Part shown: in pieces, positions 1 to 64,000 of the stretch
Numbering within the stretch: the first letter of the stretch is position 1
Layout of the letters: each line of letters begins with the position of its first letter
Virus record (IMG/VR): IMGVR_UViG_2609460125_000009
Origin: a virus
Taxonomy: Duplodnaviria; Heunggongvirae; Uroviricota; Caudoviricetes
Length of the DNA: 64,000 nt
Reading direction: 5' to 3' (one strand)
Program-made: the position numbers and the translations under genes
Notes under the pieces: model-generated
What the model saw: the letters and a program-made list of their open reading frames with translations, nothing else
Database searches by the model: none
What the model was told of the DNA's origin: nothing

Positions 1-972
1 AGCCTGCGTTACTACTACACTGCGAAACTCTCTTCGCGCATTGATGATATCGATCTCAACCTGGAGGATTTCGTTCAGCGTGTGAATGCCGATATCGTGA
101 ACAAAGTGGTTAACCTGGCGTCCCGTAACGCTGGCTTTATCAATAAGCGTTTTGACGGTGTGCTGGCAAGCGAGCTGGCTGACCCGCAGTTGTACAAAAC
201 CTTCACTGATGCCGCTGAAGTGATTGGTGAAGCGTGGGAAAGCCGCGAATTTGGTAAAGCTATCCGTGAAATCATGGCACTGGCTGACCTGGCTAACCGC
301 TATGTCGACGAGCAGGCTCCTTGGGTAGTCGCAAAACAGGAAGGTCGCGATGCTGACCTGCAGGCGATTTGCTCAATGGGCATCAACCTGTTCCGCGTGC
401 TGATGACTTACCTGAAACCGGTACTGCCGAAACTGACAGAACGTGCGGAAGCATTCCTGAATACGGAACTGACCTGGGATGGCATCCAGCAACCGCTGCT
501 GGGCCATAAAGTGAATCCGTTCAAAGCACTGTATAACCGTATCGACATGAAACAGGTGGAAGCATTGGTGGAAGCGTCTAAAGAAGAAGTGAAAGCTACT
601 ACCGCGCCAGTTACTGGCCCGCTGGCAGACGACCCGATTCAGGAAACCATCACCTTTGACGACTTTGCCAAAGTTGACCTGCGCGTGGCACTGATCGAAA
701 ACGCAGAGTTTGTTGAAGGTTCTGACAAACTGCTGCGCCTGACGCTGGATCTCGGCGGTGAAAAACGCAATGTCTTCTCAGGCATCCGTTCTGCTTATCC
801 AGACCCACAGGCACTGATTGGTCGTCACACCATTATGGTGGCTAACCTGGCTCCGCGTAAGATGCGCTTCGGCATCTCCGAAGGTATGGTGATGGCTGCT
901 GGCCCCGGCGGGAAAGATATCTTCCTGTTAAGCCCGGATGCTGGTGCTAAACCTGGCCACCAGGTTAAGTAA
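1..972 (+). CDS. metG: methionyl-tRNA synthetase, C-terminal part (5' end outside window)
   Basis: Frame open from base 1; translation matches the MetRS C-terminal anticodon-binding and tRNA-binding region as recalled (…[47 protein letters not shown]…); stop at 970-972. Confidence 0.9.
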
Positions 973-991
973 TTAAGCAACCTCTGTTCGC

Positions 992-1018
992 AATGCCCGG
1001 CAACACGCTGGGCATTTT
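992..1018 (+). terminator. rho-independent terminator after metG
   Basis: ATGCCC…GGGCAT stem followed by TTTT. Confidence 0.6.
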
Positions 1019-1055
1019 CATATAGACACAATCCCTCCTGATTTACACAAGCCCT

Positions 1056-1070
1056 AAAACAATTTGTTTT
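1056..1070. promoter_or_regulatory. palindromic operator-like site AAAACAA-T-TTGTTTT (motif family 1)
   Basis: Perfect inverted repeat; first occurrence marks the left edge of element-specific sequence. Confidence 0.5.
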
Positions 1071-1105
1071 CTATCTTTTGTTGATTGAGATAATAAGCCA
1101 CATAA

Positions 1106-1121
1106 GAAAACAAATTGTTTC
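1106..1121. promoter_or_regulatory. motif family 1 site GAAAACAAATTGTTTC
   Basis: Palindrome 13 bp upstream of the ATG at 1134, overlapping the RBS region. Confidence 0.55.
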
Positions 1122-1133
1122 GGAGTGGTTGAA

Positions 1134-1433
1134 ATGTTGAACATTACCCAAGCCTACCAGGTGGCATTGATCAGTTCATCTCATACATCAGAGGAAGATG
1201 CTCGCCGATTCATGATCGCAAGCAATGAGCTGGATTGGGTTTCACAAATTGATGGCGGTTGTATTGTCCACGCCGGGTTACAGGATGATGTCTGGAAAGA
1301 CGACTTGCGTCGATATGGTATATCCGAAGGCGCGATTGCTAACATTCAGAAAGTACTTGATGTAGGCTTTGACTCTGTACATTTTGATTGTGGTGCGCCG
1401 ATCGTTGAAGGGCTTGAGTGCTGGTGTTGGTAG
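1134..1433 (+). CDS. hypothetical early protein
   Basis: ORF with GGAG RBS; ATG 1134 preferred over the GTG at 1125; family 1 operator upstream. Confidence 0.45.
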   Translation: MLNITQAYQVALISSSHTSEEDARRFMIASNELDWVSQIDGGCIVHAGLQDDVWKDDLRRYGISEGAIANIQKVLDVGFDSVHFDCGAPIVEGLECWCW

Positions 1434-1564
1434 AGTGTATAAGCGGATCAATGAGTTACGGAAACAGTTAATAATGAGGAGCTTGTAATAAGCTGTATAC
1501 CCTAGAAAAGCTAGACTAGGGAATAAAATGACGTGAAACTGGGCGAGACAGTAAATAATTCCGA

Positions 1565-2794
1565 ATGATAATTGAACAAATAACCCCTTGCTCGGAGCTT
1601 GGAATGACTGATACCGCTTTTTCAAAATCGTTACAAAAAGAAGTCGATCCTGAGCAGTACTTGGCGCTAAAGAATTTAGATGACAGCTCGGTTCATGCTA
1701 TTGCCCGTGACGATATCATCTGCCCCATTTGCAAAGTTGGAGGTGGTTCGTTCGTTAGAGCCACTAGGAATGGTGGCTATCACAAGAAGGCGCATTTCAG
1801 ATTTACCGGTGAAGATGGTCAAGGCCATCATCCATCATGTGATTTCTATGGAGATAGACTAACATCTGAGGTGAAGCAGCACCTTGTCTCATTCACAAAA
1901 GATCGAACAAAGTATTCGCAGGTAATACGAAAGCTGGTCTGTGCCGGCATACAGGAAGGGATATTTACTCAAGAAAAAATGTGGCAGATGAGGGAATGGT
2001 TCTTCAATAAGCGAAAGGATTCCACATTTGAAATATGGTTAGAAAGCGAGCATTTAGACTGGCTTTATTATATTAGTGGGTTACGTGATGCATATCTAGC
2101 ATGGACAACTCCTGATATTCTACCTTTCGCGCCCATTCAGGTTACTGTGCCTGGTTTTTCTTGGAAGCGTGCGATTGACAAAGAGGTGCTAAGAGTTCAC
2201 ATCAAGACTCTCCAGCAATTGCGTGAAATTTCAGTCTCACATAGAGACATTGCTGTAATCTTAGAACACATAAACAATAATCGTGACCGCACAATTCTCG
2301 ATCCATCGCATTTGGAGGACGAGATAAGTAAGACCTATAAGCTTACTAGTTTTGTGATGGGCAATTACATTGAGTTTCAGACAAAAACGGTTAGCGACAG
2401 AGCATACGGGGAAGCTAAGTTTCTGGCATTTGCAGCACTTTTGTTGTTCGTGTCAGATTGGGACCTCAACATTGCTATTGGTAAGTTTTCTAAGATTGCC
2501 AGAGTGAAGGAGGTTGATGACATGCTGGCTGGTAATTTCATTGGTCTTAATCCTTACTTCCGATACGACCTGGCTAATGCAGTGAAGAGATTGCAGGATA
2601 ACTGGCCGATTGAATACCAAGAGTTGGAGCATTGGAATGTTGAGAAATCCATGCGTGACGCATATGAAAAGTGGCGTGCGACAGAGCCTGAATTCGCTCC
2701 ACCCCTATTGCCAGACTTGTATATTGCCAAACATGAGAAAGAAGTCGCACAAGACGAGCAAGTCAGGCAGTGGATTAAGAACGGGGATGTTTGA
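1565..2794 (+). CDS. hypothetical protein with N-terminal zinc-ribbon-like Cys/His cluster
   Basis: 409-aa ORF; CPICK…HHPSCDFYG motif; start uncertain (ATG 1604 has a better RBS). Confidence 0.5.
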   Translation: MIIEQITPCSELGMTDTAFSKSLQKEVDPEQYLALKNLDDSSVHAIARDDIICPICKVGGGSFVRATRNGGYHKKAHFRFTGEDGQGHHPSCDFYGDRLTSEVKQHLVSFTKDRTKYSQVIRKLVCAGIQEGIFTQEKMWQMREWFFNKRKDSTFEIWLESEHLDWLYYISGLRDAYLAWTTPDILPFAPIQVTVPGFSWKRAIDKEVLRVHIKTLQQLREISVSHRDIAVILEHINNNRDRTILDPSHLEDEISKTYKLTSFVMGNYIEFQTKTVSDRAYGEAKFLAFAALLLFVSDWDLNIAIGKFSKIARVKEVDDMLAGNFIGLNPYFRYDLANAVKRLQDNWPIEYQELEHWNVEKSMRDAYEKWRATEPEFAPPLLPDLYIAKHEKEVAQDEQVRQWIKNGDV

Positions 2795-2849
2795 GTGTAA
2801 TTAGCTTAATCAATCAGTTGATAATGGCGGTCACAATTTGATTCTTTTC

Positions 2850-3720
2850 TATAAGAATCCGTTGATCGCCACTACTCTTCTTCCATACCTGCAATCACAC
2901 CTTTAAATATCAATAAGTTATAGTTGTTTATACAATCAAGAAAACAACTGAATAACAGATCAACGAAACATCAACGCTTTCACCCGATTTGGTCTAAAAA
3001 ATTGACGTATTCACACATCACTTCTTATACCCGTAATTCTACGCAGCAGACAGCGCCACAGCGTCCAATTTTCACCACAGACGACCCAACACACTACCAA
3101 CAAAAACACACGCTCAAAATCGCTCCCGTTGCGTTACACAACCATATAAACAACTTATTTTCAGGCATAACAAAACAACTAAATAACACACATGCCATTC
3201 CCCAAAACAACCAACCTCTTTATGGCAGGCTACCGAAAAGACCCACCTCTTCTCCCCAGGCTACCGGACAACCAACCTAACTTTCACAGGCAATCCGAAA
3301 ACATTCATACGCGCGATACCCACGACACGCCATTACCCAAACAGCGAAGAAACACCAGAATCACTGAAACCCCAACGAAGCCTGTAACCGCAAGGTTTCT
3401 CTCAATCCCAAAAGACACGAAACATAACAATCACGGGAAACGCCATTACCCAATACACGAATAACTACAAAAGCCTTTCACACACTCCAGACAAACAACT
3501 CAAACACAATAACGAAAGGAATCGCCCACCTGCCATTACTCCATACACGGAGAAGAACAATCACCAAAACGACGAGAACACCCCATAGAAGAACCACCGC
3601 AAAACGAACGAAACCACATACACCGACAGAGAGAACAACACACCCAATTCACAAACAGAAATAGTCGCCGCATAGAACGTTCTGGAAGGGGTGAGCATTA
3701 ACGCCTATAGAGAGGTTGAG
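2850..3720 (+). other. strongly A+C-skewed non-coding region with degenerate direct repeats
   Basis: G and T are scarce on the given strand; no ORF >=60 aa on the opposite strand; repeated GCCATTACCCAA and CAGGCTACCG units. Confidence 0.6.
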
Positions 3721-3787
3721 ACAGATAAAACACGAAGAAAACACAACATGTATAGCGAACAAGACAGGTATGTATAAGTGGGGAGGG

Positions 3788-3811
3788 AAGGAGGGGTGTC
3801 GCCTCCTTTTT
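3788..3811 (+). terminator. terminator-like hairpin
   Basis: AAGGAGG…CCTCCTT stem followed by TTTTT. Confidence 0.4.
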
Positions 3812-3894
3812 CGTATTTATTCAACTCCTGATTTTATCCCCCGTAACACCCCTACGGTCAGCCTTCGATCCATACAGGGAAAAGGTTGCATCCC

Positions 3895-4015
3895 GCTACA
3901 GAAACGGCTGGGTTGCCTTCGGGGAACGGCTGGAGGTTTTCAGGGAAACGGTCGAGTTGCCTGTGTGGATTTCGGGAAAAGGCTCGATGCCGGTTCAGGA
4001 ACGGTGGAGTACCGG
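3895..4015. repeat. iteron-like direct repeats (GGGAAACGGC-type, ~21 bp period)
   Basis: Five tandem units: AGAAACGGCTGG, GGGAACGGCTGG, GGGAAACGGTCG, GGGAAAAGGCTCG, AGGAACGGTGG. Confidence 0.6.
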
Positions 4016-4341
4016 TATAGCGAGAGGGAGAGTTGCGGCTATCCACCTGTAATGTGCGGGAAGAAGAGAGGCGCTCACGTGCAGGCGGACTAACTTACCG
4101 TTGGACTCCCTCTGAATGCCCAGTTACAGCGTAATTGTGCCAGACAGCCAACGGGTCACAATCGATTTCAGTAGGTTTTCGGGGAGATGATTATTCTGCC
4201 CACCAGCCACCTTCGGCCACTAAATCAGAATAATGTAAAAAGTGTTCTCGGTACTGAACCTGAAAACTCACTGCCAAAACCACATTCACCGGAATAAAAT
4301 CCTTTTTCGCCTGTGCGTTATTGCGATAATAACACCATCAA

Positions 4342-4356
4342 GAAAACATGTTGTTT
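4342..4356. promoter_or_regulatory. motif family 1 site GAAAACATGTTGTTT
   Basis: Palindrome downstream of a GATAAT -10-like hexamer and upstream of the 4369 ORF. Confidence 0.5.
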
Positions 4357-4368
4357 AAGGATTGCTTT

Positions 4369-4698
4369 ATGTTTGCAAATATCGACATCAACCAAATCAA
4401 GAAATTAACTCAAAAAGAGTTTGACCAGTTCTATGAGCTGGAAGGTTGGTCTTCCACTCTGATTAATTCAAGATGGGTGCTGGAGCTGATGACTCGTGAT
4501 GATGCACCTGCTTTGATGATCAGCGACCTGGGTGAAGATGCTGACTTTATGGATATGAGCGAATTTTGTGTGGACACATACAACCGCAGCCAGAAGTACT
4601 ACTTCACATGCGATAGCGAAAATGACGTGATTTCTAAGGTCTATCTTCACCTCGTCCAGCATTGGGACGTTCAGGAGTTTCTTGAGGTATTCGCGTAA
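4369..4698 (+). CDS. hypothetical early protein
   Basis: ORF with AAGGA RBS; ATG 4369 preferred because the ATG at 4348 lies inside the operator. Confidence 0.45.
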   Translation: MFANIDINQIKKLTQKEFDQFYELEGWSSTLINSRWVLELMTRDDAPALMISDLGEDADFMDMSEFCVDTYNRSQKYYFTCDSENDVISKVYLHLVQHWDVQEFLEVFA

Positions 4699-4707
4699 TC
4701 CCAACCA

Positions 4708-4733
4708 AAGCCAGCATTGCTGGCTTAATTTCT
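4708..4733 (+). terminator. rho-independent terminator-like hairpin
   Basis: AAGCCAGC…GCTGGCTT stem. Confidence 0.5.
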
Positions 4734-4825
4734 CTATAGCCGCAGGGAAGAACCTGCATATCGCTCATGCACCTGATCATTATGCTTTGTAGCCGTTTTC
4801 TTATTGGTATTATTTACGCCATTGA

Positions 4826-4840
4826 GAAAACAAGTTGTTT
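4826..4840. promoter_or_regulatory. motif family 1 site GAAAACAAGTTGTTT
   Basis: Palindrome immediately upstream of the RBS of the 4852 ORF. Confidence 0.5.
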
Positions 4841-4851
4841 ACGGAGTTGTG

Positions 4852-5163
4852 ATGAAAAAATCATTGGTTCTTGGTCTGGACAAAGACCAGAAGAGAAAAG
4901 AGAAGCCTGCGCTGGTTGCTCAATTAACTTTGCTGGACATCGTTGCCAATGGAACCTCTATTCGTCTGTTCCGTGAAACAGCGGTGTCTTTCGATAAAAA
5001 CACCTTTACTCGTTATGTAATGAATGTTCGTCGCCAGCGTGGAAAAGGCTGGATGGCATTTCAAAGAATGTGGCCGGAACATCAGCTCGAACTGGCTTTG
5101 ATGGAAGTTAACCGCGTGGCCCAGCAAGAAATTCAGAGAGCATCAGTGATGGCAATAGCCTGA
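4852..5163 (+). CDS. hypothetical early protein (basic)
   Basis: ORF with GGAG RBS. Confidence 0.45.
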   Translation: MKKSLVLGLDKDQKRKEKPALVAQLTLLDIVANGTSIRLFRETAVSFDKNTFTRYVMNVRRQRGKGWMAFQRMWPEHQLELALMEVNRVAQQEIQRASVMAIA

Positions 5164-5197
5164 TAATGTGCAAGTGGTAATTAGTCGACAGTACGAC

Positions 5198-5226
5198 AGC
5201 CCCGCCATCCTTACGGGGCTTTTTTG
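5198..5226 (+). terminator. rho-independent terminator
   Basis: AGCCCCG…CGGGGCT stem followed by TTTTTT. Confidence 0.7.
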
Positions 5227-5230
5227 TATT

Positions 5231-5246
5231 GTAAGTACATACTTAC
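5231..5246. promoter_or_regulatory. motif family 2 palindrome GTAAGTACATACTTAC
   Basis: Perfect inverted repeat ~45 bp upstream of the 5290 ORF. Confidence 0.45.
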
Positions 5247-5289
5247 GATCATAGAATATAAAAATAACCAATACACTACGGAGAGTGAA

Positions 5290-5685
5290 ATGACCGTTAA
5301 ACGCGAAAAACTGACAGTTGATGTTTACTATGCCTCTGAAACCGCCGAAGGTAAGAATGTGGCAAAAATCACCGTTGTTACGTACAACACCGAAACTGGT
5401 GCCGAAGTACAGGCCAGTACGATCGTGCGTAAAGGTGATGCCTCCGGCGGCGAGTACGCGACTCAATACCAGTCCATTCTCGATGCAACTGACCCGCTGC
5501 TGCTGAAAATCGAGAACTACTTCCGCCAGGTTGATGAAGAGGTGTTTGAAACCATGATGAATATGGTTAACACCGTATTCGCCTCCAGCCTGAACACCAG
5601 CACCACCTGGATTGGCCAGTACGGTCTGCGCATTACCTCTGGCATTCCTGCCGACACCTTAATCCCTGAAAGCGTATTCGCTTAA
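5290..5685 (+). CDS. hypothetical protein
   Basis: ORF with GGAGAG RBS. Confidence 0.45.
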   Translation: MTVKREKLTVDVYYASETAEGKNVAKITVVTYNTETGAEVQASTIVRKGDASGGEYATQYQSILDATDPLLLKIENYFRQVDEEVFETMMNMVNTVFASSLNTSTTWIGQYGLRITSGIPADTLIPESVFA

Positions 5686-5695
5686 TCCTCTTTAA

Positions 5696-5722
5696 ATGGC
5701 GCGTAAACCGCGCCATTTTATT
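5696..5722 (+). terminator. rho-independent terminator
   Basis: ATGGCGCG…CGCGCCAT stem followed by TTTTATT. Confidence 0.65.
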
Positions 5723-5731
5723 AAGCCCGAT

Positions 5732-5746
5732 AACAATTTGTTTTCT
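5732..5746. promoter_or_regulatory. motif family 1 site AACAATTTGTTTTC
   Basis: Palindrome upstream of the 5803 ORF. Confidence 0.45.
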
Positions 5747-5802
5747 GCCTTATCTGATTTGTGAAAATGATTTCACTGAAGCAACTTAATAAGGAAACCA
5801 TC

Positions 5803-6177
5803 ATGGGACTTGATATCTATATCGAGACACAGCCTAAAAACGATCTGAATAACGAGGCATCCAGAAAGCGGGTTGCTTACTTCCGTAAGTTCAATGCGCT
5901 CGTTGGGTGGATGGAGCGCAACGTAGGTGAAGTCGAAAATTGTGAGCTTTTAGAATTAACGATGAATGACATTTGTTTTCTGAAGGCTCATTTGATGCAC
6001 ATAAACGAAAGTAATTGCGAAGAGTACTTGCCTACCCGGGAAGGTTTTTTCTTCGGCAGTCAGGAGTACGATGAAGGTTACTGGCATGATGTGGGGGAGT
6101 TGAAAGAGCTTGTGGAAGATCTGATTAAGAACCACGACTTTCACAATAACAGACTGACCTTCTGCGCCTGGTGGTAA
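5803..6177 (+). CDS. hypothetical early protein
   Basis: ORF with AAGGAAACC RBS; the longer frame from 5761 would start at GTG. Confidence 0.45.
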   Translation: MGLDIYIETQPKNDLNNEASRKRVAYFRKFNALVGWMERNVGEVENCELLELTMNDICFLKAHLMHINESNCEEYLPTREGFFFGSQEYDEGYWHDVGELKELVEDLIKNHDFHNNRLTFCAWW

Positions 6178-6179
6178 AT

Positions 6180-6323
6180 ATGGGCGATTTCAAGAAACGC
6201 CTGAAGGAGAGAGCCGAGATGGTCAGAAAGCGAAACGCCTCTTCTGTCATCAGATACGCAAGGCAGTTTAGTCGCAACAACAAATCAGTTGAGGAAAAGA
6301 TCCTTAGCGTAATCGGGCGATAA
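6180..6323 (+). CDS. small basic hypothetical protein (47 aa)
   Basis: Short ORF starting 2 nt after the stop of the previous gene; not in the supplied track because <60 aa. Confidence 0.3.
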   Translation: MGDFKKRLKERAEMVRKRNASSVIRYARQFSRNNKSVEEKILSVIGR

Positions 6324-6330
6324 TTATTAA

Positions 6331-6350
6331 GGCCACCAGCATTGGTGGTC
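6331..6350 (+). terminator. terminator-like hairpin GGCCACCAGCATTGGTGGTC
   Basis: Stem-loop without a strong T-run; near-identical copy at 6800. Confidence 0.4.
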
Positions 6351-6478
6351 TTAAATGACTTTTAATAACCGAAGGTTAGTTTGAAACCTGGCTATCAACT
6401 TCCAGAACCTTTCTTGTGTATTCAGCCTGTATTAACTTCTTTTATGCCTTATCTACACTGCGATAATTACACCAACAA

Positions 6479-6493
6479 GAAAACAACATGTTT
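6479..6493. promoter_or_regulatory. motif family 1 site GAAAACAACATGTTT
   Basis: Preceded by the conserved CGATAATTACACCAACAA promoter-like block. Confidence 0.5.
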
Positions 6494-6506
6494 ACGCAGT
6501 GAGGAT

Positions 6507-6794
6507 ATGCTCATGACTGATTTCACCATTACCCCTAAAGCACAAAATGTATTCCTTGAATCATGGCTGGACTTGCCGGAAACAGAACAGCAAGAAATGG
6601 ATCATGTGGATTATGACGAGCAGGTAAGCACGCGATTCTTCCACTTTGAGGGATGCGTTTACGACATTGCCGACTTCATGCGAGATGACCGCTTCCCTGA
6701 ATGGCACGCAAGCTATCCACTAAACGCCTTTGCCATGCTGATGATCCGTGTGGATGATTCAGGGGATACCATCGACATCGGTCTGCTCCACTAA
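6507..6794 (+). CDS. hypothetical early protein (acidic)
   Basis: ORF with GAGGAT RBS; start at 6507 or 6513. Confidence 0.45.
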   Translation: MLMTDFTITPKAQNVFLESWLDLPETEQQEMDHVDYDEQVSTRFFHFEGCVYDIADFMRDDRFPEWHASYPLNAFAMLMIRVDDSGDTIDIGLLH

Positions 6795-6799
6795 AGATT

Positions 6800-6823
6800 A
6801 AGGCCACCAATGCTGGTGGCCTT
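6800..6823 (+). terminator. terminator-like hairpin AAGGCCACCAATGCTGGTGGCCTT
   Basis: Perfect stem; near-identical to the 6331 hairpin. Confidence 0.45.
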
Positions 6824-6963
6824 AAATGACCATCCTGTTTCCCGCAGGCTAAAAACACCAACCTCTTACCTCCAGGCAACCGACAAACCCACCTGTTCCC
6901 GTCCGGCTACCGCAACTTTCCACTTTGACGCCTTATTCGTACAACGATAATTAACACCAACAA

Positions 6964-6977
6964 GAAAACAATTTGTT
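6964..6977. promoter_or_regulatory. motif family 1 site GAAAACAATTTGTT
   Basis: Preceded by the CGATAATTAACACCAACAA block. Confidence 0.5.
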
Positions 6978-6998
6978 ATTTACGATAAGGAATTAATC

Positions 6999-7481
6999 AT
7001 GAATTTTATCGCTACTGTAAACGCACCCGCACATGGCAATATCGCTGTAACGTTCTCTGACATTGAAAAACGAGTACTTGGTGCATGGCGCGACAATGAG
7101 ACGGTAGAACTGTCAGCACAAGAAAAATGCATTATTGCACGCGACATCATTGGCAATCGTCGTTACTCGCGGGTATTTGAGAAAGCATATGTGGTAAATT
7201 CTGGATTCGGAACGTTCGTCTTTCCGGTGCGCTCCGGGCGATTCTGCCAGTCCAAGCTGATTGAGTTCGCTACGCAGATTTCTGTCTGGATTAAAACTCA
7301 ATCGTCGTTCAAATTTTCCGACGATGAAGCAGTATCGCAGGGGATGCGGATCGCCAACAATGCGATTAAATGCAAAAACATTACGTATACCGCTGGCGTT
7401 GATACATGGAAACTGTTTTGCGCTAACTTTATGCTGAATGTATACGCAAGCAACCGCATCCACATCCTTGATGGCGTGTAA
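6999..7481 (+). CDS. hypothetical protein
   Basis: 160-aa ORF with AAGGA RBS. Confidence 0.5.
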   Translation: MNFIATVNAPAHGNIAVTFSDIEKRVLGAWRDNETVELSAQEKCIIARDIIGNRRYSRVFEKAYVVNSGFGTFVFPVRSGRFCQSKLIEFATQISVWIKTQSSFKFSDDEAVSQGMRIANNAIKCKNITYTAGVDTWKLFCANFMLNVYASNRIHILDGV

Positions 7482-7494
7482 CTGAGAAGAGGGC

Positions 7495-7620
7495 CAGAAA
7501 CGGCCCTTTCTCTACAGCCACCAGCTGCCGCAGGGAAATTTTCAGAAACGGCGAGGAACGTATTCATGAGCCGACGGGAAACGGCCAGGATTTTTTCGGG
7601 AAACGGCTGCATTCGCCTTT
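7495..7620. repeat. second iteron-like array (AGAAACGGCC / GGGAAACGGC units)
   Basis: Four or more direct repeats of the same core as the 3895-4015 array. Confidence 0.55.
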
Positions 7621-7725
7621 ATATAGAAAAAACATCGGGAAGCTGGTGGAATCCAACCAGCGGTTGTCGGACAGGTGAGCGGGGAAAATCATGATGACTT
7701 TCGTCGCCTGAGACATCCAGATTTC

Positions 7726-7780
7726 TTTCGTAGCGTAATCACATATGTGATTAAGTGGTGTGATTATGTGAAAAATCACG
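7726..7780. promoter_or_regulatory. cluster of perfect palindromes (TAATCACATATGTGATTA; ATTATGTG-N12-CACATAAT)
   Basis: Inverted repeats in a convergent intergenic region. Confidence 0.4.
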
Positions 7781-8071
7781 CGCACATAATACGAGAGCGG
7801 ATACGGAACAAAACAAAATGCCGATCCGCGCCGACAATTAAACGCGGATCACATAGCAAGAATAAAAGCCAATGATTAACCATACACCATAACGCAATAT
7901 AACGCGATTTAAGCGCGTTAATGCGCTAAGTAATGGGTATGTACTGGTAAGGATATAAAAGCGCGTCTATGGCGTTATTTTGGCGCTTATTTTTATGTTG
8001 TTGGTGTGAGTCAAAGACAATAAAAAACGCGCTAATGATGGCGCGTTATGGTGGGAGTATTGGAAACGAAA

Positions 8072-8093
8072 AAAGCGCCCATAGTGGGCGCTC
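8072..8093 (-). terminator. hairpin AGCGCCCA-TAG-TGGGCGCT downstream of the 8098 gene
   Basis: Perfect 8-bp stem; identical copy at 8568. Confidence 0.45.
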
Positions 8094-8097
8094 GATT

Positions 8098-8328
8098 TTA
8101 TTTATGTAAACTGATTTCAAATCCCATTTCTACAAACGCTTTTAACATTAAAAATATATCAGCGTCATTCACGTCTGCTTTTTTTCGCTCCTGGTCGCTC
8201 AATAAGTCAATTTTGCGCGTCGTTTCATCTATAAGCTCGACTGCGCGCCCAGCGTAACCAGCGATCCCAGCGATGCGATTAACATAATATTCGTTATGGA
8301 CGTTAACGCCAGCGATAAGAACAAACAT
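8098..8328 (-). CDS. hypothetical protein (76 aa)
   Basis: ORF in an AT-rich operon. Confidence 0.4.
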   Translation of the reverse strand: MFVLIAGVNVHNEYYVNRIAGIAGYAGRAVELIDETTRKIDLLSDQERKKADVNDADIFLMLKAFVEMGFEISLHK

Positions 8329-8348
8329 GATTAAGCTCCTTAAAAAAA

Positions 8349-8552
8349 TTAAATAGAATTTTGAAGTTTTCCGATTAATGCGCTTAAACGTAAGTATTCA
8401 CGTTTGCGCTTGCAATCTCGCTTGCTGTTAAGCAAATCAGAAAACGTAAAATTTAATTGGTCGCGTTGCGCGATTAAATCATCGATTAATTCCAGTTTAT
8501 AAGCGCGATACTTTGCGCGATATTCCGCGCGGATCTTGTCATAGCTGACCAT
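8349..8552 (-). CDS. hypothetical basic protein (67 aa)
   Basis: Start moved to the internal ATG with an AAAGGAG RBS; the longer track ORF would run through the 8568 hairpin. Confidence 0.4.
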   Translation of the reverse strand: MVSYDKIRAEYRAKYRAYKLELIDDLIAQRDQLNFTFSDLLNSKRDCKRKREYLRLSALIGKLQNSI

Positions 8553-8567
8553 TTTCAAAGCTCCTTT

Positions 8568-8589
8568 AAAGCGCCCATAGTGGGCGCTT
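8568..8589 (-). terminator. hairpin identical to the 8072 copy
   Basis: AAAGCGCCCATAGTGGGCGCTT between the 8601 gene stop and the next RBS. Confidence 0.45.
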
Positions 8590-8600
8590 GATTCCATTAA

Positions 8601-9251
8601 TTACGCTTTGAAAGCATCAGCTAAATAATTGTAGAAATCATTTTTAATGAAGCGATATTGCTGAGTACCAGCTTTCGCACTCCCAGCTCCTTTGACTTTT
8701 TCAACAAGTCCAAGACGTTCGCAAAGATTGATCAACTGGTTGGCTTGAGTATAGCCAGCGTCCAATTTAATTTCACACGCTTTTTTAGCTTCATTCATTA
8801 AATCGAAAACAGCGCCATTGGTGAACGTGTCGATCTCGTCGTTAATCATATCGATTAAAGCGAATACACGAGATCCTGACATATCAGCGATGGAATAAAC
8901 GCATTTACCAGATTTAATTGATTTAACCAGATAAACCAGTTTTTCCAGAGAATAACTATTAGTCATTGCATCACGGAAAAATACTTCTGGCGCTTGTTTG
9001 CTTGCTTTAATCGCATAGTAGAAAACAGAGCATAATTTTTCGTCTTCTACTGCGTTTACGACGTTGTTGATGAAGTAAGCAAGTTTAGTGGTCGCAGCTT
9101 GCATATTTGCTTTGTCTGCTTTAGTGTGCGTACCATTTTTATAATGTTCGTTATATGTTTGAGTTGCCAGATCTGCTTTTTCGCGCAGCTCGTCGGATAC
9201 AATAGATGCAGCTTCAATGATGGACTTTTTAGAAATGATAATGTTAGCCAT
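8601..9251 (-). CDS. hypothetical protein (216 aa), no recognisable motif
   Basis: First gene of an AT-rich operon; long AT-rich promoter region upstream (9252-9500). Confidence 0.5.
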   Translation of the reverse strand: MANIIISKKSIIEAASIVSDELREKADLATQTYNEHYKNGTHTKADKANMQAATTKLAYFINNVVNAVEDEKLCSVFYYAIKASKQAPEVFFRDAMTNSYSLEKLVYLVKSIKSGKCVYSIADMSGSRVFALIDMINDEIDTFTNGAVFDLMNEAKKACEIKLDAGYTQANQLINLCERLGLVEKVKGAGSAKAGTQQYRFIKNDFYNYLADAFKA

Positions 9252-9502
9252 GATAATTTTTCCTTATGTAAATTTAAAATTTATTGTCGTTAGCGTCTTC
9301 GCTTTCGACGAGTTCAATTATCGATACGCGAAAAAAGATTGCAAGTGTTTTTTTTAAATTTTTTGCAGGGATGAAAGTCCTAGAAATAAAAGCGAGATCG
9401 TCGAAGGTGTTCCCTAAATAAATAATCAATTCGGGCTTTTAACCTTATATATATTTAGGTTATTTGATTTGTAGATATAAAGAAGTGATGTGAAAAATAA
9501 TA

Positions 9503-9524
9503 ACCGGACTTAGCCGGTTATTAA
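9503..9524 (-). terminator. hairpin AATAACCGG…CCGGTTATT
   Basis: Stem-loop downstream of the 9535 gene. Confidence 0.45.
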
Positions 9525-9534
9525 CCTTATAGAT

Positions 9535-9843
9535 TTATTGAACAGACTCTACAGCCTTACGATTGGTGTCAAATAGCGCATCAACGAACTGTGCCGATGA
9601 CTCGCTAGATTCGCAATCCAACATTGCCCGTTCTTCATTTGCCACTTTCTTACACAGTTCCACATTCTCACCTATCGCTTTTCCTGCTTTTACGGCTGCC
9701 GAAAATTGATACATGCAAACTGATACATTCTGAGACGTTGAGCACACGTCATTCATCAGCGACTGAATGACAGGCTTATAGTCCATTGCATTTGCCGCAA
9801 CTGAGCAAAGTAAAAATAATGGTGGTAACAATATCGATTTCAT
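9535..9843 (-). CDS. secreted cysteine-rich small protein
   Basis: N-terminal hydrophobic signal-like segment (MKSILLPPLFLLCSVAANA); six Cys residues. Confidence 0.5.
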   Translation of the reverse strand: MKSILLPPLFLLCSVAANAMDYKPVIQSLMNDVCSTSQNVSVCMYQFSAAVKAGKAIGENVELCKKVANEERAMLDCESSESSAQFVDALFDTNRKAVESVQ

Positions 9844-9846
9844 AAC

Positions 9847-10371
9847 TCAAAAAGGCAAAATTCGTTCAACCCAATCGAACAAAACAACTATTTTTCTACC
9901 GTTCTCGACACGTAGTGTAACCTGACAAGCATCTGCGCCTGCTGACACCCCCTCAATTTCACGGCCATCCGCCATGTACACCCTTATAGATTTGTTTGCT
10001 TTGTAGGCTTGGTTGCAAATTGCAAAAAAATCGCGGCGTGATGGCCGATTATCGACATAATCAGGGTGAACTGTTAATCGACCTTTGAAATCGTGAGCGA
10101 TACTGTCAACCACACCTGATTCAATTGTACTAATGCGTTCAAGTGGGAGCCTTATACGATTTTCTTTGTCAAAAGGGGCTGGGCAAAGGTCAACTTTGTT
10201 GCGAGATGGCATGAGGCCATAAACGTACATGCAAAACGCCTGACCATCTTCGAGAGTGACCCTTACAGGAATTTGTTCTCTGCGCCAGAACATCAGTAGT
10301 TTTTCAACGTTAGTGTAATCTCGCGGCAAGAGTTCAGCTTGGATACCGTAGGTAATATCTTTGGTTGTCAT
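9847..10371 (-). CDS. hypothetical protein
   Basis: Start moved to the internal ATG (MTTKDITYG…) to avoid overlap with the upstream lipoprotein gene. Confidence 0.4.
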   Translation of the reverse strand: MTTKDITYGIQAELLPRDYTNVEKLLMFWRREQIPVRVTLEDGQAFCMYVYGLMPSRNKVDLCPAPFDKENRIRLPLERISTIESGVVDSIAHDFKGRLTVHPDYVDNRPSRRDFFAICNQAYKANKSIRVYMADGREIEGVSAGADACQVTLRVENGRKIVVLFDWVERILPF

Positions 10372-10375
10372 GTCA

Positions 10376-10798
10376 TCACAGAGTTGTTGGCAGAATGTCG
10401 ATGTTACCAGAATTGCTGGTGAACACCCTGAACGCTTTTGTGTCTCCATTCTTCAGAGTCGTTTCTCGCTCTTGACGAGCGGGGTTTAGAGCACATAAAC
10501 CTGCACCTTCAAGAGATGCACCCACAATTAATTCTCCGGCATTTAAATGGAAAGTCGCTTTTTCGCCTGTAGCCAGTTTTGCGACAGTTTCGCCATTGAT
10601 GAAAATGGAAGCATCACATCCAGCTCCTACAAAACCTGTGTCTCTCATTACCACCAACGTAGCTGGCGCTGCGCTTTGATACTTGAACACTTTGGCCTGC
10701 GGTGCTGGTTTGGCGTCATGGATTGATATTGGACGTGATTGGCACGCGGTAAGCATCAACACTGGTAACGTTAGTAGAGGGAGAAGCGAGTATTTCAT
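10376..10798 (-). CDS. putative lipoprotein
   Basis: Signal peptide with lipobox (…VLMLTAC); start at MKYSLL. Confidence 0.5.
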   Translation of the reverse strand: MKYSLLPLLTLPVLMLTACQSRPISIHDAKPAPQAKVFKYQSAAPATLVVMRDTGFVGAGCDASIFINGETVAKLATGEKATFHLNAGELIVGASLEGAGLCALNPARQERETTLKNGDTKAFRVFTSNSGNIDILPTTL

Positions 10799-10866
10799 GT
10801 TAGTTTTAGAACAGAAAGTGAACAGTATGGGAGACTTCATCTTTGTCTCCCTAATTGATAGCGTGA

Positions 10867-11145
10867 TTATTTTAATCTGCTTAATAGCGTTTCGAGATCT
10901 TCCTTTGTCATATTAGAGTTCTCATAGATACGCATGATTTTCTCACGAGTCTTAGCGGAAGCCCCGACAGAAGATATAACCTTGTCAAAGTCGGCCATTG
11001 TCAATTGTTCCAGAATGGTATTAATGACTTCAGCCTTAGACATTTTGATATTTTTTTCTTTTAGTTTCACTTGAAACTTTCCAAGTTTGTCATTGGCCTT
11101 ATCAGACAATGCTACCTGACAGTAAGTTGTTTTCTTTTCACTCAT
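10867..11145 (-). CDS. hypothetical small protein (92 aa)
   Basis: ORF immediately downstream of the helicase gene. Confidence 0.4.
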   Translation of the reverse strand: MSEKKTTYCQVALSDKANDKLGKFQVKLKEKNIKMSKAEVINTILEQLTMADFDKVISSVGASAKTREKIMRIYENSNMTKEDLETLLSRLK

Positions 11146-11147
11146 AA

Positions 11148-12707
11148 CTAATCTCGTTTCAGAACTCCAAAATCGAATGCTCCATCAATAGGCAATACAC
11201 CTTCTGCAAAGCCAGGTGTGGTGTCGATGATGTGTTTTCGCTCATAAGAGTGAGACAACAGGTATTTGTTGCTAATGTCAATGAAATCAGTGATAAAACA
11301 CACGTTTGCCTGATTTTTTTTGGCTCGTAAGCCACGACCGACACGTTGTCTCATTTCAACTTCTGCTTTCCCACCACCAGCAAGAATGACCGCACCAACG
11401 CTTGGCACATCAACACCAACATCCAGAATAGTCGAGCCTATTAAAACATCTATTTCACCAGACGCTAAACTGTTCAGCTTTGCTTGCCTTGTCGTCTGGT
11501 TAGATTCCCCATAGATGAAATCAACTCTAAGACCTGACTCCTTCATCATCTCCATCAGGATTTGCCCGTGGCGTTTAAGACGAACCAGAGTCATGCAGTT
11601 GAGTGAATGTTGCTTATAAAGCAATGCCTCGCGCACTATGGCCTCGTTACGTCCCAAATTATACACGATCCCCAACTGATAAGCCTTTTGGTAGGCGGTG
11701 CTCATACCAACTCTAAAATTGAGATGTTTGTTGGCAAGTTCGGCCTTGATTCTGGCCTCGTCTGGCTTGTAGGCAACTTTATGATAAAGGAAGTACGGCT
11801 TTGCCAGAATGCCTCGATCAATCAGGTACTTTTCTGTGACTTTAATTTCAATTCGCCCGGCCACCGCCATCAGGCGCATGTTGGCTTCCGTCGAATCCTT
11901 CATGAACGGCGTGGCTGTAAGCGCCAGACGATAGTCTGCGTTCACACATAATCTGGCGATGTCATAGAAATTTGAGCCTGAAGACTCATGCGCCTCTTCC
12001 AGAATAAGAAGAGAGACACTTGAAAGGAAGCGTTTCACCAACTCCCGACGTTTGAGGTGGTAGCTTTTCTTATCTGGTGTTGCATCGCGTGGTGGTTCTT
12101 CGAGGAAACTTGCAAGAGTTTGAACTGTAGCGACGTTGATATGTCGTGATACCTGGAACTCACCCGAGCCAATGACTCCAACCTTTTGGTCTTTTAACCA
12201 CGGTTCGCCATTTTTGGCGCGGTAGTCGATGGATCTCTGGAAGTTTTCGGCCATTTGAAACATCAGAACAGAGCGGGTTGTTAAAAATAATGTCATTCGA
12301 CCGATACGTGCAGCTGCTTTGCAGGCAACATTAGATTTCCCGCCACCAGTAGCGATCTGCGCAATCATCATTCCCTCTCGAACCAGTGTTTCCACAGTCT
12401 GATCCTGATACGCATAATCAGGATTGTATGGGAATGGGTTAACCGCCGGATTTGGTTTACCAAGCGCCGGGGCTTTGTCTTTGCGGATATGAACACATTT
12501 GATGCCCGCCTTGTTCAAGTTCGCCGCTACAGGCTTGGCAAAGCCAGCAGGGAACGAGTTTTTACTCCAGTTGAACATCGTGCTTGTGCCCTTCCAGTCG
12601 CCAGTCTCGACTTCGTAGCTCAACATTTGCTGCACCAGTTGCTTTACCTTGTCATCTGCGCCAGAAATAAGCGCATTTACTGCGTTAGATACAATCCGAA
12701 CAGTCAT
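11148..12707 (-). CDS. superfamily-2 DEAD/DEAH-box helicase
   Basis: Motif I ATGGGKS, motif II LILEEAHE, motif III TATP, motif VI QRVGRGLR. Confidence 0.75.
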   Translation of the reverse strand: MTVRIVSNAVNALISGADDKVKQLVQQMLSYEVETGDWKGTSTMFNWSKNSFPAGFAKPVAANLNKAGIKCVHIRKDKAPALGKPNPAVNPFPYNPDYAYQDQTVETLVREGMMIAQIATGGGKSNVACKAAARIGRMTLFLTTRSVLMFQMAENFQRSIDYRAKNGEPWLKDQKVGVIGSGEFQVSRHINVATVQTLASFLEEPPRDATPDKKSYHLKRRELVKRFLSSVSLLILEEAHESSGSNFYDIARLCVNADYRLALTATPFMKDSTEANMRLMAVAGRIEIKVTEKYLIDRGILAKPYFLYHKVAYKPDEARIKAELANKHLNFRVGMSTAYQKAYQLGIVYNLGRNEAIVREALLYKQHSLNCMTLVRLKRHGQILMEMMKESGLRVDFIYGESNQTTRQAKLNSLASGEIDVLIGSTILDVGVDVPSVGAVILAGGGKAEVEMRQRVGRGLRAKKNQANVCFITDFIDISNKYLLSHSYERKHIIDTTPGFAEGVLPIDGAFDFGVLKRD

Positions 12708-12752
12708 AAACCTCTTTCCTTAGTGCCTTTTGTATGTTATTTGGCTATTATA

Positions 12753-12772
12753 ATAAGTAAGTGATTACTTAG
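12753..12772. promoter_or_regulatory. motif family 2 palindrome ATAAGTAAGTGATTACTTAG in a divergent promoter region
   Basis: Inverted repeat between the helicase operon (-) and the ParB-like operon (+). Confidence 0.45.
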
Positions 12773-12789
12773 TGGATTGTAGCAATAAA

Positions 12790-13470
12790 ATGGATGTAAA
12801 AATCACGATTTTGCAGGTTGATGTTGCCAACCTTCGCCCGAATACCTGGAACACCAATTCGGTTGGTGCGCAGAATTTTGAAAAACTGAAAGGTTCTATC
12901 GAAAAATTGGGCTTTTTTAAGCCAATTTTGGCTCGTGAACTTGAAGATGGATTTTTTGAAATCCTCGGCGGCGAACATCGCTGGCGTGCTGCTATTGAGC
13001 AAGGAATTTCAACGGTTCCGGTGCTTTCTGTGGGCAAAATTAGCGATGTCGTAGCTAAACAGATGTCACTGGTGGACAACGAGCGATACGGTGAAGACGA
13101 CCAAATCGCATTGCAACGCTTCATTGAAGAAATTCAGTCAGAACTTGACTATCAACTGTCTGAAATCGCCCCGTATGACGACGAAATCTCGATGGTTTTA
13201 GCAAAAGAGGCGGCAATCGACCTTGAAGCACTGGAGGCGTTGTCTCGTGGTAGTGATGAGCCTGTCGATACCGACAAACGAGAGAAAACCGAACGTGTGG
13301 GTGCGGAACATCAGACCATGCGCTTCAAAGTAACTTTCGATGCGTCAGATCGTGTTGCAGAAACCATAAAAAACATCATCAAAGAGCAGGCTATTAACAC
13401 CGGTAATGAAATGGAGAACGCTGGTGAGGCTCTGGTGTGGCTGGTCGACTACTACAAGGAGCGTATGTAA
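12790..13470 (+). CDS. ParB/Srx-fold nuclease-like domain protein 1
   Basis: ParB N-terminal-like motif (…FEILGGEHRWRAA…); start could be 12772. Confidence 0.6.
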   Translation: MDVKITILQVDVANLRPNTWNTNSVGAQNFEKLKGSIEKLGFFKPILARELEDGFFEILGGEHRWRAAIEQGISTVPVLSVGKISDVVAKQMSLVDNERYGEDDQIALQRFIEEIQSELDYQLSEIAPYDDEISMVLAKEAAIDLEALEALSRGSDEPVDTDKREKTERVGAEHQTMRFKVTFDASDRVAETIKNIIKEQAINTGNEMENAGEALVWLVDYYKERM

Positions 13471-14138
13471 TGACCAAAAAGTTTGAAATCGTATATCGCG
13501 ACCCGGCAGATCTTATTCCCTATGAGATGAATGCCAAAAAGCATGATGAACAGCAGATCCGAGATCTGGCCGCAGCCATTAAAAAGCGCGGATTTGACCA
13601 GCCAATTACGGTCGATAAGAACGACGTAATTATTACTGGCCACGGCCGCCGTGAGGCTGCAATTTTTGCTGGACTTGAGCGCGTACCGGTTATTGTTCGC
13701 GATGATCTCAGTGATGACGAGGTTCGTGCGAAGCGCCTTGAAGATAACCGACTTGCCAGCATTGATTACGATGCAATTAAGCTACAGAAAGAGCTTGAGT
13801 CGCTTGTTCTGGACGATATCGAGGTTTTCGGCTTTGAAGAGCGTGAGTTGAATGTTCTCGTTGGCAGCATGACAGAAGAAATGGACACCGACTCGCTAGT
13901 TATCGATCTTGGCGAAGAAACTAAACGACAGAAGGATGAACACACCGAGATCAGTCGTGAAGTTGCAGCGGAAGAAGTACGTGTTGTCGACGTATTGGGC
14001 TTTAAAACGCTTCCTGCTGGCTCTGCCATTGTTGTTGGTGATTTGCTTGCCCACATGGAAGAAATGACGGGAGAAAGCGGGGTAGACGCATTTGTGGCAT
14101 ATGCGGAGAAGATCTCTTCCGGGGAGATGGCTGCATGA
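13470..14138 (+). CDS. ParB/Srx-fold nuclease-like domain protein 2
   Basis: ParB-like motif (…VIITGHGRREAA…); start overlaps the upstream stop (TAATG). Confidence 0.6.
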   Translation: MTKKFEIVYRDPADLIPYEMNAKKHDEQQIRDLAAAIKKRGFDQPITVDKNDVIITGHGRREAAIFAGLERVPVIVRDDLSDDEVRAKRLEDNRLASIDYDAIKLQKELESLVLDDIEVFGFEERELNVLVGSMTEEMDTDSLVIDLGEETKRQKDEHTEISREVAAEEVRVVDVLGFKTLPAGSAIVVGDLLAHMEEMTGESGVDAFVAYAEKISSGEMAA

Positions 14139-14800
14139 GCAAATACATCATCAACGTATCGTTTCAGACTCGCGTAAATAAAACCACGCGCACGTTGGAA
14201 ATCGCTGAGTCGTTCGGGCTTGGCCTGGACGAAAAAGAGTGGACGCTTTACGACAATCTGGAGCTGGAAGTGAAGCAGGGCGATGTGGTGTACATCACCG
14301 GCCAATCCGGTTCCGGCAAATCCGTTGTGCTGCGCGAGTTGCAACGACAGATGAAGGATGAAGGGCTGTCTGTAGCCTCCATCGATGATTTTACCTTCGA
14401 TAATGAGGTTAACGTCATCGATCAGTTGGGCAAAACGACCAGCGATGCGCTTGGGTTGTTATCTATGGCTGGTCTGAACGATGCATATCTGTTTGTTCGC
14501 AAGCCTTCTGAAATGTCAGACGGTCAGAAATATCGTCTCAAGATTGCCAAATTGATTGAGTCAGGCGCTAAAGTGTGGGCTGCTGACGAGTTCGGTGCTG
14601 TTCTAGACCGTGTAACCGCTCAGGTTGTGGCATCTAACCTCCAGCGTGCCGCTCGAAAGGTTGGTGCGACGGTAATGGTGGCGACGACTCACGAAGACCT
14701 GAAGAACGCGCTGCGCCCGGATATGCAGATCACCAAGCACTACAAAGAACGCGTGAAGGTGGAATATCACAATGGTAGTCATGATGAGGTTCATTTATGA
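14135..14800 (+). CDS. stand-alone ABC-type ATPase domain protein
   Basis: Walker A GQSGSGKS, ABC-signature-like MSDGQKYRL, Walker B AADEFG; start overlaps the upstream stop. Confidence 0.6.
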   Translation: MSKYIINVSFQTRVNKTTRTLEIAESFGLGLDEKEWTLYDNLELEVKQGDVVYITGQSGSGKSVVLRELQRQMKDEGLSVASIDDFTFDNEVNVIDQLGKTTSDALGLLSMAGLNDAYLFVRKPSEMSDGQKYRLKIAKLIESGAKVWAADEFGAVLDRVTAQVVASNLQRAARKVGATVMVATTHEDLKNALRPDMQITKHYKERVKVEYHNGSHDEVHL

Positions 14801-15687
14801 CGGACATCATCATTAAACGCTACCGCCCTGAAGAGTTTCCGCGTCATCTGGACTTTCTGGAGCGAATGACTGTCACAAAGGGAACTGTAGAGGACTGGCA
14901 CGCTCTTAAGTCGCTTCACTACAAAACAGACGGCAAACCTTTCGCGCCAACTTACTATCGCTGCGAACTTGATGACCGTCTGGTGGGCGTCGTGGTTATG
15001 GCTTACCCGAAACTACTGCTGGCACCTCGCCACCGCATGTTTCCTAAGTTGAAACCAACCACTAATACCACCGTGGCTAACCAGTACTGGGGTCGGTACG
15101 TGAATAACAACTTTGCGGTGATCAGTCGCTCAGTTGTGGATACTCAGTATCGTGGCGTAGGCGTCTCTTATCGAATGATTAACCTGGTTAGCAGGATGCA
15201 TGACCGGCCAATCATTGAGATCCAGTCCTCGATGAGCAAATACAATCCCTTCGCCATGAAAGCAGGGTTTAAGTTCATCCGCCCTGAGCGACCGAAGAGC
15301 TATGAAAGTGCACTGCGTGTATTCCAGCGCCATTTCCGTTCCGACCCGGGTGATAACGAGGCGATCGTCAAAGAGTTGTTCGCAATGAGCGAGTCTCGTC
15401 GTCGCCGTGCACTGCGTGATCTGGTGGCGGACTACCACAAGAACAGTTCCCTGGCAAAAGCTGGGCGGAATCGTGGCACGACGATTCAGGACATTGCCGA
15501 CAGTCTGGTGGACGAGGCCAGCATTGTGAAGCTGCTCAAGGACATTCACAACCTGAGCTTTACGTCTCCGTTGTATGGTGTGTACCGAAACCCTGACTTT
15601 GGCCGTCGACTGCCTGACACGCTGCCACTGCTGGCATTCGACAAACAACCTTTGGATAAACCGTTAGAAATTGCTTTACCGGCATAA
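14797..15687 (+). CDS. hypothetical protein with GNAT-like acyl-CoA binding motif
   Basis: Q-x-x-G-x-G motif (VVDTQYRGVGVSYRMINLV) after a hydrophobic strand; translationally coupled to the ATPase gene. Confidence 0.45.
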   Translation: MTDIIIKRYRPEEFPRHLDFLERMTVTKGTVEDWHALKSLHYKTDGKPFAPTYYRCELDDRLVGVVVMAYPKLLLAPRHRMFPKLKPTTNTTVANQYWGRYVNNNFAVISRSVVDTQYRGVGVSYRMINLVSRMHDRPIIEIQSSMSKYNPFAMKAGFKFIRPERPKSYESALRVFQRHFRSDPGDNEAIVKELFAMSESRRRRALRDLVADYHKNSSLAKAGRNRGTTIQDIADSLVDEASIVKLLKDIHNLSFTSPLYGVYRNPDFGRRLPDTLPLLAFDKQPLDKPLEIALPA

Positions 15688-15696
15688 GGATTTGCC

Positions 15697-15963
15697 ATGA
15701 CGTTAACCGATAAACAAAAGGACATCATCAAAACGCTCAATCTCGGTTATGAGCGAGGTCATCTACTTGACCTGGACGAATTGCTTGAAGTTTTGCCGTA
15801 CAAGACAACTAAGCAAAGTATCCAGTTCTCAATTCGCGCTCTGATAAAAAAGGGGCTGGTGGAGAAAGGGCATACGCGCCAACGCAGTGACAATCGCTAT
15901 CACCGCCGAACTCTTGGGTTAACCACTTTAGGTCGAGCCAAAGCGAAGTTACTGGTGATGTAA
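15697..15963 (+). CDS. small DNA-binding protein (winged-helix-like)
   Basis: 88-aa basic ORF; HTH call is by pattern only. Confidence 0.4.
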   Translation: MTLTDKQKDIIKTLNLGYERGHLLDLDELLEVLPYKTTKQSIQFSIRALIKKGLVEKGHTRQRSDNRYHRRTLGLTTLGRAKAKLLVM

Positions 15964-15987
15964 TCGGTCTGGGAGCTTATTTAAAGA

Positions 15988-16042
15988 CCTGCTTCTGTAT
16001 ATATAAATAATAAGTAACTTATTAAATATATACGGAAGCAGG
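15988..16042. repeat. 55-bp hairpin element, copy 1 (CCTGCTTCTGTATATATAAATAATAAGTAACTTATTAAATATATACGGAAGCAGG)
   Basis: Imperfect palindrome with a motif-family-2-like centre; identical copy at 48434-48488. Confidence 0.7.
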
Positions 16043-16104
16043 CTTCGTAAGACATGCCAGACCTAATTAAACACCCCAGAAAACAAGTTGGTTAGCAGAT
16101 GCAG

Positions 16105-16119
16105 TAAACAAGTTGTTTT
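16105..16119. promoter_or_regulatory. motif family 1 site TAAACAAGTTGTTTT (degenerate second copy at 16078-16093)
   Basis: Upstream of the terminase small subunit gene; followed by a GAGCGC…GCGCTC hairpin. Confidence 0.5.
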
Positions 16120-16158
16120 AGAGCGCATGGACGCGCTCTGTGTGTTTTAGAGGGATCT

Positions 16159-16791
16159 ATGACGGTCGAAAAAGACGAGGTAAAAACTCGCCTGACACCA
16201 GCGGAGTGGGCCGAAGCTGAAGCCAAATGGACGTCAGGCGAATATACACTCTCAAAGCTGGAGGAAGAGTACGGCATTCGTCGTGAAACACTCTCCAGAC
16301 ATTTCAAAAAGCGAGGATTAGAGAAAGGCGCGGACTCTGTTGGGAAGATGGTTCGTGAGTCTCTTAAATCTGACGCAGAGCTTCGCGCTAAAGCCCGTGC
16401 GGAAAAGATAGAAGAACGTCGTACACGTTATGACGGCTGGGCGTATGCGTTGGGGCAGATGGTGATGGTCGAAGTCACTACGGCCAAACGTGAGGGTAAG
16501 CCTTTAGGGGCGATTGAGGATTCTCTCAAGAGCTTACAGAGAGCCAGTAATACCCTTGCAAAATGCTTTGAAGTTTCGTCCAAAGCATTGGGCATGGATC
16601 ATGCGGAAAATGACGAGGAAGAAATTCCGAACCTGGTATTTGGTGAGCTTACGCCTTCCCAGGTGGCGAAATTACGTCAGGAAGACGACGAGCCTGAAAT
16701 CATCGATGACGAATTGCTTGAGACGTTGGAAGAAGAAGCTCTAAGCGAATTTGATGCGACAGATGATGGAAGTGAAGGGGAGGACGAATAA
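16159..16791 (+). CDS. terminase small subunit (putative)
   Basis: Position immediately upstream of terminase large subunit; acidic C-terminus. Confidence 0.55.
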   Translation: MTVEKDEVKTRLTPAEWAEAEAKWTSGEYTLSKLEEEYGIRRETLSRHFKKRGLEKGADSVGKMVRESLKSDAELRAKARAEKIEERRTRYDGWAYALGQMVMVEVTTAKREGKPLGAIEDSLKSLQRASNTLAKCFEVSSKALGMDHAENDEEEIPNLVFGELTPSQVAKLRQEDDEPEIIDDELLETLEEEALSEFDATDDGSEGEDE

Positions 16792-18047
16792 TGGCAATCC
16801 CGTCCTCGCTCAGTCTTGTGCAACTGCATTCTGGACAGATGAAAGTCTTCCAGTCTCCGCATCGATTTAAAGTTGTTTGTGCTGGTCGACGCTGGGGAAA
16901 ATCCCGGTTGTCGATCTCCACTATTATTCGTGCGGCGGCAAAGGAAAAAAAGCAAAGGGTCTGGTATGTCGCTCCTACTTACCAGATGGCTCGCCAGATT
17001 TTGTGGGACGATCTACAGGAAGTTCTGCCTCGTAAGTGGGTTAGGAAAAAGAACGACACCACGATGACAATCGTGTTGAAGAACGGTTCGGAGATCGCCC
17101 TCAAAGGTGCTGATAAGCCTGACACTCTGCGCGGCGTAGCGTTGCATTTTGTAGTGCTTGATGAATTTCAGGATATGAAGGCTGACACTTGGTACAAGGT
17201 GTTACGACCTACTCTTTCATCGACACGCGGCGGTGCACTGATCATTGGTACGCCAAAAGGCTTCTCGGAATTTCACAAACTGTGGACTATAGGCCAGAAC
17301 GTAGAGCTGCAAAGAAAGGGACAGTGGAAGAGCTGGCAGTTTGTAACTGCCGATTCTCCGTTTGTACCTACGGCGGAAATTGAAGCTGCTAAGAACGATA
17401 TGGACCCCAAATCGTTCGCTCAGGAGTACCTGGCCAGCTTTGAGAACATGTCCGGGCGCGTTTACTACCCGTTCGATCGTAACGTGCATGTAAAACCGCT
17501 TCAGTTCAACCCTCGGTTACCTATATGGGTAGGGCAGGACTTCAACATTGACCCGATGTCTTCCGTAATTTTGCAACCTCAGCCAAATGGTGAGCTATGG
17601 GCAATTGATGAATTGGTGCTCTTTTCCTCTAACACGGCAGAGGTTTGTGATGAGCTTGAGAGACGCTTCTGGCGCTGGAAATCACAGATAACGATATTTC
17701 CAGATCCGGCAGGTGCTTATCGCCAACATGCTCGCGGGGAGTCTGACGTCGACATATTCAAAGAGAAGGGATTCTTACGTGTCGATTATTCGAAAAAGCA
17801 CCCGCCAATTGCGGATCGTGTTAATGCTGTTAACCGAATGCTGATGACCGCATCTGGAGATATCCGGCTGTATATCGATCCGAAGTGCAAGCATTTGATT
17901 GATTCACTGGAAAAAGTCATCTACAAGCCTGGAACACGAGATATGGATAAGACAGGTGGCATTGAGCATAGTGCAGACGCATTGGGCTATCCAGTACATC
18001 GTAGGTATCCAGTCAAAAACCGTGTTATTCTTGGTGGTTCTCGATAG
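16791..18047 (+). CDS. terminase large subunit
   Basis: Walker A-like VCAGRRWGKS, Walker B VVLDEF; gene order. Confidence 0.8.
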   Translation: MAIPSSLSLVQLHSGQMKVFQSPHRFKVVCAGRRWGKSRLSISTIIRAAAKEKKQRVWYVAPTYQMARQILWDDLQEVLPRKWVRKKNDTTMTIVLKNGSEIALKGADKPDTLRGVALHFVVLDEFQDMKADTWYKVLRPTLSSTRGGALIIGTPKGFSEFHKLWTIGQNVELQRKGQWKSWQFVTADSPFVPTAEIEAAKNDMDPKSFAQEYLASFENMSGRVYYPFDRNVHVKPLQFNPRLPIWVGQDFNIDPMSSVILQPQPNGELWAIDELVLFSSNTAEVCDELERRFWRWKSQITIFPDPAGAYRQHARGESDVDIFKEKGFLRVDYSKKHPPIADRVNAVNRMLMTASGDIRLYIDPKCKHLIDSLEKVIYKPGTRDMDKTGGIEHSADALGYPVHRRYPVKNRVILGGSR

Positions 18048-18073
18048 GTAAGTAATTATCTAAGGTTATTCAA

Positions 18074-19648
18074 ATGGAATTGAACGACAAACAAATTAAG
18101 GATCTGGTGGCGCGACGCCACCCGGAATACGAAAAGAAAAAAGAACATTGGGACTTCCTCGCCAGCACTTACGCTGGCGGGCGTGGTTGGTTTACAGACA
18201 ATATCTTTCGTTACTTTAAAGAGGGAGATCAGGAGTTTAAGGAGCGAGTTGAACGTGCTTATCGCTTCAACCACACTCGTGAGGTGGTAAACCTCATCAA
18301 CAAATATCTCTTTAAAGAAGACATTCATAGAAATATCGAAGAGGCACCAGAGCAGATCCGCAATTTCTGGAAACGTGCGACTCGCCAGAATGCCTCTATT
18401 GACTCATTTATGGCCGCTATTGATTTGCAGTCGTCTATTTACGGTCGCATATGGGTTGTTGTCGATAGCACGATGAGTGGTGATGTTGAGTCAGTAGCTG
18501 ACGAGAAAAAGAAAGATGCTCGCGCCTACGCCTACTGGATTTCACCTCAGCAAATGCTGGATGTGGCATGGGACGACGACGGGAATATGTTGTGGGCGTT
18601 AATTGTGGAAGTCGCTCGTGATGACGCAGATCCTTTTACTTCTACAGGTCAGGAATACCAACGTTATCGTCTGTGGACACAAAACGAGTGGTATCTGTTC
18701 CGTGAGGAAGTGAAGAAGGGCGCTGGTGGAGCAGGTCGCCGTCAGGCAAAAGTTATTTTAGAGGATAGCGGTGAGCATAATCTCGGCGTAGTTCCTGTGT
18801 TTCCTGTTGATTGTATTGGAGAAAGTGAATCACCGTATTTCAGCCCATCGTTGATCGATGATATCGCTTATCTTGATCGTGCGGTTGCAAACTATCTGTC
18901 AAACCTTGATGCCATTATTCAGGATCAGACATTTAGCCAGTTGGCTATACCGGTACAGTCGCTTTTACCTGGTGATGAAAACCACACTAAAGTGCTTGAA
19001 ATGGGCACAAAGCGAGTCTTCACCTACGATTCTGAAGGCGGAAACCAGCCGTTTTATCTGTCACCAGACCCGAAACAAGCTCAGATGATCATCACTACGA
19101 TTAAGACGGTGATTAACGAAATCTACCATTCAGTTGGTGTAGCTGGTGAGCGAACGAAGCAGGACAACGCACAGGGAATCGATAATTCATCTGGTGCCGC
19201 AAAAATGTATGACTTCCAGCGTGTAAATAGCTTGCTTGTCACAAAAGCAGAGCGTCTGGAAAGGGCTGAACGCCAAATCATGCTACTGGTTGCGAAATGG
19301 ATGGGGGTAGATCTGGACGAAGACCACTCTTTAATTGCGTATCCAGAAAGTTTCGATATTCGTGGCCTTACTGATGAATTTTCTGTTGCCGAGAAACTGT
19401 CATTACTTCAGGCACCGGACTCTGTACGTCGTCACCAGATGGAAATGCTTATTGAGAAGATTTTCCCGAACATTACTGAGGCGATGAAAAAGGAATTTGA
19501 TAAAGATCTCTTGAATTTTCCTCCAAAAAATGATCTAAATACCCTTGAAAATAAGTCAGTACTTACTTATGATCGTGGTGCAGCCCAAGAAAGCGGGCAA
19601 GATCAACCCCGAGGGAATGGGGACTCATCTACTCAAGAGAACGAGTGA
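18074..19648 (+). CDS. portal protein (putative)
   Basis: 524 aa directly after terminase large subunit. Confidence 0.65.
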   Translation: MELNDKQIKDLVARRHPEYEKKKEHWDFLASTYAGGRGWFTDNIFRYFKEGDQEFKERVERAYRFNHTREVVNLINKYLFKEDIHRNIEEAPEQIRNFWKRATRQNASIDSFMAAIDLQSSIYGRIWVVVDSTMSGDVESVADEKKKDARAYAYWISPQQMLDVAWDDDGNMLWALIVEVARDDADPFTSTGQEYQRYRLWTQNEWYLFREEVKKGAGGAGRRQAKVILEDSGEHNLGVVPVFPVDCIGESESPYFSPSLIDDIAYLDRAVANYLSNLDAIIQDQTFSQLAIPVQSLLPGDENHTKVLEMGTKRVFTYDSEGGNQPFYLSPDPKQAQMIITTIKTVINEIYHSVGVAGERTKQDNAQGIDNSSGAAKMYDFQRVNSLLVTKAERLERAERQIMLLVAKWMGVDLDEDHSLIAYPESFDIRGLTDEFSVAEKLSLLQAPDSVRRHQMEMLIEKIFPNITEAMKKEFDKDLLNFPPKNDLNTLENKSVLTYDRGAAQESGQDQPRGNGDSSTQENE

Positions 19649-19669
19649 TAAGTAACAAAAGGAATTTTT

Positions 19670-20557
19670 ATGAATCTGTGGCAAATGCTTTTGGCCCGTC
19701 GTGGTCTGATGGATGTCGCTGAAGCGCATGAGCGTGGAGGCGCTGGCGGTGTAGCTGCTGATAATGAGCAGAGTACACAAGATCCTGATAAACAGGGTGA
19801 ACAAAAAGAGCAGCCGAAGGGCGATGACGAATACGCTGGCATGACTCAGGAAGAGTTACTGGCCGAACTTCGTAAAACCAAGAAAGCTGGTGCTGAACTG
19901 CTGAAGGAGAACATGAAGCGCAAAGAGAAAGAGCGCACATTGGCCGATCAGCTTGCTCAGTACGGTGATATCGATCCGGCTCGTGCTCGCCAGCTTTTAG
20001 AAGCTGAACAGGCCGCAGAAAACGCACGTCGTGAGGCGGAGCAAGCTGAACTGGAGCGTCGTGGTGAGTTCGATGCTGTTAAAAAACAGATGATCGAAGC
20101 ACACCAGGCAGAGCTGGCACAGCGTGACGAATGTTATGCAGCACTGGAAAGTGAAAACGCATCACTGAAATCTCAATTAGTCGAGATGACCGTGGGCGCT
20201 TCCTTCAGTAACTCTCTCTTCCTACGTGACAAAGTTCTGATGACCCCGGCAAAAGCCCGCGTGATCTACGGTTCTCATTTTGAAGTGGGTGAAGACGGTA
20301 GCGTAGTGGGTTATGACAAACCGGCAGGTCACAAAGAACGAGCTGTTCTGGTTGACGGTGAAGGTAAGCCGTTGCCGTTTGAATCCGCGATTGAACGCAT
20401 TGTGCGGGCAGATCCGGAAGCTGACGCATTGATGCGTAGCGAAGCCAAGCAGGGTGTAGGCTCACATTCCAAATCGACCTACACAATATCCCAACCGAAG
20501 AACAAGTCGACTATGGATAAGTTGGCCTCCGGTCTGGGGAAAATTGGACTTAAGTAA
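19670..20557 (+). CDS. scaffolding protein (putative)
   Basis: Charged, coiled-coil-like sequence between portal and capsid genes. Confidence 0.55.
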   Translation: MNLWQMLLARRGLMDVAEAHERGGAGGVAADNEQSTQDPDKQGEQKEQPKGDDEYAGMTQEELLAELRKTKKAGAELLKENMKRKEKERTLADQLAQYGDIDPARARQLLEAEQAAENARREAEQAELERRGEFDAVKKQMIEAHQAELAQRDECYAALESENASLKSQLVEMTVGASFSNSLFLRDKVLMTPAKARVIYGSHFEVGEDGSVVGYDKPAGHKERAVLVDGEGKPLPFESAIERIVRADPEADALMRSEAKQGVGSHSKSTYTISQPKNKSTMDKLASGLGKIGLK

Positions 20558-20582
20558 CATCTAAATCAAAGGGAATTGATAG

Positions 20583-21458
20583 ATGCCATTACTGCGTGAA
20601 GAAGCTGAAAAGCTGTCTAACAACGAACTTGAACAGGGTGTGATCGAAACTATCATCGATCGCGATGACCTGTTTGCCATCCTGCCTTTTATGAAAATTA
20701 ATTCAAAGGCATATCTGTACAACCGTGAAAAAACGCTGAGTGAAGCTACCTTCATCGACGTTAACGACACCATCCCTGAAGGTGCAGCAACCTTCGAAGA
20801 ATGCGTTGCGAAACTGCGTATTCTGGCTGGTGACGTAGACGTTGATAAATTCCTGGCGACCACTATGGCCGACACCAACAACCAGTTGGCTATTCAGGTT
20901 CGTCAGAAAGTTAAAGGTCTGGCTCGTGCGTTCCGTCGCAACCTGATTTTGGGTGACTCCAGCTCCAACAACAAGGCGTTTGACGGCATTCCACGCCTGA
21001 TGCACGCAGATCAGAAGATCGATATCGCCGGTGCATCTATGACTTTCTCTATGTTCGACGAACTGGTCGATGCGGTGAAAGATCTTGGTGCTGACTGCAT
21101 CATGATGCGTTCAGAGCACCTGCGTGCTTACCGTGCGCTGCTGCGTACAGTAAACGTAGGTCCGTCTGAAATCATGATGGAGAACTTCGGTCGTCCGATG
21201 CTGTGTCATAATGGCGTTCCGTTCATCATCAACGACTTCATCCCGACCGATGCTGGCAAAGCAAGCATCTACTGCCTGCATCTGTCAGAAGAGAACGGCG
21301 TTACTGGTCTGTATGGCGGCGATAACGCAGGTATCGTTGTTGAAAACATTGGTACTGTACAGAACAAAGACGCAGTACGTACCCGTGTGAAGTGGTACTG
21401 CTCTCTGGCGAATAAGCACGATAAGGCTATCGCTGCACTGACCAATGTAAAAATTTAA
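20583..21458 (+). CDS. major capsid protein (putative)
   Basis: Gene order; strong terminator immediately downstream. Confidence 0.65.
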   Translation: MPLLREEAEKLSNNELEQGVIETIIDRDDLFAILPFMKINSKAYLYNREKTLSEATFIDVNDTIPEGAATFEECVAKLRILAGDVDVDKFLATTMADTNNQLAIQVRQKVKGLARAFRRNLILGDSSSNNKAFDGIPRLMHADQKIDIAGASMTFSMFDELVDAVKDLGADCIMMRSEHLRAYRALLRTVNVGPSEIMMENFGRPMLCHNGVPFIINDFIPTDAGKASIYCLHLSEENGVTGLYGGDNAGIVVENIGTVQNKDAVRTRVKWYCSLANKHDKAIAALTNVKI

Positions 21459-21492
21459 TCAGTGTGATAGATAAGCAATTATCTATGTTTAA

Positions 21493-21518
21493 GGGTGGGC
21501 TATACGCCCACCCTTTTT
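21493..21518 (+). terminator. rho-independent terminator after the capsid gene
   Basis: GGGTGGGC…GCCCACCC stem followed by TTTTT. Confidence 0.7.
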
Positions 21519-21531
21519 GTAGGAGCGAGAA

Positions 21532-22452
21532 ATGCCAGAACAAAAGATGAAGATTACGGAAGAGGCATTTTCGGATTTTACGGGGCATATGTGCCGCGCC
21601 GGATTTACCAATTCTATCTCCGATGAACCTTTAACCGAGCGGCAACAAAGTCAGCTATCTGCTTGTTTGCAGGCGGTTCCCCTCTCCCAATCCGTAAACA
21701 TAACCCCGGCTTCACCGTCAGTTTTGGTTGGGAAAACTGTTCAACTTAGTGCAGGTATTAGTATGGGTAAGAGTGCCAGTTCATTCACCTGGAAGTCAGC
21801 GAATGATCAAATTGCAACCGTTAACGGCACTGGATTAGTAACTGGTGTAGCACCAGGCAAAGTAAAAATTACTGCAACTGATCAGGAAACCCAGCTTTCC
21901 GCGTCAGTGGAAGTCACCGTAAATCCGGTAGCCGTTCAATCCGTAACGGTAACGCCAGACTCAACCTCTGTTGAGAAAGGGAAATCAGTCAGTCTGAAAG
22001 CGAATGTTCAGCCGTCAAATGCGACGAATAAGGCTGTTACCTGGTCTTCAAAAAATGAAGATAAGGCAACGGTAGACCAGAGCGGGAACGTTACTGGTGT
22101 AGAAGTTGGCACTGCGACGATTGAGATCGTTTCCCAAGATGGCAGCAAAAAGGCAACTGCAACGGTGGAAGTAACTGCGCCTGTTGTGGCTGTTACCGGC
22201 GTCGAAATCGACCCAAATAGCACAACCGTTGAGGCAAACAAAACTGTTCAGCTGACCGCAAATGTCGAGCCGGCAGGAGCCACAAATAAAACCGTTACTT
22301 GGGAATCCAAAAATACCGAGTTTGCAACGGTTGACAGCGAAACCGGTGTTGTAACTGGTGTTGCGGCTGGTACTGCCACAATCGAGGTTACTACCCAAGA
22401 TGGTAGCCACAAAGCGACAGCAACTGTAGAAGTTACTGCCGCACAGGAATAA
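21532..22452 (+). CDS. Ig-like (Big_2-type) domain protein, probable capsid decoration
   Basis: Three tandem ~85-aa repeats (…VTVTP…ATNKAVTWSS…GTATIE…). Confidence 0.6.
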   Translation: MPEQKMKITEEAFSDFTGHMCRAGFTNSISDEPLTERQQSQLSACLQAVPLSQSVNITPASPSVLVGKTVQLSAGISMGKSASSFTWKSANDQIATVNGTGLVTGVAPGKVKITATDQETQLSASVEVTVNPVAVQSVTVTPDSTSVEKGKSVSLKANVQPSNATNKAVTWSSKNEDKATVDQSGNVTGVEVGTATIEIVSQDGSKKATATVEVTAPVVAVTGVEIDPNSTTVEANKTVQLTANVEPAGATNKTVTWESKNTEFATVDSETGVVTGVAAGTATIEVTTQDGSHKATATVEVTAAQE

Positions 22453-22496
22453 CCGATATTGGGCGGCTTTCGCCGCCCAAGTGGAGAGAAAGCGTT

Positions 22497-22931
22497 ATGA
22501 AACCAGCAAAAATTGTTTTATTAGAACCGCAATTTTCCGGTTATTCGGGAATGCTGTGTGGCGTTCAGTTCGAGAACGGGGTATCCGTAGCGGAGTTGCC
22601 TTTTATCGATCAGCAGAGGATTTGTGCTTCAATGCGAGCGTCAACAGTAGAGGGCAAAAATGTTTCTCCGTCTGCCGCATACAGTGATCGTGGTGAATTG
22701 ACAGCAGACCTGATTACCGAGCCAGCAGCGCCTGACATTGTGCCAATGAAACGTGGGACACCAGATGAACCGGCCAAACAGATCCAGACTTTCACACGAG
22801 AAGAACTGGAGTCAATTGCAGACAACGAAGGTATTGCCGGTCTACGAGTTATTGGTAATCAGGTTGGTGTCAAAGCGAAAGGAATTGTCGAAATGATTGA
22901 CGGCATCCTGAAAGCACAAGGTGGTGAGTAA
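22497..22931 (+). CDS. hypothetical head-completion region protein
   Basis: ORF in the head-tail joining gene block. Confidence 0.45.
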   Translation: MKPAKIVLLEPQFSGYSGMLCGVQFENGVSVAELPFIDQQRICASMRASTVEGKNVSPSAAYSDRGELTADLITEPAAPDIVPMKRGTPDEPAKQIQTFTREELESIADNEGIAGLRVIGNQVGVKAKGIVEMIDGILKAQGGE

Positions 22932-23764
22932 TGGCGCAGATCGACTCGTATCGTAGCGGTGAAGCTGTTTCTCTTTCATTTGCCTTCAACGTGCTGGATA
23001 TCGAATCTGCCACCTACACAGTAAAGGACAGCACCGGGGCTATTCTCGTTGATGGCGAGCCGCTAGAAATTACCAACGGTCAAATGTCGATTCCGGTTGT
23101 CGTGTCGGCTGAATATAACCAGCTCTCTGAGAAAGAGCGAGATCTGCGGTACGTCATTGTGAAGGCTGTTGCATCGGGTCTGACGCATGAAGAGCGGCAA
23201 ATGTATGTTCTGCTGAATAGTTTTGAACTGTCGATACCAGAACAGTCGTTTGCAACTGTCGCTGATGCTCAAATGCAGGCGATCGATATGCTGAATGGGG
23301 ACACTTTGCTGTCGGATGGTGAAGGCTTAATGCGCAAGCGTCTCATTGAGGCTACCAGACGAATTAAAACTTTACCGTTCTCAATCCGCAAAATTCTACG
23401 TATCGACTTTGACCGATACGATCGCCCTCAAAATATGCTGAATGTGTATGATATTCCGTGGGGAGCAGATGGAGCGTACCGGCATGATTTAGTCGATTGG
23501 GAAAAGATGACGCAGGAGAAGTTTGAAGAGTTCCCTGACTACTTCAAAGAAGCGTTGATGCTTGCCGTTGTCAACGAAGCGTGTGAGATCGCAAATGGCA
23601 ATGATGTAGCCGCAGCACGAGAGGATGGCATTTTGTCAGAGTCCATCGGTGAAACAACCAACATGTACCGTACCGGTAAAGCTGCAAACGTGCATGTGGC
23701 TCGTAGTACCTGGCGCTTGCTGGTCAGTTACATCAACAACCGTATGATTGTTCGCCGTGCGTAA
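22931..23764 (+). CDS. hypothetical head-tail connector region protein
   Basis: ORF; start overlaps the upstream stop. Confidence 0.45.
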   Translation: MAQIDSYRSGEAVSLSFAFNVLDIESATYTVKDSTGAILVDGEPLEITNGQMSIPVVVSAEYNQLSEKERDLRYVIVKAVASGLTHEERQMYVLLNSFELSIPEQSFATVADAQMQAIDMLNGDTLLSDGEGLMRKRLIEATRRIKTLPFSIRKILRIDFDRYDRPQNMLNVYDIPWGADGAYRHDLVDWEKMTQEKFEEFPDYFKEALMLAVVNEACEIANGNDVAAAREDGILSESIGETTNMYRTGKAANVHVARSTWRLLVSYINNRMIVRRA

Positions 23765-23843
23765 CGCCAGTCGCATTATTTACTTTTGGTCTAAAGGGTT
23801 TTTGGCCAGTAATGAGAGCGACCGACAACAACAGGGAGAGAGC

Positions 23844-24188
23844 ATGAATATTTCATGGCAAACAGAAATTGCGCTCTACCGCTTTGGCGCAAAGAACGTT
23901 TACGGTGAGGCGCAATTACAATTCGTCAGGAAGACGAATGTCGGCGTGGTTAAGTTCGAACAGAGTAATGAGAAATCGTCAGTTCGTGCTGATAGCTCTG
24001 GTAGTCGTGGTAAGGCGAGTCTGGAGCTGTTTGATGCTGTGTTAGTTGTCCCTTTAGAAGCGGCTGTACAACTTGATGATGTACTGATCCTTGAAGGTCA
24101 AAAATTAAAGGTGTCCAGTGTTCATCGCCGCTGGGGGCTACGAGGAAGACCTGGGCATCTTGAAGTAGGGGCGAATATATGGGTCTGA
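23844..24188 (+). CDS. hypothetical head-tail joining protein
   Basis: ATG with GGGAGAGAG RBS. Confidence 0.45.
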   Translation: MNISWQTEIALYRFGAKNVYGEAQLQFVRKTNVGVVKFEQSNEKSSVRADSSGSRGKASLELFDAVLVVPLEAAVQLDDVLILEGQKLKVSSVHRRWGLRGRPGHLEVGANIWV

Positions 24189-24652
24189 AATACGATGCGC
24201 ATCAGTTCAAACGTGCGGGGAATAGACTCAACAACAGCCAGAAAGCATTTAAGCGATATCTTATTCGGGACATGGAAAAGCTGGCGCGTTTGGTTGAGCG
24301 CCTCAGCCGTGCAATGGCCCCGCTGGAAACCGGATCTCTGGAGACAGCCATCTTTGCCAGGGTGATTAAAGAAGGTTATTCAGGGCTGCGCATTGAGCTT
24401 TCTGTGTCTGGAGCAAAACCACGTCAGGGGCATCCGGGCGTAGAAGTCGGTGACTATGCTAAGTACATGGAGCTGGGTAAATACCGACTCGGTTATCTTT
24501 CTCGAATGAAGAACGTGACAAACCCACCAATTGCCGGTGTTAAACCTCGTGTTGGGCCGCACTTTCTGGAAAGAGCGGTGGAAATTAGCGAGAAGCAGTT
24601 CTCAGAAGCGATTCTTGAGGCTGCCAGAAAAGCCGGTTTTACGAGAGGTTAA
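24179..24652 (+). CDS. hypothetical tail-completion region protein
   Basis: ORF in the expected position. Confidence 0.45.
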   Translation: MGLKYDAHQFKRAGNRLNNSQKAFKRYLIRDMEKLARLVERLSRAMAPLETGSLETAIFARVIKEGYSGLRIELSVSGAKPRQGHPGVEVGDYAKYMELGKYRLGYLSRMKNVTNPPIAGVKPRVGPHFLERAVEISEKQFSEAILEAARKAGFTRG

Positions 24653-24653
24653 T

Positions 24654-25037
24654 GTGTTTATCGAAGCGTTTGCAAGTTTGATGCAGAAGGCAAAGATTGG
24701 CACGGTCGGGGCTGACATTTTCTGTCACTACTTGCCTGCCAATGTGAAATCTGGCGTCCTGCTTATTAACCCAAATACCGGCATCAGCATCGATCATGAG
24801 CTACAGGGCTTTTATCACGAATCATTCACAATCATTGTGCGTGGTTCGTCAATTACTACGACGGTTGAGAAAGCCAATAAAATCATTGAGATGTTTCCAG
24901 TAGAGGAAACGGAATCTGGTGGTGTGTATTTTCGACTTGTACGACCGATGGCGATGCCAATCATTTATCCCAAAAATGATGGGGCATTAATAGAAGCAGG
25001 CATTCCTGTTGAATTTGCTGGCTATTTATTGAATTAA
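24654..25037 (+). CDS. hypothetical tail terminator/completion protein (GTG start)
   Basis: GTG with GAGAGG RBS immediately after the previous stop; alternative ATG at 24681. Confidence 0.4.
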   Translation: MFIEAFASLMQKAKIGTVGADIFCHYLPANVKSGVLLINPNTGISIDHELQGFYHESFTIIVRGSSITTTVEKANKIIEMFPVEETESGGVYFRLVRPMAMPIIYPKNDGALIEAGIPVEFAGYLLN

Positions 25038-25045
25038 CTCAATTG

Positions 25046-25061
25046 GTAAGTATATACTTAC
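25046..25061. promoter_or_regulatory. motif family 2 palindrome GTAAGTATATACTTAC
   Basis: Perfect inverted repeat ~50 bp upstream of the major tail gene. Confidence 0.5.
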
Positions 25062-25111
25062 TATTAGCGCAATGAATGCGTAGAATTAACGGAAAAAGGA
25101 GTTTTCCATCA

Positions 25112-25858
25112 ATGTCTAATACCCATGTAAAAAACATCAAACTTGGTGCCTGTAAGGTGTCGTTTGGTGGTGTGGATTTGGGTTACACCAAAGGTGGTGT
25201 TCAGGTTGAAGTAGCCACTGAAACGCTGAAAGTCACCGTCGATCAGTTGGGGCAGACCGTAATTTCCGAATTAGTTCAGGGGCGCAACATTACCATCACC
25301 GCGCCTCTGGCTGAGTCTGTACTCCAAAACATGGTTGACCTGATGCCTGGTTCTACTCTGAGCGAAGATGACAACTCTGTCACGATCACATCTGCACAGG
25401 GCGTTAACCTGATTGATGTGGCGAAGGAGCTGGTTCTGACTCCGCAGGACACCACCGACTATGTGTTGACCATCCCGAAAGCGGCAACCGCGGGCAACTT
25501 CACTATGACCTACCAGTCTGATGATGTTCGTGTGTTCTCTGTTCAGTTCAGTGCGTACCCTGATGACGAAGGCGTTCTTGGAAGAATGAGCGGCCCTAAA
25601 CCGGTAAAAACTGTGTCGATAGCACCGGAATCTCCAACCGTAAAAGCTGGAGAAACTGTGCAACTGACAGCCGAAATCACTCCAGCTGATGCCGCAGACA
25701 AAACCGGTGTTTGGGAATCCGAAGACCAGGAAAAGGCCACGGTAGATCAAACGGGTCTGGTACGTGGTGTGGCGCAGGGTTCTACAAATATCTCCTTCAC
25801 CAGCAATAGCGGTGGTAAGAAGGCAACTAAATCAGTAACGATTAACCCCGCAGATTAA
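25112..25858 (+). CDS. major tail protein with C-terminal Ig-like domain
   Basis: Position upstream of chaperone and tape measure; C-terminal Big_2-like segment. Confidence 0.65.
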   Translation: MSNTHVKNIKLGACKVSFGGVDLGYTKGGVQVEVATETLKVTVDQLGQTVISELVQGRNITITAPLAESVLQNMVDLMPGSTLSEDDNSVTITSAQGVNLIDVAKELVLTPQDTTDYVLTIPKAATAGNFTMTYQSDDVRVFSVQFSAYPDDEGVLGRMSGPKPVKTVSIAPESPTVKAGETVQLTAEITPADAADKTGVWESEDQEKATVDQTGLVRGVAQGSTNISFTSNSGGKKATKSVTINPAD

Positions 25859-25871
25859 TCAGTAATTAAGC

Positions 25872-25897
25872 AGAGGCTCAGGATGGGCCTCTCTTTT
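25872..25897 (+). terminator. rho-independent terminator after the major tail gene
   Basis: AGAGGC…GCCTCT stem followed by TTTT. Confidence 0.6.
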
Positions 25898-25913
25898 AAA
25901 AGGATTTTAACCA

Positions 25914-26231
25914 ATGACCAAATTACTCGATCTAGATTCCATTCTGCCTCCGAAGAAAAGCATCAAATTTGGCGGTCAGGAATATCCCATCGTTGAAATG
26001 ACGGTAGGTCTGTTCGTTTCCATCAAGCAGATGGAAGGCAAAGATCTCATGAACATGTCTCCTGTTGAGCAAGTGACAGCTTATGCAGATCTGGTTCGTA
26101 AGGTTATCCCTTCAGTACCTGACGAAGTTCTTGAAAAACTGACTGTTCCGCAACTCCAGCAGATCTTCACCTTCGCTATGGAAGTGATTGATGAAGAAAA
26201 CGAAAAAGCGGCTGGCGAAGGGGCAAAGTAA
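25914..26231 (+). CDS. tail assembly chaperone (lambda G-like position)
   Basis: Small acidic ORF directly upstream of the tape measure gene. Confidence 0.55.
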   Translation: MTKLLDLDSILPPKKSIKFGGQEYPIVEMTVGLFVSIKQMEGKDLMNMSPVEQVTAYADLVRKVIPSVPDEVLEKLTVPQLQQIFTFAMEVIDEENEKAAGEGAK

Positions 26232-26311
26232 TTTCCCGCGATGAATCCGGGACAAGGACCGTCTCAATAGATCTCGGATTCTATTTCAGTCGTGTAGTTG
26301 CTCACTACGCC

Positions 26312-26581
26312 GTGTCGCCATTAGAGCTACTGAACGTTCCTCTCACGATGTTCTGGATGCTCAGTCGCAATATAGACCGTCTGCGTGCGGAAGAGGATGT
26401 CCGCAACTTACAAGTCGCTCGTGCGTCCCAGGCGGATGGCGAGGCTGTGAAGGCGTTCATGGAGGGTTTGCAACTCAGGATTGGAAGACCAGTCGTAACA
26501 GATAAAGTCTACGATCCAAGCCAGGATAAGGCAGACCCTGACGCCAAAGAGCAACTGATGCAAATATTTGGCAGAGGATGA
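26312..26581 (+). CDS. tail assembly chaperone extension (lambda T-like position); mode of expression unresolved
   Basis: ORF in the -1 frame relative to the upstream chaperone gene; -1 frame is open from 26195. Confidence 0.35.
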   Translation: MSPLELLNVPLTMFWMLSRNIDRLRAEEDVRNLQVARASQADGEAVKAFMEGLQLRIGRPVVTDKVYDPSQDKADPDAKEQLMQIFGRG

Positions 26582-26588
26582 CAAGGGA

Positions 26589-29500
26589 ATGTCACAAAAC
26601 GTAGAGTTTATCCTGTCGCTGGAAGACAAACAGTTTACAGCGTCAATCGATCGTGCGGGGAAACTGCTTACTCGATTTGGTGAGCAGGTAACAAAGCCTG
26701 CTCAAAAAATCCAAACCTTTGAACGCTCTTTGGGTTCGGTCGCCCGTATCATTGGCGTTCTGGAAAGCAAGCTCGATTCTACGGCAGATAAACTACAGGA
26801 TGTAGCTGCCGGTTTTGAGCTTGCTTCAGATGCTACGCGTAAAATGCGTGGCAACATCACCAGCCTCAATTCTGGTCTTAAAGCCCTGATTGAGCGCGTC
26901 GATACGACAACTTCTTCAGTAGATAAACTCACCGCGTCATTACGTAAAGTGCAATCAGAGCTAAATGATTTCTCTGATTGGGCGACCTATGCAAGCAAAA
27001 GCGCAAGCCGCTTTGGTACGGAGGTCAAAGAAGCCTCTGCGTCCGTGAGTGGCATGAATACGCGCCTTAATACCACGACGAAGCGACTCAGTAATTGGGG
27101 TGTCACAACGAGTCAGGCTGCCGAGGGACTGAAAAAGGTTCGTGAGCAGATGGACGAAGTTATCGGACGTCAGCAACTGATTAGCAAGCCGGTACGCGTT
27201 CGTACATCTGGAAGTGGCGATGGTGGTAGCGGGCGGCGTAGCGGCGCTTCTGGCCATAGCGGTAAAAGTAACGAAGGAGGTATGTTCTCTGGCCTTCGTG
27301 GCAACATTTTCCTGCTTGGCGAGATCGGAGATGCAGCCAGAACGGTTACTGACATCATGTTTGGGTGGCAGAAGCCTATTGTTGAAGCTGCGGCCGAAAT
27401 GGAACGTATGCGGGTGATGCTTCGAGGGTTGAATAAGGAGAAGTCCAACCCGGGCCAGGCTGCCGCTGATGATATGAAGTACATCGTAGACATGGCTCAA
27501 AATGCGCCGTTCGCGATGCAGGCGTTAACAGACTCCTTCGTGAAGTTTCGTTCTGCTGGCTTAGATCCAACCGATGGTTCTCTGAAGGCGCTGGTGGACT
27601 CCGTTGCTCGTTTTGGTGGTGATAGTGAGCTGTTGAAACGAGCGGCTGTGGCCGTTCAGCAGATGTCCGGTAAGGGCGTTGTGTCAATGGAAGAGCTACG
27701 TCAGCAATTAGGTGAAGCCGTTCCTAACGCGATGCAGGCAATGGCAGACGCCGCAGGCATCACTATGGGGGAACTGACTAAAGCCGTTGCCAGCGGTACG
27801 GTTGAGGCAAAACAGGCGTTGTCTCTGATGTTTGTTGGTCTGCGTGCGGAGAATGAGAACGCAGCGAAAGACATGATGCAAACCTACACAGGTGCGCTGG
27901 CGCAACTTCAGACGTCATTCACGTTATTTGCTGATCGGGTTGGTCAGGCCGGATATCTGGATTCTCTATCGAAGGGGATGAAAGAACTGGCTTCAATCAT
28001 GAATAGCGCCGAAGGGATTTCGTTTGCCAATTCTTTAGGCTCGGGGTTAACGACGGCAATCGATGGGTTGCGTCAGCTTGCTCAATGGTTAGCAAAGAAC
28101 CAAGAGCTGGTAATTAATCTCGGTAAGGTCGTGGCCGCGATGGTTGCGTTCAAACTGATGCGAGCAGGGATCATGGGGGTAGTTGGCGCAGGCAGCCAGA
28201 TGGTTAGCACCTTTGCCACGATGGCGACAGCCATACAGACTCCATTTAACCTCGGCGCTACAGCAGTAACCCGATTCAATCGTGCGGCACGTATGGGGCT
28301 GGCTCCGATCCCCTCTCTTATTTTCGCCATCCGTGGGGCGATTACGGGGCTTAAAGGCGCTTTTGCTGGATTAACGGCGTTCATTGCAGCAAACCCTATA
28401 GGGGCAGCATTTACAGTTGCCACTGTAGCTGTTGCTGGCCTAATCACGTACATGACCATGCTCCGCAGCGAAACTTCAAAGGTCGTTGACGAGATTAGGA
28501 AAATACCAGAGGCGATGACGGCGGCCAAACGTGCACAAATGGCCGACCGCGCAGAAAAGCTCGAAAAGCAGATTCTTGCTGATCAACGAGCATTAAAAAC
28601 TGGTGAGGGTGTTAATTACGTATCTAACTCTGCCGGTGTTATTACTCACAAAGAGTCGAAGGCTGACATCGAAGCACGCCTGAAAAAAAATCAGGAAGAG
28701 TATCAAAAGATAACCGGCACGATAGCTCTTGGTGACGGCGCTGTAGCAAAGCGTTTGGCTAAAGAGGCTGCCGAATCTCAGATTGAGAAAATTCGAGCGG
28801 AAAACCAGATTTTTGCGGCAACATTCGTGAAAGCCCGGCAGGAGGCTCTGGACAAGATCCAGAAAATCAATGATGACGGTTCACTTTCAGATGACGAAAA
28901 GAACAAGCTATTGGCACCGTTACGTGAAACGGTAAACAAAAGCTATCTGGAGCCTGCGCAAAAACTGGTTGATTCACTTTCTTCTCGTAAGAATGCCACC
29001 GAGAAGCAAATAGCGACTCTTAATGATCAGCTTGAAAAAGCCAAAAAGGATGGAAATACCGAGCAAATCCAGAAACTGCAAGGCAGTATCCGTGGTTATC
29101 AGGAGCATTTGGAAGCCGTTGCTCAGGAGCTGACTCAGGCAGAGTTCGAGAGAGATAACGCGGCCAAAACTGGTAAGGGCGTAATGTCAAACCAGGGGAC
29201 TGTTCTTGGGTTAGGTACAACTGATAAAGCCGCTCAGAAGGCGCTGGCGCAATATATGCGAAACCAGATGGATTCTGCGACTTATCAACGTACTTTGCCT
29301 GACGGCACTCCGATGATGGACTTCGAAGGTAAGCCGATTATTGGGCCTAAACAACTCAAGACGCAGCTTAATTTGCAGAAAGCATCCAGCGCCAGCTCTC
29401 TGGAGAAAATGAGCGATGAAGAGCGTGCCGCAGCCATTGCTGCACTAACTAAAGCTCGTGAACAGGATGCAGCAGCTGCCGAGAAAGCAGCCCAACGATC

Positions 29501-31142
29501 AGCTAACGCCTCGCAGCGTGCGGCCAAGAAGGAACAGGCAGCGCAACAGAAACTGGCAGCCGGATACCAGAAGGCTCTGGACAAAGCCGATCAGCTTATG
29601 GGGCAAATGGGTGAAAGCTCTAAGGCTACGGTATCGTTTGATCAGTCTCTTCGCGATACAACGAAATCGCTGACAGATTTGGCTAATGCGGTTCCTAACG
29701 AGTTCATCACTCAAGAGATGATCGACAAGGCGAAAAAACGTCTTGAAGACCTCAAAAATGCGACACCTGAATATCGCGAGATGTTTAATCGCCGCAATGT
29801 TGAGCAGATGATCTCCACTTGGGCACCGGAGGCGGATTCCATTATTAGTGCTGGCTATACGCCGTCTCGCGAAGAGAAAGTTGCTGATTTCGAAGACACC
29901 TACAACCGCAATCTCAAAGCGTTGATAGAACTTCGTGATAAGGCGTCTGATCCTAAAGTTGTGGCGCTTTATACAAAGAAAATCAATCAACTGATTGCTG
30001 CTGGCAATACCGCGCTTATTAAAGAGACGGGGACTGCGACGCAGAAGTTGGCACTGGAATACGAAAACCTGGCAGAGCAGATCGAAAGCACCTGGACTGA
30101 TTTGTTTAGTGGCTTAACTGATGTCCTGACTGATTTCGTTATTAACGGGAAGATGAGCTTCTCCAGCCTATCTCAGTCCATTTTGAAAGATATCACCAAT
30201 ATGGTCGTGAAGTCGCAGATCACGCTGCCTCTAATGAACATGTTGGGGATGGGAACCACCGCAGCTGGTAGTTCACAGAGTGGTAATTTGCTGACCGGGG
30301 TTGCTTCCGCCGTTGCCAATCAAGGGGTACGAATGGGCAACACTGTTAACGGCGACAAGTCGGTAGGAGAAGCCACGAAGGAGACGTCCAGTTCGGTAAC
30401 TGGATTGGGGCAAACAACACAGCAGACCACCAGCGCAATTGGCACTGCAACAAATGCGATTGGTAGCTGGGTATCAGGGCTATTTGATAGCACTGAAGCC
30501 AAAGATGCCGAGACAAAAGCCGTGAAGGACTCCATCTTCTCGATGCAGAACCTCAGCTCTGTTACCGGCGCGCTGTCTGCCGCGTTTGCAATGCTTGGAG
30601 CTAATGCTTCCGGCTCTGGTAATAAGTGGTTGAGTTTTGGAGCAACGGTTGCATCTGGTCTTGTTTCAGCTTGGGCTGGCGGTGGTTTCGACAGCGTGAC
30701 ATCAAGCTCTGCTAAAACCGCAACCAGCAGTGTGGCTGACGGAACTAAAGGCATTCCTGCAATCCCGAAGTTTGCAAATGGAGGAATATTCGGAAAAGAC
30801 GGCGTGATCCCGCTCCGGGCATACCAGAAAGGCGGTATTGCTAACTCGCCTCAATTAGCGTTGTTTGGGGAAGGTTCTATGAATGAGGCGTATGTTCCAT
30901 TGCCTGATGGCCGAACAATCCCTGTAACGCTCAGTACCGATGGTATGAGTGGAGGCGGAAATGTTCTTTCTCCTGTATCAATTGAGATCAACGTCCATAG
31001 TGACGGTAGCACGACAGAATCCGGCGATACAGAAAGCATATGGAACAATGCCGCTCAACGGATGAAAGCAATCGCGCTTGAGACTATCGCTCAAGAGAAA
31101 CGCCCTGGCGGATCACTCAACCCAAACACTCAACGTAACTAA
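26589..31142 (+). CDS. tail tape measure protein
   Basis: About 1500 aa, coiled-coil-rich with hydrophobic segments and a Gly-rich C-terminus; gene order. Confidence 0.85.
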   Translation: MSQNVEFILSLEDKQFTASIDRAGKLLTRFGEQVTKPAQKIQTFERSLGSVARIIGVLESKLDSTADKLQDVAAGFELASDATRKMRGNITSLNSGLKALIERVDTTTSSVDKLTASLRKVQSELNDFSDWATYASKSASRFGTEVKEASASVSGMNTRLNTTTKRLSNWGVTTSQAAEGLKKVREQMDEVIGRQQLISKPVRVRTSGSGDGGSGRRSGASGHSGKSNEGGMFSGLRGNIFLLGEIGDAARTVTDIMFGWQKPIVEAAAEMERMRVMLRGLNKEKSNPGQAAADDMKYIVDMAQNAPFAMQALTDSFVKFRSAGLDPTDGSLKALVDSVARFGGDSELLKRAAVAVQQMSGKGVVSMEELRQQLGEAVPNAMQAMADAAGITMGELTKAVASGTVEAKQALSLMFVGLRAENENAAKDMMQTYTGALAQLQTSFTLFADRVGQAGYLDSLSKGMKELASIMNSAEGISFANSLGSGLTTAIDGLRQLAQWLAKNQELVINLGKVVAAMVAFKLMRAGIMGVVGAGSQMVSTFATMATAIQTPFNLGATAVTRFNRAARMGLAPIPSLIFAIRGAITGLKGAFAGLTAFIAANPIGAAFTVATVAVAGLITYMTMLRSETSKVVDEIRKIPEAMTAAKRAQMADRAEKLEKQILADQRALKTGEGVNYVSNSAGVITHKESKADIEARLKKNQEEYQKITGTIALGDGAVAKRLAKEAAESQIEKIRAENQIFAATFVKARQEALDKIQKINDDGSLSDDEKNKLLAPLRETVNKSYLEPAQKLVDSLSSRKNATEKQIATLNDQLEKAKKDGNTEQIQKLQGSIRGYQEHLEAVAQELTQAEFERDNAAKTGKGVMSNQGTVLGLGTTDKAAQKALAQYMRNQMDSATYQRTLPDGTPMMDFEGKPIIGPKQLKTQLNLQKASSASSLEKMSDEERAAAIAALTKAREQDAAAAEKAAQRSANASQRAAKKEQAAQQKLAAGYQKALDKADQLMGQMGESSKATVSFDQSLRDTTKSLTDLANAVPNEFITQEMIDKAKKRLEDLKNATPEYREMFNRRNVEQMISTWAPEADSIISAGYTPSREEKVADFEDTYNRNLKALIELRDKASDPKVVALYTKKINQLIAAGNTALIKETGTATQKLALEYENLAEQIESTWTDLFSGLTDVLTDFVINGKMSFSSLSQSILKDITNMVVKSQITLPLMNMLGMGTTAAGSSQSGNLLTGVASAVANQGVRMGNTVNGDKSVGEATKETSSSVTGLGQTTQQTTSAIGTATNAIGSWVSGLFDSTEAKDAETKAVKDSIFSMQNLSSVTGALSAAFAMLGANASGSGNKWLSFGATVASGLVSAWAGGGFDSVTSSSAKTATSSVADGTKGIPAIPKFANGGIFGKDGVIPLRAYQKGGIANSPQLALFGEGSMNEAYVPLPDGRTIPVTLSTDGMSGGGNVLSPVSIEINVHSDGSTTESGDTESIWNNAAQRMKAIALETIAQEKRPGGSLNPNTQRN

Positions 31143-31184
31143 CTATCGACTGCCCCGACCGGGGCAGTCTCACAAGGATGTGAG

Positions 31185-31520
31185 ATGGAAAGACAAACGT
31201 TTAATTGGTATCCAGATTACGAATCTGAAAAAAGCGTAAAACCGAATGTAACGGTACTTAATTTTGGTGATGACTACGAGCAGCGACAGGCTCAAGGTCT
31301 TAATCGTATTAAAGAAGAATGGTCGTTAACCTTTACCAGATCATACAACGAAATTAATGCAATCGATGACTTCCTGACTGAGCGATCAGGCGTTGAATCG
31401 TTCTATTGGGTTAATCCAAGAGGCAAGCAGATTGTAGTTGTATGTGACAGTCATACGGTCAAGCGATATCAGGGGTACTGTGTCTTAACTGCTACATTCA
31501 GACAAGTATTTGAGGCTTAA
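31185..31520 (+). CDS. minor tail protein (lambda M-like)
   Basis: Size and position; recalled similarity pattern to lambda M. Confidence 0.65.
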   Translation: MERQTFNWYPDYESEKSVKPNVTVLNFGDDYEQRQAQGLNRIKEEWSLTFTRSYNEINAIDDFLTERSGVESFYWVNPRGKQIVVVCDSHTVKRYQGYCVLTATFRQVFEA

Positions 31521-31602
31521 GCATCTGGATAAGTAAGTACTAATTTACTATCATTGTGGCGCTGACAGGATGTTAGCGCCTACTTATTTCAAGGATGAAA
31601 CA

Positions 31603-32301
31603 ATGGGAATTAAAGCTGATATTCAGAGCTTATCTCCCTCTGCACTCATTGAGTTGTTCGTATTGGATATGTCGAACACAACTTCAGGGGGGAAGCTATT
31701 CTTCCACGCCGGAACAAACGAACTGATGCAACCGGTCGTCTGGCAAGGAGTGACATACGAGCCGTGGCCAATCAAAGCATCAGGCTTTGACAAAACTGGC
31801 CAGGGAACGTTGCCACGTCCAAAAATTCAGGTATCGAACTTTGCCGGAACCGTCTCTGCGGAAGTTCAGGCGAACGACGATCTTGTTGGCTGCCGCATTA
31901 TTCGCAAGATGACGCTGGCTCGCTTCCTCGATGCCGTTAATTTTAAAGACGGCAACCCAACAGCAGATCCAAACCAACATTTCCCGGATGAAATGTGGTT
32001 TATCGAACAGAAAACTCTCGAAACTCGTCAGGTTGTCGAGTTTGAATTGTCCAGTGTGTTCGATTTGATGGGGGTGCAACTGCCGTATCGTCAGATCATT
32101 AAAAACACCTGCCCGTGGAAATACCGAGGGCCAGAATGCGGCTATACCGGTCCATATTTCGACAAAAATAACCAGCAGACGTCTATGTCTGGTGCGGATT
32201 ACTGCACAAAACGTTATGACGCCTGTAATGCGCGTCGGAATTATTTTGCCGACGGTGTGATCCATTTTGGCGGATTTATTGGAGCTACGCGGTATGGGTA
32301 A
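31603..32301 (+). CDS. minor tail protein (lambda L-like)
   Basis: Cys cluster (…CPWKYRGPECGY…C…C) as in L-type tail tip proteins. Confidence 0.7.
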   Translation: MGIKADIQSLSPSALIELFVLDMSNTTSGGKLFFHAGTNELMQPVVWQGVTYEPWPIKASGFDKTGQGTLPRPKIQVSNFAGTVSAEVQANDDLVGCRIIRKMTLARFLDAVNFKDGNPTADPNQHFPDEMWFIEQKTLETRQVVEFELSSVFDLMGVQLPYRQIIKNTCPWKYRGPECGYTGPYFDKNNQQTSMSGADYCTKRYDACNARRNYFADGVIHFGGFIGATRYG

Positions 32302-33091
32302 TAAAGCAATCCCTGAGCTTGGCTCTGACGTTATGCAGCAAATCTATCTCTGCGCCATAAATCGCTACCCTAATGAAGCGTGTGGCTTTCTGGTTAGAAC
32401 TAATGGCGACAAATATCGCTTTATGGAAGCGCGGAATGTTTCGGAGAACCCGCAGAACACTTTTGTAATGCACGTTGACGACATTATGGCGGCAGAGGAT
32501 GCGGGTGATGTTATCGCAATCTGGCATTCACATACTGATGAATCAGCAGAAGCATCTGATGCCGATCGTGCAGGCTGCGAAGCGACGGAAGTTCCGTGGA
32601 TGATTCTGGCTATTCGCAAGAATGTTGAGGGAGATGCCCCTTTCCATTTTAGCGAGATGAATGTGATCACACCTGATGGTTTCGAAATGCCATACCTGGG
32701 CAGACCGTATGTATTTGGCGTATTCGATTGCTGGATGTTGTGTCGGGACTATTTGAAGCGTGAGTTTAACGTCGAACTAAACCCGAACGCACACCTGCAT
32801 ATTCCATCGTGGTACACCGGCGATAACGACATTCTCGATCAGAACTACCGTAACGAGGGATTGGTGCGTCTTGCGCCCGGAACAGAGCCTCAACGTGGGG
32901 ACATCTTCTTTATCCAATACGGGAAAATGCCTGACCACTGCGCGGTTTATATCGGCGATGGAATGATTCTTCATCACCAGATCGACCGCCTAAGTTGTCG
33001 TGCTTATTACGGCGGGATGTATCAGAAACATACGACGCATCACTTGCGTCACAGAGACTTGCTCAAGGGAGATGAGACGTGTCTGAGTTAG
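32294..33091 (+). CDS. tail assembly protein (lambda K-like; MPN/JAB + NlpC/P60-like)
   Basis: JAMM-like H-x-H motif (AIWHSHTDE); C-terminal Cys/His region; start overlaps the L stop. Confidence 0.7.
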   Translation: MGNKAIPELGSDVMQQIYLCAINRYPNEACGFLVRTNGDKYRFMEARNVSENPQNTFVMHVDDIMAAEDAGDVIAIWHSHTDESAEASDADRAGCEATEVPWMILAIRKNVEGDAPFHFSEMNVITPDGFEMPYLGRPYVFGVFDCWMLCRDYLKREFNVELNPNAHLHIPSWYTGDNDILDQNYRNEGLVRLAPGTEPQRGDIFFIQYGKMPDHCAVYIGDGMILHHQIDRLSCRAYYGGMYQKHTTHHLRHRDLLKGDETCLS

Positions 33092-33669
33092 TTCATGTGC
33101 AGCTTGGCGGCCCTATGGCCAAACATTTTGGCCGCCACTGGCATCTAAAGGTGCGTAATACAAAACAGGCTCTGGATTTAATTGAGGCCAACAAGCCTGG
33201 GTTTAAAGCATGGATGAAGCGCAATATCAAAACCTATGACAGATACCACATCCAGATCACCAATAAACAGGGCCACAAGTGGTCTGTGGACGAGAGTGAA
33301 TATCAGATGATGGGGCAGTCTGACAATATTGCAAAAATCCGCATTACCCCTGTTCCGCGAGGAAGTGGTGGATCTGCTTTTGGATGGTTTCAGACGGTTG
33401 TTGGAGCAGTATTAATGGTTGCCTCGATATGGGTGCCCGCTCTTGCGCCTCTCGGTTTGTCACTGATGATGGGCGGTATAGCACAAATCATATCTCCGCA
33501 AGCCACTAACGAAAGTGTGAGGCAGGCGGATAACTCGAACTCTTATTACTTTGATGGACCTCAAAACACAACAAACCAGGGGAACCCTGTACAGCTTATC
33601 TATGGCGAGGAAATTTTAGTTGGCTCACAGGTCGTGAGTTCTTCTATCACCATCGACCAGCTTATGTAA
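33079..33669 (+). CDS. tail assembly protein (lambda I-like)
   Basis: Position; C-terminal hydrophobic segment. Confidence 0.65.
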   Translation: MSELVHVQLGGPMAKHFGRHWHLKVRNTKQALDLIEANKPGFKAWMKRNIKTYDRYHIQITNKQGHKWSVDESEYQMMGQSDNIAKIRITPVPRGSGGSAFGWFQTVVGAVLMVASIWVPALAPLGLSLMMGGIAQIISPQATNESVRQADNSNSYYFDGPQNTTNQGNPVQLIYGEEILVGSQVVSSSITIDQLM

Positions 33670-33680
33670 TCAAGGATTTT

Positions 33681-36600
33681 TTGGACATGGAACAGTTCAA
33701 GAAGAAAAAATTACCGCTTCTTATTGCCGGTGCTGGTGGCAAGAAAAGTAAAAGCTCCAGCCGTACCCCGGTTGAAGCTGATGATACTGTCAATTCTCGT
33801 GCTATGGCAGCCATCCTCGACCTTCTTGGCGAGGGGGTTATCGGTGGCCTGGTAAATGGCGCAAAGTCGATCTTCATCGACGATTTACCGATCTTGAATG
33901 AAGATGGCTCTTCCAACTTCAGCGGTATTACATGGGATTTTCGTGACGGCTCACAAGATCAGACGCCAATGGCTGGTTTTGATTTTGTCGAAACGCCTAA
34001 GTCCGTAAATATTCAGCTTAAAAAAACACACGACGTTACGGTTTCAATCGATAACGATGAAGCTGATCGCGTTCGTGTCATCATGAAATTCCCCTCTTTA
34101 CGTAGCGTTGATAAAAGCTCTGGCGATACAAATGGCACTACGGTGAAGTACAAATTCCAGATCGCCAACGCAGACGCAACATTTTCTGATGTAGTGGCAG
34201 AAGGTGAGAAAAGCGTTGATATCACGCTAACGGCAAAGAAAACCGGCGTGTATTACCGTAGCTATGAGCTGAAACTGCCTAAGCCTGGTCGTGCATACAA
34301 GGTTAGGGTGATTCGTCTTACAGATGATAATAGTAGCCAGTACCTCTACAACGACACATGGGTTGATTCCATCGGTGAGATTGTCGACACGCCAATGAAC
34401 TACCCTAACTCTGCTCTTGTTGGCTTGAAGGTCAATTCAGAGCAGTTTGGTAGCACAATGCCTTCCCGTTCGTATTTGGTGCGCGGTATCAAAATCCGAG
34501 TACCGTCAAACTACAACGAATACACCAATACTTATGTCGGCGTATGGGACGGTACTTTTAAGCTGTTGTCTTCTTCAAACCCTGCGTGGATTCTCTACGA
34601 TTTGCTTACCAATACTCGGTATGGTCTTGGGCAATTTGTGTCGGAATCCATGATTGACCTCGGCCAGCTCTACCAGATTGGTCGATATTGTGACGAAGAG
34701 GTCGATGATGGCTTTGGGGGTAAAGAGAAACGCTTTGCAATCAATACGCAGATCACCAGTCGACAAGACGCATACCGATTAATTCAGGATATTGCCGGTG
34801 CATTCCGCGGCATGGTGTTTTGGGCTGGTGGCATGGTTAACATCATGCAGGATAGCCCATCAGATCCGGTAATGATGTTTACCAACTCCAACGTCAAAGA
34901 TGGACTGTTTACCTATAAAGGTTCTGCGCGTAAAGATCGCCCATCCGTTGCGCTCGTAACCTACAACAACAAGGAGGACGGTTATAAGCAAAACATCGAA
35001 TACGTTGAAGATCAGGACGCAATGCGCCGTTATGGTGAGCGTAAAACAGAAGTCGTAGCATTTGGATGTACAAGCCGAGGCCAGGCTCACCGAGTTGGTT
35101 TGTGGCTTTTGTATACCGCCAGAATGGAGTCGGATGTAATTACATTTACTGCCGGCTTAGACGCCTCATTTCTGATGCCTGGTGAAACCGTTCTGATTCA
35201 GAACAAATATCGTGCAGGTAAACGTAACTCCGGTCGAATTGTGGAGTTTACCAAAAACAGCATCACTCTCGATGCGCCTGTGTCGTTAGCTAAAAGTGGC
35301 AGCTTTATTCGGATATTGAATCAGGAAGGCAAAATCGTTGAACGCGATGTTCTTGAAACTGGCGAAAACATAACAAAGGTTACGTTTTCAAAAGCCCTGT
35401 CGTCAGCGGAAACGCCTGTTTTGAACGGTGTCTGGACAATTACAGAACCAGATCTCGAACCTATGCGCGTTCGCATCGTTAACATCGCGCAGGGGGAAAC
35501 GCCGGGTAGCTTTGACATCACCGCTGTTGAGAACAATCCGTCTAAATATGAGGCAATCGACAATGGCGCAACGCTGATCCCGCAGAATACGACGGTATTG
35601 GACCCAACTTACTCCAAGCCATCTAATCTGCAAATCACTGAAGGGACTTATCTCTCAAGCCCGGGCAACCTGTCAGTAAAACTGACTGCAACATGGGAAG
35701 GAAAATCTCCAGAGTATTGGATCAGTTGGCGACGTTCTGATGAAAACAATGTATCGAACTGGCAATCGGCGCGTGTAACCGAAGAGCAATACGAAATCGT
35801 TAATGTCGCGGAGAATGGACACTACGACTTCCAACTGTATGCGGTTTCATTCAACGGTAAAAAAACAGAGATTATCAGTACCGTTTATCAGGTGTTGGGC
35901 ACAATGACACCGCCGGATGCCCCAACGTCATTAACGGCCGTTGGAGACTATCGTAATGTGATACTGAATTGGGTTAATCCAGATTCGGTAGACCTTGATC
36001 ACATTAATGTTTACGCATCCCAGACCAACAATCTGGATACGGCGAAACTGATCGCAGAGTCTGCAAGCACCACCTTTACACATGCTGGTCTTGGGGATAG
36101 CGAAACGTGGTATTACTGGGTTCGAGCATCGAACAAGCGAGGTATGTTAAGCCCTCCGAACTCAAACTTGGGTACAGAGGCGACAACTCGCGATGTACTG
36201 TCGTTCCTGGCTGGCAAAATTACATCTTCCGAGCTTGGTCAGGCTCTGCTTGAGGACATCAACAGCAAAGCCTCTCAAGAAGCAGTTGACGAGTTAAATG
36301 AGCATATCAACCAGAGCGTCGAATCTTTGGAGGGGGCGGTAAACGACGTTAAGGAAGATATAGCTGAATTAGATAAGCAGTTCAGCGATAACCTCGCGGA
36401 TTTTGAAATAAAATTCAACGAGCGTAGCGATGCTTTGGAGAGCGCGCAAACCGAGCTTAAAGGTGAGGTTTCGGCAACGATCGACAAGGTCAATGAAGCG
36501 TTTGAAAAAATTGATGCTACTGATGCTGCAATTGTTGAAATCGAAAACACCGTATCTGAACACGATAAAGCTCTCGCTAATACAGTCGAGGCAATAAAGG

Positions 36601-38411
36601 CTGCAAGAGATGAAGCGGCGGCTCTTATTGCTAAGGAAAGCGAGGCTCGTGTTGAAGGCGATGCTGCAAACGCTAAACAACTGGAAGTGTTGCAGTCAAC
36701 GGTAGAGGAAAGCTCCGCTGCCGTTGAAGAAATGAAAAAGACGGTTGCAGAGGTCGATCGTGCCAGTGCAGAACTGACTACGAACATTGAGGCGTTAGCC
36801 AAAACAAATATTGACCTGGCTCTTCGTCAAGATGAAGACCAGCACAAGCAGATGGTCAATAACGCGAAGATCGCAACAACACAGAAAACCTTTGCTGATG
36901 ATATGTCTGCAATGGCCACGAAGGTTGAGGAAATTCGCGTAGAAATTGGCGAAGACATTAAGGCCAGTATTCTGGAAGAGTCCACCGCTCGTGCCGATGG
37001 CGATGAAGCGTTGGCAAAGCGTGTCACTCAGCTGCAATCTAAGTTTGAAGGAGATATCAGCGCGGCGATTAGTACAGAGCAGGAGGCTCGCACATCTGCC
37101 GATGAAGCTCTGACGACACAGATCACTCAGCTTGAGTCGAAAGTAAGCAACGATATCGTCGCAGCTATTAAGGAAGAGCAAGAAGCCCGAGCAACGGAAG
37201 ATTCGGCTCTGGCAAGCCAGATCACCCAACTTCAGGCAAAGGTTGATGATGATATTTCTGCTGCAATACGTAGTGAGCAGGAGGCCCGAGCAAGCGGGGA
37301 CTCTGCGTTAGCCAAACAAATAAACCAGCTTCAGTCAAAGGTTGACGGTGATATATCCGCGGCCATCACTCAGGAGCAGGAGGCCAGAGCAAGTGCTGAC
37401 CAGGCGCTCTCACGAGAAATTAACAGCCTGCGAGCACAAACCGGAACTGATATTGCCGCAGCGGTTGCTGTAGAGACAAAAGCAAGGACTGATGCCGATA
37501 GTGCATTGTCTACCCAGATTACGTCTCTTACAGCAAAAGCTAATGATCTCGAGGCGTCTCTTGCCAGAGAAACAACGGCTCGTGCAGATGGTGATACCGC
37601 TTTAACAAAAGAGGTTTCAAGTTTAAAAGCACAGACAGCGAAAGATATTAGTGCGGCCGTTGCAGTTGAAACGCAGGCTCGAACTGATGCTGACTCGGCG
37701 TTGTCGTCTCAGATCACCAAGCTGACCTCTCAATACAAAGAGGATATTAAAGCGGCTGTAGCAACCGAAACGAAAACGCGTACAGAGCAAGATGCTGCAT
37801 TGGCGACTCAAATCACAAACTTAGAGTCTCAAACGGCAGCCAACATTTCCGCGGCGGTAACAACTGAAACGACAGCGAGAACGCAGGCAGATAATGCTCT
37901 GAGTGGGCGAATCGATACTCTGAAAGCAGAGGTGGATGGAAATACCGCGACAATTCAACAGCAGGCAACAGCTATTGCTGATACCAACAAAAAAGTGTCA
38001 ACCGCGTGGACGTTGAAAATGGAAACTTCAACGAGCGGAGGGCAGAAGTATGTTGCCGGTATTGCGCTTGGTATTGACACCACTGGGCTATCTCAGTTTT
38101 TGGTTCAGGCGGACAGGTTTGGTTTGGTCAACTCTGTTAACGGGAAGATCACAACGCCATTTGTTATCGAAAACAGTATCGCCTATATGAATGGAGCGTA
38201 TATCAAGGATGGCACAATCACCAATGCAAAAGTAGGCGATCTGCAATCTACCAATTTTGTTAGCGGTAGATCTGGATGGCGGTTCGGCAAAAATGGAACG
38301 CTTGAGATCAACGGTAATAGCGGGGGTAATGGGCGACTGGTCATAAATGGTCAGCGGATTGACGTTTATGACGATAACAACGTCCTACGAGTAAGAATTG
38401 GCCTTCTGTAA
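33681..38411 (+). CDS. central tail fibre / host specificity protein (lambda J-like) with a long inserted repeat region
   Basis: Recalled J-like blocks (…NYPNSALVGLKVNSEQFGS…, …GVWDGTFK…, …CDEEVDDGFGG…EKRF…); 1576 aa. Confidence 0.85.
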   Translation: MDMEQFKKKKLPLLIAGAGGKKSKSSSRTPVEADDTVNSRAMAAILDLLGEGVIGGLVNGAKSIFIDDLPILNEDGSSNFSGITWDFRDGSQDQTPMAGFDFVETPKSVNIQLKKTHDVTVSIDNDEADRVRVIMKFPSLRSVDKSSGDTNGTTVKYKFQIANADATFSDVVAEGEKSVDITLTAKKTGVYYRSYELKLPKPGRAYKVRVIRLTDDNSSQYLYNDTWVDSIGEIVDTPMNYPNSALVGLKVNSEQFGSTMPSRSYLVRGIKIRVPSNYNEYTNTYVGVWDGTFKLLSSSNPAWILYDLLTNTRYGLGQFVSESMIDLGQLYQIGRYCDEEVDDGFGGKEKRFAINTQITSRQDAYRLIQDIAGAFRGMVFWAGGMVNIMQDSPSDPVMMFTNSNVKDGLFTYKGSARKDRPSVALVTYNNKEDGYKQNIEYVEDQDAMRRYGERKTEVVAFGCTSRGQAHRVGLWLLYTARMESDVITFTAGLDASFLMPGETVLIQNKYRAGKRNSGRIVEFTKNSITLDAPVSLAKSGSFIRILNQEGKIVERDVLETGENITKVTFSKALSSAETPVLNGVWTITEPDLEPMRVRIVNIAQGETPGSFDITAVENNPSKYEAIDNGATLIPQNTTVLDPTYSKPSNLQITEGTYLSSPGNLSVKLTATWEGKSPEYWISWRRSDENNVSNWQSARVTEEQYEIVNVAENGHYDFQLYAVSFNGKKTEIISTVYQVLGTMTPPDAPTSLTAVGDYRNVILNWVNPDSVDLDHINVYASQTNNLDTAKLIAESASTTFTHAGLGDSETWYYWVRASNKRGMLSPPNSNLGTEATTRDVLSFLAGKITSSELGQALLEDINSKASQEAVDELNEHINQSVESLEGAVNDVKEDIAELDKQFSDNLADFEIKFNERSDALESAQTELKGEVSATIDKVNEAFEKIDATDAAIVEIENTVSEHDKALANTVEAIKAARDEAAALIAKESEARVEGDAANAKQLEVLQSTVEESSAAVEEMKKTVAEVDRASAELTTNIEALAKTNIDLALRQDEDQHKQMVNNAKIATTQKTFADDMSAMATKVEEIRVEIGEDIKASILEESTARADGDEALAKRVTQLQSKFEGDISAAISTEQEARTSADEALTTQITQLESKVSNDIVAAIKEEQEARATEDSALASQITQLQAKVDDDISAAIRSEQEARASGDSALAKQINQLQSKVDGDISAAITQEQEARASADQALSREINSLRAQTGTDIAAAVAVETKARTDADSALSTQITSLTAKANDLEASLARETTARADGDTALTKEVSSLKAQTAKDISAAVAVETQARTDADSALSSQITKLTSQYKEDIKAAVATETKTRTEQDAALATQITNLESQTAANISAAVTTETTARTQADNALSGRIDTLKAEVDGNTATIQQQATAIADTNKKVSTAWTLKMETSTSGGQKYVAGIALGIDTTGLSQFLVQADRFGLVNSVNGKITTPFVIENSIAYMNGAYIKDGTITNAKVGDLQSTNFVSGRSGWRFGKNGTLEINGNSGGNGRLVINGQRIDVYDDNNVLRVRIGLL
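36950..37930 (+). repeat. about 15 tandem 63-bp coding repeats inside the J-like gene
   Basis: 21-aa unit of the form ITQLQSKVxxDISAAIxxEQEARxxADxALA. Confidence 0.75.
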
Positions 38412-38441
38412 TGTAGAAAAAAATATTTATATCGGTAAAAA

Positions 38442-38460
38442 TAAGTAGGTACATACTTAG
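38442..38460. promoter_or_regulatory. motif family 2 site TAAGTAGGTACATACTTAG
   Basis: Inverted repeat ~45 bp upstream of the tail fibre gene. Confidence 0.45.
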
Positions 38461-38503
38461 TGGTGGGCAAGGATAGCCCACCAAATCAAGGAGCATATTC
38501 AAC

Positions 38504-41500
38504 ATGTGGTACAGGGAAGGTACTATCACATTTACACAGGGCAGCAATACTCTGGTTGGGGCAGGGACAGCCTGGAACGTAACAGCTAATGGTGTGTTGC
38601 CGGGGATGATCGTCATTGGCCCCGACAATAAGCTGTATGAGATCAAGCGCGTAACCAGTGATACGAACATTGTTCTCTCAGAACCTTATACCGGCGAAAC
38701 TCAGTCTGAAGTTCCGTGCCGAATCATTACGACCTATGAAGGCGACTTAACACAGTTTAGCGCGCGCTTTACAGCACTAATGTCGCGTATGTCGGCTGAT
38801 TCCAAGTCCATGCGCAGTTGGTTGACTGCTCTGGATGAGGTGACAATCGAGCGTGAAGACGGTACAGAAGTGACCGTTAAGCCGCTAATGCAGATCGTCA
38901 ACGAGCACAACGAAAACGTTGAGTGGTATAAAAATAACACTGACGCGATTGATGCTGCTGGCGACAAAGCTCGTGAGGCGGCGGCCAGTGCTGCCGCAGC
39001 AGCAGAAAGCGCCAATATCGCTGGAGAAAAAGCCTCTCAAGCGTCTCAAAGTGCATCCGCTGCAGAGTCCTCAAAAAGCGCGGCGGCCACAAGTGCCGGT
39101 GCCGCGAAAACGTCTGAAACGAATGCTGCAGCGTCACAAAAATCTGCAGCCACTTCTGCATCCACCGCGACCACGAAGGCGTCAGAAGCTGCCACCTCAG
39201 CCCGGGATGCGGCGGCCTCAAAAGAGGCAGCGAAATCATCAGAAACGAGCGCAGCCTCGAGCGCCAGTAATGCCGCTTCCTCGGCAACGGCGGCAGGAAA
39301 TTCCGCGAAGGCGGCAAAAACGTCCGAGACGAACGCCAGGTCTTCTGAAACGGCAGCGGGACAGAGCGCCTCGGCTGCGGCAGGCTCAAAAACAGCGGCT
39401 GCGTCGTCTGCCAGTGCCGCGTCAACAAGTGCCGGGCAGGCCTCAGCCAGTGCCACCGCCGCCGGAAAATCGGCAGAAAGTGCCGCATCGTCTGCTTCAA
39501 CAGCCACAACGAAGGCTGGCGAAGCCACTGAACAGGCCAGCGCAGCAGCGAGGTCTGCTTCCGCAGCGAAGACATCCGAAACGAACGCGAAAGCGTCGGA
39601 AACCCGTGCAGAATCCTCAAAAACGGCAGCCGCATCGTCCGCCAGTTCGGCAGCGTCATCGGCATCATCTGCGTCTGCTTCAAAAGATGAGGCGACCAGA
39701 CAGGCGTCAGCAGCGAAGGGCAGCGCCACGACGGCATCCACGAAAGCAACAGAGGCGGCAGGCAGTGCGACGGCAGCATCTCAGAGCAAAACTGCTGCTG
39801 AATCCGCTGCGACCCGTGCGGAAGCTGCTGCTGATCGTGCTGAAGAGATTGCCGGTGCAGTTGCGATGGAAGACGCAAGCCTTACAACTAAAGGTGTTGT
39901 GAAACTTAGCAGTGCTGTCGACAGCACCAGTGAATCGCTGGCCGCAACGCCAAAAGCAGTTAAAGTAGTCAATGACAATGCGAACAGCAGGGTGCCATCT
40001 AACCGAAAAATTAACGGGAAAGCACTGACTGCGGATATCACATTAACGCCGAAAGATATTGGTACTTTAAATTCAATAACGATGTCTTTCTCTGGCGGGG
40101 CCGGGTGGTTCAAACTGGCTACTGTTACAATGCCACAAGCGAGTTCCATCGTTTACATCGCATTGATTGGTGGCGCTGGTTACAACGTCGGCTCCCCACA
40201 TCAGGCAGGCATTTCAGAACTGGTTCTACGAGCAGGCAATGGAAACCCCAAAGGGATTACAGGTGCTTTGTGGAAGCGTACAGCTGTCGGATTAACGAAT
40301 TTCGCCTGGATCAACACATCCGGCGATACATATGATATTTACGTTGAGATTGGCAATTATGCGACTCGTGTAAATATCCATTGGGATTGTACTGCAAATG
40401 CGACAGTTTCTATTTATACATCGCCAACATATTCAGCTAGTAAGCCTTCCAGCGTTACCGATGGTGTTGTTTATACGATGTATAGCACACATCAGAAACC
40501 GACGCCGTTAGATATTGGAGCACTGCCAACAACCGGAGGAACAGTTTCAGGTCCGTTGTCTGTTACTGGTGGGATCACCGGAACATTAAATGGTAATGCA
40601 AGTACAGCAACGAAATTGCAGACGGCAAGATCTATCGGTGGAGTTGGTTTCGACGGTTCTGCAAATATCAACCTTCCAGGTGTAAATACTACGGGTAATC
40701 AGAACACCACTGGTAATGCTGCAACTGCTACAAAACTTCAGACGGCAAGAACTATCGGCGGCGTGAGCTTTGATGGTACTGCGAATATTAATTTGCCAGG
40801 TGTTAATACGACTGGTAATCAGAATACAACGGGCAACGCGGCTACTGCTACGAAGTTGCAGACTGCGCGTACTATCAATGGGGTGTCGTTTGACGGCTCG
40901 GCAAATATTTCCTTGTCGCCAGCAAATATAGGTTGCCCGGCATCTCCTACTGGTTGGTTAACTACAGGAAGTAATGGCGGAGCAATAACAACAGCACAGT
41001 TAGTGACGTTATTGCAAAATAATGGAGCATTTAACACAAAGTCATGGATTGCTCGATGTGCTTGGGCCTATGCCAATAGTGCAACCATACCAAATAGTGA
41101 AACTGGTTGTGGCGTTATTCCATTGGCAGGAGCTGTTATAGAGGTATTTAATAACGGTAGTAGCTCAAACAATTATACGATCCGTATAACAACGGCCACA
41201 ACGACGAGTGTCTCTGGTGCTCTCACTAATGCGGAGTTTATCTATGTATTTAATGGCACAGATTATTCTCCGGGATGGCGAAGAGTATATAACACGAAAA
41301 ACAAACCAACAGCCTCTGATGTCGGTGCATTACCTCTTACCGGTGGTACATTATCTGGAGGTTTGACATCTTCTGGCGAGATCATTTCAAAATATGCAAA
41401 TGGTTTCCGCATTGCTTACGGTAGCTTTGGGTTCTTTATCCGTAATGATGGATCGAACACATATTTCATGCTAACAGCATCAGGAGACACATTAGGTTCA

Positions 41501-42661
41501 TGGAACGGTTTGCGACCAATTACAATTAATAATACCAGCGGTGCTGTATCAATTGGTAATGGACTAAATGTGACTGGTGGCGTAAATGGTAGTTTGAACG
41601 GTAATGCTTCAACAGCTACGAAGTTGCAAACAGCGAGAAACATCAATGGTGTTAAGTTTGATGGCTCAGGCGATATCAACATTAATACATTGGTATCTCG
41701 TGGCCGAGTTACGGCGTTAAGCGGCTCTACTCAAGGCACTGCTGGCATTCAAATGTACGAGGCGTACAACAATAGCTACCCGACCACGTATGGCAACGTA
41801 TTGCACATGAAAGGTGCGAGTGCTGCTGGTGAGGGCGAGTTGCTTATTGGCTGGAGTGGTACGAGCGGTGCACATGCGCCAGTTTTCATTCGCTCACGAA
41901 GAGATACCACAGATGCGGCATGGTCAGCGTGGGCGCAGGTATATACTGCTAAGGATTCAATCCCTGGTGTGAATACAACCGGTAATCAGAATACTACTGG
42001 TAATGCCGCAACAGCCACAAAATTGCAGACAGCAAGGAAAATTGCTGGTGTGGCGTTTGATGGCTCTGCCGATATTACTTTGACTGCGGCTAACCTTAAT
42101 GCTTATACGAAAACAGAGGTAACAAACCTTCTAAGTTCCTATGCAAGCAGATCATCACTGACAGGCTATAGTGGCAACCTGGATATTATTGCTGAAACAC
42201 TGGTTGTCAAATCAGGCGGTAGTGGAGGGTTTGCTATATGGGATATTGGCACAACTACTAGCGGTGCCAATATGTACATTGATCCAAACCCTGGTATCAA
42301 TACAGTTTGGCGTTCAACATCTTCAAGGCGCTATAAAAAGGATATTGAAACATTACAAGATCGATATGCTGATGAACTTTTGTCATTAAGACCTGTTTGG
42401 TATCGTTCAATTTGTCGAGGTGACCGAAAGGATTGGGGGTATTACGGCCTTATTGCTGAAGAGGTTGGTGAGATTGCCCCGCAATATGTCCATTGGCGTG
42501 AACCAACAAATAATGATTCTCCAGAAGATATTTCCTCAAATGGTATGGTCGCTGAAGGGGTGATGTATGAGCGTTTGGTTGTACCACTCATTCATCATAT
42601 TCAGCAATTGACCAAAAGGGTTGAGGAGCTTGAAACGAAGTTAAATTCACCTAAAGAATAA
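38504..42661 (+). CDS. side tail fibre with C-terminal intramolecular chaperone (peptidase S74-like) domain
   Basis: Ala/Ser-rich low-complexity region, five GNAATATKLQTAR-containing repeats, C-terminal chaperone-like block (…YGLIAEEV…). Confidence 0.8.
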   Translation: MWYREGTITFTQGSNTLVGAGTAWNVTANGVLPGMIVIGPDNKLYEIKRVTSDTNIVLSEPYTGETQSEVPCRIITTYEGDLTQFSARFTALMSRMSADSKSMRSWLTALDEVTIEREDGTEVTVKPLMQIVNEHNENVEWYKNNTDAIDAAGDKAREAAASAAAAAESANIAGEKASQASQSASAAESSKSAAATSAGAAKTSETNAAASQKSAATSASTATTKASEAATSARDAAASKEAAKSSETSAASSASNAASSATAAGNSAKAAKTSETNARSSETAAGQSASAAAGSKTAAASSASAASTSAGQASASATAAGKSAESAASSASTATTKAGEATEQASAAARSASAAKTSETNAKASETRAESSKTAAASSASSAASSASSASASKDEATRQASAAKGSATTASTKATEAAGSATAASQSKTAAESAATRAEAAADRAEEIAGAVAMEDASLTTKGVVKLSSAVDSTSESLAATPKAVKVVNDNANSRVPSNRKINGKALTADITLTPKDIGTLNSITMSFSGGAGWFKLATVTMPQASSIVYIALIGGAGYNVGSPHQAGISELVLRAGNGNPKGITGALWKRTAVGLTNFAWINTSGDTYDIYVEIGNYATRVNIHWDCTANATVSIYTSPTYSASKPSSVTDGVVYTMYSTHQKPTPLDIGALPTTGGTVSGPLSVTGGITGTLNGNASTATKLQTARSIGGVGFDGSANINLPGVNTTGNQNTTGNAATATKLQTARTIGGVSFDGTANINLPGVNTTGNQNTTGNAATATKLQTARTINGVSFDGSANISLSPANIGCPASPTGWLTTGSNGGAITTAQLVTLLQNNGAFNTKSWIARCAWAYANSATIPNSETGCGVIPLAGAVIEVFNNGSSSNNYTIRITTATTTSVSGALTNAEFIYVFNGTDYSPGWRRVYNTKNKPTASDVGALPLTGGTLSGGLTSSGEIISKYANGFRIAYGSFGFFIRNDGSNTYFMLTASGDTLGSWNGLRPITINNTSGAVSIGNGLNVTGGVNGSLNGNASTATKLQTARNINGVKFDGSGDININTLVSRGRVTALSGSTQGTAGIQMYEAYNNSYPTTYGNVLHMKGASAAGEGELLIGWSGTSGAHAPVFIRSRRDTTDAAWSAWAQVYTAKDSIPGVNTTGNQNTTGNAATATKLQTARKIAGVAFDGSADITLTAANLNAYTKTEVTNLLSSYASRSSLTGYSGNLDIIAETLVVKSGGSGGFAIWDIGTTTSGANMYIDPNPGINTVWRSTSSRRYKKDIETLQDRYADELLSLRPVWYRSICRGDRKDWGYYGLIAEEVGEIAPQYVHWREPTNNDSPEDISSNGMVAEGVMYERLVVPLIHHIQQLTKRVEELETKLNSPKE

Positions 42662-42721
42662 ACAACTTCAATCGGGGCTGGAACTAAACCAGCCCCTGCT
42701 TAAAAGTATAAGGATATATTT

Positions 42722-42976
42722 ATGAGCTATGGTGCACAGGTATGGTCGCCATCAAGACAGGAGATGGTCGATGCGTTGGCCCCTGTTTATTACCTCGATT
42801 ATTTTACTCCCTCTGGTTCTGGAAGTAGAACATATGAGGTTGAGGCGGGATTGGGAATCGACTATTACATAATGGACGTAACCAATGGGAAATACACAAG
42901 TCTTACGGTTTCTGGAAATACCATTTCATGGTCTGGAGCTAGTGGCAATTTAAACATATTGGTTTTTCAAAAATAA
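42722..42976 (+). CDS. hypothetical protein downstream of the tail fibre
   Basis: 84-aa ORF. Confidence 0.4.
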   Translation: MSYGAQVWSPSRQEMVDALAPVYYLDYFTPSGSGSRTYEVEAGLGIDYYIMDVTNGKYTSLTVSGNTISWSGASGNLNILVFQK

Positions 42977-43584
42977 TGTACGGAAGCAAGATATATCGAT
43001 CTGACGGGAAGGTCTGGATGTCTCCTTCTTTGTCTCCTATCGTCTTTCAGAGAAAGCAGGTTGTTTCTTTGTCTGGCGGGACAGAGTTTAACACCCAAAT
43101 ATCTCCAGATCGTTCACCGATGATTTTTGTTGCCTATTCGAAAGCTGTTTCATTAATAGCCAACAGAATAGTGCGTAACAACCAGGTGATTTACAGTTTC
43201 GGAGGTCAGGGTAGCGACTCTAGTGCCACGATATACGTATTTTCGAAAGGTATAGCCAAAAAAGAAACTTGGGGCATGAGTTTTTTCAATGCACAAGGGG
43301 AGGAAATCTATAATACGGCAAATATCCCACTTTCATTTACCTTTCTTAATAATACGGAGTGGAACAGCTCTGGAGGGCATGTTTTTGATTACCCACCAGC
43401 GATAATCCCAACATATGCGAATGTGTTCGCTGTTCCAGTACCGGGCGGAGCCATGACAATGGTTTATGGATATGCGGCATATGGAAATACTGTTAGCTCG
43501 ATATTCGTAAACCAACTTAATGGCGGCCATAGTTTTAGCGTAAATGGCAGAGTACCGGTAATAAATAGAAATCTGTATAACTGA
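42976..43584 (+). CDS. hypothetical protein
   Basis: 202-aa ORF overlapping the upstream stop. Confidence 0.45.
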   Translation: MYGSKIYRSDGKVWMSPSLSPIVFQRKQVVSLSGGTEFNTQISPDRSPMIFVAYSKAVSLIANRIVRNNQVIYSFGGQGSDSSATIYVFSKGIAKKETWGMSFFNAQGEEIYNTANIPLSFTFLNNTEWNSSGGHVFDYPPAIIPTYANVFAVPVPGGAMTMVYGYAAYGNTVSSIFVNQLNGGHSFSVNGRVPVINRNLYN

Positions 43585-43591
43585 TGAGTAA

Positions 43592-43825
43592 ATGATGAAA
43601 AGATTATTTCTAACAATAGCTGTTGTTCTCTCTCTTACTGGCTGCCAGAAATTGCCGACACCTATATGTTACGGTGAGGCTATCATTGGTGGACAGGAGA
43701 CAGTCATACCCATATATGCTGTTAAAAAAGTGAACGACTATACCTTATACAAAGCGGGTAGCATCTATAACTGGCGATGGGTAGGAGTAGGTGCTTTCTC
43801 ATCAGTCCGTTGCAATGTTGAATGA
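43592..43825 (+). CDS. small lipoprotein, candidate superinfection-exclusion protein
   Basis: Signal peptide with lipobox LTGC; 77 aa; located after the tail fibre genes. Confidence 0.55.
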   Translation: MMKRLFLTIAVVLSLTGCQKLPTPICYGEAIIGGQETVIPIYAVKKVNDYTLYKAGSIYNWRWVGVGAFSSVRCNVE

Positions 43826-43906
43826 TAAGTAAGTACACACCTACAACAAGAAGGTGAAATGTGATATAAATCCGCCATCCCGATTTGACTTTTCATGGAG
43901 GAAAAC

Positions 43907-44230
43907 ATGTCGAACGAGATGGCGGGCGTTACAACAGAGCAAGTTGAGCGTATTGCCGCGATCGTTGCTCGGGAGGTTGTTGGCAAATTAGGTAAAGAGC
44001 TACGTGAAGAAATTGGCCAGGAGGTCAATGATCAGCTGAAAACCTACTTTGGTGATATGACCCCGGCGCAACATAGTATTCAACACTCCAACCTGGACAA
44101 ACTCCTTAACCGGTTAGATTCCATCTCCAGTGGGTTCTTTGGCGGCATTGTTTCTAAAATAACGTCGTTCATTATTACTGCACTGCTTTTGGGGTTAGCC
44201 GCGTATGGCGTAAAAAATGGACTGCAATAA
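43907..44230 (+). CDS. putative holin-like membrane protein
   Basis: C-terminal transmembrane segment; first gene of the lysis block; start at the ATG with GGAGGA RBS. Confidence 0.4.
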   Translation: MSNEMAGVTTEQVERIAAIVAREVVGKLGKELREEIGQEVNDQLKTYFGDMTPAQHSIQHSNLDKLLNRLDSISSGFFGGIVSKITSFIITALLLGLAAYGVKNGLQ

Positions 44231-44243
44231 CAGGAGATCAAGG

Positions 44244-44936
44244 ATGAAGACTCCGAGAGGCATTCGTAATAATAACCCCGGTAATCTTGATAAAGGATCA
44301 CCGTGGCAAGGTCTGGTTGCGAATCCAGACGAACCGCGCTTTTGCACGTTTAAAGACCCTGTTTGGGGGATTCGTGCGCTGGCGGTGACTCTAATTACCT
44401 ACCACGACAAACGTCGCGCAAAAGACGGCTCAAGTATCGATACCATTCGTGAAGTTATTGAACGTTGGGCACCGCCGAATGAAAACAACACTGACGCCTA
44501 CATTAATGAGGTGTCTAAAGCCGTTGGTGTAACCGCAGACATGATCATCGATCTGCATGATTACGACATCCTTCGACCTTTGGTTGAGGCAATCATTCGC
44601 CACGAGAATGGTCGAGGTCCACTAAAAACGCTGAACACCTGGTATGCGGCAGAAGTTATTGAAGAAGGTCTGCGTCGAGCTGGCGTCGTTAAGCCGGTGA
44701 AAACCGTGAAGGCTGTTCCTGTAACTAAAGAAACCGCAGGCGCAACTGTCACAGCAGGTATTGGTCTGGCGCAGCTTGCCGATGTTATGCCGCAGGTTTC
44801 CGCTGCTATGGATAAAGCACAAGGTCATATCTCTAGCGGGGATACAGTACGCATCATCTTCGGTATTGCCACTATTTTTGTGGCCGGATTCATTGCCTGG
44901 TCGCAGGTAAGAAGACACCAGAAAGGGATGGTCTAA
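44244..44936 (+). CDS. putative cell-wall hydrolase / lysis protein with C-terminal membrane anchor
   Basis: Position between holin-like gene and spanins; C-terminal transmembrane segment; enzymatic class not determined. Confidence 0.4.
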   Translation: MKTPRGIRNNNPGNLDKGSPWQGLVANPDEPRFCTFKDPVWGIRALAVTLITYHDKRRAKDGSSIDTIREVIERWAPPNENNTDAYINEVSKAVGVTADMIIDLHDYDILRPLVEAIIRHENGRGPLKTLNTWYAAEVIEEGLRRAGVVKPVKTVKAVPVTKETAGATVTAGIGLAQLADVMPQVSAAMDKAQGHISSGDTVRIIFGIATIFVAGFIAWSQVRRHQKGMV

Positions 44937-44937
44937 T

Positions 44938-45189
44938 ATGCTAGGCAGCCTGATGACAAAGCTAAAAGTTGCTTTGATTACGCTGGCTGCCGTTCTTTTC
45001 GTTCTTGTCGGCGCTTACACGATGGGCGGAAATGCGGCGCGACGAGCAATGGAAGAGAAGGCAAAACAGGAAGACAGAAAACGACTTCAAAACACAGTGA
45101 AAGTGGTGAATGAGACGAGCAGTAAAATACGTCAGAAAGATGCTTCTGCCGTTCATCGTGAGTTGTATGATAAGTGGGTGCGTCATTAA
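44938..45189 (+). CDS. i-spanin (Rz-like)
   Basis: N-terminal transmembrane segment followed by a charged coiled-coil. Confidence 0.6.
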   Translation: MLGSLMTKLKVALITLAAVLFVLVGAYTMGGNAARRAMEEKAKQEDRKRLQNTVKVVNETSSKIRQKDASAVHRELYDKWVRH

Positions 45190-45325
45190 ACCACAAACAG
45201 CCAGCGTGTTGTTCTGCGATGGGGCTGAGCCTATCTATATCAGCAATAATGATGTAATGACTGAAGAAACCGAACGCCAAATCCTTTTTCACAATACGAT
45301 GGGAGAGAGGGTTTGTGGTTGGTGA
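45140..45325 (+). CDS. o-spanin (Rz1-like lipoprotein), overlapping the i-spanin gene in another frame
   Basis: Signal peptide with lipobox ISGC; begins inside the i-spanin gene and extends beyond it. Confidence 0.55.
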   Translation: MLLPFIVSCMISGCVIKPQTASVLFCDGAEPIYISNNDVMTEETERQILFHNTMGERVCGW

Positions 45326-45357
45326 TGTCGAAGTTCCCCTCAAATGAGGGGAACACA

Positions 45358-45879
45358 TTATTCTTCGAACAATTTTTCGATAGATTTTGTAGGATAGAAC
45401 AAAGAACGCTCGTTGTTACCAACCAGCTGGATAAAGCCTAAACTTTTATAAAACGCCTTGGCTTTGTCATTTAACGCCTCAACGAAAAGTCCATGAATGC
45501 CTACAGCAAGAGATGCATTGTACACAACGCGCATTGCATGTGTTACAAGCATTGAGCCAAATCCTTGACCTTGAAGGGACTTGTCCAAAGCCAGCCTACC
45601 CAAAGTAACACTTGGAACATTCCGATAAGGAACCTTCTTTTGTTTGCTTCTTGAAGGTAAGGACTCCTTTTCAAAACAACTACCTGACAAAGTGTAATAT
45701 CCTAACACTTTTGGCCTTTCTTCTTGAGTGCAAAGCACATAAGCACGAAGAATTTTTCCCTCATGCTGCCTTTTTAAGTGGTTGGCTAAAAAGGCGTTTA
45801 GTGACTCTTCGCCGCAATCAAAACCGTTTAGATCATAATCTTTCTCTCCAGAGAAAATCTCTATCGTTGTATTGCTCAC
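45358..45879 (-). CDS. GNAT-family acetyltransferase toxin (TacT/KacT/AtaT-like)
   Basis: GNAT motif QGQGFGSMLV; directly downstream of an RHH antitoxin-like gene. Confidence 0.7.
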   Translation of the reverse strand: MSNTTIEIFSGEKDYDLNGFDCGEESLNAFLANHLKRQHEGKILRAYVLCTQEERPKVLGYYTLSGSCFEKESLPSRSKQKKVPYRNVPSVTLGRLALDKSLQGQGFGSMLVTHAMRVVYNASLAVGIHGLFVEALNDKAKAFYKSLGFIQLVGNNERSLFYPTKSIEKLFEE

Positions 45880-45886
45880 GAGTAAA

Positions 45887-46156
45887 CTACTCCATGCTTT
45901 TCAGACGATCAGCAGCTCGTTTCAGCTTGTCGTTCGGTGCCGGAGGATTGCTTATAGCGTCCATAACCAGATTCCAGGATTCTTCATTCAGAACTAGTCT
46001 ACGGTGTTGCTCTATAACTTTCACGGCACGTTCAGATGCACTGCTAACCATAAACTGAGTAATGCTCTGGTTAGACATTGCGGCAGCTTCCTCGATGATG
46101 CTTTTATCGTCATCGGTTAATCTCAAATCGATGCGCTGCTTTTTTAGTGCTGACAT
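45887..46156 (-). CDS. RHH antitoxin (DUF1778-like)
   Basis: Small ORF with AGGAGG RBS; 8-bp gap to the toxin gene. Confidence 0.6.
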   Translation of the reverse strand: MSALKKQRIDLRLTDDDKSIIEEAAAMSNQSITQFMVSSASERAVKVIEQHRRLVLNEESWNLVMDAISNPPAPNDKLKRAADRLKSME

Positions 46157-46424
46157 GTATTCCTCCTGATGGCCGTGATGTAGGAAGGCCATCAATCTCC
46201 TCTGTTCAAACTGAGTTTTCGACTCAAAAATTACTTTAAAAGGCTATAGCCCATTACGTGTGCATTATCAAATTGTGTACGGCATAACACCGTACTTGTA
46301 ATATAGAGGTCATTGTTACTTTTTTCAACAGACAAATACAAGCTATGATTGCCAATTGTTAATCACAACCTACCATTTAACCTTTACACCGCAGCCGTAG
46401 GCATTTAGGCTATATCACATATAA

Positions 46425-46440
46425 GAAAACAAGTTGTTTC
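46425..46440. promoter_or_regulatory. motif family 1 site GAAAACAAGTTGTTTC
   Basis: Palindrome ~35 bp upstream of the ParA gene. Confidence 0.5.
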
Positions 46441-46474
46441 AGACGATAATTATATACGCAAAGGGAACTCTCCA

Positions 46475-47143
46475 ATGACCAAGATCTTTGTGGTTGGCGG
46501 CACAAAGGGCGGGCCTGGCAAATCCACCCTTGCCCAGCAAATTGCCGTTTGCCTTAAAGTCAAAAAGAAGAAGAAGGTTTATATCACTGATATAGATATT
46601 CAGCGCACGACAACAAGCTGGTGTGAAGACCGTCGACAGAACGAAGACCTTGAGCTGATTCCTTTTGCATACGTTCAGGATGACATCATTAAGCACCTAA
46701 AATCGCTTCAGGGTAGAGCTGAGTATGTAGTGGTAGATGCTGGTGGCTTCGACTCCGAAATTCAGCGACAAGCGATGCTGATGGCTGACGTTATCATTAT
46801 CCCGCTGCGTCCTAAGCGTCGTGATTTGAAATCTTTACGTGACATCGATCCTATTATCGACAATGTTCGCAATGTAAACGATAAAGTGAAGGTCCGCGCG
46901 GTCATGAACCAGTGCCCGGCTTTGCCATCACAAGTGTCTCGCATTCTGGCGGCTAAAGAGATTGTTGAGACGTTTGGAATCGAGTCTGCGCCAGTCAATC
47001 TGTATAACCGCAACGTCTATGATGATGCGGAAGAGTCTGGTCGTTCTATCTTTGAAATGACCGGTAGCGAGCGCGACAAAAAGGCGGAAGCCGAGTTTGA
47101 AGAATTTGTAGATTATCTGTTGAGTCTGGAGGAAGAAGAATAA
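46475..47143 (+). CDS. ParA-family partition ATPase
   Basis: Deviant Walker A GGTKGGPGKST. Confidence 0.8.
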   Translation: MTKIFVVGGTKGGPGKSTLAQQIAVCLKVKKKKKVYITDIDIQRTTTSWCEDRRQNEDLELIPFAYVQDDIIKHLKSLQGRAEYVVVDAGGFDSEIQRQAMLMADVIIIPLRPKRRDLKSLRDIDPIIDNVRNVNDKVKVRAVMNQCPALPSQVSRILAAKEIVETFGIESAPVNLYNRNVYDDAEESGRSIFEMTGSERDKKAEAEFEEFVDYLLSLEEEE

Positions 47144-47502
47144 TGTCCATGAAAATGGGTGACCTAGCAAAGCGCAAAGAGCCTGATGCACCGGCTAAGA
47201 ACACAACTCCTTTGCGCCAACCAGTCAGACCACAGGGACGCCCGACTCGTGGCAAAGAGAAAATTAAAAGCCGCACAATGTCACTGGAGGACGAATACTT
47301 CGAACTGCTGGAGATGATGAAGTTCATCCCTCGCTTCGAGAAGTTCACTCGTTCTGACGTGATTCGAGCAGCCATTTTCCATCTGGCAGAGAAGTCACCG
47401 CAGGAAATCGAGGACATCGTGAAATTGAATGAGGCGATCACCGCTGCCGATGTCACGATGCGTACCGATGAAATCAAACGAGAGTTGATGAAGAAAGGTT
47501 AA
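47143..47502 (+). CDS. partition adaptor / centromere-binding protein (ParG-like RHH, putative)
   Basis: Small ORF translationally coupled to ParA (TAATG); basic disordered N-terminus. Confidence 0.5.
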   Translation: MSMKMGDLAKRKEPDAPAKNTTPLRQPVRPQGRPTRGKEKIKSRTMSLEDEYFELLEMMKFIPRFEKFTRSDVIRAAIFHLAEKSPQEIEDIVKLNEAITAADVTMRTDEIKRELMKKG

Positions 47503-47554
47503 AAATCATGCATTGGCGCGTACATTGCGCCAATGCATAACTACAGTGTCAGCT

Positions 47555-48322
47555 TTATGCCGCGCTAACACTATGTTCAGTCCTAACCACCCCAACCTTC
47601 ACAAAAGGGCTACCGTAGCTTGGTGGCTTCTTGATTAATTTGCCTACATACAGTTTTCTAATATGCTCATCGGCTATTCTGCCAACAAATTCATAACGTT
47701 TTGTGTCGGGGCCAAGAGCTATATCCCTTGTAAAGTACTGCTGAGAACCGGCTTTGACCCAGCATTCAATCTGATAAACTTCCATTATCAGCCCACCATA
47801 TGTAGCGTAGGCATATTTGAGATTCTCGTCTCTTGGAACCTTTGCCCATACGCCACGCGTAGCTTCATATAATGCCAGAGCGGACATTCCTGACTTGTAG
47901 GTGCTGTTTAGCAGGAAGGCAAGACCGGCGTGCTCAGGAGCAATTTCAGTTTCCTCTTGCAGCACTAAGTGATGGTAGGCGTCCAGTGATATTCTGCCCA
48001 TCATGGAACCACTTCCTCGTACCTTATTCGTAAGCTCTCCGACCCCCATAAGGTCGATGCATGTCGCCTCAACAAGTTTGGCTGTGGTTTCATCCATACC
48101 ATGACGAAGTATATCTATGCCTAATTTTTTATTAGCCAAAAGTTCTTTGATCCGCATGGATTTGGGAGAGTCATCGGGATACTTGATGTGATCGAGACAA
48201 CGAGTCGATTTGCCTTTTCCTATGTAAAACGGTCTTTTCATCTTGTCTTCTGTATCATAGAGACAGTAAACATAGTATTTAGCCTTATCCAATGATCTCG
48301 CGTATACCGATAAATCGTCCAT
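47555..48322 (-). CDS. GIY-YIG nuclease domain protein
   Basis: N-terminal YVYCLYD…FYIGKGK…R…H motif; C-terminal domain unassigned. Confidence 0.55.
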   Translation of the reverse strand: MDDLSVYARSLDKAKYYVYCLYDTEDKMKRPFYIGKGKSTRCLDHIKYPDDSPKSMRIKELLANKKLGIDILRHGMDETTAKLVEATCIDLMGVGELTNKVRGSGSMMGRISLDAYHHLVLQEETEIAPEHAGLAFLLNSTYKSGMSALALYEATRGVWAKVPRDENLKYAYATYGGLIMEVYQIECWVKAGSQQYFTRDIALGPDTKRYEFVGRIADEHIRKLYVGKLIKKPPSYGSPFVKVGVVRTEHSVSAA

Positions 48323-48433
48323 TATTGCATCTCTTTGCTACTGACTAATGCGTTCTATTTTACACATAAGTTTTTAATCAATTTAACAGGCTCAAAGTGT
48401 AGAGCTTCTGGGCGTCTAAGACGACAAGTTATG

Positions 48434-48488
48434 CCTGCTTCTGTATATATAAATAATAAGTAACTTATTAAATATATACGGAAGCAGG
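48434..48488. repeat. 55-bp hairpin element, copy 2
   Basis: Identical to 15988-16042. Confidence 0.7.
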
Positions 48489-48595
48489 TCTTTTAAAAGA
48501 CACCACCAGAACAACTCCCTTCCGTTTCCACTTCCAAAAACTGCCACCAGTCGCTATCATCCGCTCATTGTGATAAGTAAGTAACTACCTACCAG

Positions 48596-49345
48596 GTGAG
48601 CCACATGAGCCAAATCTTTTTCGATACCATCGACAACGACCAGTACGACTTCATGACAGAGTGGAATACCGCTGTTATGGACAAGTGGGTCGCTGAAAAC
48701 ATTGGTTTGTCGCGCTGTAAAGACGAGGCTGAACTCTTCGAGACGAAGTGGTTTGATTACCGCGACATGCATCCTCTCATGGCCACCTGTCTTTTTACGG
48801 AGGCATACAAACGTCAGTACTCAAATATCATGCTGACGCACGGTCGCGAACACTTTGAAACAGCTCCGTTCACCACCGGGTTAAAACGCCTGCCTTATCA
48901 GGAGTTGTCGACTGCCAATAAAACGTCGCTATGGAAAGCACGCCAGTTTGCGGATCGCTATTGCTGCTCATACGACTACTTTATCTCCACCGTTCTTTCC
49001 GCAGCTGCACGACGGCTGTGGGACAAGCTGCCGCGCCCACAGCATTTGTGGCAGCCAGAGCTGATTGAGATATTCGAAGAGAAATTAGCCAGACGCGCAA
49101 CAACCCGTCTGGATGACTCTCTCGTTAGCTTTAAGCATATGGGAGACATGCAGTTCAACCCGATTCAGGAAAGCTATTTTGAGTGGATTCTGGAGCGTTT
49201 ACGCACCATCCCCCGCAGCAAGCGCATACGCGCAATTTTCTCCGCTATCTGGCTAATGGAAATCGTTCCAGAGCGCCTTATTTCCGCCCACTTTCCAGAA
49301 GAACTGGAAGAAGCACGGCGGTTTATTGATCCCCTATCTAATTAA
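48596..49345 (+). CDS. hypothetical protein upstream of the helicase (candidate initiator or loader)
   Basis: 249-aa ORF; function suggested by position only. Confidence 0.4.
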   Translation: MSHMSQIFFDTIDNDQYDFMTEWNTAVMDKWVAENIGLSRCKDEAELFETKWFDYRDMHPLMATCLFTEAYKRQYSNIMLTHGREHFETAPFTTGLKRLPYQELSTANKTSLWKARQFADRYCCSYDYFISTVLSAAARRLWDKLPRPQHLWQPELIEIFEEKLARRATTRLDDSLVSFKHMGDMQFNPIQESYFEWILERLRTIPRSKRIRAIFSAIWLMEIVPERLISAHFPEELEEARRFIDPLSN

Positions 49346-49354
49346 CTAATACTA

Positions 49355-49369
49355 GAAAACAATTTGTTT
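49355..49369. promoter_or_regulatory. motif family 1 site GAAAACAATTTGTTT
   Basis: Palindrome ~20 bp upstream of the helicase gene. Confidence 0.5.
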
Positions 49370-49388
49370 AAAAAACAAAGGAAAGCAC

Positions 49389-50729
49389 ATGACCGAACTT
49401 TGCCATACAGGACGCGGGCTGTCCGAAGAGTTTGATGAAGATTTTCAGAACAGATTGACGGCCTATTTTTGTCGTGATCACGAGTTTCTTACTCGTGCTG
49501 GAGATCTGGTTGTACCTAGCCAATTTGCCAATGCGGCCAATGCCATATTGGTTAATATGGTTTCGGGCTATTACCGTATGTACAAGAGCGCGCCCTCTTC
49601 ATCTGCGATTCTGGATATGCTTAAGCGTGCGAAACGCGATAAGACTATCCGTGAGGAACTATTCGCCGATGTTGTTGCTGCGTTTAAGCGCATCCTTGCA
49701 GAAAAATTGTCTGATACCTCGTACATGGTTGACCAGGTATCAACCTTCGCAAAAAGCGTAGCGTTTGATGATGCTCTGATTAAGGCTGCTGAACTGAAAG
49801 AGAAGGGCGACTTTCAGGGGGCGATGGCAATCATGGCCAAGGTTCAGCAGATTGGATCGAACGAAGCGACCGGAATCTATGACTACTACACCTCCGCAAG
49901 TGAGCGATTGAAAGCGCGTGAATATGAGGCTTCAGAGGAGTATGTGCCAAACAGCATTACAACTGGACTCCCTCTGCTCGATAGGTTGCTGTACCAAAAA
50001 GGCTGGGCGAAGCGTGAAATGGTGCTCTTCATGGGGTTCGCTAAATCCGGTAAATCGACCGCAATGGGTGAGTTTTCCATAAACGCAACGCTTGCTGGCT
50101 ACAATGTTCTGTATCTCTCGCTGGAGGTTCACACCACCATTTTATCCGACCGTTTTGATGCAAGATTGTCGGAGACAGAAATGTCCAAGCTGGTGGAACG
50201 GCGCGATGAGGTTCATCGTAAGTTGGCAGAGTTGGGAGCCACGAAGGGGATTGGTAGTTTGTGGGTTGTTGAGCGTCCGTCAGGAAGTATGTCACCGGCA
50301 GATCTGGACCGTATGCTTAACAGCATGAAAGCCAATGGCATGGTGCCTGACATGGTTGTTGTCGACTACGCAGATTTGATGCGTGCCAGTTATGACCTTC
50401 GTGATGATCGCGCCAACATTCGTAGTATCTACACCGATTTACGTGCTCTTTATGACAAGCATAACGTTGCTGGGATCACGGCATCGCAGACAAACCGTGA
50501 AGGTGGCGCGTCAGAAGTTGCCACAATGATGCACGCTGCCGACAATATCGAAAAAGTACGTATTGCTGACCTGGTAATAACGATCAACAAAACCGAAGAA
50601 GAAGAAGCGAAAGGAGAGGCTCGTCTCTACTTTGCTGGTTCACGTAACCAGCAGGGAGGGATCAGCATTCGCGTTAAACAAAACCTCGAACAAATGCGCT
50701 TCATTGAGCGAATCTTAGACGTTACCTAA
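49389..50729 (+). CDS. DnaB-family replicative helicase
   Basis: RecA-like core: Walker A GFAKSGKST, Walker B VVVDYADL. Confidence 0.75.
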   Translation: MTELCHTGRGLSEEFDEDFQNRLTAYFCRDHEFLTRAGDLVVPSQFANAANAILVNMVSGYYRMYKSAPSSSAILDMLKRAKRDKTIREELFADVVAAFKRILAEKLSDTSYMVDQVSTFAKSVAFDDALIKAAELKEKGDFQGAMAIMAKVQQIGSNEATGIYDYYTSASERLKAREYEASEEYVPNSITTGLPLLDRLLYQKGWAKREMVLFMGFAKSGKSTAMGEFSINATLAGYNVLYLSLEVHTTILSDRFDARLSETEMSKLVERRDEVHRKLAELGATKGIGSLWVVERPSGSMSPADLDRMLNSMKANGMVPDMVVVDYADLMRASYDLRDDRANIRSIYTDLRALYDKHNVAGITASQTNREGGASEVATMMHAADNIEKVRIADLVITINKTEEEEAKGEARLYFAGSRNQQGGISIRVKQNLEQMRFIERILDVT

Positions 50730-50810
50730 AAAATAAGCGTGGAGAACACCTCCACGCTTGATTCATTGGTGAAACAACTTTTCTTTTGCCAAACCACAAA
50801 AGAAAAACAC

Positions 50811-51992
50811 ATGAGCCTTTATGTTATATCAACATTTAGGTTGGTCACAATATTGCCTGTTAAAAGTGGAATTATCGTGAGCGAGCTGAAAGAGCTAATT
50901 ACCGAATTAGATTTTGAACAATGGTTGGATACTGAAGGTATCGTTTATCGACGTGGAGGCGTGAGTACTCGCGGTCGTGAAGTGAATATCAAGGAGTGTC
51001 CGGTATGTGGCAGCTCCAACTGGAAGGTATATTTCAATCTGACCAGTGGCGTCGGTAAATGCTTCGCTGGTGATCATCCCGAAGAGATTCAGTTCAATAA
51101 GCTGGTCTTCCTCAAGCACTACAGCGGCAAATCACGACGACAGTTCGAGGAATATGTGCAGAACGCCCTTCTTTCCCAGGGGTGGGCACCAAAGAAAGAA
51201 GAGATAGTGCTTGCAAGCACAGTCGAGTTAGAGGGACCACTTGCACTCCCTCGTCATTACGAACTTCCTATAGATGGCCGTCTTCCAGACTATCTGGTTG
51301 AACGAAACATATCGCCTGAAATGGCAAAGTATTTTGACCTACGATACTGCGTCGAAGGCAAGCACGCTTATGTAGATCCGTATACAGATCAGGTTAAAGG
51401 ACAGATATTCGATATGCGAATACTGATACCGGTTTACGATCTGGATGGGGTAATGAAGACATTTCAGGGGCGAGACATTACCGGTACAGCTGAACGTCGC
51501 TACCTCTTTCCTATGCAGCTTCCAGCTTCAGGTAAGTTTCTCTACAACGGCCATAATGCGGTCGGCAAACAGACTGTAGTTGTCTGTGAGGGGGCGTTCG
51601 ATGTTATGGGAGTTAAACGAGCTATTTTTGATGAAGAAACATTACGTGATTACGTGGAACCGATAGGAACGTTCGGGATGCATCTATCTGGTAACACCAC
51701 TCAGGATGCAGAAGATCAGTTGGGCGCGTTCCTGACGCTCAAGGCGCGTGGATTACGTAATGTGATCATGATGTGGGATAGTGAAAAGCAAGCTATACGC
51801 AACACTATGGCCGCAGCCAGGCGACTGACCAGTATTGGTCTTAATGTCAAAGTAGCATGTTTGGGCGAGGAAGGACTCGACCCAGGCGATGCAACGCCAG
51901 AACAAATTATCAAAGCCTATTATCGGGCAAAACCGTATACCAAACAGTTGGAGTTGCAAAGCAAGGTTTTGGGCATTAAGGCGCTATCGTAA
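50811..51992 (+). CDS. DNA primase (zinc finger + Toprim)
   Basis: CPVCGSS…C…H zinc-binding motif; Toprim-like VVVCEGAFD. Confidence 0.65.
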   Translation: MSLYVISTFRLVTILPVKSGIIVSELKELITELDFEQWLDTEGIVYRRGGVSTRGREVNIKECPVCGSSNWKVYFNLTSGVGKCFAGDHPEEIQFNKLVFLKHYSGKSRRQFEEYVQNALLSQGWAPKKEEIVLASTVELEGPLALPRHYELPIDGRLPDYLVERNISPEMAKYFDLRYCVEGKHAYVDPYTDQVKGQIFDMRILIPVYDLDGVMKTFQGRDITGTAERRYLFPMQLPASGKFLYNGHNAVGKQTVVVCEGAFDVMGVKRAIFDEETLRDYVEPIGTFGMHLSGNTTQDAEDQLGAFLTLKARGLRNVIMMWDSEKQAIRNTMAAARRLTSIGLNVKVACLGEEGLDPGDATPEQIIKAYYRAKPYTKQLELQSKVLGIKALS

Positions 51993-52005
51993 CAAGTGCC
52001 GCTAA

Positions 52006-52026
52006 AATAAGTAGATGATTACTTAT
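52006..52026. promoter_or_regulatory. motif family 2 site ATAAGTAGATGATTACTTATC
   Basis: Inverted repeat upstream of the 52068 ORF. Confidence 0.45.
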
Positions 52027-52067
52027 CTTTCTGTAAGAATACTTTCATCTGTTAGCTAGGAGTTGGT

Positions 52068-52850
52068 ATGAAAGACGAAATTCAGAAATTAGCCTGCGAC
52101 ATCATTGATAAAACTGGTTTAGAAATCAGCGAGTGCAATCGGCTAGACATCATTGAAAAAGCCGTAAAAACAGCAATGGATCATATCGCCACTCGTTTGG
52201 TCGAGATCCCGCTACCGGGGCTACCTTATCTGAAGGTTAAGTTACACGTATGGGGTGAACCTTCTTGTGCACGGCGTTATGCATTAGTTGTTTTTATTAG
52301 CAAAGAAAACCCGATCAGTCTTAAAGTGCAGGTTGGGGCATGGATGGATGGCAAAGTGATCTACACAAATACCGTTTTTTGTGCGTCAAATGACAGTATT
52401 ATTGAAGAGGCTATTCAAGAATCACTTCTAACTATGCATAGCTTAGTTTTGCTGGAAGACAAGCAAAACTACGAAGAGTACTTACGGTCGATAAAAGGTG
52501 AGAGAACATTGTCACTTAAAGCCGATTTCGTTACCCCGACAAACCTGTTGGAAGTCTTGCTTAATAAAGGGGCTAATGATGCCGTAAATGTAATCAGGGA
52601 GAGCGAATATTCGACTCTTTGGGACATGTGCAAAAGCCAGTTGGATCTGGTGCATATCGTTATTGATGCTGGGAAGGCATGTGATGGCGTAATGGCGGAA
52701 TTTGCTGGGAAGGTGGTCAGGATTGCTAACGAATTACCGATGATAGAGCAAGAGGCCAAATCATACGCCACCAATCATGTCACAGAGCTTCTTGTCCCCT
52801 ATCGCTTAGAAAGCAATCAGCGCAAGATGGTTAGCTGGGGAAGTTGGTAA
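52068..52850 (+). CDS. hypothetical protein
   Basis: 260-aa ORF. Confidence 0.45.
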   Translation: MKDEIQKLACDIIDKTGLEISECNRLDIIEKAVKTAMDHIATRLVEIPLPGLPYLKVKLHVWGEPSCARRYALVVFISKENPISLKVQVGAWMDGKVIYTNTVFCASNDSIIEEAIQESLLTMHSLVLLEDKQNYEEYLRSIKGERTLSLKADFVTPTNLLEVLLNKGANDAVNVIRESEYSTLWDMCKSQLDLVHIVIDAGKACDGVMAEFAGKVVRIANELPMIEQEAKSYATNHVTELLVPYRLESNQRKMVSWGSW

Positions 52851-52905
52851 TCTCTCCGCGCGTCGTTTTTTACGCAAATAACGATAGGTAAGTACAAGAT
52901 TATTT

Positions 52906-53388
52906 ATGGCGGTAGTTGTGAAAGCTGATTTGTCAAAAATCCCTTCTATTTCAGGAAATAACGGTTATTCACTTCGTTGTGAGGAAGTAAAGATAAACGG
53001 TGAGTCGGCATATTGCAGCTATTCCGTTTGCCAGCACACCATTCTTGCCTTCAAAGAAAACCGTCTTCCTCGAACTTCTTTCCAGTCGTGCGCAACCGCT
53101 ATTAAAGCAGGCAAATGCAAGGCGTTAAAAATGATGGTTGAAGAGATTCGTAAAGGAGAATCTCTGTATTTCGAAGATATGACCGCGCTCATTAAGGAGG
53201 TTGAAGAACGGAATAAACAAGCCAGAACTATAAAACGAAAACGTGACAGTGTAACGATTAATAGCATGGTTAAGAAGAGCACCACATCACAAACAGCGAT
53301 CACTGACGTGTATGCGGCGTTGCTTGAAGAAACAACAAAAGAAACACATGAGCAAATCGATCAACATATGGAGGCAAAACAACAATGA
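52906..53388 (+). CDS. hypothetical protein
   Basis: 160-aa ORF; overlaps the ligase start. Confidence 0.45.
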   Translation: MAVVVKADLSKIPSISGNNGYSLRCEEVKINGESAYCSYSVCQHTILAFKENRLPRTSFQSCATAIKAGKCKALKMMVEEIRKGESLYFEDMTALIKEVEERNKQARTIKRKRDSVTINSMVKKSTTSQTAITDVYAALLEETTKETHEQIDQHMEAKQQ

Positions 53389-54707
53389 AAAAGTTGATCG
53401 CACTTAAGCATAAGCTGGACGAAATGAAAGCTATGGGAACCAATGCAAAAAAAGAGGCATTGGCCAACATGGATGACTTCGAGCAAAGCATGGTTTCATT
53501 GATGCTCAACCCTTTCATCCGTTTTGGGGTAAAGAAATACAAAGTGGCAGAGCCGCTTAGTGAGTCCGTCCCAAGTGACGAAAAAGCCATTGATATACTG
53601 AATAAGCTGGCCTCTCGCGAGCTGACGGGGAACGCAGCAATAGCAGCTGTTGAGTCTATCGTGGCGTCAATGTGCGCCGATGGGCAGGACGTGTTCCGTC
53701 GTTTCCTCTTAAAAGACCCGAAAGCAGGTGTTGGGATTAGCCTATGCAACAAGGTTTTTGAAAATCCCATTCCGAAATTCGAGGTGCAGCTGGCGTCACC
53801 GTATAAAGAAAAAGGCGACAAATACCCCTTCAAGCCAAATCCTAAAGCCAAATGGCCGATGATTGGCAGCCTTAAGCTCGATGGTTTGCGAGTAATTTGC
53901 GAGGTTATTGTTGACGAGGAAGAGGTTAACTTCCTTTCTCGTACTGGTAATCCAATCACGTCTCTCGATCACCTAAAGCCAGCCATGCTCGAATTAGGCA
54001 AACTTTCAGGCCACAAACACATCTTCTTCGATGGTGAAGGAACAGCCGGTTCATTTAACCAGTCCGTATCTGCATTGCGCAAAAAGAACGTGCAGGCAAT
54101 TGGCGCTATTTATCATGTTTTCGACTTCTTCCTACCGGAATGGCGGGCACAGGCTAAATCCAAAGAGTATGCAAAGACAGGTATGAAGCTGAAAGAGCGC
54201 CTGGCTATTCTCGTGGCGTTGTTCAAAAACGATCGCAGTGAAGACTACGCGCAAGACATTCACCTACATCCGTTCTACATCATCCATAGCCACGAAGACT
54301 TCATCGAACGCTTCATGAAACGCCTGGACGATAACGAAGAAGGGGAGATGGGCAAAGATCCGAACTCTGTTTACGAGTTTAAACGTACCCGCAGCTGGTG
54401 GAAGTTAAAAGACGAAGATTCAGAAGATGGTGAAATTATCGACTTTGAGCCGGGCGACCCGGACTCTGGTTTTGCCAACACACTTGGAAAAATTGTTATT
54501 CGTCTTGAAAACGGCGTCATCGTTCGTGCGAGCGGCATTAAGCATAAATATCTGGACGAGATCTGGAACAACAAAGAGAAGTACCGTGGTCGTATTGTCG
54601 AGGTTCATTGTCACGAGAAAACACCGGACGGCAGCTTACGCCACCCACGACTGAAATGGCCGCGTTGCTTACGCGATACAGAAGATCGAATCGGAGATAA
54701 AGAATGA
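53385..54707 (+). CDS. ATP-dependent DNA ligase
   Basis: Adenylation motif KLDGLRV. Confidence 0.8.
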   Translation: MKKLIALKHKLDEMKAMGTNAKKEALANMDDFEQSMVSLMLNPFIRFGVKKYKVAEPLSESVPSDEKAIDILNKLASRELTGNAAIAAVESIVASMCADGQDVFRRFLLKDPKAGVGISLCNKVFENPIPKFEVQLASPYKEKGDKYPFKPNPKAKWPMIGSLKLDGLRVICEVIVDEEEVNFLSRTGNPITSLDHLKPAMLELGKLSGHKHIFFDGEGTAGSFNQSVSALRKKNVQAIGAIYHVFDFFLPEWRAQAKSKEYAKTGMKLKERLAILVALFKNDRSEDYAQDIHLHPFYIIHSHEDFIERFMKRLDDNEEGEMGKDPNSVYEFKRTRSWWKLKDEDSEDGEIIDFEPGDPDSGFANTLGKIVIRLENGVIVRASGIKHKYLDEIWNNKEKYRGRIVEVHCHEKTPDGSLRHPRLKWPRCLRDTEDRIGDKE

Positions 54708-54883
54708 TGCTCGGCTGGATGATTGCATTTTTAGCGGTTGGTTTTTTAATCGGTATTGTGGTGATGTCCAGTTGCATCAATGACTACATTAAAAGCGGTG
54801 TTATAGAACGACGCGGTCGTATTTATCGCATTGTAGAAATAACCCGCACAGTGAAGGAGATTAAGGATGATCGTATTAAGTAA
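54704..54883 (+). CDS. small membrane protein (59 aa)
   Basis: ATGA overlap with the ligase stop; hydrophobic N-terminus; not in the supplied track (<60 aa). Confidence 0.35.
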   Translation: MMLGWMIAFLAVGFLIGIVVMSSCINDYIKSGVIERRGRIYRIVEITRTVKEIKDDRIK

Positions 54884-55082
54884 GCGGGAGAAGGAAACGC
54901 TTCATGAAATCAGTAAGTGGCCGGAGTTCCCTGAGTACTGGAAGCCTAAAACGCGGGCTAAGTTAGAGCGGTTAGGGTTGGTTGCAAACGTTTCTGAAAC
55001 GTGGTGTTCGGCCAACTACCAGTTAACTGATAAAGGGAAAGTATTGCTACAGCAATTAGTAGAATCAGGAGCGTTAAAATGA
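54867..55082 (+). CDS. hypothetical small protein
   Basis: 71-aa ORF overlapping its neighbours. Confidence 0.4.
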   Translation: MIVLSKREKETLHEISKWPEFPEYWKPKTRAKLERLGLVANVSETWCSANYQLTDKGKVLLQQLVESGALK

Positions 55083-55231
55083 TTCCATACATCTCATTAG
55101 CTTTTATGGGTGGCTTCCTTATCGGCTTCGGCATCTGTCGTGATTTAATTAAGCAGGAACTTAAAACCAAAACACTGTGCATCGGAAAGCGTGTGTATCG
55201 GGTAGTTCATGAAACAAAGGTTAGAAAATGA
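55079..55231 (+). CDS. small membrane protein (50 aa)
   Basis: ATGA overlap; hydrophobic N-terminus. Confidence 0.3.
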   Translation: MIPYISLAFMGGFLIGFGICRDLIKQELKTKTLCIGKRVYRVVHETKVRK

Positions 55232-55518
55232 GCAATTTAACTTCTTGGGACTGGTGGTTGGCCACCTATTTCTTAGCGGCCGGAGTCGCATTCGCCTTTT
55301 ACGTAGGTCAGTTAGTCGTAAAACTGCTGCTGATTAAATTTGCCAGTCATAAACGTATCGATGATGGTCTGTGGCGTCTTGGCACCCTGGTGGAAACTCG
55401 CTACGGGCAACTTAAGGAGAACGAAACCATTACTATCCAAGCGAAACGATTCACTGCCACCATCACAAGAACACCTAGTCGTAGAGTGGCCTTGATCAAA
55501 AAAGTCACAACCGAATAA
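55228..55518 (+). CDS. small membrane protein
   Basis: 96-aa ORF with N-terminal transmembrane segment. Confidence 0.45.
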   Translation: MSNLTSWDWWLATYFLAAGVAFAFYVGQLVVKLLLIKFASHKRIDDGLWRLGTLVETRYGQLKENETITIQAKRFTATITRTPSRRVALIKKVTTE

Positions 55519-55538
55519 AAACATGGTGATAAGTATTT

Positions 55539-55560
55539 ACTTACTTATCTTTTATGTATA
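55539..55560. promoter_or_regulatory. motif family 2 site GATAAGTATTTACTTACTTATC
   Basis: Inverted repeat at the start of the tRNA-containing non-coding region. Confidence 0.45.
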
Positions 55561-56294
55561 AGATGACTTTGTTTTCGTTGAGACGCGACTGTTTGAACTT
55601 AAATACAAGTGCAAACGAAGAAGTCTATCTGGCAGTAGCCTAATAAGCCAAACACCAGCGAGGTCAGTTTCCAGCCTCGTTACCGAAATGGGACACACTG
55701 AGCGAGTGTGATTGCAGAACGCAGGAGGGAACATTCATGTTCCCTCCGATGAAGTAACAGAATGGGCGGTTGGTATATTTTCAACTCCATATGACTCCCG
55801 GATTCTTAGCCACTGACCGCCCATCCTGTTACGTCATTTTGTTCAATTATGTCGTTTATACTGGGTTAAAAAGCGGCGACGTAGCCCGGCTGGTATGGTT
55901 AGCCAGCACACAACGTTGAGGCCATTACATTTTTATCAATTCTAAGGTTCTATTCACAGAGATACCGGCGAGCGTTGATATGTAACATGTTGGGCAAACA
56001 TTCAATCGGAGTAGTGGCCTCAACGTTGTGAAGACAGGATTGTTGTGTAGGTTTAACCACTGTTGCCATTGGTGCCTGTTTTCACAACAAATGATTCCAT
56101 ACATCACATTGTATAAATTACAAAGTAGGTGCTGTCCTCAGAAACATCATCTACTTAAAGATTTTGCCTTCTATTGAGCGAAGTCGAAAACGTCTGGCAC
56201 TAACGGAAAGTGCAAGTAGCGGTGTGTTTCCTGGCAGAAACTAACACCGCCGCGATTGGCACTGTTGAGTAATAAATACTGGCAGTGCTGAATT

Positions 56295-56369
56295 GATGGT
56301 GTAGCTCAGCGGTAGAGCAGTTGGCTGTTAACCAACTGGTCGGTGGTTCGAATCCACCCACCATCGCCA
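56295..56369 (+). tRNA. tRNA-Asn (anticodon GTT)
   Basis: Hand-folded cloverleaf: acceptor GATGGTG/CACCATC, anticodon loop CTGTTAA, T-loop TTCGAAT, 3' CCA encoded. Confidence 0.8.
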
Positions 56370-56374
56370 ATTTA

Positions 56375-56461
56375 GGGGAGTTAGTCCGTAGAGGTAGCGG
56401 GGTAGACTGTAAATCTACTGTCATTGCGACTCGGGTGGTTCGACTCCATCACTCCCCACCA
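56375..56461 (+). tRNA. tRNA-Tyr (anticodon GTA), long variable arm
   Basis: Acceptor GGGGAGT/ACTCCCC, anticodon stem-loop GTAGA-CTGTAAA-TCTAC, long variable arm; D-arm pairing is atypical. Confidence 0.6.
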
Positions 56462-56465
56462 AATT

Positions 56466-56541
56466 GCCGGTTTAGCTCAGTTGGTAGAGCGCCTGCCTTG
56501 TAAGCAGGATGTCAGCGGTTCGATCCCGTTAACCGGCACCA
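56466..56541 (+). tRNA. tRNA-Thr (anticodon TGT)
   Basis: Acceptor GCCGGTT/AACCGGC, D-arm GCTC-AGTTGGTA-GAGC, anticodon loop CTTGTAA, T-loop TTCGATC. Confidence 0.8.
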
Positions 56542-56904
56542 ACACAACAGGTAAGAGCATTGGGCGAATCGGCGATACTGACCCACAAGCCCGTAAATCG
56601 ATAGAGTCAGACCAGTGCTCTTACCGTTGTGAGGAAGTGCAGCTCTTTGAAGCAACCAGAAGATAAGCATCTGGCTTCACAACACAACGATAAGATCATT
56701 ACGGTTAATCGTCGTTCATGTGCACAATGACTGGTCGAAAGGTAGTGATCTTACCGTTGTGGTGGATTCGCAGACTGATGCGATAGCTTTCTTGGATGTT
56801 AGGGAAATGCGGCCGCAAATCTTCCCTTTCGCGAGCGGTGATCGTCCGTAGTCCTAATTGGCTGCACCGTATGCCGGAGATTCAGTACCGGCCACCACAA
56901 CGGC

Positions 56905-56991
56905 CGGAGAGTAGGGAGCATGGTGCTCAAGCGGTCTTGAAAACCGTCCCATTGCGCAAGCGATGATGGTTCGATTCCATTACTCTCCGCC
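56905..56991 (+). tRNA. tRNA-Ser (anticodon TGA), long variable arm
   Basis: Acceptor GGAGAGT/ACTCTCC, anticodon loop CTTGAAA, T-loop TTCGATT; D-arm atypical. Confidence 0.55.
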
Positions 56992-57147
56992 AGACACAGC
57001 GTTGAGCGGTTTGGCCTTTTAATCACCCAGATTAAGACTCCGCTAACATAAACCAGACCGCTCAACGCTGTGATAGACAATTACGGCAGACGTTCTTAAC
57101 CATAGCTTGCTAACATCCTAGCAACACTTTTTTTCAGCGCAAAATTC

Positions 57148-57170
57148 AAAGGGGCTTCGGCCCCTTTTTT
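57148..57170 (+). terminator. rho-independent terminator
   Basis: AAAGGGGC…GCCCCTTT stem followed by TTTT. Confidence 0.7.
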
Positions 57171-57213
57171 GCAACTGAAAGAGTCAAGTCTACGAACTTT
57201 GTAGGAAGAAATA

Positions 57214-57564
57214 ATGACCAGCAAAGATAACACACCACTAAAAGTCACCCCTGAACACATTGAACAACTCATTCAAAGTGAACATTATTTCACTGCATAT
57301 GATGCCAGCCACGGGGATAACTTCATCTCCGTTTACAATTCAAAAACAGATATCGACAAATGTCATGAGTCGTTAAAACTCTTAACGTTCTGCGTTATGG
57401 TTCTCAAAAATGGATATACCGTAACGGGAAAATCTGCGTGCGTAAGACCAGAAATCTTCAACTTTGATGTTGGTCGCGAGTACGCTCGAAAAGATGCTAT
57501 CGATCAAATCTGGCCCCTGGAAGGCTATCTCCTGAAGCAAAAGTGGCATGAGGCAAAGCAATGA
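57214..57564 (+). CDS. hypothetical protein
   Basis: 116-aa ORF with RBS; overlaps the glutaredoxin start. Confidence 0.45.
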   Translation: MTSKDNTPLKVTPEHIEQLIQSEHYFTAYDASHGDNFISVYNSKTDIDKCHESLKLLTFCVMVLKNGYTVTGKSACVRPEIFNFDVGREYARKDAIDQIWPLEGYLLKQKWHEAKQ

Positions 57565-57806
57565 CGATCACTATCTACGGACGAGATAACTGCTCATTCT
57601 GCAAACGTGCGGTCGAGCTGGCGAAGCAACTAAAGGGACATGGCTACGGTGATTATGAGTACATCGACATCACCACTGCCGGTATCGACAAGGAAAAACT
57701 AAGTGAAATTGTTGGTAAACCGGTAGAGACTATCCCCCAAGTGCTGATCGATGGCCAACCGATTGGCGGATACACAGAACTGGCTGCATACGTCAGCACC
57801 CTCTGA
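57561..57806 (+). CDS. glutaredoxin / NrdH-like redoxin
   Basis: CSFC active site and TIPQV/GG motifs of the thioredoxin fold. Confidence 0.75.
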   Translation: MTITIYGRDNCSFCKRAVELAKQLKGHGYGDYEYIDITTAGIDKEKLSEIVGKPVETIPQVLIDGQPIGGYTELAAYVSTL

Positions 57807-57812
57807 TTTTAA

Positions 57813-57835
57813 CGGCTCACAGGAGCCGTTTTTAT
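57813..57835 (+). terminator. rho-independent terminator
   Basis: ACGGCTC…GAGCCGT stem followed by TTTTT. Confidence 0.65.
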
Positions 57836-58016
57836 TCCCACCAAACTCACTCCCGTTTCCCTTAAAATTCAAAAAACAACGTCAAAATGATTCCATACCT
57901 ACTATGTATGGAATCATTAGTAAAAATGAGTTACTTTTACTCTTGATCCTATAAGAATCTATGCCTAATATACTGTTTACTTATACAGTACATCGGCGTA
58001 ACTCGGTGATTGTCAT

Positions 58017-59120
58017 ATGAAAAATAGCTTTGACAGAGCACGCGCTGCGGAGAACACCTCAAAAGAGGCGATTGAGTATCTCGAAAGAGCATCTCAAATG
58101 CAGGCCGTTATGATCTCCCAGGTCAGCAATGACATGAGATTCTCGGACGCATTCATGTTATTCACTCGCTTATCTCTGCTGATAACAAGACGTCGGCCAG
58201 AGATCGCTGTTCATTGTATTTTGATACATGTTTTGCCGCACATTGCCGATGTAAAAGTAAGTGATATTAATAGGTTCATGGTGAACCAACTGGTCAACCC
58301 ACTAATACTGGATGGCAAAATTGTTATGGGTCGCCGCGTTTTCTCTCTGATGAAGCAGTTCCTCAGCTGGTGCGCCTTCCAGGGGATGATCGACGTGTCA
58401 CCGTTAAACGATATGTCACTTAACAAAGTTGCCGGTGGCGCAAAGCCCACACCTCGCGAGCGGAAGCTGACCGACGCAGAGGTATGGGTGTTCTGGAATA
58501 TATGGGACTACTTCAATGTGTGTGCTGGTACAAAATGGGCGGCCAGGCTATGTCTTGTATCCGCAAGACGACCTGACGAAGTACTGCGGGCTAAAAAAAG
58601 TGAGTTCAATCTTAAGCGTGGGGTTTGGAATCAAGGCAAGAGGAACAAATCTGCCCGTGAGCATTCTCTGCCTTTAAGCTCATTAATGCGCACTTGTATT
58701 GAAGAGTTGTTCGAATATGGTAAAGACAGCCAGTGGCTCGTGCCTTCGAATAAAAAAATCGGGAAAGACCTTCCTATGTCTAAAGTGGCAATAGCCCAGG
58801 CATTACGTCGTATTCTGGAACGACCAGAACTGATGGAGCTTGAGCCATTTACACCCCGAGATTTGCGCCGTACTGCGCGTAGTTACTTCCCAGCATTAGG
58901 CATAAGCCAGGAGGTATCACGTAAAATCATGAACCACAGTCTTGAGGGGATAGATCGGGTCTACGACCGGCACGATTATATGGACGAGATGCGAGACGCC
59001 TTAGAAAGTTTCTCGACGTACATCGCATCAATCGTAGAGCAACCGGATTTAGACGAAATTGACCACAAATTTAAGGGAGATCGTCTATCAACAGAGCTTA
59101 TTCGTGTAAATTTTTCATAG
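58017..59120 (+). CDS. tyrosine recombinase / integrase
   Basis: C-terminal catalytic pattern RDLRRTARS…H…VYDRH; N-terminal start uncertain. Confidence 0.6.
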   Translation: MKNSFDRARAAENTSKEAIEYLERASQMQAVMISQVSNDMRFSDAFMLFTRLSLLITRRRPEIAVHCILIHVLPHIADVKVSDINRFMVNQLVNPLILDGKIVMGRRVFSLMKQFLSWCAFQGMIDVSPLNDMSLNKVAGGAKPTPRERKLTDAEVWVFWNIWDYFNVCAGTKWAARLCLVSARRPDEVLRAKKSEFNLKRGVWNQGKRNKSAREHSLPLSSLMRTCIEELFEYGKDSQWLVPSNKKIGKDLPMSKVAIAQALRRILERPELMELEPFTPRDLRRTARSYFPALGISQEVSRKIMNHSLEGIDRVYDRHDYMDEMRDALESFSTYIASIVEQPDLDEIDHKFKGDRLSTELIRVNFS

Positions 59121-59501
59121 AGACTTTATGGCCTCAACAACCTTTTGTGATGCGCCTTTCTCTTTACCGAATCGCTCGTTATATGCAGCAAGAACCTGTT
59201 TTTCGTCCTCGTTAAGAGGAGCAGTGCCTTCTTTGTATAAAAATGCTGCGAGTTCGGGTTGGCGTTCTTCCAGCACCATCATCATAAGACGACTTGGCTC
59301 AATACCCAGTGCCAGCGCCAGCGGACGAACCTTATCGATAGGCAAAGGAATTTTGCCGCTTTTAATTAAAGAAAGGTTGTTGGCGTTTTTATACCCAATT
59401 GTTTTGGCTATCTGGGCCTGGCTCATAGGTGAGGATTCAATCAACCCTGCGATAAAAGCAGCGTAGCGACTTTCTATAAATTCAATCTTGTTATCAGACA
59501 T
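59115..59501 (-). CDS. XRE-family HTH transcriptional repressor
   Basis: HTH (…SQAQIAKTIGYKNANNLSLIKSG…); divergent from a small plus-strand ORF. Confidence 0.65.
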   Translation of the reverse strand: MSDNKIEFIESRYAAFIAGLIESSPMSQAQIAKTIGYKNANNLSLIKSGKIPLPIDKVRPLALALGIEPSRLMMMVLEERQPELAAFLYKEGTAPLNEDEKQVLAAYNERFGKEKGASQKVVEAIKSL

Positions 59502-59752
59502 GGTTACAACCTTTGCGCGTTCAATTCTCTCTGGTAAGTGCTTACCGATATTACATCAAAGGTTAGGGTTGTAAAGCTATTATCATTTTTTTCGATAGGC
59601 ACTTAAAAGACCGGTTAAAGGCCATTGCACGGAGAAAAATTAGCCCAAAATAGGTAAGAAAATCAACTTGCATATGATATGAATGTATTCAGTATTGATA
59701 CAAATTTTAGTAGTATTCCTTACCATAGTATAAGTTAGAATGGATTGATTGA

Positions 59753-59965
59753 ATGAACACCACTATTTCCAGCCTAATCGCTCTTGAGATCGGACACGTA
59801 CAGAAATTAGCTGATGAGTGTGTAGCTGACATCCTCACCGATCTACCGAATGAGCAGATTCAGGTTGGTGTGAATGACACAACTGGATTTATATTCGAAC
59901 TTAACAACAAACGCTTCACGCTTCTCAATACCGGCTCCGGGTCTTTAGCCGTCAGAATCTGTTAA
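59753..59965 (+). CDS. hypothetical small protein
   Basis: 70-aa ORF divergent from the XRE gene. Confidence 0.35.
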   Translation: MNTTISSLIALEIGHVQKLADECVADILTDLPNEQIQVGVNDTTGFIFELNNKRFTLLNTGSGSLAVRIC

Positions 59966-60032
59966 CCCCTCTTCTCCCTGCGCGAATGGCTTAGTTCCCT
60001 GTTCGCGCAGTGCTACATTAAACACACTAGTA

Positions 60033-60046
60033 AATAATTTGTTTTC
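60033..60046. promoter_or_regulatory. motif family 1 half-site AATAATTTGTTTTC
   Basis: Upstream of the CobT-like gene. Confidence 0.4.
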
Positions 60047-60063
60047 ATAACAAAGGATTAGCC

Positions 60064-62172
60064 ATGTCTAAAAAACGTTCCATCAAAGAGGTTCAGGACT
60101 TCCGTGACAGTGTAAAACGAGTAGTCGCTCTCCTTTCAGGTAAAAACATCCCTGTTGCAGAACGAGGGGACGACGCTTATGTACGCTATAACGATGATGG
60201 AGAGCCAATTCTCGTAAACATCCCATCAATCCCGGATAACGCAACACCGGCATTGATGAATGCTGTGCGCGGATTTCTCGATCATGAGGTTGCTCACATT
60301 TTGTTTACCGATATTCGTGTGTCCAACAAAATGAGAGAAAAAGGACGCGTTCCTTCCTGGTCGCTATGGAATGCCTTAGAAGACGTGTTCATCGAGCGAA
60401 AAATGGGTCAGGTCTTTAACGGAACAAGACGTAATCTGATGGCAACTCAGCGCCTTATAATCGAAAAAGTCTTTAAACCAAAGGCTTCAGAGGCTATTGC
60501 TTATTGTGGCAAAGATCAGCGCGCGCTTTTTCTAAACTTCTTTCTCTGTCCGGTTGTAAGAGCCTGGGATGGCCAAGCACCGTTCGTAGATTTCATGGAT
60601 GAATATTGGCCTGTCATTGAGAAACCAATTTCATTATTAAAAGAACATGGTATCGATGTGGCCGTGCGTAACATGTCTTGCACCGAGGATTGTGTAAAGG
60701 TGGCTGCGACCATAGCTAAGATCCTCAAAGACACTGAAAGTGAAAGCAAAGGTAAGGAGTCAGCTCCGGGAAAAACTTCCGATCCTTCAGACGCTGACCA
60801 GACGGATGCCTCTGGAGAAAACAATGAAGACAACGAAGATCATGAGACACCCTCAGCGTTAGATAATCACAAATCTATCAAATCAGAATCACACAGTAAG
60901 CACAAACATGATAATAACGACGGTGATGATTCAGATAATTCTGAATCATCAGAAACAATATTCGATGATACAGAAAATGATAAAGAGGTATCAGATTCTG
61001 ATGCTTCTGATAACGCGGTGTCAGAATCATTTACCGCTGACCACGAAAAAAGAAAAACGACAGAAGACGGCTCTTCAGATATCCCAACTCCGTCAAAAAT
61101 GAGTCTGGAAGAGGCTTTAGAGGAGCTGGATAGCATAGAAGATGAAGTCGGAGGCATGACAGAAGATGCTCTATCCGAAACGATTAAAAGCGAGTTAACA
61201 GAAACCTCGAAAAGCGAATACAGGCCATACAATCGCTCATACGACTTCATCGGCTCGATTGATCAGGCAGAAGCCCATATCAAACGGCTTATTAAAACAT
61301 TCTCCGATATTGATTTAGGAGGATATCCAATCAGCCGCTATCGCATCGTTCCTGAAGGCAACCAGCTCTTCGACAAATATATTGAAAAGCATCTTTCGTC
61401 AGGTGTTTCGTCGACGCTGGCAAAAGACCTGGAGCGAGCAATAGCAAGCAGAAACAGAGTTCAGTTTATACCGGGCCAGCGTCGGGGGCGCATTCATGGT
61501 TCTAGTATCTACAGATTAGCAATGAATGATGATCGCGTGTTTCGTAAAAAAGAAGAATCTAAAGCCGTTAACGCCTGTGTTCAGCAAGTGATTGATTTAT
61601 CAGGTTCAATGAGTGGTATAACGATACAATTGGCTCTTGCAAGTGCATATACCATCGCCGATGCCCTTGATCGAATAAATGTTCCCAACATTATCACCGG
61701 CTTCACTACATTTGGTAGTCATATGGCGGCAGGAGAACTTAAGGCTGTCAAGTATGAGTTCTCTCGCTTTGAATCTTTAATGCTACCTATCATCAAAAAT
61801 TGGAATGAAAAGGTAAATTCTCGCGAAGTTCGCTCACGTATGGGGTGCGTAGGCTACACATTCCCACTTCTTAATAACGTGGATGGTGAAAGCATAGCCA
61901 GCCTTGCATCGTTATTTTCCGGTCGCATGGAGGACAGGAAGATCATGCTTGTTCTGAGTGATGGCGCGCCGTGGGCTGTTGGGAGAGGTTTTGACGCTCA
62001 TTTGCGTTCGGTTGCGAAGCAAATTGAAACGCAGACTGACATTGATTTGATGGCAATTGGCATCATGACTGACGCACCGGAGAGATTATACTCAAATCAT
62101 GCCCTGGTAACGAGCGTTGATAGTCTTGGTTCATCTGTAGTTACTGAACTATCTCGTATCATTTTAAAGTGA
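60064..62172 (+). CDS. CobT-like protein with C-terminal vWA domain
   Basis: Long acidic linker; MIDAS-like DLSGSMSG in the C-terminal domain. Confidence 0.6.
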   Translation: MSKKRSIKEVQDFRDSVKRVVALLSGKNIPVAERGDDAYVRYNDDGEPILVNIPSIPDNATPALMNAVRGFLDHEVAHILFTDIRVSNKMREKGRVPSWSLWNALEDVFIERKMGQVFNGTRRNLMATQRLIIEKVFKPKASEAIAYCGKDQRALFLNFFLCPVVRAWDGQAPFVDFMDEYWPVIEKPISLLKEHGIDVAVRNMSCTEDCVKVAATIAKILKDTESESKGKESAPGKTSDPSDADQTDASGENNEDNEDHETPSALDNHKSIKSESHSKHKHDNNDGDDSDNSESSETIFDDTENDKEVSDSDASDNAVSESFTADHEKRKTTEDGSSDIPTPSKMSLEEALEELDSIEDEVGGMTEDALSETIKSELTETSKSEYRPYNRSYDFIGSIDQAEAHIKRLIKTFSDIDLGGYPISRYRIVPEGNQLFDKYIEKHLSSGVSSTLAKDLERAIASRNRVQFIPGQRRGRIHGSSIYRLAMNDDRVFRKKEESKAVNACVQQVIDLSGSMSGITIQLALASAYTIADALDRINVPNIITGFTTFGSHMAAGELKAVKYEFSRFESLMLPIIKNWNEKVNSREVRSRMGCVGYTFPLLNNVDGESIASLASLFSGRMEDRKIMLVLSDGAPWAVGRGFDAHLRSVAKQIETQTDIDLMAIGIMTDAPERLYSNHALVTSVDSLGSSVVTELSRIILK

Positions 62173-62187
62173 ACAAAACAGCCTTAA

Positions 62188-62210
62188 CGATAAGTAACCA
62201 CTTACGATAG
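62188..62210. promoter_or_regulatory. motif family 2 site GATAAGTAACCACTTACGATAG
   Basis: Inverted repeat between the CobT-like and CobS-like genes. Confidence 0.4.
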
Positions 62211-62267
62211 ATAATGATATATTTATATAAGAAGTTGAACGCTCATTAGAAAACAAAGGAAAAACGC

Positions 62268-63503
62268 ATGACTACTACTGCACTGCAAAATGAAAACAAT
62301 CCTTCTGATTACCTTGTTTGCAAGTGGTGCGGAAAATCATTTCACTATTTTAAGTCCCATGTTGCCAATGGTAATTGCGAGGGCATTCCTGAGTCAGTAA
62401 AAGATGCCGATCCTGACACCGTACTGAAAATGTACACAACACAGTTTCCAGATGAGCCAACGCTATCGAAAAAGGCACTTGATGCAATTCAAGCTAAACG
62501 TGCCGAGCAAAAAAGCGAAATGGCCAAATCATCTGGCGTGACCAGTAGCCCAGGCTACACAGGCACAGTTGAGTACAAGACAGATCTGGTCGCAGCTCAC
62601 GAACTGCTAAATGTAACGGTGAAAGAACTCGGAACAAAACGTGGGACGCCGCTCATGGTTAGCGTCAACGTCAATACGCCGTTTCCAGAGTTCGTTCCAG
62701 AAGTGAAGAAGGGATACGTATATGGCGACTTCGAACTGATCAAAGACATTTTCATGATGCTTGAACTTGGCATACCTGGCTATTTGTGGGGTCATGCAGG
62801 AACAGGCAAATCGTCATTGCCTACACAACTATGTGCTTTGCTCAATCGTCCGTTGATCCGTGCCCAACATACAGCATCAATGGAAGAGGCACATGTTACG
62901 GGGCAAATTCTGGCGCGTGATGGCTCTACGTATTTCGAGCCTGGCTTGCTTGCGCTCGCAATGAAGCATGGCTGGGTTTACCTCGCGGATGAATACGACT
63001 TTGCGTTTCCACAAATTCTTGGCGTGTATCAGCCAGTGCTGGAAGGTGAAGCGTTAGTCATCAAAGAGGCGACTCCAGAATGGCGTCGCATTACTCCGCA
63101 TGAACGGTTTGCTTTCATTGGCACTGGCAACACGAACGGATCTGGTGATGAAACCGGCTTGTACCAGGGTACAAACATCCAGAACGCCGCGAACTTTTCG
63201 CGTTTTGGCATCGTTTCGAATGTGAAATACATGAGCAAAGAGGCAGAGATCAACATGTTGATAAATGCCGGTATCGTGGATGAATACGCAGAAAAGATGG
63301 TTAAGTTTGCCGGTATCGTTCGCGATGGATACGAAGAACACCTTATCAGTCAGCCAATTGGCCCTCGTGAACTTTTGTTGTCGGCCAAGATTGGAATGAT
63401 GCGAGGCGACTTTGTGACAGGTATTGAGCGTTCTTTCATTAACAAACTCCCTTCAGCTTCTGCACAAGCGGCTCGTGAAGTTGTTCAAAAAATATTTGGT
63501 TGA
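62268..63503 (+). CDS. CobS-like MoxR-type AAA+ ATPase
   Basis: Walker A GHAGTGKSS; Walker B LADEYD. Confidence 0.6.
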   Translation: MTTTALQNENNPSDYLVCKWCGKSFHYFKSHVANGNCEGIPESVKDADPDTVLKMYTTQFPDEPTLSKKALDAIQAKRAEQKSEMAKSSGVTSSPGYTGTVEYKTDLVAAHELLNVTVKELGTKRGTPLMVSVNVNTPFPEFVPEVKKGYVYGDFELIKDIFMMLELGIPGYLWGHAGTGKSSLPTQLCALLNRPLIRAQHTASMEEAHVTGQILARDGSTYFEPGLLALAMKHGWVYLADEYDFAFPQILGVYQPVLEGEALVIKEATPEWRRITPHERFAFIGTGNTNGSGDETGLYQGTNIQNAANFSRFGIVSNVKYMSKEAEINMLINAGIVDEYAEKMVKFAGIVRDGYEEHLISQPIGPRELLLSAKIGMMRGDFVTGIERSFINKLPSASAQAAREVVQKIFG

Positions 63504-63683
63504 TCGTGCGTAAAGGATGTTTCGGCTCTCTTATCGCTGCTTCTGAAACTGGTAAGGCTTGTCTGGTGTGTCCAGACAAGCCCGATTGTCACCAATCAGC
63601 AAAAGAAGTTGCGATTTCGATGCATGGGAAGTTCGTAGGCTTCCCAAATGACAAAATCAAAAAAACCAGAAAGGTAAAAACAC

Positions 63684-64000
63684 ATGAAGGCACTGATGGT
63701 TCGAACTGACTTCTCACTTGGGGAGTCGGCTTTAAAAGCAGAAAACGCGGTGAAGATTGCCAGAGAAGCTGGCTACACCGCTGTAATTTCAGCAGATAGC
63801 ATGAATATTGCGAGCGTTATTCCACTACAACGTGCCGCTGGTGACGACATGGCGGTTATTTGTGGTGTGAAACTAAACATCGTTGATGATCCCACATACG
63901 AGCACCGGGCTAAACTTGCTAAAGAGTCTAAGGGATGTATGGAATCATTGGAGCGAGGACGTAACTACTCGTTTACCGCTCTAATTAAAAATGAGAAAGG
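63684..64000 (+). CDS. PHP-domain DNA polymerase alpha-like protein, N-terminal part (3' end outside window)
   Basis: ATG with AAGGTAAAAA RBS; frame open to the window end; N-terminus resembles the DnaE PHP start but lacks the first His pair. Confidence 0.4.
   Translation, partial: MKALMVRTDFSLGESALKAENAVKIAREAGYTAVISADSMNIASVIPLQRAAGDDMAVICGVKLNIVDDPTYEHRAKLAKESKGCMESLERGRNYSFTALIKNEK

Follow-up and report, generated by a model that had tools for sequence, protein, structure and literature searches.

Conserved long hairpins at three gene-block junctions of SSU5-like phage-plasmids, candidate elements for ending or insulating transcription blocks

The DNA analysed here, called the window, is one strand of 64,000 nt from the viral sequence IMGVR_UViG_2609460125_000009 and is part of an SSU5-like phage-plasmid. 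It contains two copies of the 55-mer CCTGCTTCTGTATATATAAATAATAAGTAACTTATTAAATATATACGGAAGCAGG, both on the + strand and without a single mismatch (Table 1). Copy 1 lies 24 nt past the stop codon of an open reading frame for an 88-aa winged-helix-like (wHTH) protein and 116 nt ahead of the terminase small subunit gene, terS (16159). Copy 2 is found between the start of a minus-strand GIY-YIG gene (47555-48322) and the block that holds p249 and the DnaB and primase genes. No copy of the 55-mer arose in 100 dinucleotide-preserving shuffles, and the window holds no further match at up to three mismatches. An earlier note on this DNA had reported the two identical copies, their common orientation and their neighbouring genes, all of which the present analysis reproduced.

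The product of the wHTH gene has no Pfam match, and p249 has neither a recognisable fold match nor a Pfam match. The leader hairpin and T-run that precede terS have an equivalent GC hairpin with a T-run ahead of terS in beta- and alphaproteobacterial relatives. The large terminase subunit, TerL, matches the Pfam families Terminase_6N and Terminase_3, a type typical of headful packaging. Elsewhere in the window, other duplicated terminator-like hairpins occur at 6321/6792 and 8072/8568, and a palindrome at 57886-57918 adjoins a recombinase gene.

Table 1. Hairpin elements and adjoining features in the window.
Feature	Position	Strand	Basis
wHTH gene (88 aa), always ahead of site 1	15697-15963	+	PHROG 900
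Extended hairpin, copy 1	15966-16063	+	Flank alignment of 56 distinct sequences; 126-nt fold, dG -49.1, z -9.0
Hairpin core, copy 1 (site 1: wHTH gene / terS)	15988-16042	+	Exact match, fold
Leader hairpin and T-run between copy 1 and terS	16119-16140	+	Terminator scan match
Extended hairpin, copy 2	48406-48511	+	126-nt fold, dG -42.5, z -7.2
Hairpin core, copy 2 (site 2: parA/p119/cargo / p249-dnaB)	48434-48488	+	Exact match, equal to copy 1
TCTTTT run right after copy 2 stem (would be terminator U-tract)	48489-48494	+	Class-2 flank comparison
p249, first gene after copy 2	48605-49345	+	Likely ATG 48605, AGGTGA upstream; 246-aa cluster P0121

The 55-mer is an imperfect palindrome, as had been noted, and an 86-nt RNA folds with a stem of ~26 bp (dG -33.6 kcal/mol, z = -8.0). 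The core stem consists of 17 and 7 bp separated by an internal loop, with outer stems added, and its basal 10 bp are GC-rich. In copy 1 the inner arms CCTGCTTCTGTATA and TATACGGAAGCAGG enclose an AT-rich centre with TAAGT-A-ACTTA. This centre, earlier described as family-2-like, is a member of the TAAGT-N(0-12)-ACTTA family, which occurs 11 times in the window where 0.5-0.6 sites would be expected. Identity between the copies stops at the 55-mer, whereas the structure continues into a hairpin of ~100 nt with the 55-mer as its core. The outer arms, which the earlier note had missed, read GGTCTGG (15966-15972) and CCAGACC (16057-16063) around copy 1, where the extended hairpin begins 3 nt past the stop codon at 15961-15963, and TTCTGG (48406-48411) and CCAGAA (48506-48511) around copy 2. 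The CCAGA motif of the right flank is kept in most class-2 variants, including most of those that lack the left outer arm. When the whole window was scanned with Rfam 15, tRNAs alone passed threshold; the element had no match at gathering score, and its sub-threshold matches were to generic miRNA hairpins, at 14-21 bits compared with gathering scores of 81-211.

With the two palindromes as their cores, the long hairpins belong to a conserved and undescribed family that is present three times per genome, at the junctions of the three big gene blocks. Three complete relatives, SSU5, the E. coli plasmid NZ_CP027358 and Moellerella pW1-b, have three copies each, and the junctions are the same in all of them: between the wHTH gene and terS, between the parA-cargo region and p249-dnaB, and between a Dam methylase gene and the next block. 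The two copies that had been described as bracketing the morphogenesis-lysis-partition block are therefore members of a set of three, the last of which falls beyond this 64-kb window. The three SSU5 copies lie 22-28 nt past a stop codon on the + strand, and the next start follows at 115-118 nt. Relatives were sampled by protein homology, and among loci with enough flanking sequence the element was present in all 74 anchored on TerS (site 1) and all 78 anchored on p249 (site 2). The search of related genomes that the earlier note had proposed thus returned the element, at fixed positions, in every relative with enough flank; these positions hold across the Enterobacterales, and analogous hairpins exist in far more distant lineages. 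Among 5426 complete E. coli genomes, 259 carry the element, at 403 places that are all on plasmids. With none of these places chromosomal and with syntenic positions, a host repeat family (REP, ERIC, MITE) was ruled out. Copies 1 and 2 are identical in only 6 of 36 genomes and differ on average by 5.5 edits, and their exact identity is a trait of a sublineage. The argument that such identity implies function was right in its conclusion, which conservation supports well, and misplaced in its emphasis on identity.

Within a lineage all three copies have common arms, which stay constant while the centres diverge; between lineages the arms differ. The E. coli arms (CCT-GCTTCCGTATA/TATACGGAAGC-AGG) and the Moellerella arms (CCTAGCTCCCATA/TATGGGAGCTAGG) are distinguished by two compensated substitutions and one inserted base pair, and a compensated T5-A51 pair is present in one variant. 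In distant lineages the hairpin is retained with arms that are altered yet complementary. Alpha- and other proteobacterial relatives have, at the corresponding place, arms that are unrelated in sequence and match over 11-26 bases; in 10 of 26 TerL-anchored loci the distant hairpin outranks every other inverted repeat in the 9-kb locus. The arms have 18-26 matched bases in most alphaproteobacterial versions (11 in locus L158) and ~21 bp at site 3 of Moellerella, whereas in some lineages they are of just 8-13 bp with large loops. Spacing between the arms varies between 21 and 95 nt. Even in hosts of ~60% G+C, the stems have 18-26 bp or more and keep AT-rich apices of 25-95 nt.

The two arms do not vary alike. 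The right arm is conserved much better than the left and is near-invariant even where its left partner has decayed (loci L131 and L132), and versions ranging from gamma- to alphaproteobacterial show a recurrent core of CG(G)AAG. Common arm changes (C5>T, C8>T, C52>T and T9.G47) yield G.U pairs on the + strand, although avoidance of C.A at position 9/47 was not seen, and Klebsiella copy 1 has three non-Watson-Crick pairs among its 10 basal pairs. At site 2, inversions of the whole element were found inside unchanged flanks, which points to a function independent of orientation and fits a hairpin whose U-run lies in the flank. In the loci that were read, a TAAGT-type element and the wHTH gene occur together upstream of terS, and three loci without this type of element (L139, L140 and L156) have a different gene there. 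A wHTH homologue precedes the element in alphaproteobacterial loci and in one Oxalobacter locus; Cupriavidus has a homologue (44% identical) but neither TAAGT palindromes nor a clean hairpin.

The element forms a stable GC-rich hairpin of the sort that an intrinsic terminator needs, the folding energy falling from -33.6 for the core to between -42 and -49 for the extended forms (z -7 to -9). In each of the 21 distinct class-2 flanks a T-rich tract comes right after the stem, as TCTTTT or TCTTTTT in most and as TCTTTG, TTTTTT, TTGTTTG or TCATTTT in a minority, and in most class-3 variants the stem is followed by CTGTTTTG or CTTTTTAG. Class-1 copies, including copy 1, have no U-run after the stem in any lineage (CTTCGTAAG, TTCTGAAT). 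A simple terminator scan called neither copy 1 nor copy 2.

Expression across the junctions was taken from gene-level counts in a supplementary table, obtained by RNA-seq of 10 samples of an LF82 lysogen that carries the relative Cyrano (PMC9928086). The genes CYRAN_28-30 have 50-89 normalised counts (log2 up to 10.4), and the next co-oriented gene, the p249 homologue CYRAN_31, which is silent in lysogens, has 6.2 (log2 2.3-4.2, in 10 of 10 samples) (PMC9928086). At gene level, the transcript thus falls ~10-fold to 230-fold over the gap in which copy 2 lies. This gap of 193 nt contains the element followed by TCTTTTAAAG, and no second inverted repeat was seen in it; we infer that the hairpin itself causes the drop. 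By the same gene-level counts the drop at site 1 of Cyrano is ~2-4-fold, and site 3 is at background level. Among the functions suggested earlier was a bidirectional terminator, and of this the rightward half has direct support for copy 2, through its conserved U-run and the drop in Cyrano, while action in both directions is unsupported.

We propose, at about even chances, that the elements act as RNA hairpins, ending or insulating each of the three co-directional blocks of transcription in these phage-plasmids. The hairpins would mark the 3' borders of a block for late morphogenesis, lysis and partition, a block for replication and nucleotide metabolism, and a block of regulatory and accessory genes. 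Each starts a few nucleotides past the last stop codon of its block and leaves ~70-120 nt to the first gene of the block that follows, a gap in which that block's control region presumably lies. The + strand transcript of the element would fold into a very stable hairpin and thereby end or insulate the upstream transcript. Copy 2, with its hairpin and UCUUUU, would be an intrinsic terminator that in lysogens keeps transcription of the parA operon out of the lytic replication genes. For copy 1, placed immediately ahead of the late control region, weak termination or a 3'-end hairpin is the probable role, and the leader hairpin with its T-run, a canonical terminator, may back it up by halting leak-through. 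The positions, the drop in Cyrano, the U-runs, the arms that change in sequence yet stay paired, the inversions at site 2, the G.U-forming changes and the other duplicated terminator-like hairpins of the window speak for this proposal. Several observations count against termination, among them the missing U-run of copy 1, whose site is conserved most widely, the negative terminator scan, the Klebsiella mispairs, the pattern at position 9/47 and RNA-seq data that come from a relative as gene-level counts. The long stems and AT-rich apices also exceed what a terminator needs. Arms common to a whole lineage and a better conserved right arm suggest sequence-specific recognition; together with the TAAGT/ACTTA apex, these features are left unexplained by termination and leave room for a protein site at the DNA level, such as the regulator binding site that the earlier note had listed.

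In that alternative, which we consider possible but on balance unlikely, a phage-encoded protein binds the element as a dyad-symmetric site, and the hairpin potential is a by-product of symmetry. Two GC-rich half-sites, with outer half-sites beyond them, would surround a flexible or easily melted AT-rich TAAGT/ACTTA centre, and the sites might be origins of lytic replication, places where terminase recognises the DNA, or points at which a regulator or silencer nucleates. Arms shared within but not between lineages and constant beside diverging centres, the right arm that persists next to a decayed left one, the recurrent CG(G)AAG core, the AT-rich centre retained in GC-rich hosts, the company of the wHTH gene upstream of terS and the lack of a U-run at site 1 all agree with it. 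The candidate partners are the wHTH protein, TerS, p249 and the two ParB_N proteins. Of these, the wHTH gene adjoins site 1 only and has a homologue in Cupriavidus, where palindromes and clean hairpin are missing; p249 resembles no recognisable fold or Pfam family; and the two ParB_N genes are silent in Cyrano lysogens (PMC9928086). An arm spacing of 21-95 nt would be awkward for one fixed protein complex, and the uneven substitutions on the two arms fit tolerance of G.U pairs better than a symmetric dimer site. An origin would find its AT-rich centre between conserved arms, but no origin-like GC skew switch occurs at any site. Rather improbable, in our judgement, is a putative processing site of the RNase III type, at which transcripts would be cut within dsRNA of at least 20 bp, separating the blocks and leaving a protective 3' hairpin. 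The 17 and 7 bp of the core with the outer stems reach ~20 bp or more, and stems in E. coli/SSU5, Moellerella and most alphaproteobacterial lineages span about two helical turns or more, well beyond terminator size; the internal loop, the several similar copies at block junctions and site 1, where such cleavage would require no U-run, fit as well. The drop at site 2 is nevertheless more simply explained by termination, and the lineages with short arms and large loops speak against processing.

Roles in DNA exchange or packaging fare worse than that of an RNA hairpin that ends transcription blocks. That the copies are substrates or anchors of recombination, either as linkers for swapping modules and cargo by homologous recombination or as targets of the plasmid's tyrosine recombinase, seems to us very unlikely. 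Homology with SSU5, Cyrano and CP054387 does break off where copy 2 has its left edge or no more than 10 nt away (query positions 925-935, the edge being 935), the cargo to the left of this copy varies by genome (GIY-YIG, DUF2971, P-loop NTPase, CYRAN_30), genomes combine class-1 and class-2 alleles in different ways, and the identical copies in a few genomes suggest gene conversion. An anchoring role would, however, result from conservation rather than account for it. For recombination between the copies, which the earlier note had suggested, no evidence was found, and site-specific recombination of direct repeats would split the plasmid into circles of 32 and 76 kb. A tyrosine-recombinase core site (lox/dif, with arms of 11-14 bp and a spacer of 6-8 bp) was rejected on the distance between the inner arms, and the palindrome beside the recombinase gene is a better candidate for such a site. 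Least credible of all is that copy 1 is a cos site or the place where virion DNA physically ends. Both the SSU5 and the Cyrano record do begin inside copy 1, just upstream of terS, but the SSU5 break (...ACTTATTA/AATATA...) falls exactly where copies 1 and 2 of SSU5 stop matching, which suggests that an assembler stopped at the repeat, and it looks like an assembly artefact. The Cyrano paper compares this plasmid with SSU5 and reports no end mapping (PMC9928086), so the start of its record was probably taken from SSU5. The TerL families also argue against cos, and a fixed end, of which a genome has a single one, was rejected on the three equivalent copies, which would cut the genome into three pieces. 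The packaging site proposed earlier gained no positive evidence.

Compared with known systems, the elements resemble ERIC, MITE-like and attC sequences as imperfect palindromes of ~55-130 bp in transcribed intergenic DNA beside variable cargo, but unlike ERIC and MITE-like repeats they are fixed, syntenic and absent from E. coli chromosomes, with no target-site duplications visible. Integron attC was rejected on the ends, CCTGCTT...AAGCAGG compared with the R''/R' consensus RYYYAAC/GTTRRRY, and the annotation tables of the records note no integron integrase. The pac site of P1 consists of symmetric repeat clusters around a central cleavage region, and here too a composite symmetric site of ~100-160 bp lies near the terminase genes of a phage-plasmid with a headful-type TerL; the element, however, is present three times, with two copies distant from terS, and has no Dam-site hexamers. 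The centromere sites of the phage-plasmid N15 are dispersed, short, contiguous palindromes bound by SopB. The present elements are likewise few palindromes scattered in or next to lytic blocks, with copy 2 near the parA/p119 operon, but 21-95 nt separate their arms, the ParB_N genes stay silent in lysogens, and the Cupriavidus plasmid, with its parA-like gene elsewhere, has no clean hairpin.

The RNase III sites of phage T7 (R0.3, R0.5, R1 and others) are dispersed long hairpins that resemble one another and contain an internal loop, and the present family shares with them similar looped hairpins at gene-block junctions of a co-directionally transcribed phage genome. It differs in having only three copies, one of which shows clear terminator features, and apices that are variable and sometimes unpaired. 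Intrinsic terminators at operon ends, such as lambda tR' and T7 T-phi, usually have stems of 5-12 bp. A stem of 26 bp, or ~40 bp with the outer arms, an AT-rich apex, the lack of a U-run at site 1 and arms kept at three places and across genera set our elements apart from these, but they share a GC-rich stem base followed by a U-run (in copy 2 and most site-3 copies), a position right after a stop codon and a strong in vivo drop in expression across the element.

Sequence comparison places the window among the SSU5-like phage-plasmids. Over the regions compared, its identity is 99.7% with Escherichia phage CMS-2020a, 98% with PhiR41_1 and roughly 81% with Salmonella phage SSU5; Cyrano (pLF82), a related phage-plasmid in an LF82 lysogen, matches it at 96.8-99.5% identity over the shared parts of those regions. 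The earlier note had described a 55-bp imperfect palindrome in two identical, like-oriented copies, and for the window this account holds: the 55-mer occurs exactly twice, at 15988-16042 (copy 1) and 48434-48488 (copy 2), both on the + strand, with no extra window match at up to three mismatches and none in 100 shuffles. Copy 1 is preceded by an 88-aa ORF (stop 15961-15963) whose product is winged-helix-like (wHTH) and followed, as the earlier note has it, by terS (16159); copy 2 sits, again as stated there, between the 5′ end of a GIY-YIG gene (47555-48322, minus strand) and the p249-DnaB-primase block, p249 being the first gene after copy 2. In an RNA fold, the 86 nt around copy 1 form a ~26-bp stem, with segments of 17 bp and 7 bp separated by a 3x1 internal loop and closed by a 3-nt loop, at -33.6 kcal/mol (z = -8.0).

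SSU5 carries three copies of the element, and three are found at the same junctions in the E. coli plasmid NZ_CP027358, with spacings of about 33.5, 46 and 30 kb, and in a complete Moellerella plasmid. Site 1 is the junction of the wHTH gene and terS, site 2 that of the parA-cargo segment and p249-dnaB, and site 3 that of a Dam methylase gene and the next block; variants from these sites are termed classes 1, 2 and 3. As the window has only two arm pairs, the third copy falls outside its ends. Each SSU5 copy begins 22-28 nt past a stop codon of the + strand, and 115-118 nt separate its end from the next start. Nearly all genes of the SSU5-like circle are co-directional, and the copies at these junctions therefore delimit three blocks, namely late/lysis/partition, replication/nucleotide-metabolism and regulatory/accessory. 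The SSU5 record (NC_018843.1; loci L001 and L002) is linearized within copy 1, so that this element is split over both record ends and easily missed.

The 55-mer is only the core of a larger hairpin. When 56 distinct sequences were aligned with their flanks, most of them, in all three classes, showed an additional pair of inverted arms (TCTGG(G)AG ... CTCCCAGA) lying 12-27 nt beyond the inner ones, and folding 126-136 nt gave outer stems of 5-16 bp. Coordinates and folding energies of these and other features are collected in the table.

Coordinates of the extended hairpins and of other features of the window and SSU5
Feature	Coordinates	Location or property
Extended hairpin, window copy 1	about 15966-16063	dG -49.1 kcal/mol, z -9.0
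Extended hairpin, window copy 2	about 48406-48511	dG -42.5 kcal/mol, z -7.2
Extended fold, SSU5 copy 3		dG -42.8 kcal/mol, z -6.7
SSU5 site 1	across ends of linear record	SSU5_130 / terS junction
SSU5 site 2	33458-33513	DUF2971 gene / SSU5_038-DnaB junction
SSU5 site 3	78304-78360	Dam-type methylase SSU5_088 / SSU5_089 junction
Canonical hairpin + T-run	16119-16140	leader just before terS
TAAGT-N(0-12)-ACTTA sites	5232, 12754, 16011, 19552, 25047, 38442, 48457, 52008, 55530, 62191	window
AGAAAACAAnTTGTTT palindromes	1041-1124, 3132, 4320-4360, 4812-4844, 5715, 6457-6497, 6950, 16065-16122, 46403-46443, 49341-49373	intergenic
TGATAAGTAAGTA..CTAC motif	31527-31548, 43823-43844, 48571-48592	third copy between copy 2 and p249
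Hairpin pair 1	6321-6359, 6792-6830	terminator-like
Hairpin pair 2	8072-8105, 8568-8601	terminator-like
Palindrome AATGATTCCATACCTA-C-TATGTATGGAATCATT	57886-57918	half-site copies at 55077 and 56089
Tyrosine recombinase gene	58017-59120	
tRNA cluster	56295-56992	Asn, Tyr, Thr, Ser
Hairpins near tRNA cluster	55749-55837, 56543-56630, 56680-56764, 56995-57072	
120-nt-period repeats	40591-42117	tail-fibre ORF 38504-42661

The GIY-YIG gene is variable cargo, its place being taken elsewhere by a DUF2971 gene, a P-loop NTPase, CYRAN_30 of Cyrano or others. Cargo meets the copy 2 core at its left edge, so the place of the GIY-YIG gene is a cargo hotspot; cargo often replaces the left outer arm up to the core edge, with the right-flank CCAGA and right inner arm retained. 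These breakpoints are best seen as a consequence of core conservation. Directly upstream of terS, a conserved cluster (12772-15963) encodes two ParB_N proteins, two ABC-like ATPases and wHTH, and recurs in Cupriavidus and Moellerella. The Cyrano lysogen expresses ParA and p119 but keeps this cluster silent, so the function of the cluster is probably lytic-phase rather than plasmid partition. Two TerL-like protein clusters from the TerL search, P0013 and P0017, each have a ParB_N Pfam hit and may be fusions or mis-assemblies joining ParB_N and terminase genes. The large tail-fibre ORF of the window contains repeats with a 120-nt period and 62-78% identity.

A pattern scan of IMG/VR with only the outer 10-bp arms as query, which is biased toward exact arms, returned at least 120 loci. 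An AT-rich centre was present in 96 of the 120 listed, and tblastn typing of these assigned 32 to site 1, 39 to site 2 and 24 to site 3 among the matches listed, leaving one without a site. Because the arm scan favours exact arms, we resampled by protein homology: of 76 terS loci 74 had the element upstream of the gene, as did 78 of 80 p249 loci, and in the remaining four the flanks were truncated. The search of related genomes that the earlier note proposed thus finds the element present, at fixed junctions. Among 5426 complete E. coli genomes 259 (4.8%) carry it, with all 403 places on plasmids, none chromosomal and none annotated in RefSeq. Identification as an attC, MITE or ERIC element was rejected because of end motifs, copy distribution and synteny.

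The inner arms, CCTGCTTCYGTATA / TATACRGAAGCAGG, hardly vary; the centre is AT-rich, variable, class-specific and in some variants non-palindromic. Left-arm changes (CCTGTTTCTG, CCTGCGTCTG, CCTGCATCTG) are frequent; the right arm is almost invariant. Exact identity of copies 1 and 2, real in this window, does not extend to relatives: only 6 of the 36 genomes yielding both have identical copies, so the identity is a sublineage feature, which probably arose by gene conversion. Concerted evolution within genomes was rejected, as the mean distance between copies 1 and 2 is 5.5 edits within genomes versus 5.7 between them, with no general homogenization. At site 2 several elements are inverted whole with flanks unchanged, and core orientation is immaterial to function. 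The usual substitutions (C5>T, C8>T, C52>T, T9.G47) yield G.U pairs on the + strand, and the mirror G>A changes in the right arm are rare, a pattern of few independent events that leans toward RNA-level constraint. One E. coli-lineage variant replaces C5-G51 with T5-A51. At position 9/47 the distinct sequences comprise TG (16), CG (12), TA (6) and CA (3), so that C.A is not avoided, and the stem base of Klebsiella copy 1 includes three non-Watson-Crick pairs.

The Moellerella plasmid has lineage-specific arms (CCTAGCTCCCAT...ATGGGAGCTAGG) common to its three elements. Relative to the E. coli arms they have one A-T pair inserted and two substitutions, both compensated (T-A to C-G and G-C to A-T); compensated changes were read straight from the sequences, an arms-only MAFFT alignment having misplaced this lineage. 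For more distant relatives, TerL served as the anchor in contigs restricted to one genome per species; this yielded 33 loci at 41-97% TerL identity. In 10 of the 26 loci with recognizable terS, the best inverted repeat of the ~9-kb locus falls no more than 330 nt upstream of terS, where position alone predicts about one, and another 8 of the 26 have a weaker inverted repeat there, mostly with an AT-rich spacer. The arms are lineage-specific, such as TCATCCCGATCCTTCGTT in Qipengyuania, GCCGTG/CACGGC in Morganella and, in Faunimonas, arms of about 35 nt with 26 matched bases. Centres are AT-rich even in genomes of about 60% G+C and often carry TAAGT/ACTTA. A scan of IMG/VR for alphaproteobacterial arms (GATCCTTCGTT...AACGAAGGA), addressing copies per genome in distant lineages, gave one match only. 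Several beta- and gammaproteobacterial TerL-anchored loci have no upstream hairpin, and a GC-rich Cupriavidus relative has AT-rich zones at sites 1 and 2 with no clean hairpin. The element is therefore widespread, not universal.

Two of the functions suggested in the earlier note, packaging and recombination, gain no support. TerL matches Terminase_6N and Terminase_3, types that usually accompany headful packaging, and three equivalent copies argue against a cos site. The SSU5 record starts within copy 1 at a break (...ACTTATTA/AATATA...) that is the exact point where SSU5 copies 1 and 2 diverge, and is therefore ascribed to assembler behaviour at a repeat. We infer that the Cyrano record start was probably taken over from SSU5, because the Cyrano paper reports no end mapping; a cos site or DNA end read from the two record starts was accordingly rejected. 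Were the direct repeats targets of a recombinase, the plasmid would be broken up. The palindrome AATGATTCCATACCTA-C-TATGTATGGAATCATT, which precedes the tyrosine recombinase gene by ~100 nt, is a better candidate than the 55-mer for a recombinase or dimer-resolution site. The tRNA cluster is flanked by long hairpins whose arms measure 20-23 nt and spacers 38-45 nt, and at least the second and third of those tabulated have arm sequence in common (ACAACnnnTAAGA...TCTTACCGTTGTG).

Expression data bear on the element as a transcript end. In RNA-seq of the LF82/Cyrano lysogen (PMC9928086, supplementary table), the parA operon CYRAN_28-30 stands at 50-89 normalized counts (log2 up to 10.4), and CYRAN_31, the p249 homologue and next co-oriented gene, at 6.2 (log2 2.3-4.2) in all ten samples, against a background median of 9.8. 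The 193-nt gap between CYRAN_30 and CYRAN_31 holds the site-2 element followed by TCTTTTAAAG, with no other inverted repeat seen. The drop at site 1 is just about 2-4-fold, and at site 3 both flanking genes are at background (PMC9928086). Every class-2 variant is followed by a T-rich tract, mostly TCTTTT(T), and most class-3 variants by CTGTTTTG or CTTTTTAG; the flank alignment has no U-run in class 1. Simple promoter and terminator scans called neither window copy, and genome-wide terminator counts matched those of shuffled sequence, which marks the scan as too rigid for long bulged stems. Downstream of copy 1 and before terS come two AGAAAACAAGTTGTTT-type palindromes and a canonical hairpin with T-run. 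Distant relatives have at the same place a different palindrome over a TTGACA-type promoter (-35) and then a GC hairpin with T-run, and beta- and alphaproteobacterial relatives have an equivalent leader terminator, which suggests a late leader and late operon under antitermination control. The window also has two near-identical (82-88%) pairs of GC-rich terminator-like hairpins, ~470-500 bp apart, which may be terminators duplicated along with small genes; terminators in more than one copy are thus nothing exceptional here.

The best-supported reading, to which we give an even chance, is an RNA hairpin that ends or insulates transcripts. It is favoured by position, by structure maintained through compensated changes, by independence of orientation, by the U-run and by the expression drop seen in vivo at site 2: placed straight after stop codons and ahead of the control region of the following block, the hairpins would end or insulate the upstream transcript. 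This reading leaves several points unexplained. Site 1, the most widely conserved, lacks a U-run; the stems are much longer than terminators require; the AT-rich TAAGT/ACTTA apex is kept in GC-rich hosts; all three copies within a lineage have common arms; the right arm is kept where the left has decayed (loci L131 and L132); and there are the non-Watson-Crick pairs of Klebsiella copy 1 and the lack of C.A avoidance at 9/47. Because of these points two alternatives stay alive, a DNA-level site for a phage protein, which is possible though we doubt it, and an RNase III-type processing site, which we consider improbable. Searches with p249, wHTH and TerS found no partner protein for a DNA-level site. 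PDB searches with wHTH and TerS were empty, with no solved relatives; p249, considered as an origin-binding protein or helicase loader, was rejected, having no match in Pfam, PHROG or PDB sequence searches, and its confident AF2 model (pLDDT 87.5) has no recognizable fold (best Foldseek E-value 1.4).

A bolder proposal, speculative and on balance unlikely, is that the hairpins are cis sites read by a conserved phage protein, not plain terminators, and mark off three controlled domains in the 105-110 kb genome. The reader might be the wHTH protein beside site 1, TerS or an unknown factor; it would co-evolve with the arms and recognize the TAAGT/ACTTA apex. The sites could then act as lytic origins, as multiple packaging-initiation sites, or as silencer or insulator nucleation points keeping lytic blocks off in the plasmid state, and such a system would be common to the whole SSU5 supercommunity, from Enterobacterales to Alphaproteobacteria. 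GC skew, examined for origins, is uniformly positive and gives no guide to them.

Other palindromes recur in these genomes. The window has 11 TAAGT-N(0-12)-ACTTA sites against about 0.5 expected, most just past stop codons; there are 15 in the E. coli plasmid, 14 in SSU5 and none in Cupriavidus. One such site forms the centre of the 55-mer, and distant relatives again carry the motif in their AT-rich apex. An intergenic family of AGAAAACAAnTTGTTT palindromes, with at least 12 sites including two in the stretch from copy 1 to terS, is a candidate dispersed operator of a phage regulator. Three copies of the motif TGATAAGTAAGTA..CTAC each precede a gene start by 20-70 nt.

If the element is a terminator only, it is a useful annotation and no surprise. 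A three-copy boundary element between plasmid-maintenance, replication and late blocks would help to explain lytic silence with partition genes on, in a co-directionally transcribed circle. The element also marks the edge of a cargo hotspot, and its three ~100-bp sites offer a precise means of engineering or of assaying read-through, origin use and packaging. SSU5-like phage-plasmids include S. Typhi pHCM2, Y. pestis plasmids that share TerL (at 96.7% identity) and numerous plasmids of Klebsiella, E. coli and Enterobacter, some of them with resistance genes; TerL homologues are found in 996 PLSDB plasmids. No Rfam family matches the element, its sites in RefSeq are without annotation, and the searchable literature makes no mention of it and leaves the cis-acting control elements of SSU5-like phage-plasmids undescribed. 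Read as a hairpin family of the terminator/insulator type, it is unusual in its size, its fixed three-site layout and its lineage-wide shared arms.

Follow-up and report, generated by a model that had tools for sequence, protein, structure and literature searches.

The window analysed here, a 64,000-nt stretch of DNA from a virus of the Caudoviricetes (IMG/VR record IMGVR_UViG_2609460125_000009), derives from an SSU5-like E. coli phage-plasmid and carries a J-type central tail fibre gene containing an array of tandem repeats. The features of this gene are as follows.

33687..38411, + strand: J-type central tail fibre gene, 1574 aa from the ATG at 33687 (start in the ORF list, TTG at 33681)
33687..36188, + strand: hub and probable FNIII domains (aa 1-834), with Pfam matches at aa 103-237, 359-522 and 746-825
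36189..36947, + strand: predicted proximal non-repeat alpha-helical shaft (aa 835-1087), from the AF2 model and the hydrophobic period
36621..36701, + strand: degenerate isolated 'unit 0' (aa 979-1005), 82 aa upstream of the array, unit HMM score 13.1 bits
36948..37934, + strand: repeat array, 10 tandem units of 99 bp / 33 aa (aa 1088-1416), from lag identity, unit HMM, alignment and AF2
36948, 37047, 37146, 37245, 37344, 37443, 37542, 37638, 37737 and 37836, + strand: starts of the array units
37299..37397, + strand: 99 nt absent from the AH02/AH04/CT01 plasmids, an in-frame deletion fusing units 4 and 5 (single 99-nt gap in a MAFFT alignment of both genes)
37542..37637, + strand: irregular unit 7 (32 aa, NDLEASLARE...), one residue short, with a register skip
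37935..38408, + strand: C-terminal beta-prism ('central straight fibre', Phage_Tail_Tip), PF09327 141.9 bits, E = 1.5e-41

Domain organization of the J-type protein

The assignment of the gene to the J-type central tail fibres, already made in the initial annotation, is supported by sequence matches. The protein contains the Pfam domains FNIII-A_GpJ, Phage-tail_3 and Phage_Tail_Tip (PF24801, PF13550, PF09327; hub scores of 103.5 bits for PF24801 and 117.4 bits for PF13550), matches phrog_31 'central tail fiber J', and has sequence matches in the PDB to lambda J (8iyk; phmmer E = 1.7e-127 over residues 20-860), T1 gp33 (9l9p) and F2 pyocin (25vf). It shares 97.5% aa identity with the 'tail host specificity protein J' of phage Cyrano, whose annotation gives the gene order TMP-M-L-K-I-J-fibre, and the ORFs upstream of it encode Phage_tail_L and NlpC/P60+JAB (K-like) proteins.

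The hub and FNIII region (aa 1-834) aligns with residues 3-837 of lambda J and 7-853 of T1 gp33, and is 88-96% identical across enterobacterial SSU5-group relatives. The Pfam fn3 match reaches 24.4 bits against a cut-off of 25, while the alignments to lambda J and T1 gp33 span their FNIII region to ~residue 860. At the other end, the AF2 model is beta-rich and has Foldseek matches to the lambda central fibre (8xcj/8xci, probability 1.00) and SU10 (7z4b), and SSU5 and the O104:H4 type have a beta-prism tip 92-96% identical to this one. PF09327 matches as far as residue 1558 (of 1576), so that the protein stops ~18 aa after the prism domain, and by Pfam it lacks the lambda-type C-terminal receptor-binding domain. 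The receptor binder must lie outside J, as in T1 and the F pyocins.

At 1574 aa, the protein is ~440 aa longer than lambda J (1132 aa). The initial annotation had put the excess over classic J proteins at ~400 aa and ascribed it to the repeats; the excess itself stands, but the array supplies only 329 aa of it. The remaining difference comes from a longer non-repeat shaft, offset by the missing lambda C-terminal receptor-binding domain. To call the array 'inserted' is likewise misleading, as it is an expansion of a shaft present in all J-type proteins.

A 33-residue repeat conserved at the protein level

The array, previously placed at 36950-37930, was found at 36948-37934, inside the plus-strand ORF 33681/33687-38411, with a period different from the one first given for it. 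At lags 99 and 198, in-register DNA identity reaches 0.534 and 0.476, respectively, against 0.257 at lag 63, which equals background (300 codon shuffles gave a maximum of 0.363 across all lags). Instead of ~15 units of 63 bp / 21 aa, the array thus consists of 10 units, all of 33 aa apart from a single one of 32 aa. Protein identity at lag 33 is 0.47, each unit scores 47-58 bits with the unit HMM, and A6, E11, R15, D19, A21, L22 and L29 are invariant in the 10-unit alignment. Tandem Repeats Finder (minimum score 30) did not call the array, the units being too divergent, and it is detectable only via lag statistics and at the protein level. SSU5, pMT1 and the O104:H4 type each have a weak counterpart of unit 0 at the matching relative position, and unit 7 is the most divergent unit within O104:H4-type arrays. 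Minus-strand ORFs over the array (e.g. 36795-37229) lie without support inside a well-conserved coding gene and were treated as spurious, and Rfam gave no matches at gathering thresholds on either strand of 33000-43000.

The same constraints hold beyond the window. In a set of 161 distinct units taken from relatives, conservation is 100% at E11 and R15 and 96% at D19, positions 6, 14, 21, 23 and 31 are occupied by small residues in at least 99%, and positions 4, 8, 26 and 29 by LIVMF in 99-100%. The DNA of the units is far less alike: pairwise identity averages 52% (range 40-63%), or 57% (maximum 63%) for adjacent units, and the longest in-register exact run between any two units is 12 nt (units 4 and 5). 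Where residues are identical, the codon is also the same in 34.9% of cases, compared with 34.6% expected from codon usage, so that synonymous sites are saturated. In locus L055, units that are 94-100% identical in protein share only 72-74% of their DNA. The repeat is conserved at the protein level, not the DNA level, and its low DNA identity and saturated synonymous sites mark it as an old protein-level repeat rather than a slippage-prone DNA repeat.

These values bear directly on the suggestion, made with the initial annotation, that the repeats readily expand and contract as DNA, with slippage or unequal recombination often changing the unit number and so generating length or host-range variants within populations. 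Copy counts, taken from IMG/VR, GTDB and plasmid loci, show the full-length junction of 10 units in 164 of 167 E. coli genomes with the J type of the window, and 10 units in 24 of 24 close IMG/VR copies. The three exceptions are near-identical 94.8-kb plasmids of a single lineage (the AH02 type), with one unit fewer; this shortened variant may no longer be a working phage. Its deletion is exactly 99 nt, in frame, and adjoins the 12-nt run of units 4 and 5, and a second exact 99-nt indel, independent of the first, separates the 2014C-3307 type from the O104:H4 type. Such indels, together with the spread of unit numbers among relatives, are what a contingency locus would leave behind, yet neither of its two hallmarks was found: neighbouring units are not of high DNA identity, and copy number is not polymorphic among near-identical genomes. 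High-frequency variation in unit number is thus already largely refuted, and we regard a contingency locus as very improbable. Unit number changes only through rare, exact one-unit indels.

Over longer distances unit number does differ, as had been proposed: SSU5-group relatives have 3, 4, 5, 6, 7, 9 or 10 units, with 9-10 in the E. coli types, 5 in Salmonella SSU5 and Kluyvera, and 6 in Y. pestis pMT1 and in Photorhabdus. Within J, sequence divergence is greatest in the shaft and array (the proximal shaft is only ~60-64% identical to that of the O104:H4 type, SSU5 and pMT1), whereas the hub and tip stay 88-96% identical among enterobacterial relatives. In the handful of annotated relatives, unit number had no obvious relation to the length of the downstream fibre gene. 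A homologue search with the C-terminal 574 aa returned proteins to ~1000 aa only, many of them fragments, and these were excluded from the full-length copy counts. The unit profile matches 1871 protein clusters (50% identity, E <= 1e-3), making it a simple finder for such shafts. With up to 31 matched stretches per protein among the carriers, an array of ten units falls in the middle of the range. Many of the carriers have no J hub and represent other fibre types, and unit number reaches at least 22 in other J-like proteins, as in P0121 (2138 aa), which has 22 units and the full J architecture (PF24801, PF13550, PF09327). The array is thus a widespread, essentially ordinary feature that lengthens the central-fibre helical shaft.

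Predicted structure of the shaft and its possible refolding

In the AF2 model of the proximal shaft (mfae615b5edfc), helix spans aa 835-1045 and, after a short break (1046-1051), resumes at 1052-1099. The distal part is predicted as helix at aa 1042-1285 and 1305-1406, followed by beta structure from aa 1411. Block-mean pLDDT is ~72-93 across most of the helix and lower beside the break at unit 7 (aa 1286-1304, part of which has pLDDT < 50). The hydrophobic period of the proximal shaft is 3.55, heptad-like, and that of the array is 3.65 (11/3, hendecads), a period of 3.5 having no power there. Coiled coils built from hendecads form almost straight rods. The helix and the period support the initial description of the units as coiled-coil-like, at the level of prediction. 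On this prediction the array is the distal part of a ~570-residue alpha-helical shaft that runs from the FNIII domains to the beta-prism tip. An alignment of 84.1 bits pairs F2 pyocin residues 882-1193 with aa 1239-1546, and the unit profile matches F2 pyocin 1033-1060 (E = 2.8e-4) and T1 gp33; as judged by sequence, these matches show the shaft to be homologous to the shafts of T1 gp33 and the F2 pyocin central fibre.

The helix breaks draw attention to the large side fibre encoded downstream (38504-42661), which the shaft or its irregular points might anchor, an arrangement compatible with the other readings discussed here. In the F2 pyocin, side fibres attach to the shaft where it kinks (PMC13455828), AF2 breaks the helix at aa 1046-1051 and in the 32-aa unit 7, and J itself carries no receptor-binding domain past the prism; the register skip of unit 7 is a possible hinge or docking point. 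The downstream fibre, however, has no sequence match to the pyocin side-fibre chains in the PDB and resembles the Mu/P1 S and T4 gp34 fibres, lambda side fibres attach via a collar on the tube rather than to J (PMC12617516), and breaks in a monomer model may be artefacts. A docking role is accordingly rated as improbable.

A different role is suggested by recent work on F-type pyocins. In the F7 pyocin, a 163-residue coiled coil switches to a beta-prism, as reported in 2026 (He et al. preprint, PMC12874032). The motif involved is SxSxxMxxLxS, with Glu or Asp at M paired to an Arg at +/-4; substitution of Ala by Gln at S positions abolishes killing, and diverse siphophage fibres were predicted to switch similarly (PMC12874032). 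In lambda, the shaft and prism rearrange upon LamB binding, and part of the shaft turns into beta strands on receptor binding (PMC11101478). The motif is present in 10 of the 10 units of the array, as a reverse copy at position 6 and a forward copy at position 21, its register on the units being derived from the published F7 residue numbers A987/A995 and E1039/R1043. In total there are 27 matches, compared with 5.8 +/- 2.4 (maximum 16) in 2000 shuffles. Each unit thereby carries the fold-switch signature: small residues at 6, 14, 16, 21, 23 and 31, Leu/Ile at 8 and 29, 'middle' positions at 11 and 26, and the Glu11-Arg15 pair, the acidic residue at M and its Arg at +4 being present in all 161 distinct units. 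Of the motif positions, M and L sit on the 11/3 core register, while the S positions do not.

Because this signature is present in every unit, the array is most likely a metastable coiled coil, by analogy with F7, and we infer from the same analogy that it functions as a spring. The shaft connects the tip-closing FNIII domains with the distal beta-prism. Each unit would add ~4.9 nm, giving ~49 nm for the array and ~85 nm for the ~570-residue shaft, so that unit number would set fibre reach. On receptor engagement the array would refold onto the beta-prism already in place, much as the F7 pyocin coiled coil does, shortening the fibre, releasing the FNIII plug and opening the tail. Each unit would contribute one antiparallel strand pair, with unit number setting the stroke and the stored energy. 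We consider this reading as a whole, a repeat-lengthened helical shaft that joins the FNIII domains to the beta-prism and refolds on receptor engagement, to have about an even chance of being correct. Its more specific form is rather doubtful: the 33-residue unit would be the quantal block of a fold-switching siphophage spring, pseudo-palindromic and forming one beta-hairpin layer each, with copy number tuning stroke and energy and a shortening of ~40 nm on firing. The residue classes of the unit (S-L-M-S-S, turn, S-S-M-L-S) are pseudo-palindromic, and a unit of this kind could lie in either strand direction.

Several observations count against a switch. The spring here would comprise 329 residues, compared with 163 in F7, twice the only one observed so far, and it contains the register skip at unit 7. 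The five to six strands given in a figure legend of the F7 preprint for its alignment (PMC12874032) may not fit two strands per 33-aa unit, and the motif residues Ala, Leu, Ile, Glu and Arg are also usual in plain coiled coils. AF2 gave the helical state in both models, with the beta state predicted by no run, although as a monomer prediction (with a 103-sequence alignment for the C-terminal model) it is uninformative for or against that state. Lambda and T5, finally, function without an extensive switch (PMC12874032), and the mechanism is thus not universal in J-type fibres.

The last of these points also fits a passive spacer, a trimeric coiled-coil shaft that never refolds and merely sets the distance between tail tip and prism, its unit number adapting reach to the host surface, for example by reaching through O-antigen or capsule or by matching side fibre length. 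The predicted helix with its hendecad period, the lineage-specific unit numbers, and the divergence of the shaft and array between a conserved hub and tip agree with this explanation as well. A plain spacer would, however, not require six positions in each unit to be strictly small (five of these are small in 99-100% of the 161 units), nor would it need the Glu11/Arg15/Asp19 ladder, and such positions are exactly those that the F7 work found necessary for the beta state; in addition, conservation of the last unit, beside the prism, extends to the F2 pyocin. The spacer is kept as a tentative alternative, less likely than not.

The consequences of the two readings differ. If the shaft is a spacer only, the result amounts to routine annotation, with the tail-tip reach of a modular coiled coil set by its number of units. 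If the units refold, as in the spring reading, the SSU5-group phage-plasmids, which are common in Enterobacteriaceae and include Y. pestis pMT1, would provide a natural length series, in which 3, 4, 5, 6, 7, 9 or 10 units separate a conserved hub from a conserved tip, for studying force, stroke and infectivity in non-contractile tails.

Comparison with known systems

A literature search for 'hendecad' and 'tail fiber' returned nothing on a 33-aa repeat, and the words repeat, heptad and hendecad are absent from the F7 preprint (PMC12874032). The closest systems are related to the J protein of the window in different ways. Lambda gpJ (8xck/8xci/8xcj; PMC11101478) shares with it the gene position (M-L-K-I-J), the hub and beta-prism domains and, probably, the FNIII domains, and has a helical trimer between FNIII-2 and the prism, in the place where helix is predicted here. 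By contrast, the lambda shaft has ~50 residues (about 809-861) and no tandem units, compared with ~570 residues here, 329 of them in ten 33-aa units, and lambda gpJ continues to a 160-aa receptor-binding domain, whereas the present protein ends ~18 aa after the prism domain.

The F-type pyocins (F7, PMC12874032; F2, 25vf, PMC13455828) resemble it in having a long coiled-coil shaft straight before the prism, which in F2 is a three-stranded coiled coil (PMC13455828), and in lacking a receptor-binding domain. They also share sequence homology in the distal shaft and prism (F2), the SxSxxMxxLxS motif and the Glu-Arg i/i+4 pair. They differ in that the switching segment spans 163 residues, with only the last unit clearly recognised by the unit profile, while the protein described here has ten regular units (329 aa) and a 250-aa heptad-like proximal shaft. 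F-type pyocins are, moreover, tailocins, whereas the present protein is a virion protein of a phage-plasmid.

T1 gp33 (9l9p; PMC11945409) and the J-like proteins of the Drexlerviridae are likewise J-type proteins with a prism end and 33-aa tandem shaft units. The C-terminal 350 residues of T1 gp33 were unresolved, and AlphaFold3 predicted a length of ~37 nm (PMC11945409). Its shaft unit, DDIQASLTDIREVIATETEALSREIDQLKAQIG, is repeated in tandem but in only about three copies, and the protein is ~30% identical overall to the one described here.

The J gene and its repeat array

The repeats lie inside a gene for a J-type central tail fibre:
33681-38411, + strand: single long ORF of the J-type central tail fibre, enclosing the array
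36948-37934 (aa 1088-1416), + strand: array of ten head-to-tail units, nine of 33 aa and one (unit 7) of 32 aa

In relatives, J starts at the ATG at 33687 (MEQFKKKK...), giving a protein of 1574 aa. Pfam searches identified FNIII-A_GpJ, Phage-tail_3 and borderline fn3 domains, Phage_Tail_Tip (PF09327) at the C-terminus, and L-like and K-like ORFs upstream; the PHROGs match is phrog_31, 'central tail fiber J', and residues 1-~860 match lambda gpJ, T1 gp33 and F2 pyocin fibre chains of known structure. The entire gene shares 95% DNA identity with those of two 108-kb SSU5-like phage-plasmids, Escherichia phage Cyrano and CMS-2020a; the gene order in the Cyrano record is TMP-M-L-K-I-J-fibre-lysis. 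PF09327 is equivalent to the beta-prism 'central straight fibre' of lambda (PMC11101478). The window J ends ~18 residues past this domain and thus, unlike lambda J, lacks a receptor-binding domain of its own. Directly downstream lies a side-fibre gene (38504-42661, 1385 aa) resembling Mu/P1 S fibres, which contains a 120-bp (40-aa) tandem repeat (2.2-2.5 copies, 74-75% identity, at 40603-40909), a trimerisation domain of T4 gp34 type and, at the C-terminus, an S74 intramolecular chaperone domain. It is followed at 42722-43584 by two small ORFs matching phrog_557 ('outer membrane protein') and phrog_425 ('membrane associated protein', moron category); in Cyrano, the lysis genes come next after the fibre gene.

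In a lag scan over 36950-37930, in-register DNA identity was 0.534, 0.476 and 0.425 at lags 99, 198 and 297, respectively, with 0.363 as the highest value at any lag in 300 codon shuffles, below that at lag 99. Protein-level identity was 0.47 at lag 33, and Tandem Repeats Finder made no array call here, even at score 30. The initial annotation had described ~15 units of 63 bp (21 aa) at 36950-37930. The place was accurate to within a few bases, but identity at lags 63 and 126 in the same scan (0.257 and 0.284) is background and the units number ten, so that neither period nor count stands.

Unit divergence and array length among relatives

DNA identity between units is 40-63% (mean 52%), the longest exact in-register run common to any two units is 12 nt, and identical residues share the same codon in 34.9% of cases, compared with 34.6% expected from codon usage. 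Thus, the duplications are old, and substrate for slippage is scant. In a related locus (L055), three consecutive units at J aa 1234-1331 share 94-100% identity as protein but only 72-74% as DNA, which suggests either strong constraint on the protein, with synonymous sites drifting freely, or selection against DNA identity between adjoining units.

Two independent length changes were found, each an exact 99-nt indel. The AH02-type allele is an in-frame deletion of window positions 37299-37397, which adjoins the 12-nt run noted above and fuses units 4 and 5; a junction-specific query recovered it in 3/167 genomes, only AH02, AH04 and CT01. The second, at units 3/4, distinguishes the O104:H4 and 2014C-3307 types. 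The initial annotation took the array for DNA prone to expansion and contraction, that is, a contingency locus, a reading largely excluded by the 52% mean identity, the short shared runs and the rarity of the shorter allele. Array length changes only through rare whole-unit indels. The carriers of the AH02-type allele (L001, NZ_CP081702.1; NZ_CP081707.1; NZ_CP081792.1) are near-identical 94.8-kb plasmids, 13-18 kb below typical members (107-114 kb); given this smaller size, they may be phage-plasmids in decay, for which losing the unit is neutral.

Megablast with the 3' half of J returned ~165 plasmids of E. coli sharing >=97% identity, and among the full-coverage matches listed all have the same span, except the AH02 type, one with a 1-nt difference and one with an IS1 insertion (NZ_CP020118.1 41389-44274, hit H148). 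Unit number was 10 in 24/24 close IMG/VR copies and 3-10 across wider relatives. The initial interpretation is supported in part.

Units in the contiguous array of J
Window type: 10
AH02 lineage: 9
O104:H4-type plasmid: 10
2014C-3307 type: 9
Y. pestis pMT1: 6
Salmonella phage SSU5 and Kluyvera: 5
Photorhabdus: 6
Other IMG/VR contigs: 3, 4, 7 and 9

All 15 relatives examined retain the last unit type, and the first is mostly retained too, the variation being in internal unit number. Among enterobacterial relatives, hub and tip are 88-96% identical (92-96% for the tip prism in E. coli types and SSU5), with the exception of the pMT1 tip (73%), while identity falls to ~60% in the proximal shaft and 33-69% in the array. 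J is thus a mosaic whose two ends are conserved and whose middle varies. The pMT1 homologue (L007:3025-7656; 1543 aa) extends, unlike the window J, ~135 residues past the prism, with no Pfam match in that stretch, possibly as a receptor-binding module of its own.

A ten-unit profile searched against 1.84 billion representative proteins matched 1871 clusters at E <= 1e-3, with as many as 31 stretches matched in one protein; protein cluster P0121 has 22 units within a full J architecture, and the ten units of the window are mid-range. A related phage-plasmid encodes a giant J of 3662 aa (L005:2481-13469; NZ_CP062852.1 35480-46468) with conserved hub and prism tip, separated beyond the proximal shaft by >2000 aa with ~240-aa periodicity (identity 0.24 at lag 246, aa 2200-2900) and an ILEI-like domain. 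Such giant J proteins, others of which exceed 3000 aa, are encoded by related phage-plasmids from E. coli and of Klebsiella type (also L060-L084); the 33-aa units are absent from them, including a Klebsiella-type J of >3000 aa.

The shaft and its relation to known fibres

The array is a structural repeat at the protein level that extends the J-type central fibre's alpha-helical shaft. An AlphaFold2 monomer model of aa 1040-1574 (103-sequence alignment) predicted unbroken helices spanning aa 1042-1285 and 1305-1406 (block-mean pLDDT ~72-93 across most of it, lower beside the break), followed by a beta-rich C-terminus, and a second model (aa 820-1100) predicted helix from aa 835 onwards, interrupted briefly at 1046-1051. 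Together, the models put the shaft at ~570 residues, compared with ~50 in lambda (PMC11101478). Taking 0.15 nm per residue, the predicted lengths are ~49 nm for the array and ~85 nm for the entire shaft. The hydrophobic period is 3.65 residues in the array (11/3, hendecads; zero power at 3.5) and peaks at 3.55 in the proximal shaft (aa 858-1087). The sole helix break in the aa 1040-1574 model falls, with low confidence, in the irregular unit 7 (37542-37637); its 32 aa have a deviant start (NDLEASLARE), and it is a distinct, fast-evolving unit type retained in all 9- and 10-unit arrays. Because of this retention and the predicted break, it may be a hinge or docking point.

In the F7 pyocin central fibre, a 163-residue coiled coil converts into a beta-prism upon cell contact; its strands each bear SxSxxMxxLxS, read along the strand direction, acidic M residues are paired with Arg four positions off, and killing is lost when Ala is changed to Gln at S positions (2026 preprint, PMC12874032). 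Across 161 distinct units from the window gene and 90 related loci, E11 and R15 never vary, D19 is conserved at 96%, small residues occupy positions 6, 14, 21, 23 and 31 at >=99%, Ala, Thr or Val occupies position 16, and positions 4, 8, 26 and 29 are aliphatic at 99-100% (position 22, 92%). Each unit of the window array has one reversed motif copy (A6-x-I8-xx-E11-xx-A14-x-A16) and one forward copy (A21-x-S23-xx-I26-xx-L29-x-A31), with stretches rich in Asp/Gly/Asn between them. Regular-expression matches number 27, compared with 5.8 +/- 2.4 (maximum 16) in 2000 shuffles. The 11/3 core register holds the M and L positions and not the S positions, as in the preprint's account of the F7 coiled-coil state (PMC12874032).

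A likely, though unproven, reading is that the shaft forms a coiled coil of the F7 kind that is metastable and in which each unit would be a hairpin-forming module. The structure predictions, all on the monomer, gave the helical state, and the five to six strands in the F7 figure legend (PMC12874032) may be a mismatch with two strands per unit. A passive spacer, lengthening the fibre without refolding, is a strong rival. F2 pyocin residues 882-1193 align to window J aa 1239-1546, the unit profile matches F2 pyocin 1033-1060, T1 gp33 and, weakly, DEV gp56, and T1 gp33 has 33-aa tandem units of its own. At the level of sequence, homology of the array and shaft to the pyocin and T1 fibre shafts is direct.

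Follow-up and report, generated by a model that had tools for sequence, protein, structure and literature searches.

Modular architecture of a side tail fibre from an SSU5-like phage-plasmid, with a heptad-repeat stalk, five connector units and a C-terminal chaperone predicted to be self-cleaving

The gene examined here lies in a 64,000-nucleotide stretch of DNA (the window; IMG/VR record IMGVR_UViG_2609460125_000009) and very probably specifies a side tail fibre for a siphovirus tail of the lambda type, built of an attachment domain, a stalk, a series of domains joined by connectors, and a Peptidase_S74 chaperone. The precursor has a mass of 141.4 kDa, and in a PHROG profile search phrog_3299 aligned with it from end to end (1-1385/1385). 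All parts of the fibre fall within known tail-fibre families, and the boundaries of the modules are given in Table 1. Three chains would assemble in parallel, with the ~145 N-terminal residues docking the fibre on the tail tip and with the distal tip and the lateral domains taking part in receptor binding.

Table 1. Features of the fibre gene and the reading frames that overlap it (positions are counted from the first letter of the window)
Feature	Position	Strand	Remarks
Side tail fibre gene, complete	38504..42661	+	1385 aa, ATG start; from the ORF list
Putative N-terminal tail-attachment domain	38504..38938	+	aa 1-145
Artefactual antisense ORF, 326 aa	38898..39878	-	inside heptad segment
Artefactual +1-frame ORF, 327 aa	38919..39902	+	Arg/Gln/Pro-rich product
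Ala/Ser-rich stalk, predicted coiled coil	38939..39868	+	aa 146-455; 44 uninterrupted heptads
Artefactual antisense ORF, 231 aa	39046..39741	-	inside heptad segment
Phage_fiber_2 (PF03406) motif, single	39878..40000	+	aa 459-499; lambda Stf hinge position
Beta-sandwich domain	40058..40483	+	aa ~519-660
Connector units 1-3, tandem, 40 aa each	40559..40918	+	aa 686-805 (686-725, 726-765, 766-805)
Mu/P1 S-type globular domain	40919..41338	+	aa 806-945 (match about 790-950)
T4 gp34-type trimerisation domain	41222..41527	+	aa 907-1008 (match up to 1033)
Connector unit 4	41567..41686	+	aa 1022-1061
Swappable globular domain	41687..41965	+	aa 1062-1154
Connector unit 5	41966..42085	+	aa 1155-1194
Distal tip	42086..42319	+	aa 1195-1272; kept on predicted mature fibre
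Predicted intramolecular chaperone / Peptidase_S74	42320..42658	+	aa 1273-1385, 13.3 kDa

The carrier is an SSU5-like E. coli phage-plasmid of ~110 kb with a lambda-type tail module, in which the gene order is TMP-M-L-K-I-J-fibre-holin. J (Phage_Tail_Tip, FNIII-A_GpJ and Phage-tail_3 domains) ends at position 38411 and the fibre gene starts directly after it, which is the place of a lambda Stf-type side tail fibre gene; the J-then-fibre order is common to Cyrano, SSU5, and lambda. An earlier note on this DNA had called the gene a side tail fibre, and both that identification and the intact reading frame it gave hold. In automated annotations the start of the gene is often misplaced, at or inside the coiled-coil segment. 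No tfa or gp38 gene was found downstream of the fibre in the ORF list or with Pfam and PHROG profiles, and the two small genes 3' of it are not Tfa-like by Pfam, PHROG, or NCBIfam profiles. There is no support for a cassette in which these two genes go with the S74 tip: in SSU5 both follow a tip arrangement of another kind, with a Gp38 adhesin. In ~50-kb coliphages the same small genes are separated from the tip homologue by ~3.7 kb.

The fibre gene is 100% identical in plasmid NZ_CP027358.1, and at least 80% of it is covered in 81 plasmids; plasmid homologues number ~530. The 1385-aa reading frame is also intact in three further plasmids and in many plasmids overall, and further copies keep its length of exactly 4158 nt, including where modules have been replaced. 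Insertions of IS2 or IS66 interrupt the gene in several plasmids and, according to the literature, an SSU5-like phage-plasmid of E. coli could not be induced in at least one case, so the function of the fibre in the present element is not guaranteed. These observations would fit a relic gene that is decaying within a plasmid prophage, itself defective, and that makes no functional fibre, a reading that is very unlikely given that the frame is uninterrupted in this element and in many plasmids, that the surrounding tail and lysis module is intact as well, and that Cyrano, a related element, can be induced and produces siphovirus virions. Substitutions are also biased toward the third positions of the fibre frame (63 of 100 and 80 of 112), which indicates purifying selection on that frame.

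At the N-terminus, aa 2-107 align with the corresponding end of the F2-pyocin side fibre, for which a structure is available (25ve_A, E 3.7e-4). This end of the protein is nearly identical to that of the SSU5 fibre, encoded at the same locus, and it is 98-99% conserved across plasmid copies in which the downstream modules have been replaced. The lambda Stf gene also lies downstream of J; a BLASTP comparison of the present N-terminal domain with the lambda StfN collar showed no similarity.

The segment that follows had been described in the earlier note as low-complexity and rich in Ala, Ser, and Thr. Its composition and extent were borne out, with A/S/T accounting for 68-78% of every 50-aa interval over aa 151-450 (nt ~38954-39853) and for 9-42% elsewhere, but the low-complexity label undersells a strict coiled-coil pattern of 44 heptads. 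One heptad position is occupied by Ala in 43 of the 44, and others by Ser (33/44) or Ala (30/44). The power of the Ala periodicity at 3.5 residues is 35.2, whereas none of 200 shuffles exceeded 8.9, so these features are not due to chance. Lambda Stf has the same succession of an Ala/Ser heptad coiled coil and a Phage_fiber_2 hinge, and the stalk and hinge together are 55-72% identical to its aa 205-394. Over this stretch, nucleotide identity with the stf genes of lambdoid prophages is 88-95%. A study of Ur-lambda modelled the corresponding Stf segment as a trimeric coiled coil (PMC12617516). The alignments support the assignment of the stalk as a homologue of the lambda Stf proximal coiled coil, and by analogy aa 146-455 would form a trimeric stalk with an Ala core and a length of ~46 nm (310 residues x ~0.148 nm). 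An intrinsically disordered spacer of low complexity could share the high A/S/T content, and there is no domain in this segment in Pfam or NCBIfam, but such a spacer is extremely improbable. It would not account for the register kept over 44 heptads with a nearly invariant Ala, nor for the homology to the segment modelled in Ur-lambda. Furthermore, indels occur solely in multiples of seven (21 residues relative to lambda and 7 relative to SSU5, both whole heptads), and a plasmid copy with only 75% nucleotide identity has kept the length at exactly 310 residues.

Three long ORFs overlap the stalk, two of them antisense and one in the +1 frame, and the earlier note had taken the long ORFs on both strands for artefacts of the composition. 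The third-position bias of the substitutions in the fibre frame supports this. No Pfam family was found above threshold in the products of the overlapping ORFs, and the one sub-threshold match (23.1 bits, cut-off 27) falls on an Ala/Asp-rich stretch and is compositional. The absence of family matches together with the codon-position bias rules these ORFs out as real genes. T is present at only 2% of the second codon positions of the fibre frame, and as a result stop codons cannot form in the +1 frame.

Immediately after the stalk, PF03406 matches once with an E value of 5.2e-19 (68 bits). In alignments the motif falls on residues 105-156 of Mu gpS and on ~355-394 of lambda Stf, and it would be the counterpart of the lambda Stf hinge; it is missing from the SSU5 fibre. 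The five repeats farther downstream were considered as copies of Phage_fiber_2, and this was ruled out since PF03406 matches only this different motif.

The peptide GNA[AS]TATKLQTAR is present five times in the distal half, at aa 697-709, 737-749, 777-789, 1033-1045, and 1166-1178 (nt 40592-42037), each time inside a 40-aa unit. The five fibre repeats of ~40 aa reported from the letters alone are thus all there, three in tandem with a period of 120 nt and two dispersed. Amino acid identity between units is 60-90% while identity at third codon positions is only 38-45%. Several PHROG tail-fibre profiles match in exactly five stretches. The tail-fibre-repeat profile search proposed in the earlier note turned out negative, with PF03406 giving no match on the five units, and Pfam gave no relevant match over the segment of units 1-3 at E values up to 5. 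There is no NCBIfam model for the units, homologues with 9-12 units likewise have no Pfam family over them, the comparison of the unit with Dec of phage L was not significant (E 0.18), and the repeat peptide was not found in a search of the literature. In its 40-residue form, GNAxTATKLQTAR...FDGSxxI, the unit matches 5,901 representatives of 50%-identity clusters, and single proteins carry as many as 12 units.

The comparison with Cyrano places units 4 and 5 at the edges of exchanged sequence. Collinear homology (97.5%) stops at nt 41685, which is the end of unit 4, resumes at 41930-42143 (88.8%) across unit 5, and gives way to replaced sequence from nt 42144. The alignments support the view that the units are connectors between unrelated globular domains and that they coincide with recombination breakpoints relative to Cyrano and SSU5. 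A plausible but tentative proposal is that the connector is a widespread element, unmodelled by Pfam and NCBIfam, that may act both as a joint between trimeric beads and as a landing pad for recombination.

The distal half would consist of globular beta domains in series, unrelated to one another, joined by the five connectors and followed by a 78-residue tip. The beta-sandwich domain is possibly a lateral glycan-binding bead; a PDB sequence search with aa 498-699 gave no match. The Mu/P1 S-type domain aligns to residues 186-334 of the Mu tail fibre S/S' (8ju3_A), with a whole-protein E value of 6e-37, and in pECAZ162_2 this segment alone falls to 83% nucleotide identity while its flanks are at 94-99%. 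The gp34-type domain matches PF21446 Gp34_trimer (E 5.9e-29) and the PDB entries 4uxe, 5nxf, and 5yvq; matches to Mu gpS and T4 gp34 domains range from E 1e-21 to 6e-37. In place of the swappable domain, Cyrano has unrelated sequence, and SSU5 has a domain 72% identical to it (SSU5 aa 677-765) in a different slot of the domain order. A PDB sequence search with aa 1032-1179 found no match. The beads were also considered as internal duplicates, which was ruled out as only a short connector, KPT..DxGALP.TGGT, is common to them. A tip that is inverted as in Mu or P1 was ruled out as well: between 40000 and 46500 there are just two inverted pairs, both short and imperfect (19-20 nt, 80-84%), neither of which is a meaningful inverted repeat, and no invertase is among the genes neighbouring the fibre.

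The tip shares TT and AN motifs with standalone homologues of ~230 aa in ~50-kb coliphages, and in an AlphaFold2 monomer model aa 1178-1272 have low confidence (pLDDT <50). The chaperone-like C-terminus proposed from the letters is supported by profile, and the refuting outcome named in the earlier note, a lack of matches to chaperone profiles, did not occur, with Peptidase_S74 (PF13884) matching aa 1273-1329 at 27.2 bits in the whole protein and 30.5 bits in a C-terminal fragment, above the Pfam gathering cut-off of 22 bits. Aa ~1277-1385 are modelled with pLDDT 77-93 and end in a helix (aa 1355-1381). The 11 best matches of the model in a Foldseek search of the PDB are all chaperone domains, led by 7dc3 (E 1e-4) and followed by 3gud and 3gw6, and the model thus supports an intramolecular-chaperone fold. 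The last 113 residues would trimerise, template the folding of the intertwined tip, and then excise themselves, which would make a separate Tfa-type chaperone unnecessary.

The predicted site reads T1272-S1273-S-R-R-Y-K1278, and S1271, T1272, S1273, Y1277, and K1278 do not vary across 26 homologues, whose identity goes down to 27%. Such constancy of the Thr-Ser and of the Lys at +5 is what selection for catalysis would produce. The T-S-x4-K spacing is the same as in T5 pb1 (T1263-S1264...K1269), in which the substitution S1264A blocks cleavage (PMC4690869). In T5 and K1F the oxyanion hole consists of an Arg and an Asp, the Arg being supplied by the neighbouring chain. The conserved catalytic residues and the modelled fold indicate that the chaperone most likely cuts itself off, at the predicted scissile bond T1272-S1273. 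S1273 would be the nucleophile activated by K1278, and the products would be a mature chain of 128 kDa (predicted 128.2) ending in NTVWRST and a released 13.3-kDa fragment. The self-cleaving character claimed earlier is therefore backed by the invariant Ser/Lys dyad and the fold, with the cleavage step itself predicted. An S74 domain that folds the tip and stays on as a distal cap, or that is cleaved inefficiently, is unlikely: a Ser follows the catalytic Ser in place of the more usual Asp and the Pfam score is modest (27-30 bits), but the invariance of Thr-Ser and of the Lys at +5 and a geometry as in T5 pb1, whose Ser is required for cleavage, argue for self-excision.

Among known fibres, T5 pb1 (1396 aa; PDB 4UW7/4UW8; PMC4690869) is also a long siphovirus side fibre of nearly equal length that carries a C-terminal S74 chaperone of ~113-133 residues, with a scissile Thr-Ser and a Lys five residues on, and has no separate assembly chaperone. 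Outside the chaperone, however, it has no detectable similarity to the present fibre (among T5-type chains the best match, 8hqz_d, reaches only E 0.015), and its 'bullet' receptor-binding domain spans aa 970-1263 compared with the 78 residues here. Lambda Stf has a gp37-like tip (orf-314) that is not similar to the present distal half, and lambda requires the separate chaperone Tfa, whereas the present fibre ends in an in-chain S74 domain. The fibre of Salmonella phage SSU5 (SSU5_021), the prototype of this phage-plasmid group, is 46% identical overall over 1130 residues and contains the same coiled-coil, beta-sandwich, connector-repeat, Mu-S-like, gp34-like, and S74 families. It differs in that its domain order is permuted, with its aa 677-765 corresponding to aa 1062-1148 of the present fibre, its S74 domain is only 23% identical, and SSU5 encodes a Gp38-type adhesin that is absent from the present element. 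The shafts of Mu gpS, P1 S, and T4 gp34 (PDB 5yvq, 8ju3, 4uxe) likewise contain globular and trimerisation domains but belong to myovirus fibres, and Mu and P1 switch their tips through an invertible segment of a kind not present at this locus.

These results provide a residue-level module map for the host-recognition fibre of a phage-plasmid lineage that is common in clinical E. coli, and a pinpointed candidate maturation site that is useful to those who express or engineer this protein. In practical terms the gain is modest, and the understanding of tail fibres is unchanged. The fibre also illustrates how one conserved connector serves as a marker of cassette boundaries. The connectors very probably mark sites of cassette exchange between phage-plasmids and lambdoid, Mu/P1-type, and ~50-kb coliphages, through which the fibre would be retargeted. 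If the units are indeed landing pads, whole domains would be permuted as well as replaced across phage-plasmids, lambdoid prophages, and fibres of the Mu/P1/T4 type.

The gene is an intact ORF in the ORF listing of the window and encodes a 1385-aa protein (the fibre). It lies 92 nt downstream of a gene for a J-type central fibre of 1576 aa (1132 aa in lambda), in which a profile search found Phage_Tail_Tip, FNIII-A_GpJ and Phage-tail_3 domains. The genes here run tape measure-M-L-K-I-J-fibre-two small genes-holin-endolysin. E. coli plasmid NZ_CP027358.1 (110 kb) carries the fibre gene at 100% identity, 81 plasmids have 80% or more of its length, and Cyrano (pLF82), an inducible SSU5-like phage-plasmid that produces siphovirus virions, is 96.7% identical to the gene across the first 3640 nt. 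PHROG 3299 matches the fibre end to end. From this gene order, the plasmid and Cyrano identities and the PHROG match, the element belongs to the SSU5-like phage-plasmids, a well-known group, and the gene encodes its side tail fibre; the fibre identity is the one that the earlier note had proposed. The gene is broken by IS2 in four ~100.5-kb plasmids or by an IS66-family element (NZ_CP025870.1, NZ_CP025894.1, NZ_CP025868.1, NZ_CP025883.1 and CP091407.1 together), and the side fibre is therefore inactivated in some phage-plasmid copies.

The segment described earlier as low-complexity and rich in Ala, Ser and Thr has that composition (68-78% A/S/T per 50-aa window across aa 151-450 versus 9-42% outside), but it consists of unbroken heptads rather than disordered low complexity. 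Residues 146-455 form 44 heptads in a single continuous register, with Ala at one heptad position in 43 of 44, Ser at another in 33 and Ala at a third in 30. In spectral analysis the power at a 3.5-residue period was 35.2, whereas 200 shuffled sequences averaged 5.3 and never exceeded 8.9. This segment and the next motif are 55-72% identical to aa 205-394 of lambda orf-401, the N-terminal half of Stf, and the cryo-EM/cryo-ET study of Ur-lambda describes Stf as a trimeric fibre, with residues 102-393 assigned to a proximal coiled coil and 394-422 to a hinge (PMC12617516). The alignment gaps relative to lambda and SSU5 (21 and 7 residues) are whole heptads, and one plasmid copy with only 75% nucleotide identity here has exactly the same length. 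These features mark the segment as a coiled coil, and at ~0.148 nm per residue its rod would measure some 46 nm.

The long ORFs that this segment generates on both strands are present in the ORF listing. That they might be genes is ruled out by the codon-position bias of substitutions in the fibre frame (positions 1/2/3: 22/15/63 against a lambdoid homologue and 21/11/80 against Cyrano) and by the lack of Pfam families, as none of them scores above a Pfam threshold; they are artefacts, as had been suggested. Only 2% of second codon positions in the fibre frame are T, and therefore no stop codons are possible in the +1 frame. The lambda reference annotation retains an ORF of this kind, orf206b, antisense within the coiled-coil part of orf-401. 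In three plasmids (NZ_CP019013.1, NZ_CP050499.1 and NZ_CP080257.1; locus 1501-5658) the RefSeq/PLSDB CDS begins at aa 455 or aa 149, yet the full 1385-aa ORF is intact and opens with the same ATG as here; automated calling of the start site seems to be misled by the heptad segment. No CDS is listed at the fibre locus of NZ_CP027358.1, although the PLSDB gene table is incomplete. The lambdoid homologue stf of phage PhiR30_1 is annotated as three successive CDSs, each named 'side tail fiber protein', and a gap follows the part for the coiled coil; this may reflect a frameshift like that of laboratory lambda or an annotation split.

Features of the fibre locus and its relatives (window positions unless marked aa, for fibre residues, or assigned to another record)
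Feature	Position	Strand	Remark
Central fibre gene J	33681-38411	+
J repeats	J aa ~1113-1420 (nt ~37017-37940)
ORFs from J segment	36275-36802, 36795-37229	antisense
Fibre gene	38504-42661	+	ATG start
Connector units 1-5, 40 aa each	aa 686-725, 726-765, 766-805, 1022-1061, 1155-1194		units 1-3 at 40559-40918
Mu S/S'-like bead	aa 790-950		sequence match
T4 gp34 / Mu S trimerisation domain	aa 907-1033		sequence match
Fibre to end of unit 4	up to 41685		collinear with Cyrano, 97.5% identity
aa 1062-1142	41686-41929		lost (replaced) in Cyrano
Unit 5	41930-42143		Cyrano resumes, 88.8% identity
Tip, chaperone, two small genes	42144-43823		lost (replaced) in Cyrano
Holin onward	from 43824		Cyrano resumes, 99% identity
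Small gene, 84 aa	42722-42976	+	phrog_557, labelled 'outer membrane' protein
Small gene, 202 aa	42976-43584	+	phrog_425, labelled 'membrane associated' protein
Lambda orf206b	L002 (NC_001416) 5148-5768, record 20147-20767	-	same kind of artefact as the window's ORFs
SSU5 fibre	L004 (JQ965645) 5495-9813
PhiR30_1 stf	L003 (PV340558.1) 3468-6861

Five fibre repeats were confirmed, with GNA[AS]TATKLQTAR cores at aa 697, 737, 777, 1033 and 1166. These connector units fall into two subtypes, one starting GVNTTGNQNTT (units 2, 3 and 5) and one starting xVTGGxxGxLN (units 1 and 4), and overall DNA identity between units is 63-78%. They are old duplications kept by protein-level selection, with a protein identity of 55-90% versus a third-position identity of 33-53%. 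The units are not copies of Phage_fiber_2, a profile that matches once only (aa 459-499, E 5e-19), and no Pfam or NCBIfam model lies over them, including in homologues with 9-12 copies. An exhaustive search placed the unit in 5,901 cluster representatives at 50% identity (587 at E <= 1e-30), and a single protein can carry as many as 12 copies; among homologues P0169-P0318, P0170 (2342 aa, 9 units) also ends in Peptidase_S74. The sole structural lead for the unit is the phage L Dec C-terminal stalk, a non-significant match (E 0.18).

The globular domains, or beads, between the units are mutually unrelated; the one sequence they have in common is another short connector, Y[SN]T..KPT..D[IV]GALP.TGGT, in 2 copies; a PDB sequence search found no solved relative of the bead at aa 1062-1154. 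In SSU5, whose fibre differs in lacking the Phage_fiber_2 hinge, the counterpart of aa 1062-1148 (72% identical) lies upstream of the Mu-S-like domain with connector units flanking it. Like the Cyrano alignment, this points to cassette exchange at the connectors, and it provides clear evidence of domain permutation there. Identity falls to 83% in the Mu-S-like bead only in one plasmid and to 75% in the coiled coil only in another.

The C-terminus, read earlier as self-cleaving and chaperone-like, matched Peptidase_S74 at 27.2-30.5 bits (gathering cut-off 22) in the domain search; the Cyrano fibre has no S74 match. Residues S1271, T1272, S1273, Y1277 and K1278 are invariant in 26 aligned homologues (27-60% identity to the query), and T1272-S1273...K1278 has the geometry of Thr1263-Ser1264...Lys1269 in T5 pb1, an S74-terminated L-shaped fibre in which autoproteolysis is blocked by S1264A and the serine is activated by Lys1269 (PMC4690869). 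AlphaFold2 models aa ~1277-1385 confidently (pLDDT 77-93) with a long helix at the end, and each of the 11 best PDB matches of the model is an intramolecular chaperone domain (MyRF ICA, GA-1, K1F); the closest solved sequence, weakly, is chain 8hqz_d of a T5-type L-shaped fibre (E 0.015). If cleaved, the predicted products are 128.2 and 13.3 kDa. We infer cleavage, a trimeric state and a receptor for the fibre. Profile searches found no Tfa-like or Gp38-like gene after the fibre, consistent with an in-chain chaperone. The tip-plus-chaperone module also stands alone (~231 aa) in ~50-kb coliphages and lambdoid phages. The SSU5 fibre has an S74 domain that is only 23% identical (aa 1158-1212, E 1e-10) and, unlike the window's element, is followed by a Gp38_N-type adhesin gene. 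This combination is similar to that of T2-type fibres, which have a processed gp37 with gp38 at the tip.

The neighbouring J protein contains ~9-10 tandem 33-residue repeats (DISAAIxxEQEARxxADxALxxQIxxLxxK) for which TRF found no repeats at the DNA level. Their hydrophobic periodicity of 3.65 is hendecad-like, and therefore the coiled-coil type differs from the fibre heptads. The two small genes after the fibre have no Pfam or NCBIfam match and, by eye, no apparent signal peptide or transmembrane segment. Homologues with 75% identity follow the SSU5 fibre, and more distant ones are present in ~50-kb coliphages (29%) and in Stx phages (24%); both genes are missing from Cyrano.

The descriptive points of the earlier note all hold, and its interpretation is supported and sharpened. 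All components fall in known tail-fibre families and the protein is already in databases with inconsistent annotation; only the 44-heptad register, the missing Pfam/NCBIfam model for a very common connector and the domain permutation at connectors are mildly new. That conserved motifs in fibre genes serve as sites of recombination is already established as an idea (Tetart, Desplats and Krisch 1998, as cited in PMC10879196; PMC10684548 is also relevant), and the fibre gene is a clear example of such exchange, with no new principle. The coiled-coil segment alone is 88-95% identical at the nucleotide level to stf genes of lambdoid prophages, and therefore there was recent exchange of it between phage-plasmids and integrated lambdoid phages. 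F-type pyocins are tails of the lambda type, and fibre aa 2-107 match the N-terminal part of a solved side fibre, that of the F2-pyocin (E 3.7e-4); BLASTP found no similarity to lambda StfN. The N-terminal domain is near-identical in SSU5 and is kept at 98-99% in plasmids with later modules swapped out, as expected for the part that is obliged to fit the tail tip.

Follow-up and report, generated by a model that had tools for sequence, protein, structure and literature searches.

Phages of several kinds encode small lipoproteins of the Cor family, by which they switch off their own outer-membrane receptor and so bar further phages, the receptor being FhuA in the tested cases. Members of the family are documented exclusion proteins (PMC9586334; 2026 bioRxiv preprint 10.64898/2026.03.26.714494; PMC13164509), and those of HK022, N15, phi80 and mEp167 inactivate FhuA by lysogenic conversion. 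A related block is exerted on FhuA by Llp of phage T5, a protein with termini tied by a Cys11-Cys58 disulfide, which acts allosterically from the periplasmic face and gives no steric cover at the surface; in Llp-bound FhuA the extracellular loops 7 and 8 turn inward, so that pb5 is not bound (PMC9586334). That Cor proteins act like Llp has been argued in all three of the studies cited above, and an AF3 model of the KanT1 Cor:FhuA complex has an ipTM of 0.84 (PMC13164509). An ‘extended cor cassette’ has been described for T1, HK022, N15, ES18 and phi80, all FhuA-dependent (PMC13164509, citing Wietzorrek et al. 2006), and for ten BASEL phages, all of them FhuA users (PMC13164509). For Maffei et al. 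the same locus is the bona fide site of the receptor-binding proteins, with the cognate exclusion proteins encoded alongside (PMC8594841). For cassette proteins of the type represented here by a 202-aa product, both a role as component of the receptor-binding locus and a role as exclusion accessory have been proposed in the literature.

The window, i.e. the whole stretch of 64,000 nucleotides analysed, derives from an SSU5-like E. coli phage-plasmid, the host element being about 110 kb. Its small lipoprotein gene stands in the order J-like tail tip fibre, side fibre, 84-aa protein, 202-aa protein, cor, holin, endolysin, i-/o-spanin, GNAT/TacA toxin-antitoxin and ParA (Table 1). Taken as a whole, the data are best explained if this gene encodes a Cor-family superinfection-exclusion lipoprotein that would lock an outer-membrane receptor, most likely the TonB-dependent transporter FhuA, a reading to which we assign a probability of roughly 85%.

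Table 1. Coordinates of cor and its neighbours in the window.
Feature	Position	Strand	Basis or remark
J-like central tail tip fibre, 1576 aa	33681..38411	+	C-terminal PF09327 tail-tip domain (Pfam)
Side tail fibre, 1385 aa	38504..42661	+	Gp34_trimer, C-terminal Peptidase_S74 chaperone domain (Pfam)
84-aa cassette partner, N15 gp22-like	42722..42976	+	PHROG 557 ‘outer membrane protein’, E 1.3e-24
202-aa cassette partner, N15 gp23-like	42976..43584	+	PHROG 425 ‘membrane associated protein’, E 4.5e-49
cor, phage exclusion lipoprotein Cor	43595..43825	+	predicted 76-aa precursor, 60-aa mature protein
Holin-like protein, lysis cassette gene 1	43895..44230	+	PHROG 5093; holin in Cyrano and SSU5 annotation
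i-spanin / o-spanin pair	44938..45189 / 45110..45325	+	PHROGs 1026 / 1275
GNAT-acetyltransferase toxin	45358..45879	-	Pfam Acetyltransf_1/7
TacA-type antitoxin	45887..46195	-	Pfam TacA1

The preliminary description had placed a 77-aa reading frame at 43592-43825. The frame is intact (translation MMKRLFLTIAVVLSLTGCQKLPTPICYGEAIIGGQETVIPIYAVKKVNDYTLYKAGSIYNWRWVGVGAFSSVRCNVE), but two neighbouring in-frame ATGs occupy 43592..43597, the first giving the 77-aa form, and the second, at 43595, is most likely the true start, giving a 76-aa precursor. This choice is favoured because the upstream ATG is replaced by ACG in three related loci, all Cor homologues have an MK(R/K) N-terminus, RefSeq places the start at the downstream ATG, and this ATG is preceded at 6 nt by a GAG. 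The signal peptide with lipobox LTGC noted earlier was confirmed. It comprises residues 1-16 (76-aa numbering), with Lys-Arg in the n-region and a hydrophobic core of 11 residues, and matches the lipobox regular expression in the layout MKRLFLTIAVVLS-LTGC-Q; the frame opens with MMKRLFLTIAVVLSLTGC, followed by QK. Cys17 is the predicted lipidated residue, and the mature protein of 60 aa would carry cysteines at positions 1, 9 and 57. A Pfam search of the reading frame returned a sub-threshold lipoprotein attachment site alone (LPAM_1, 17.3 bits against a cutoff of 20) and no Cor model. In E. coli, Gln at position +2 directs a lipoprotein to the outer membrane. As the +2 residue of Cor is Gln rather than Asp, sorting to this membrane is expected.

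The assignment to the Cor family is, by sequence, unambiguous. The product aligns along its whole length with PHROG 1119 (‘Cor superinfection exclusion protein’; E-value 3.8e-30), and scores 80.5 bits with NF047972, an NCBIfam equivalog named ‘phage exclusion lipoprotein Cor’ (curated cutoff 31; E 6.7e-23), residues 2-75 aligning with positions 1-77 of the 78 in the profile. Matches to Cor were obtained by tblastn in 169 phage records, with identities of 59% to SSU5_025 (‘Cor-like’), 58% to Cor of Stx2-converting phage 86 (Stx2-86), 47% to HK022 Cor and 42% to N15 Cor. Given the PHROG E-value, the NCBIfam score and the number of tblastn records, the reading frame is far beyond chance. The columns that do not vary when 19 or 54 homologues are aligned hold the lipobox Cys (invariant across all 54), two further Cys, one Gly and one Phe, and every one of these residues is present in the window protein (C26, C74, G56 and F69 in 77-aa numbering), as are the Cor core motifs GG, IY.V.K, Y.AG, NWRWV and F.S..C. 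A search of a 5.8-billion-protein index with the single sequence gave only four matches, as so short a query has few exact words in common with its relatives, while the alignment as query gave 88. The scan of viral contigs returned near-identical loci exclusively, and the exhaustive search of representatives gave 18 matches. A 1087-aa protein from outside the window, built of about 19 identical tandem repeats, reached an E-value of 3.4e-24 in the representative search by the summing of many weak repeat matches (19 matched stretches) and is no Cor relative. None of the three cassette proteins (84-aa, 202-aa and Cor) was matched by PADLOC.

An AlphaFold2 model of Cor, built from 54 sequences, is a small beta-barrel of five strands with a mean pLDDT of 82.6 over the mature domain and above 90 for blocks 21-70. 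It has the features of an Llp-type fold, namely a small barrel with termini tied by a disulfide, the Cys9/Cys57 pair of Cor resembling Cys11-Cys58 of Llp. Foldseek against the PDB gave no significant match (Llp at rank 30), and with viral models as targets the list was headed by Cor, followed by lipoproteins of T5-like phages; among the solved structures, T5 Llp in its FhuA complex is the one that the predicted fold matches best. Structural alignments of Cor and Llp show about 13-15% identity, and a Cor profile matches the Llp sequence with an E-value of 1.7e-4 over a stretch (1-47) that is largely signal peptide and first strand. Llp (FhuA:Llp complex, PDB 8A60) lies outside the Cor sequence family, unlike the window protein. 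The systems also differ in that T5 is a virulent phage with early Llp expression and the window a phage-plasmid, and in that llp adjoins the pb5 gene and lacks the PHROG 557/425 pair that accompanies cor in the window.

Homology, synteny and predicted fold all support the reading as an exclusion lipoprotein, and the Cor/Llp-type candidate proposed in the preliminary description is supported by the PHROG 1119 and NF047972 matches, the conserved cassette and the Llp-like model. The statement there that no other function could be assigned falls away, since homology does assign a function, the very one proposed. As to the position, which the description likened to known arrangements, the gene belongs to a cor cassette that is conserved and comes after the tail fibre genes. 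It does not follow the fibre genes immediately, the 84-aa and 202-aa reading frames separating it from the side fibre.

The trio of PHROG 557, PHROG 425 and cor is also found in SSU5, N15, HK022 and SECphi4, the positions of the pair being occupied in HK022 by ORFs of 100 and 212 aa. PHROG 557 unites N15 gp22, a 100-aa protein of SECphi4 and the 84-aa partner, and PHROG 425 unites N15 gp23, a 223-aa SECphi4 protein and the 202-aa partner. The 84-aa partner is 69% identical to SSU5_023 and the 202-aa partner 75% identical to the SSU5 protein encoded directly 5' of SSU5 cor. The next-best relatives of the 202-aa partner are from coliphages of about 51 kb, with 29-32% identity, including the Drexlerviridae member FritzSarasin (Bas04; PMC8594841). 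Stx-converting phages and T1-like coliphages encode homologues with 24-32% identity to the partners, and BLAST of the partners against the N15 locus gave no match. PHROG 557/425 pairs are present in many Stx-converting phages too. The ‘membrane’ labels of both PHROGs are without signal-peptide or transmembrane support in the window proteins, as a hydrophobic segment was sought in the 84-aa partner, and a signal peptide or transmembrane segment in the 202-aa partner, and none was found. A sequence search of the 202-aa partner against the PDB gave no match, and its AF2 model, based on 6 sequences in the alignment, is unusable (pLDDT 31).

Of the fibres upstream, the J-like protein matches NCBIfam lambda_TipJ with an E-value of 3e-160, yet falls below the exception cutoff of that model. 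Its last 239 aa hold no clue to the receptor, since they form a tail-tip domain so broadly conserved that it recurs in 1,820 phage records from many hosts. The side fibre has a long N-terminal region rich in Ala and Ser with repeated ‘GNQNTTGNAATATKLQTAR’ motifs, a T4 gp34-type trimerisation domain at residues 907-1008 and a Peptidase_S74 intramolecular chaperone at 1273-1329. Further downstream, the GNAT/TacA pair matches a pair in Cyrano annotated as KacT toxin and antitoxin.

The 5.9 kb from fibre to holin are 99.9% identical to plasmid NZ_CP027358, and 1.3 kb around cor are 99.9% identical in the E. coli plasmid pSTEC409_1, which encodes an identical Cor labelled ‘cor: phage exclusion lipoprotein Cor’ in RefSeq (WP_033803601.1). 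In complete E. coli genomes all region matches (207 of 207) are on plasmids, and the cassette is present, always on plasmids, in 66 of the 205 genomes matching the region, or about one third. Eighteen loci were compared as close relatives, 12 of which aligned end to end. These 12 hold six cor alleles, each with the terminal stop alone, and differ by 10 synonymous and 5 nonsynonymous codon changes, the latter located in the signal peptide, a loop and the C-terminal tail.

A comparison with further elements reveals a mosaic structure. In Cyrano, the pLF82 phage-plasmid, the J protein is 97.7% identical to that of the window, whereas the side fibre is 91% identical over aa 1-1219 only, and the 84-aa, 202-aa and cor genes are absent. 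The DNA homology ends after about 41685-42143 and returns at 43824, one base short of the end of the cor stop codon, to reach 99% across the lysis genes, so that the distal ~170 aa of the side fibre and the three cassette genes form one variable block (42143..43824), with the holin-like gene as its conserved right flank. In PhiR41_1, an element for which no description was found in the literature, the slot (L006, 9330..9902, compared with L005, 9492..10001, in Cyrano) holds two unrelated small ORFs (PHROGs 1361 and 1443). The edges at which homology is lost and regained, the absence from Cyrano, the substitution in PhiR41_1 and the carriage by 66 of 205 genomes show the fibre tip and cor cassette to behave like a single exchangeable accessory host-range block.

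Compared with the described systems, the window protein belongs to the same curated family as the lambdoid and N15-type Cor proteins and shares with them length, lipobox and the invariant Cys pair, but is only 42-47% identical to them. In N15 and HK022, as in the window, cor is the last gene of the trio past the tail tip genes; the window differs by the 1385-aa side fibre inserted between J and the trio, and by its carriage on an SSU5-like phage-plasmid of about 110 kb instead of a lambdoid or linear-plasmid prophage. The closest relatives among phage records are those of SSU5 and Stx2-86. SSU5 has the gene order of the window (fibre, 84-aa-like, 202-aa-like, cor, holin), but upstream there is, in it as in Stx2-86, a tail-fibre adhesin of PHROG 1121, whereas the window fibre ends in Peptidase_S74 with no separate adhesin. 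In Stx2-86, a short-tailed phage (L004, 4428..5213 and 8441..9345), cor follows directly on the PHROG 1121 adhesin, the equivalent of SSU5 gp22, and the PHROG 557/425 pair lies 3 kb further on, beside lom; the three cassette genes are hence not always contiguous. The extended cassette of T1, the Drexlerviridae and the Dhillonviruses has these three families too, arranged alike with respect to the J-like gene (PMC13164509; PMC8594841), although cor is on the opposite strand in SECphi4 (Dhillonvirus), their Cor proteins are only about 26-34% identical to that of the window, and these phages are small virulent siphoviruses as opposed to a phage-plasmid.

The sole serious alternative concerns the target, not the function. 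The protein could be a Cor-family exclusion lipoprotein directed at BtuB, another TonB-dependent transporter or a porin, whichever is the terminal receptor of SSU5-like phage-plasmids, a version we regard as improbable, though worth keeping in view. It gains from the fact that the proteins of the window, SSU5 and Stx2-86 make up a subgroup of their own (57-62% mutual identity, 44-47% to HK022/N15), that the cassette partners have diverged far from those of N15, and that the reported receptor of SSU5 is the LPS core, with no protein receptor known (PMC4138488, PMC12312913). Moreover, BtuB-using phages are also accompanied by Cor/Llp-like proteins (PMC13164509), and Van den Berg et al. argue that it should apply to further TonB-dependent transporters as a mechanism (PMC9586334). 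The equivalog-type match to NF047972 lies well over its cutoff, however, and among phages with a determined receptor the full three-gene cassette has so far been seen in FhuA-dependent ones only (PMC13164509). The divergence from HK022 and N15 is also no greater than that among known FhuA-linked Cor proteins, as the mature part of the window protein is 46-47% identical to theirs, comparable to the 40-43% between HK022/N15 and Dhillonvirus Cor. A bolder form of the same idea would have the SSU5, Stx-phage and window Cor proteins retargeted away from FhuA, with the 84-aa and 202-aa products as matching detachable receptor-binding proteins, the block from fibre tip to cor constituting a self-contained, swappable module for choosing and locking a receptor. 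This would account for the existence of a Cyrano J protein that is 97.7% identical without the block, and is to be considered speculative and rather unlikely. In the literature reached, no report of an exclusion phenotype or of receptor identity for SSU5-like phage-plasmids was found.

Two readings that deny the protein an exclusion role fare far worse. A lysis lipoprotein, either o-spanin-like or a lysis accessory, might be suspected from the 70 nt that separate cor from the holin-like gene and from the resemblance of a small outer-membrane-type lipoprotein to o-spanins, but a complete i-/o-spanin pair is already present, the cor reading frame has no spanin family match, Cyrano carries the same lysis cassette (99% identity) without cor, and what follows cor in N15 and HK022 is a tail-fibre gene instead of lysis genes; such a role is exceedingly improbable, and an identity as Rz1-like o-spanin is excluded by the Rz/Rz1-like pair downstream and the cor-less Cyrano cassette. 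The o-spanin frame (71 aa) overlaps the i-spanin gene 1.3 kb 3' of cor and has a lipobox of its own, ISGC. This second lipobox frame is a lysis protein and no exclusion factor. Scarcely more credible is a role as component of the virion or tail tip, or as factor in the assembly of the fibre module. The tight spacing of cor with the fibre and cassette genes (10-nt gap, no promoter-like site) and its travelling with the fibre tip in one mosaic block would fit such a role. A Sec-exported, lipidated 60-aa protein would, however, be barred from tail assembly in the cytoplasm, which makes a virion component implausible; the relatives are documented as exclusion proteins in the studies cited at the outset (PMC9586334; 10.64898/2026.03.26.714494; PMC13164509), and Cyrano makes virions without cor (PMC9928086).

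With regard to expression, the ATG at 43595 lies 10 nt past the stop of the upstream reading frame (7 nt for that at 43592), whereas the gap before cor is about 110 nt in N15 and HK022, so that nothing points to a ‘moron’ promoter of its own for cor here. A promoter and terminator scan around cor found no site directly upstream, with counts lower than expected from shuffled sequence. Expression with the late tail genes only is as plausible as lysogenic conversion.

The Cor-family reading, with FhuA as the probable target, has as its observed basis the family membership, the lipoprotein features, the conserved cysteines, the cassette synteny and the Llp-like predicted fold. The precursor would be exported by Sec, lipidated at Cys17 and cleaved by signal peptidase II, to give a mature protein of 60 aa in which position +2 is Gln and a disulfide joins Cys9 and Cys57. 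[quoted passage not shown] The term ‘receptor-masking’ used in the preliminary description is in this respect loosely right, but the block by Llp is allosteric from the periplasmic face and involves no steric cover (PMC9586334), and Cor is most likely a periplasmic-face outer-membrane lipoprotein that would inactivate its receptor in the same allosteric manner. The exclusion would cover the same phage as well as unrelated phages with a common receptor, and may also keep progeny off the debris of lysed cells.

The cor gene is a known kind of feature, already labelled cor in public records; the Cor family, the place of its genes and the way it probably works are all documented, and the RefSeq name is already Cor, so the finding matters little as a discovery. 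For E. coli strains that harbour this SSU5-like phage-plasmid, resistance is predicted to phages sharing its receptor (should this be FhuA: T1, T5, phi80 and N15-like phages), and their uptake of ferrichrome or albomycin may fall too. The predicted resistance bears on the choice of therapeutic phages and on competition between prophages.
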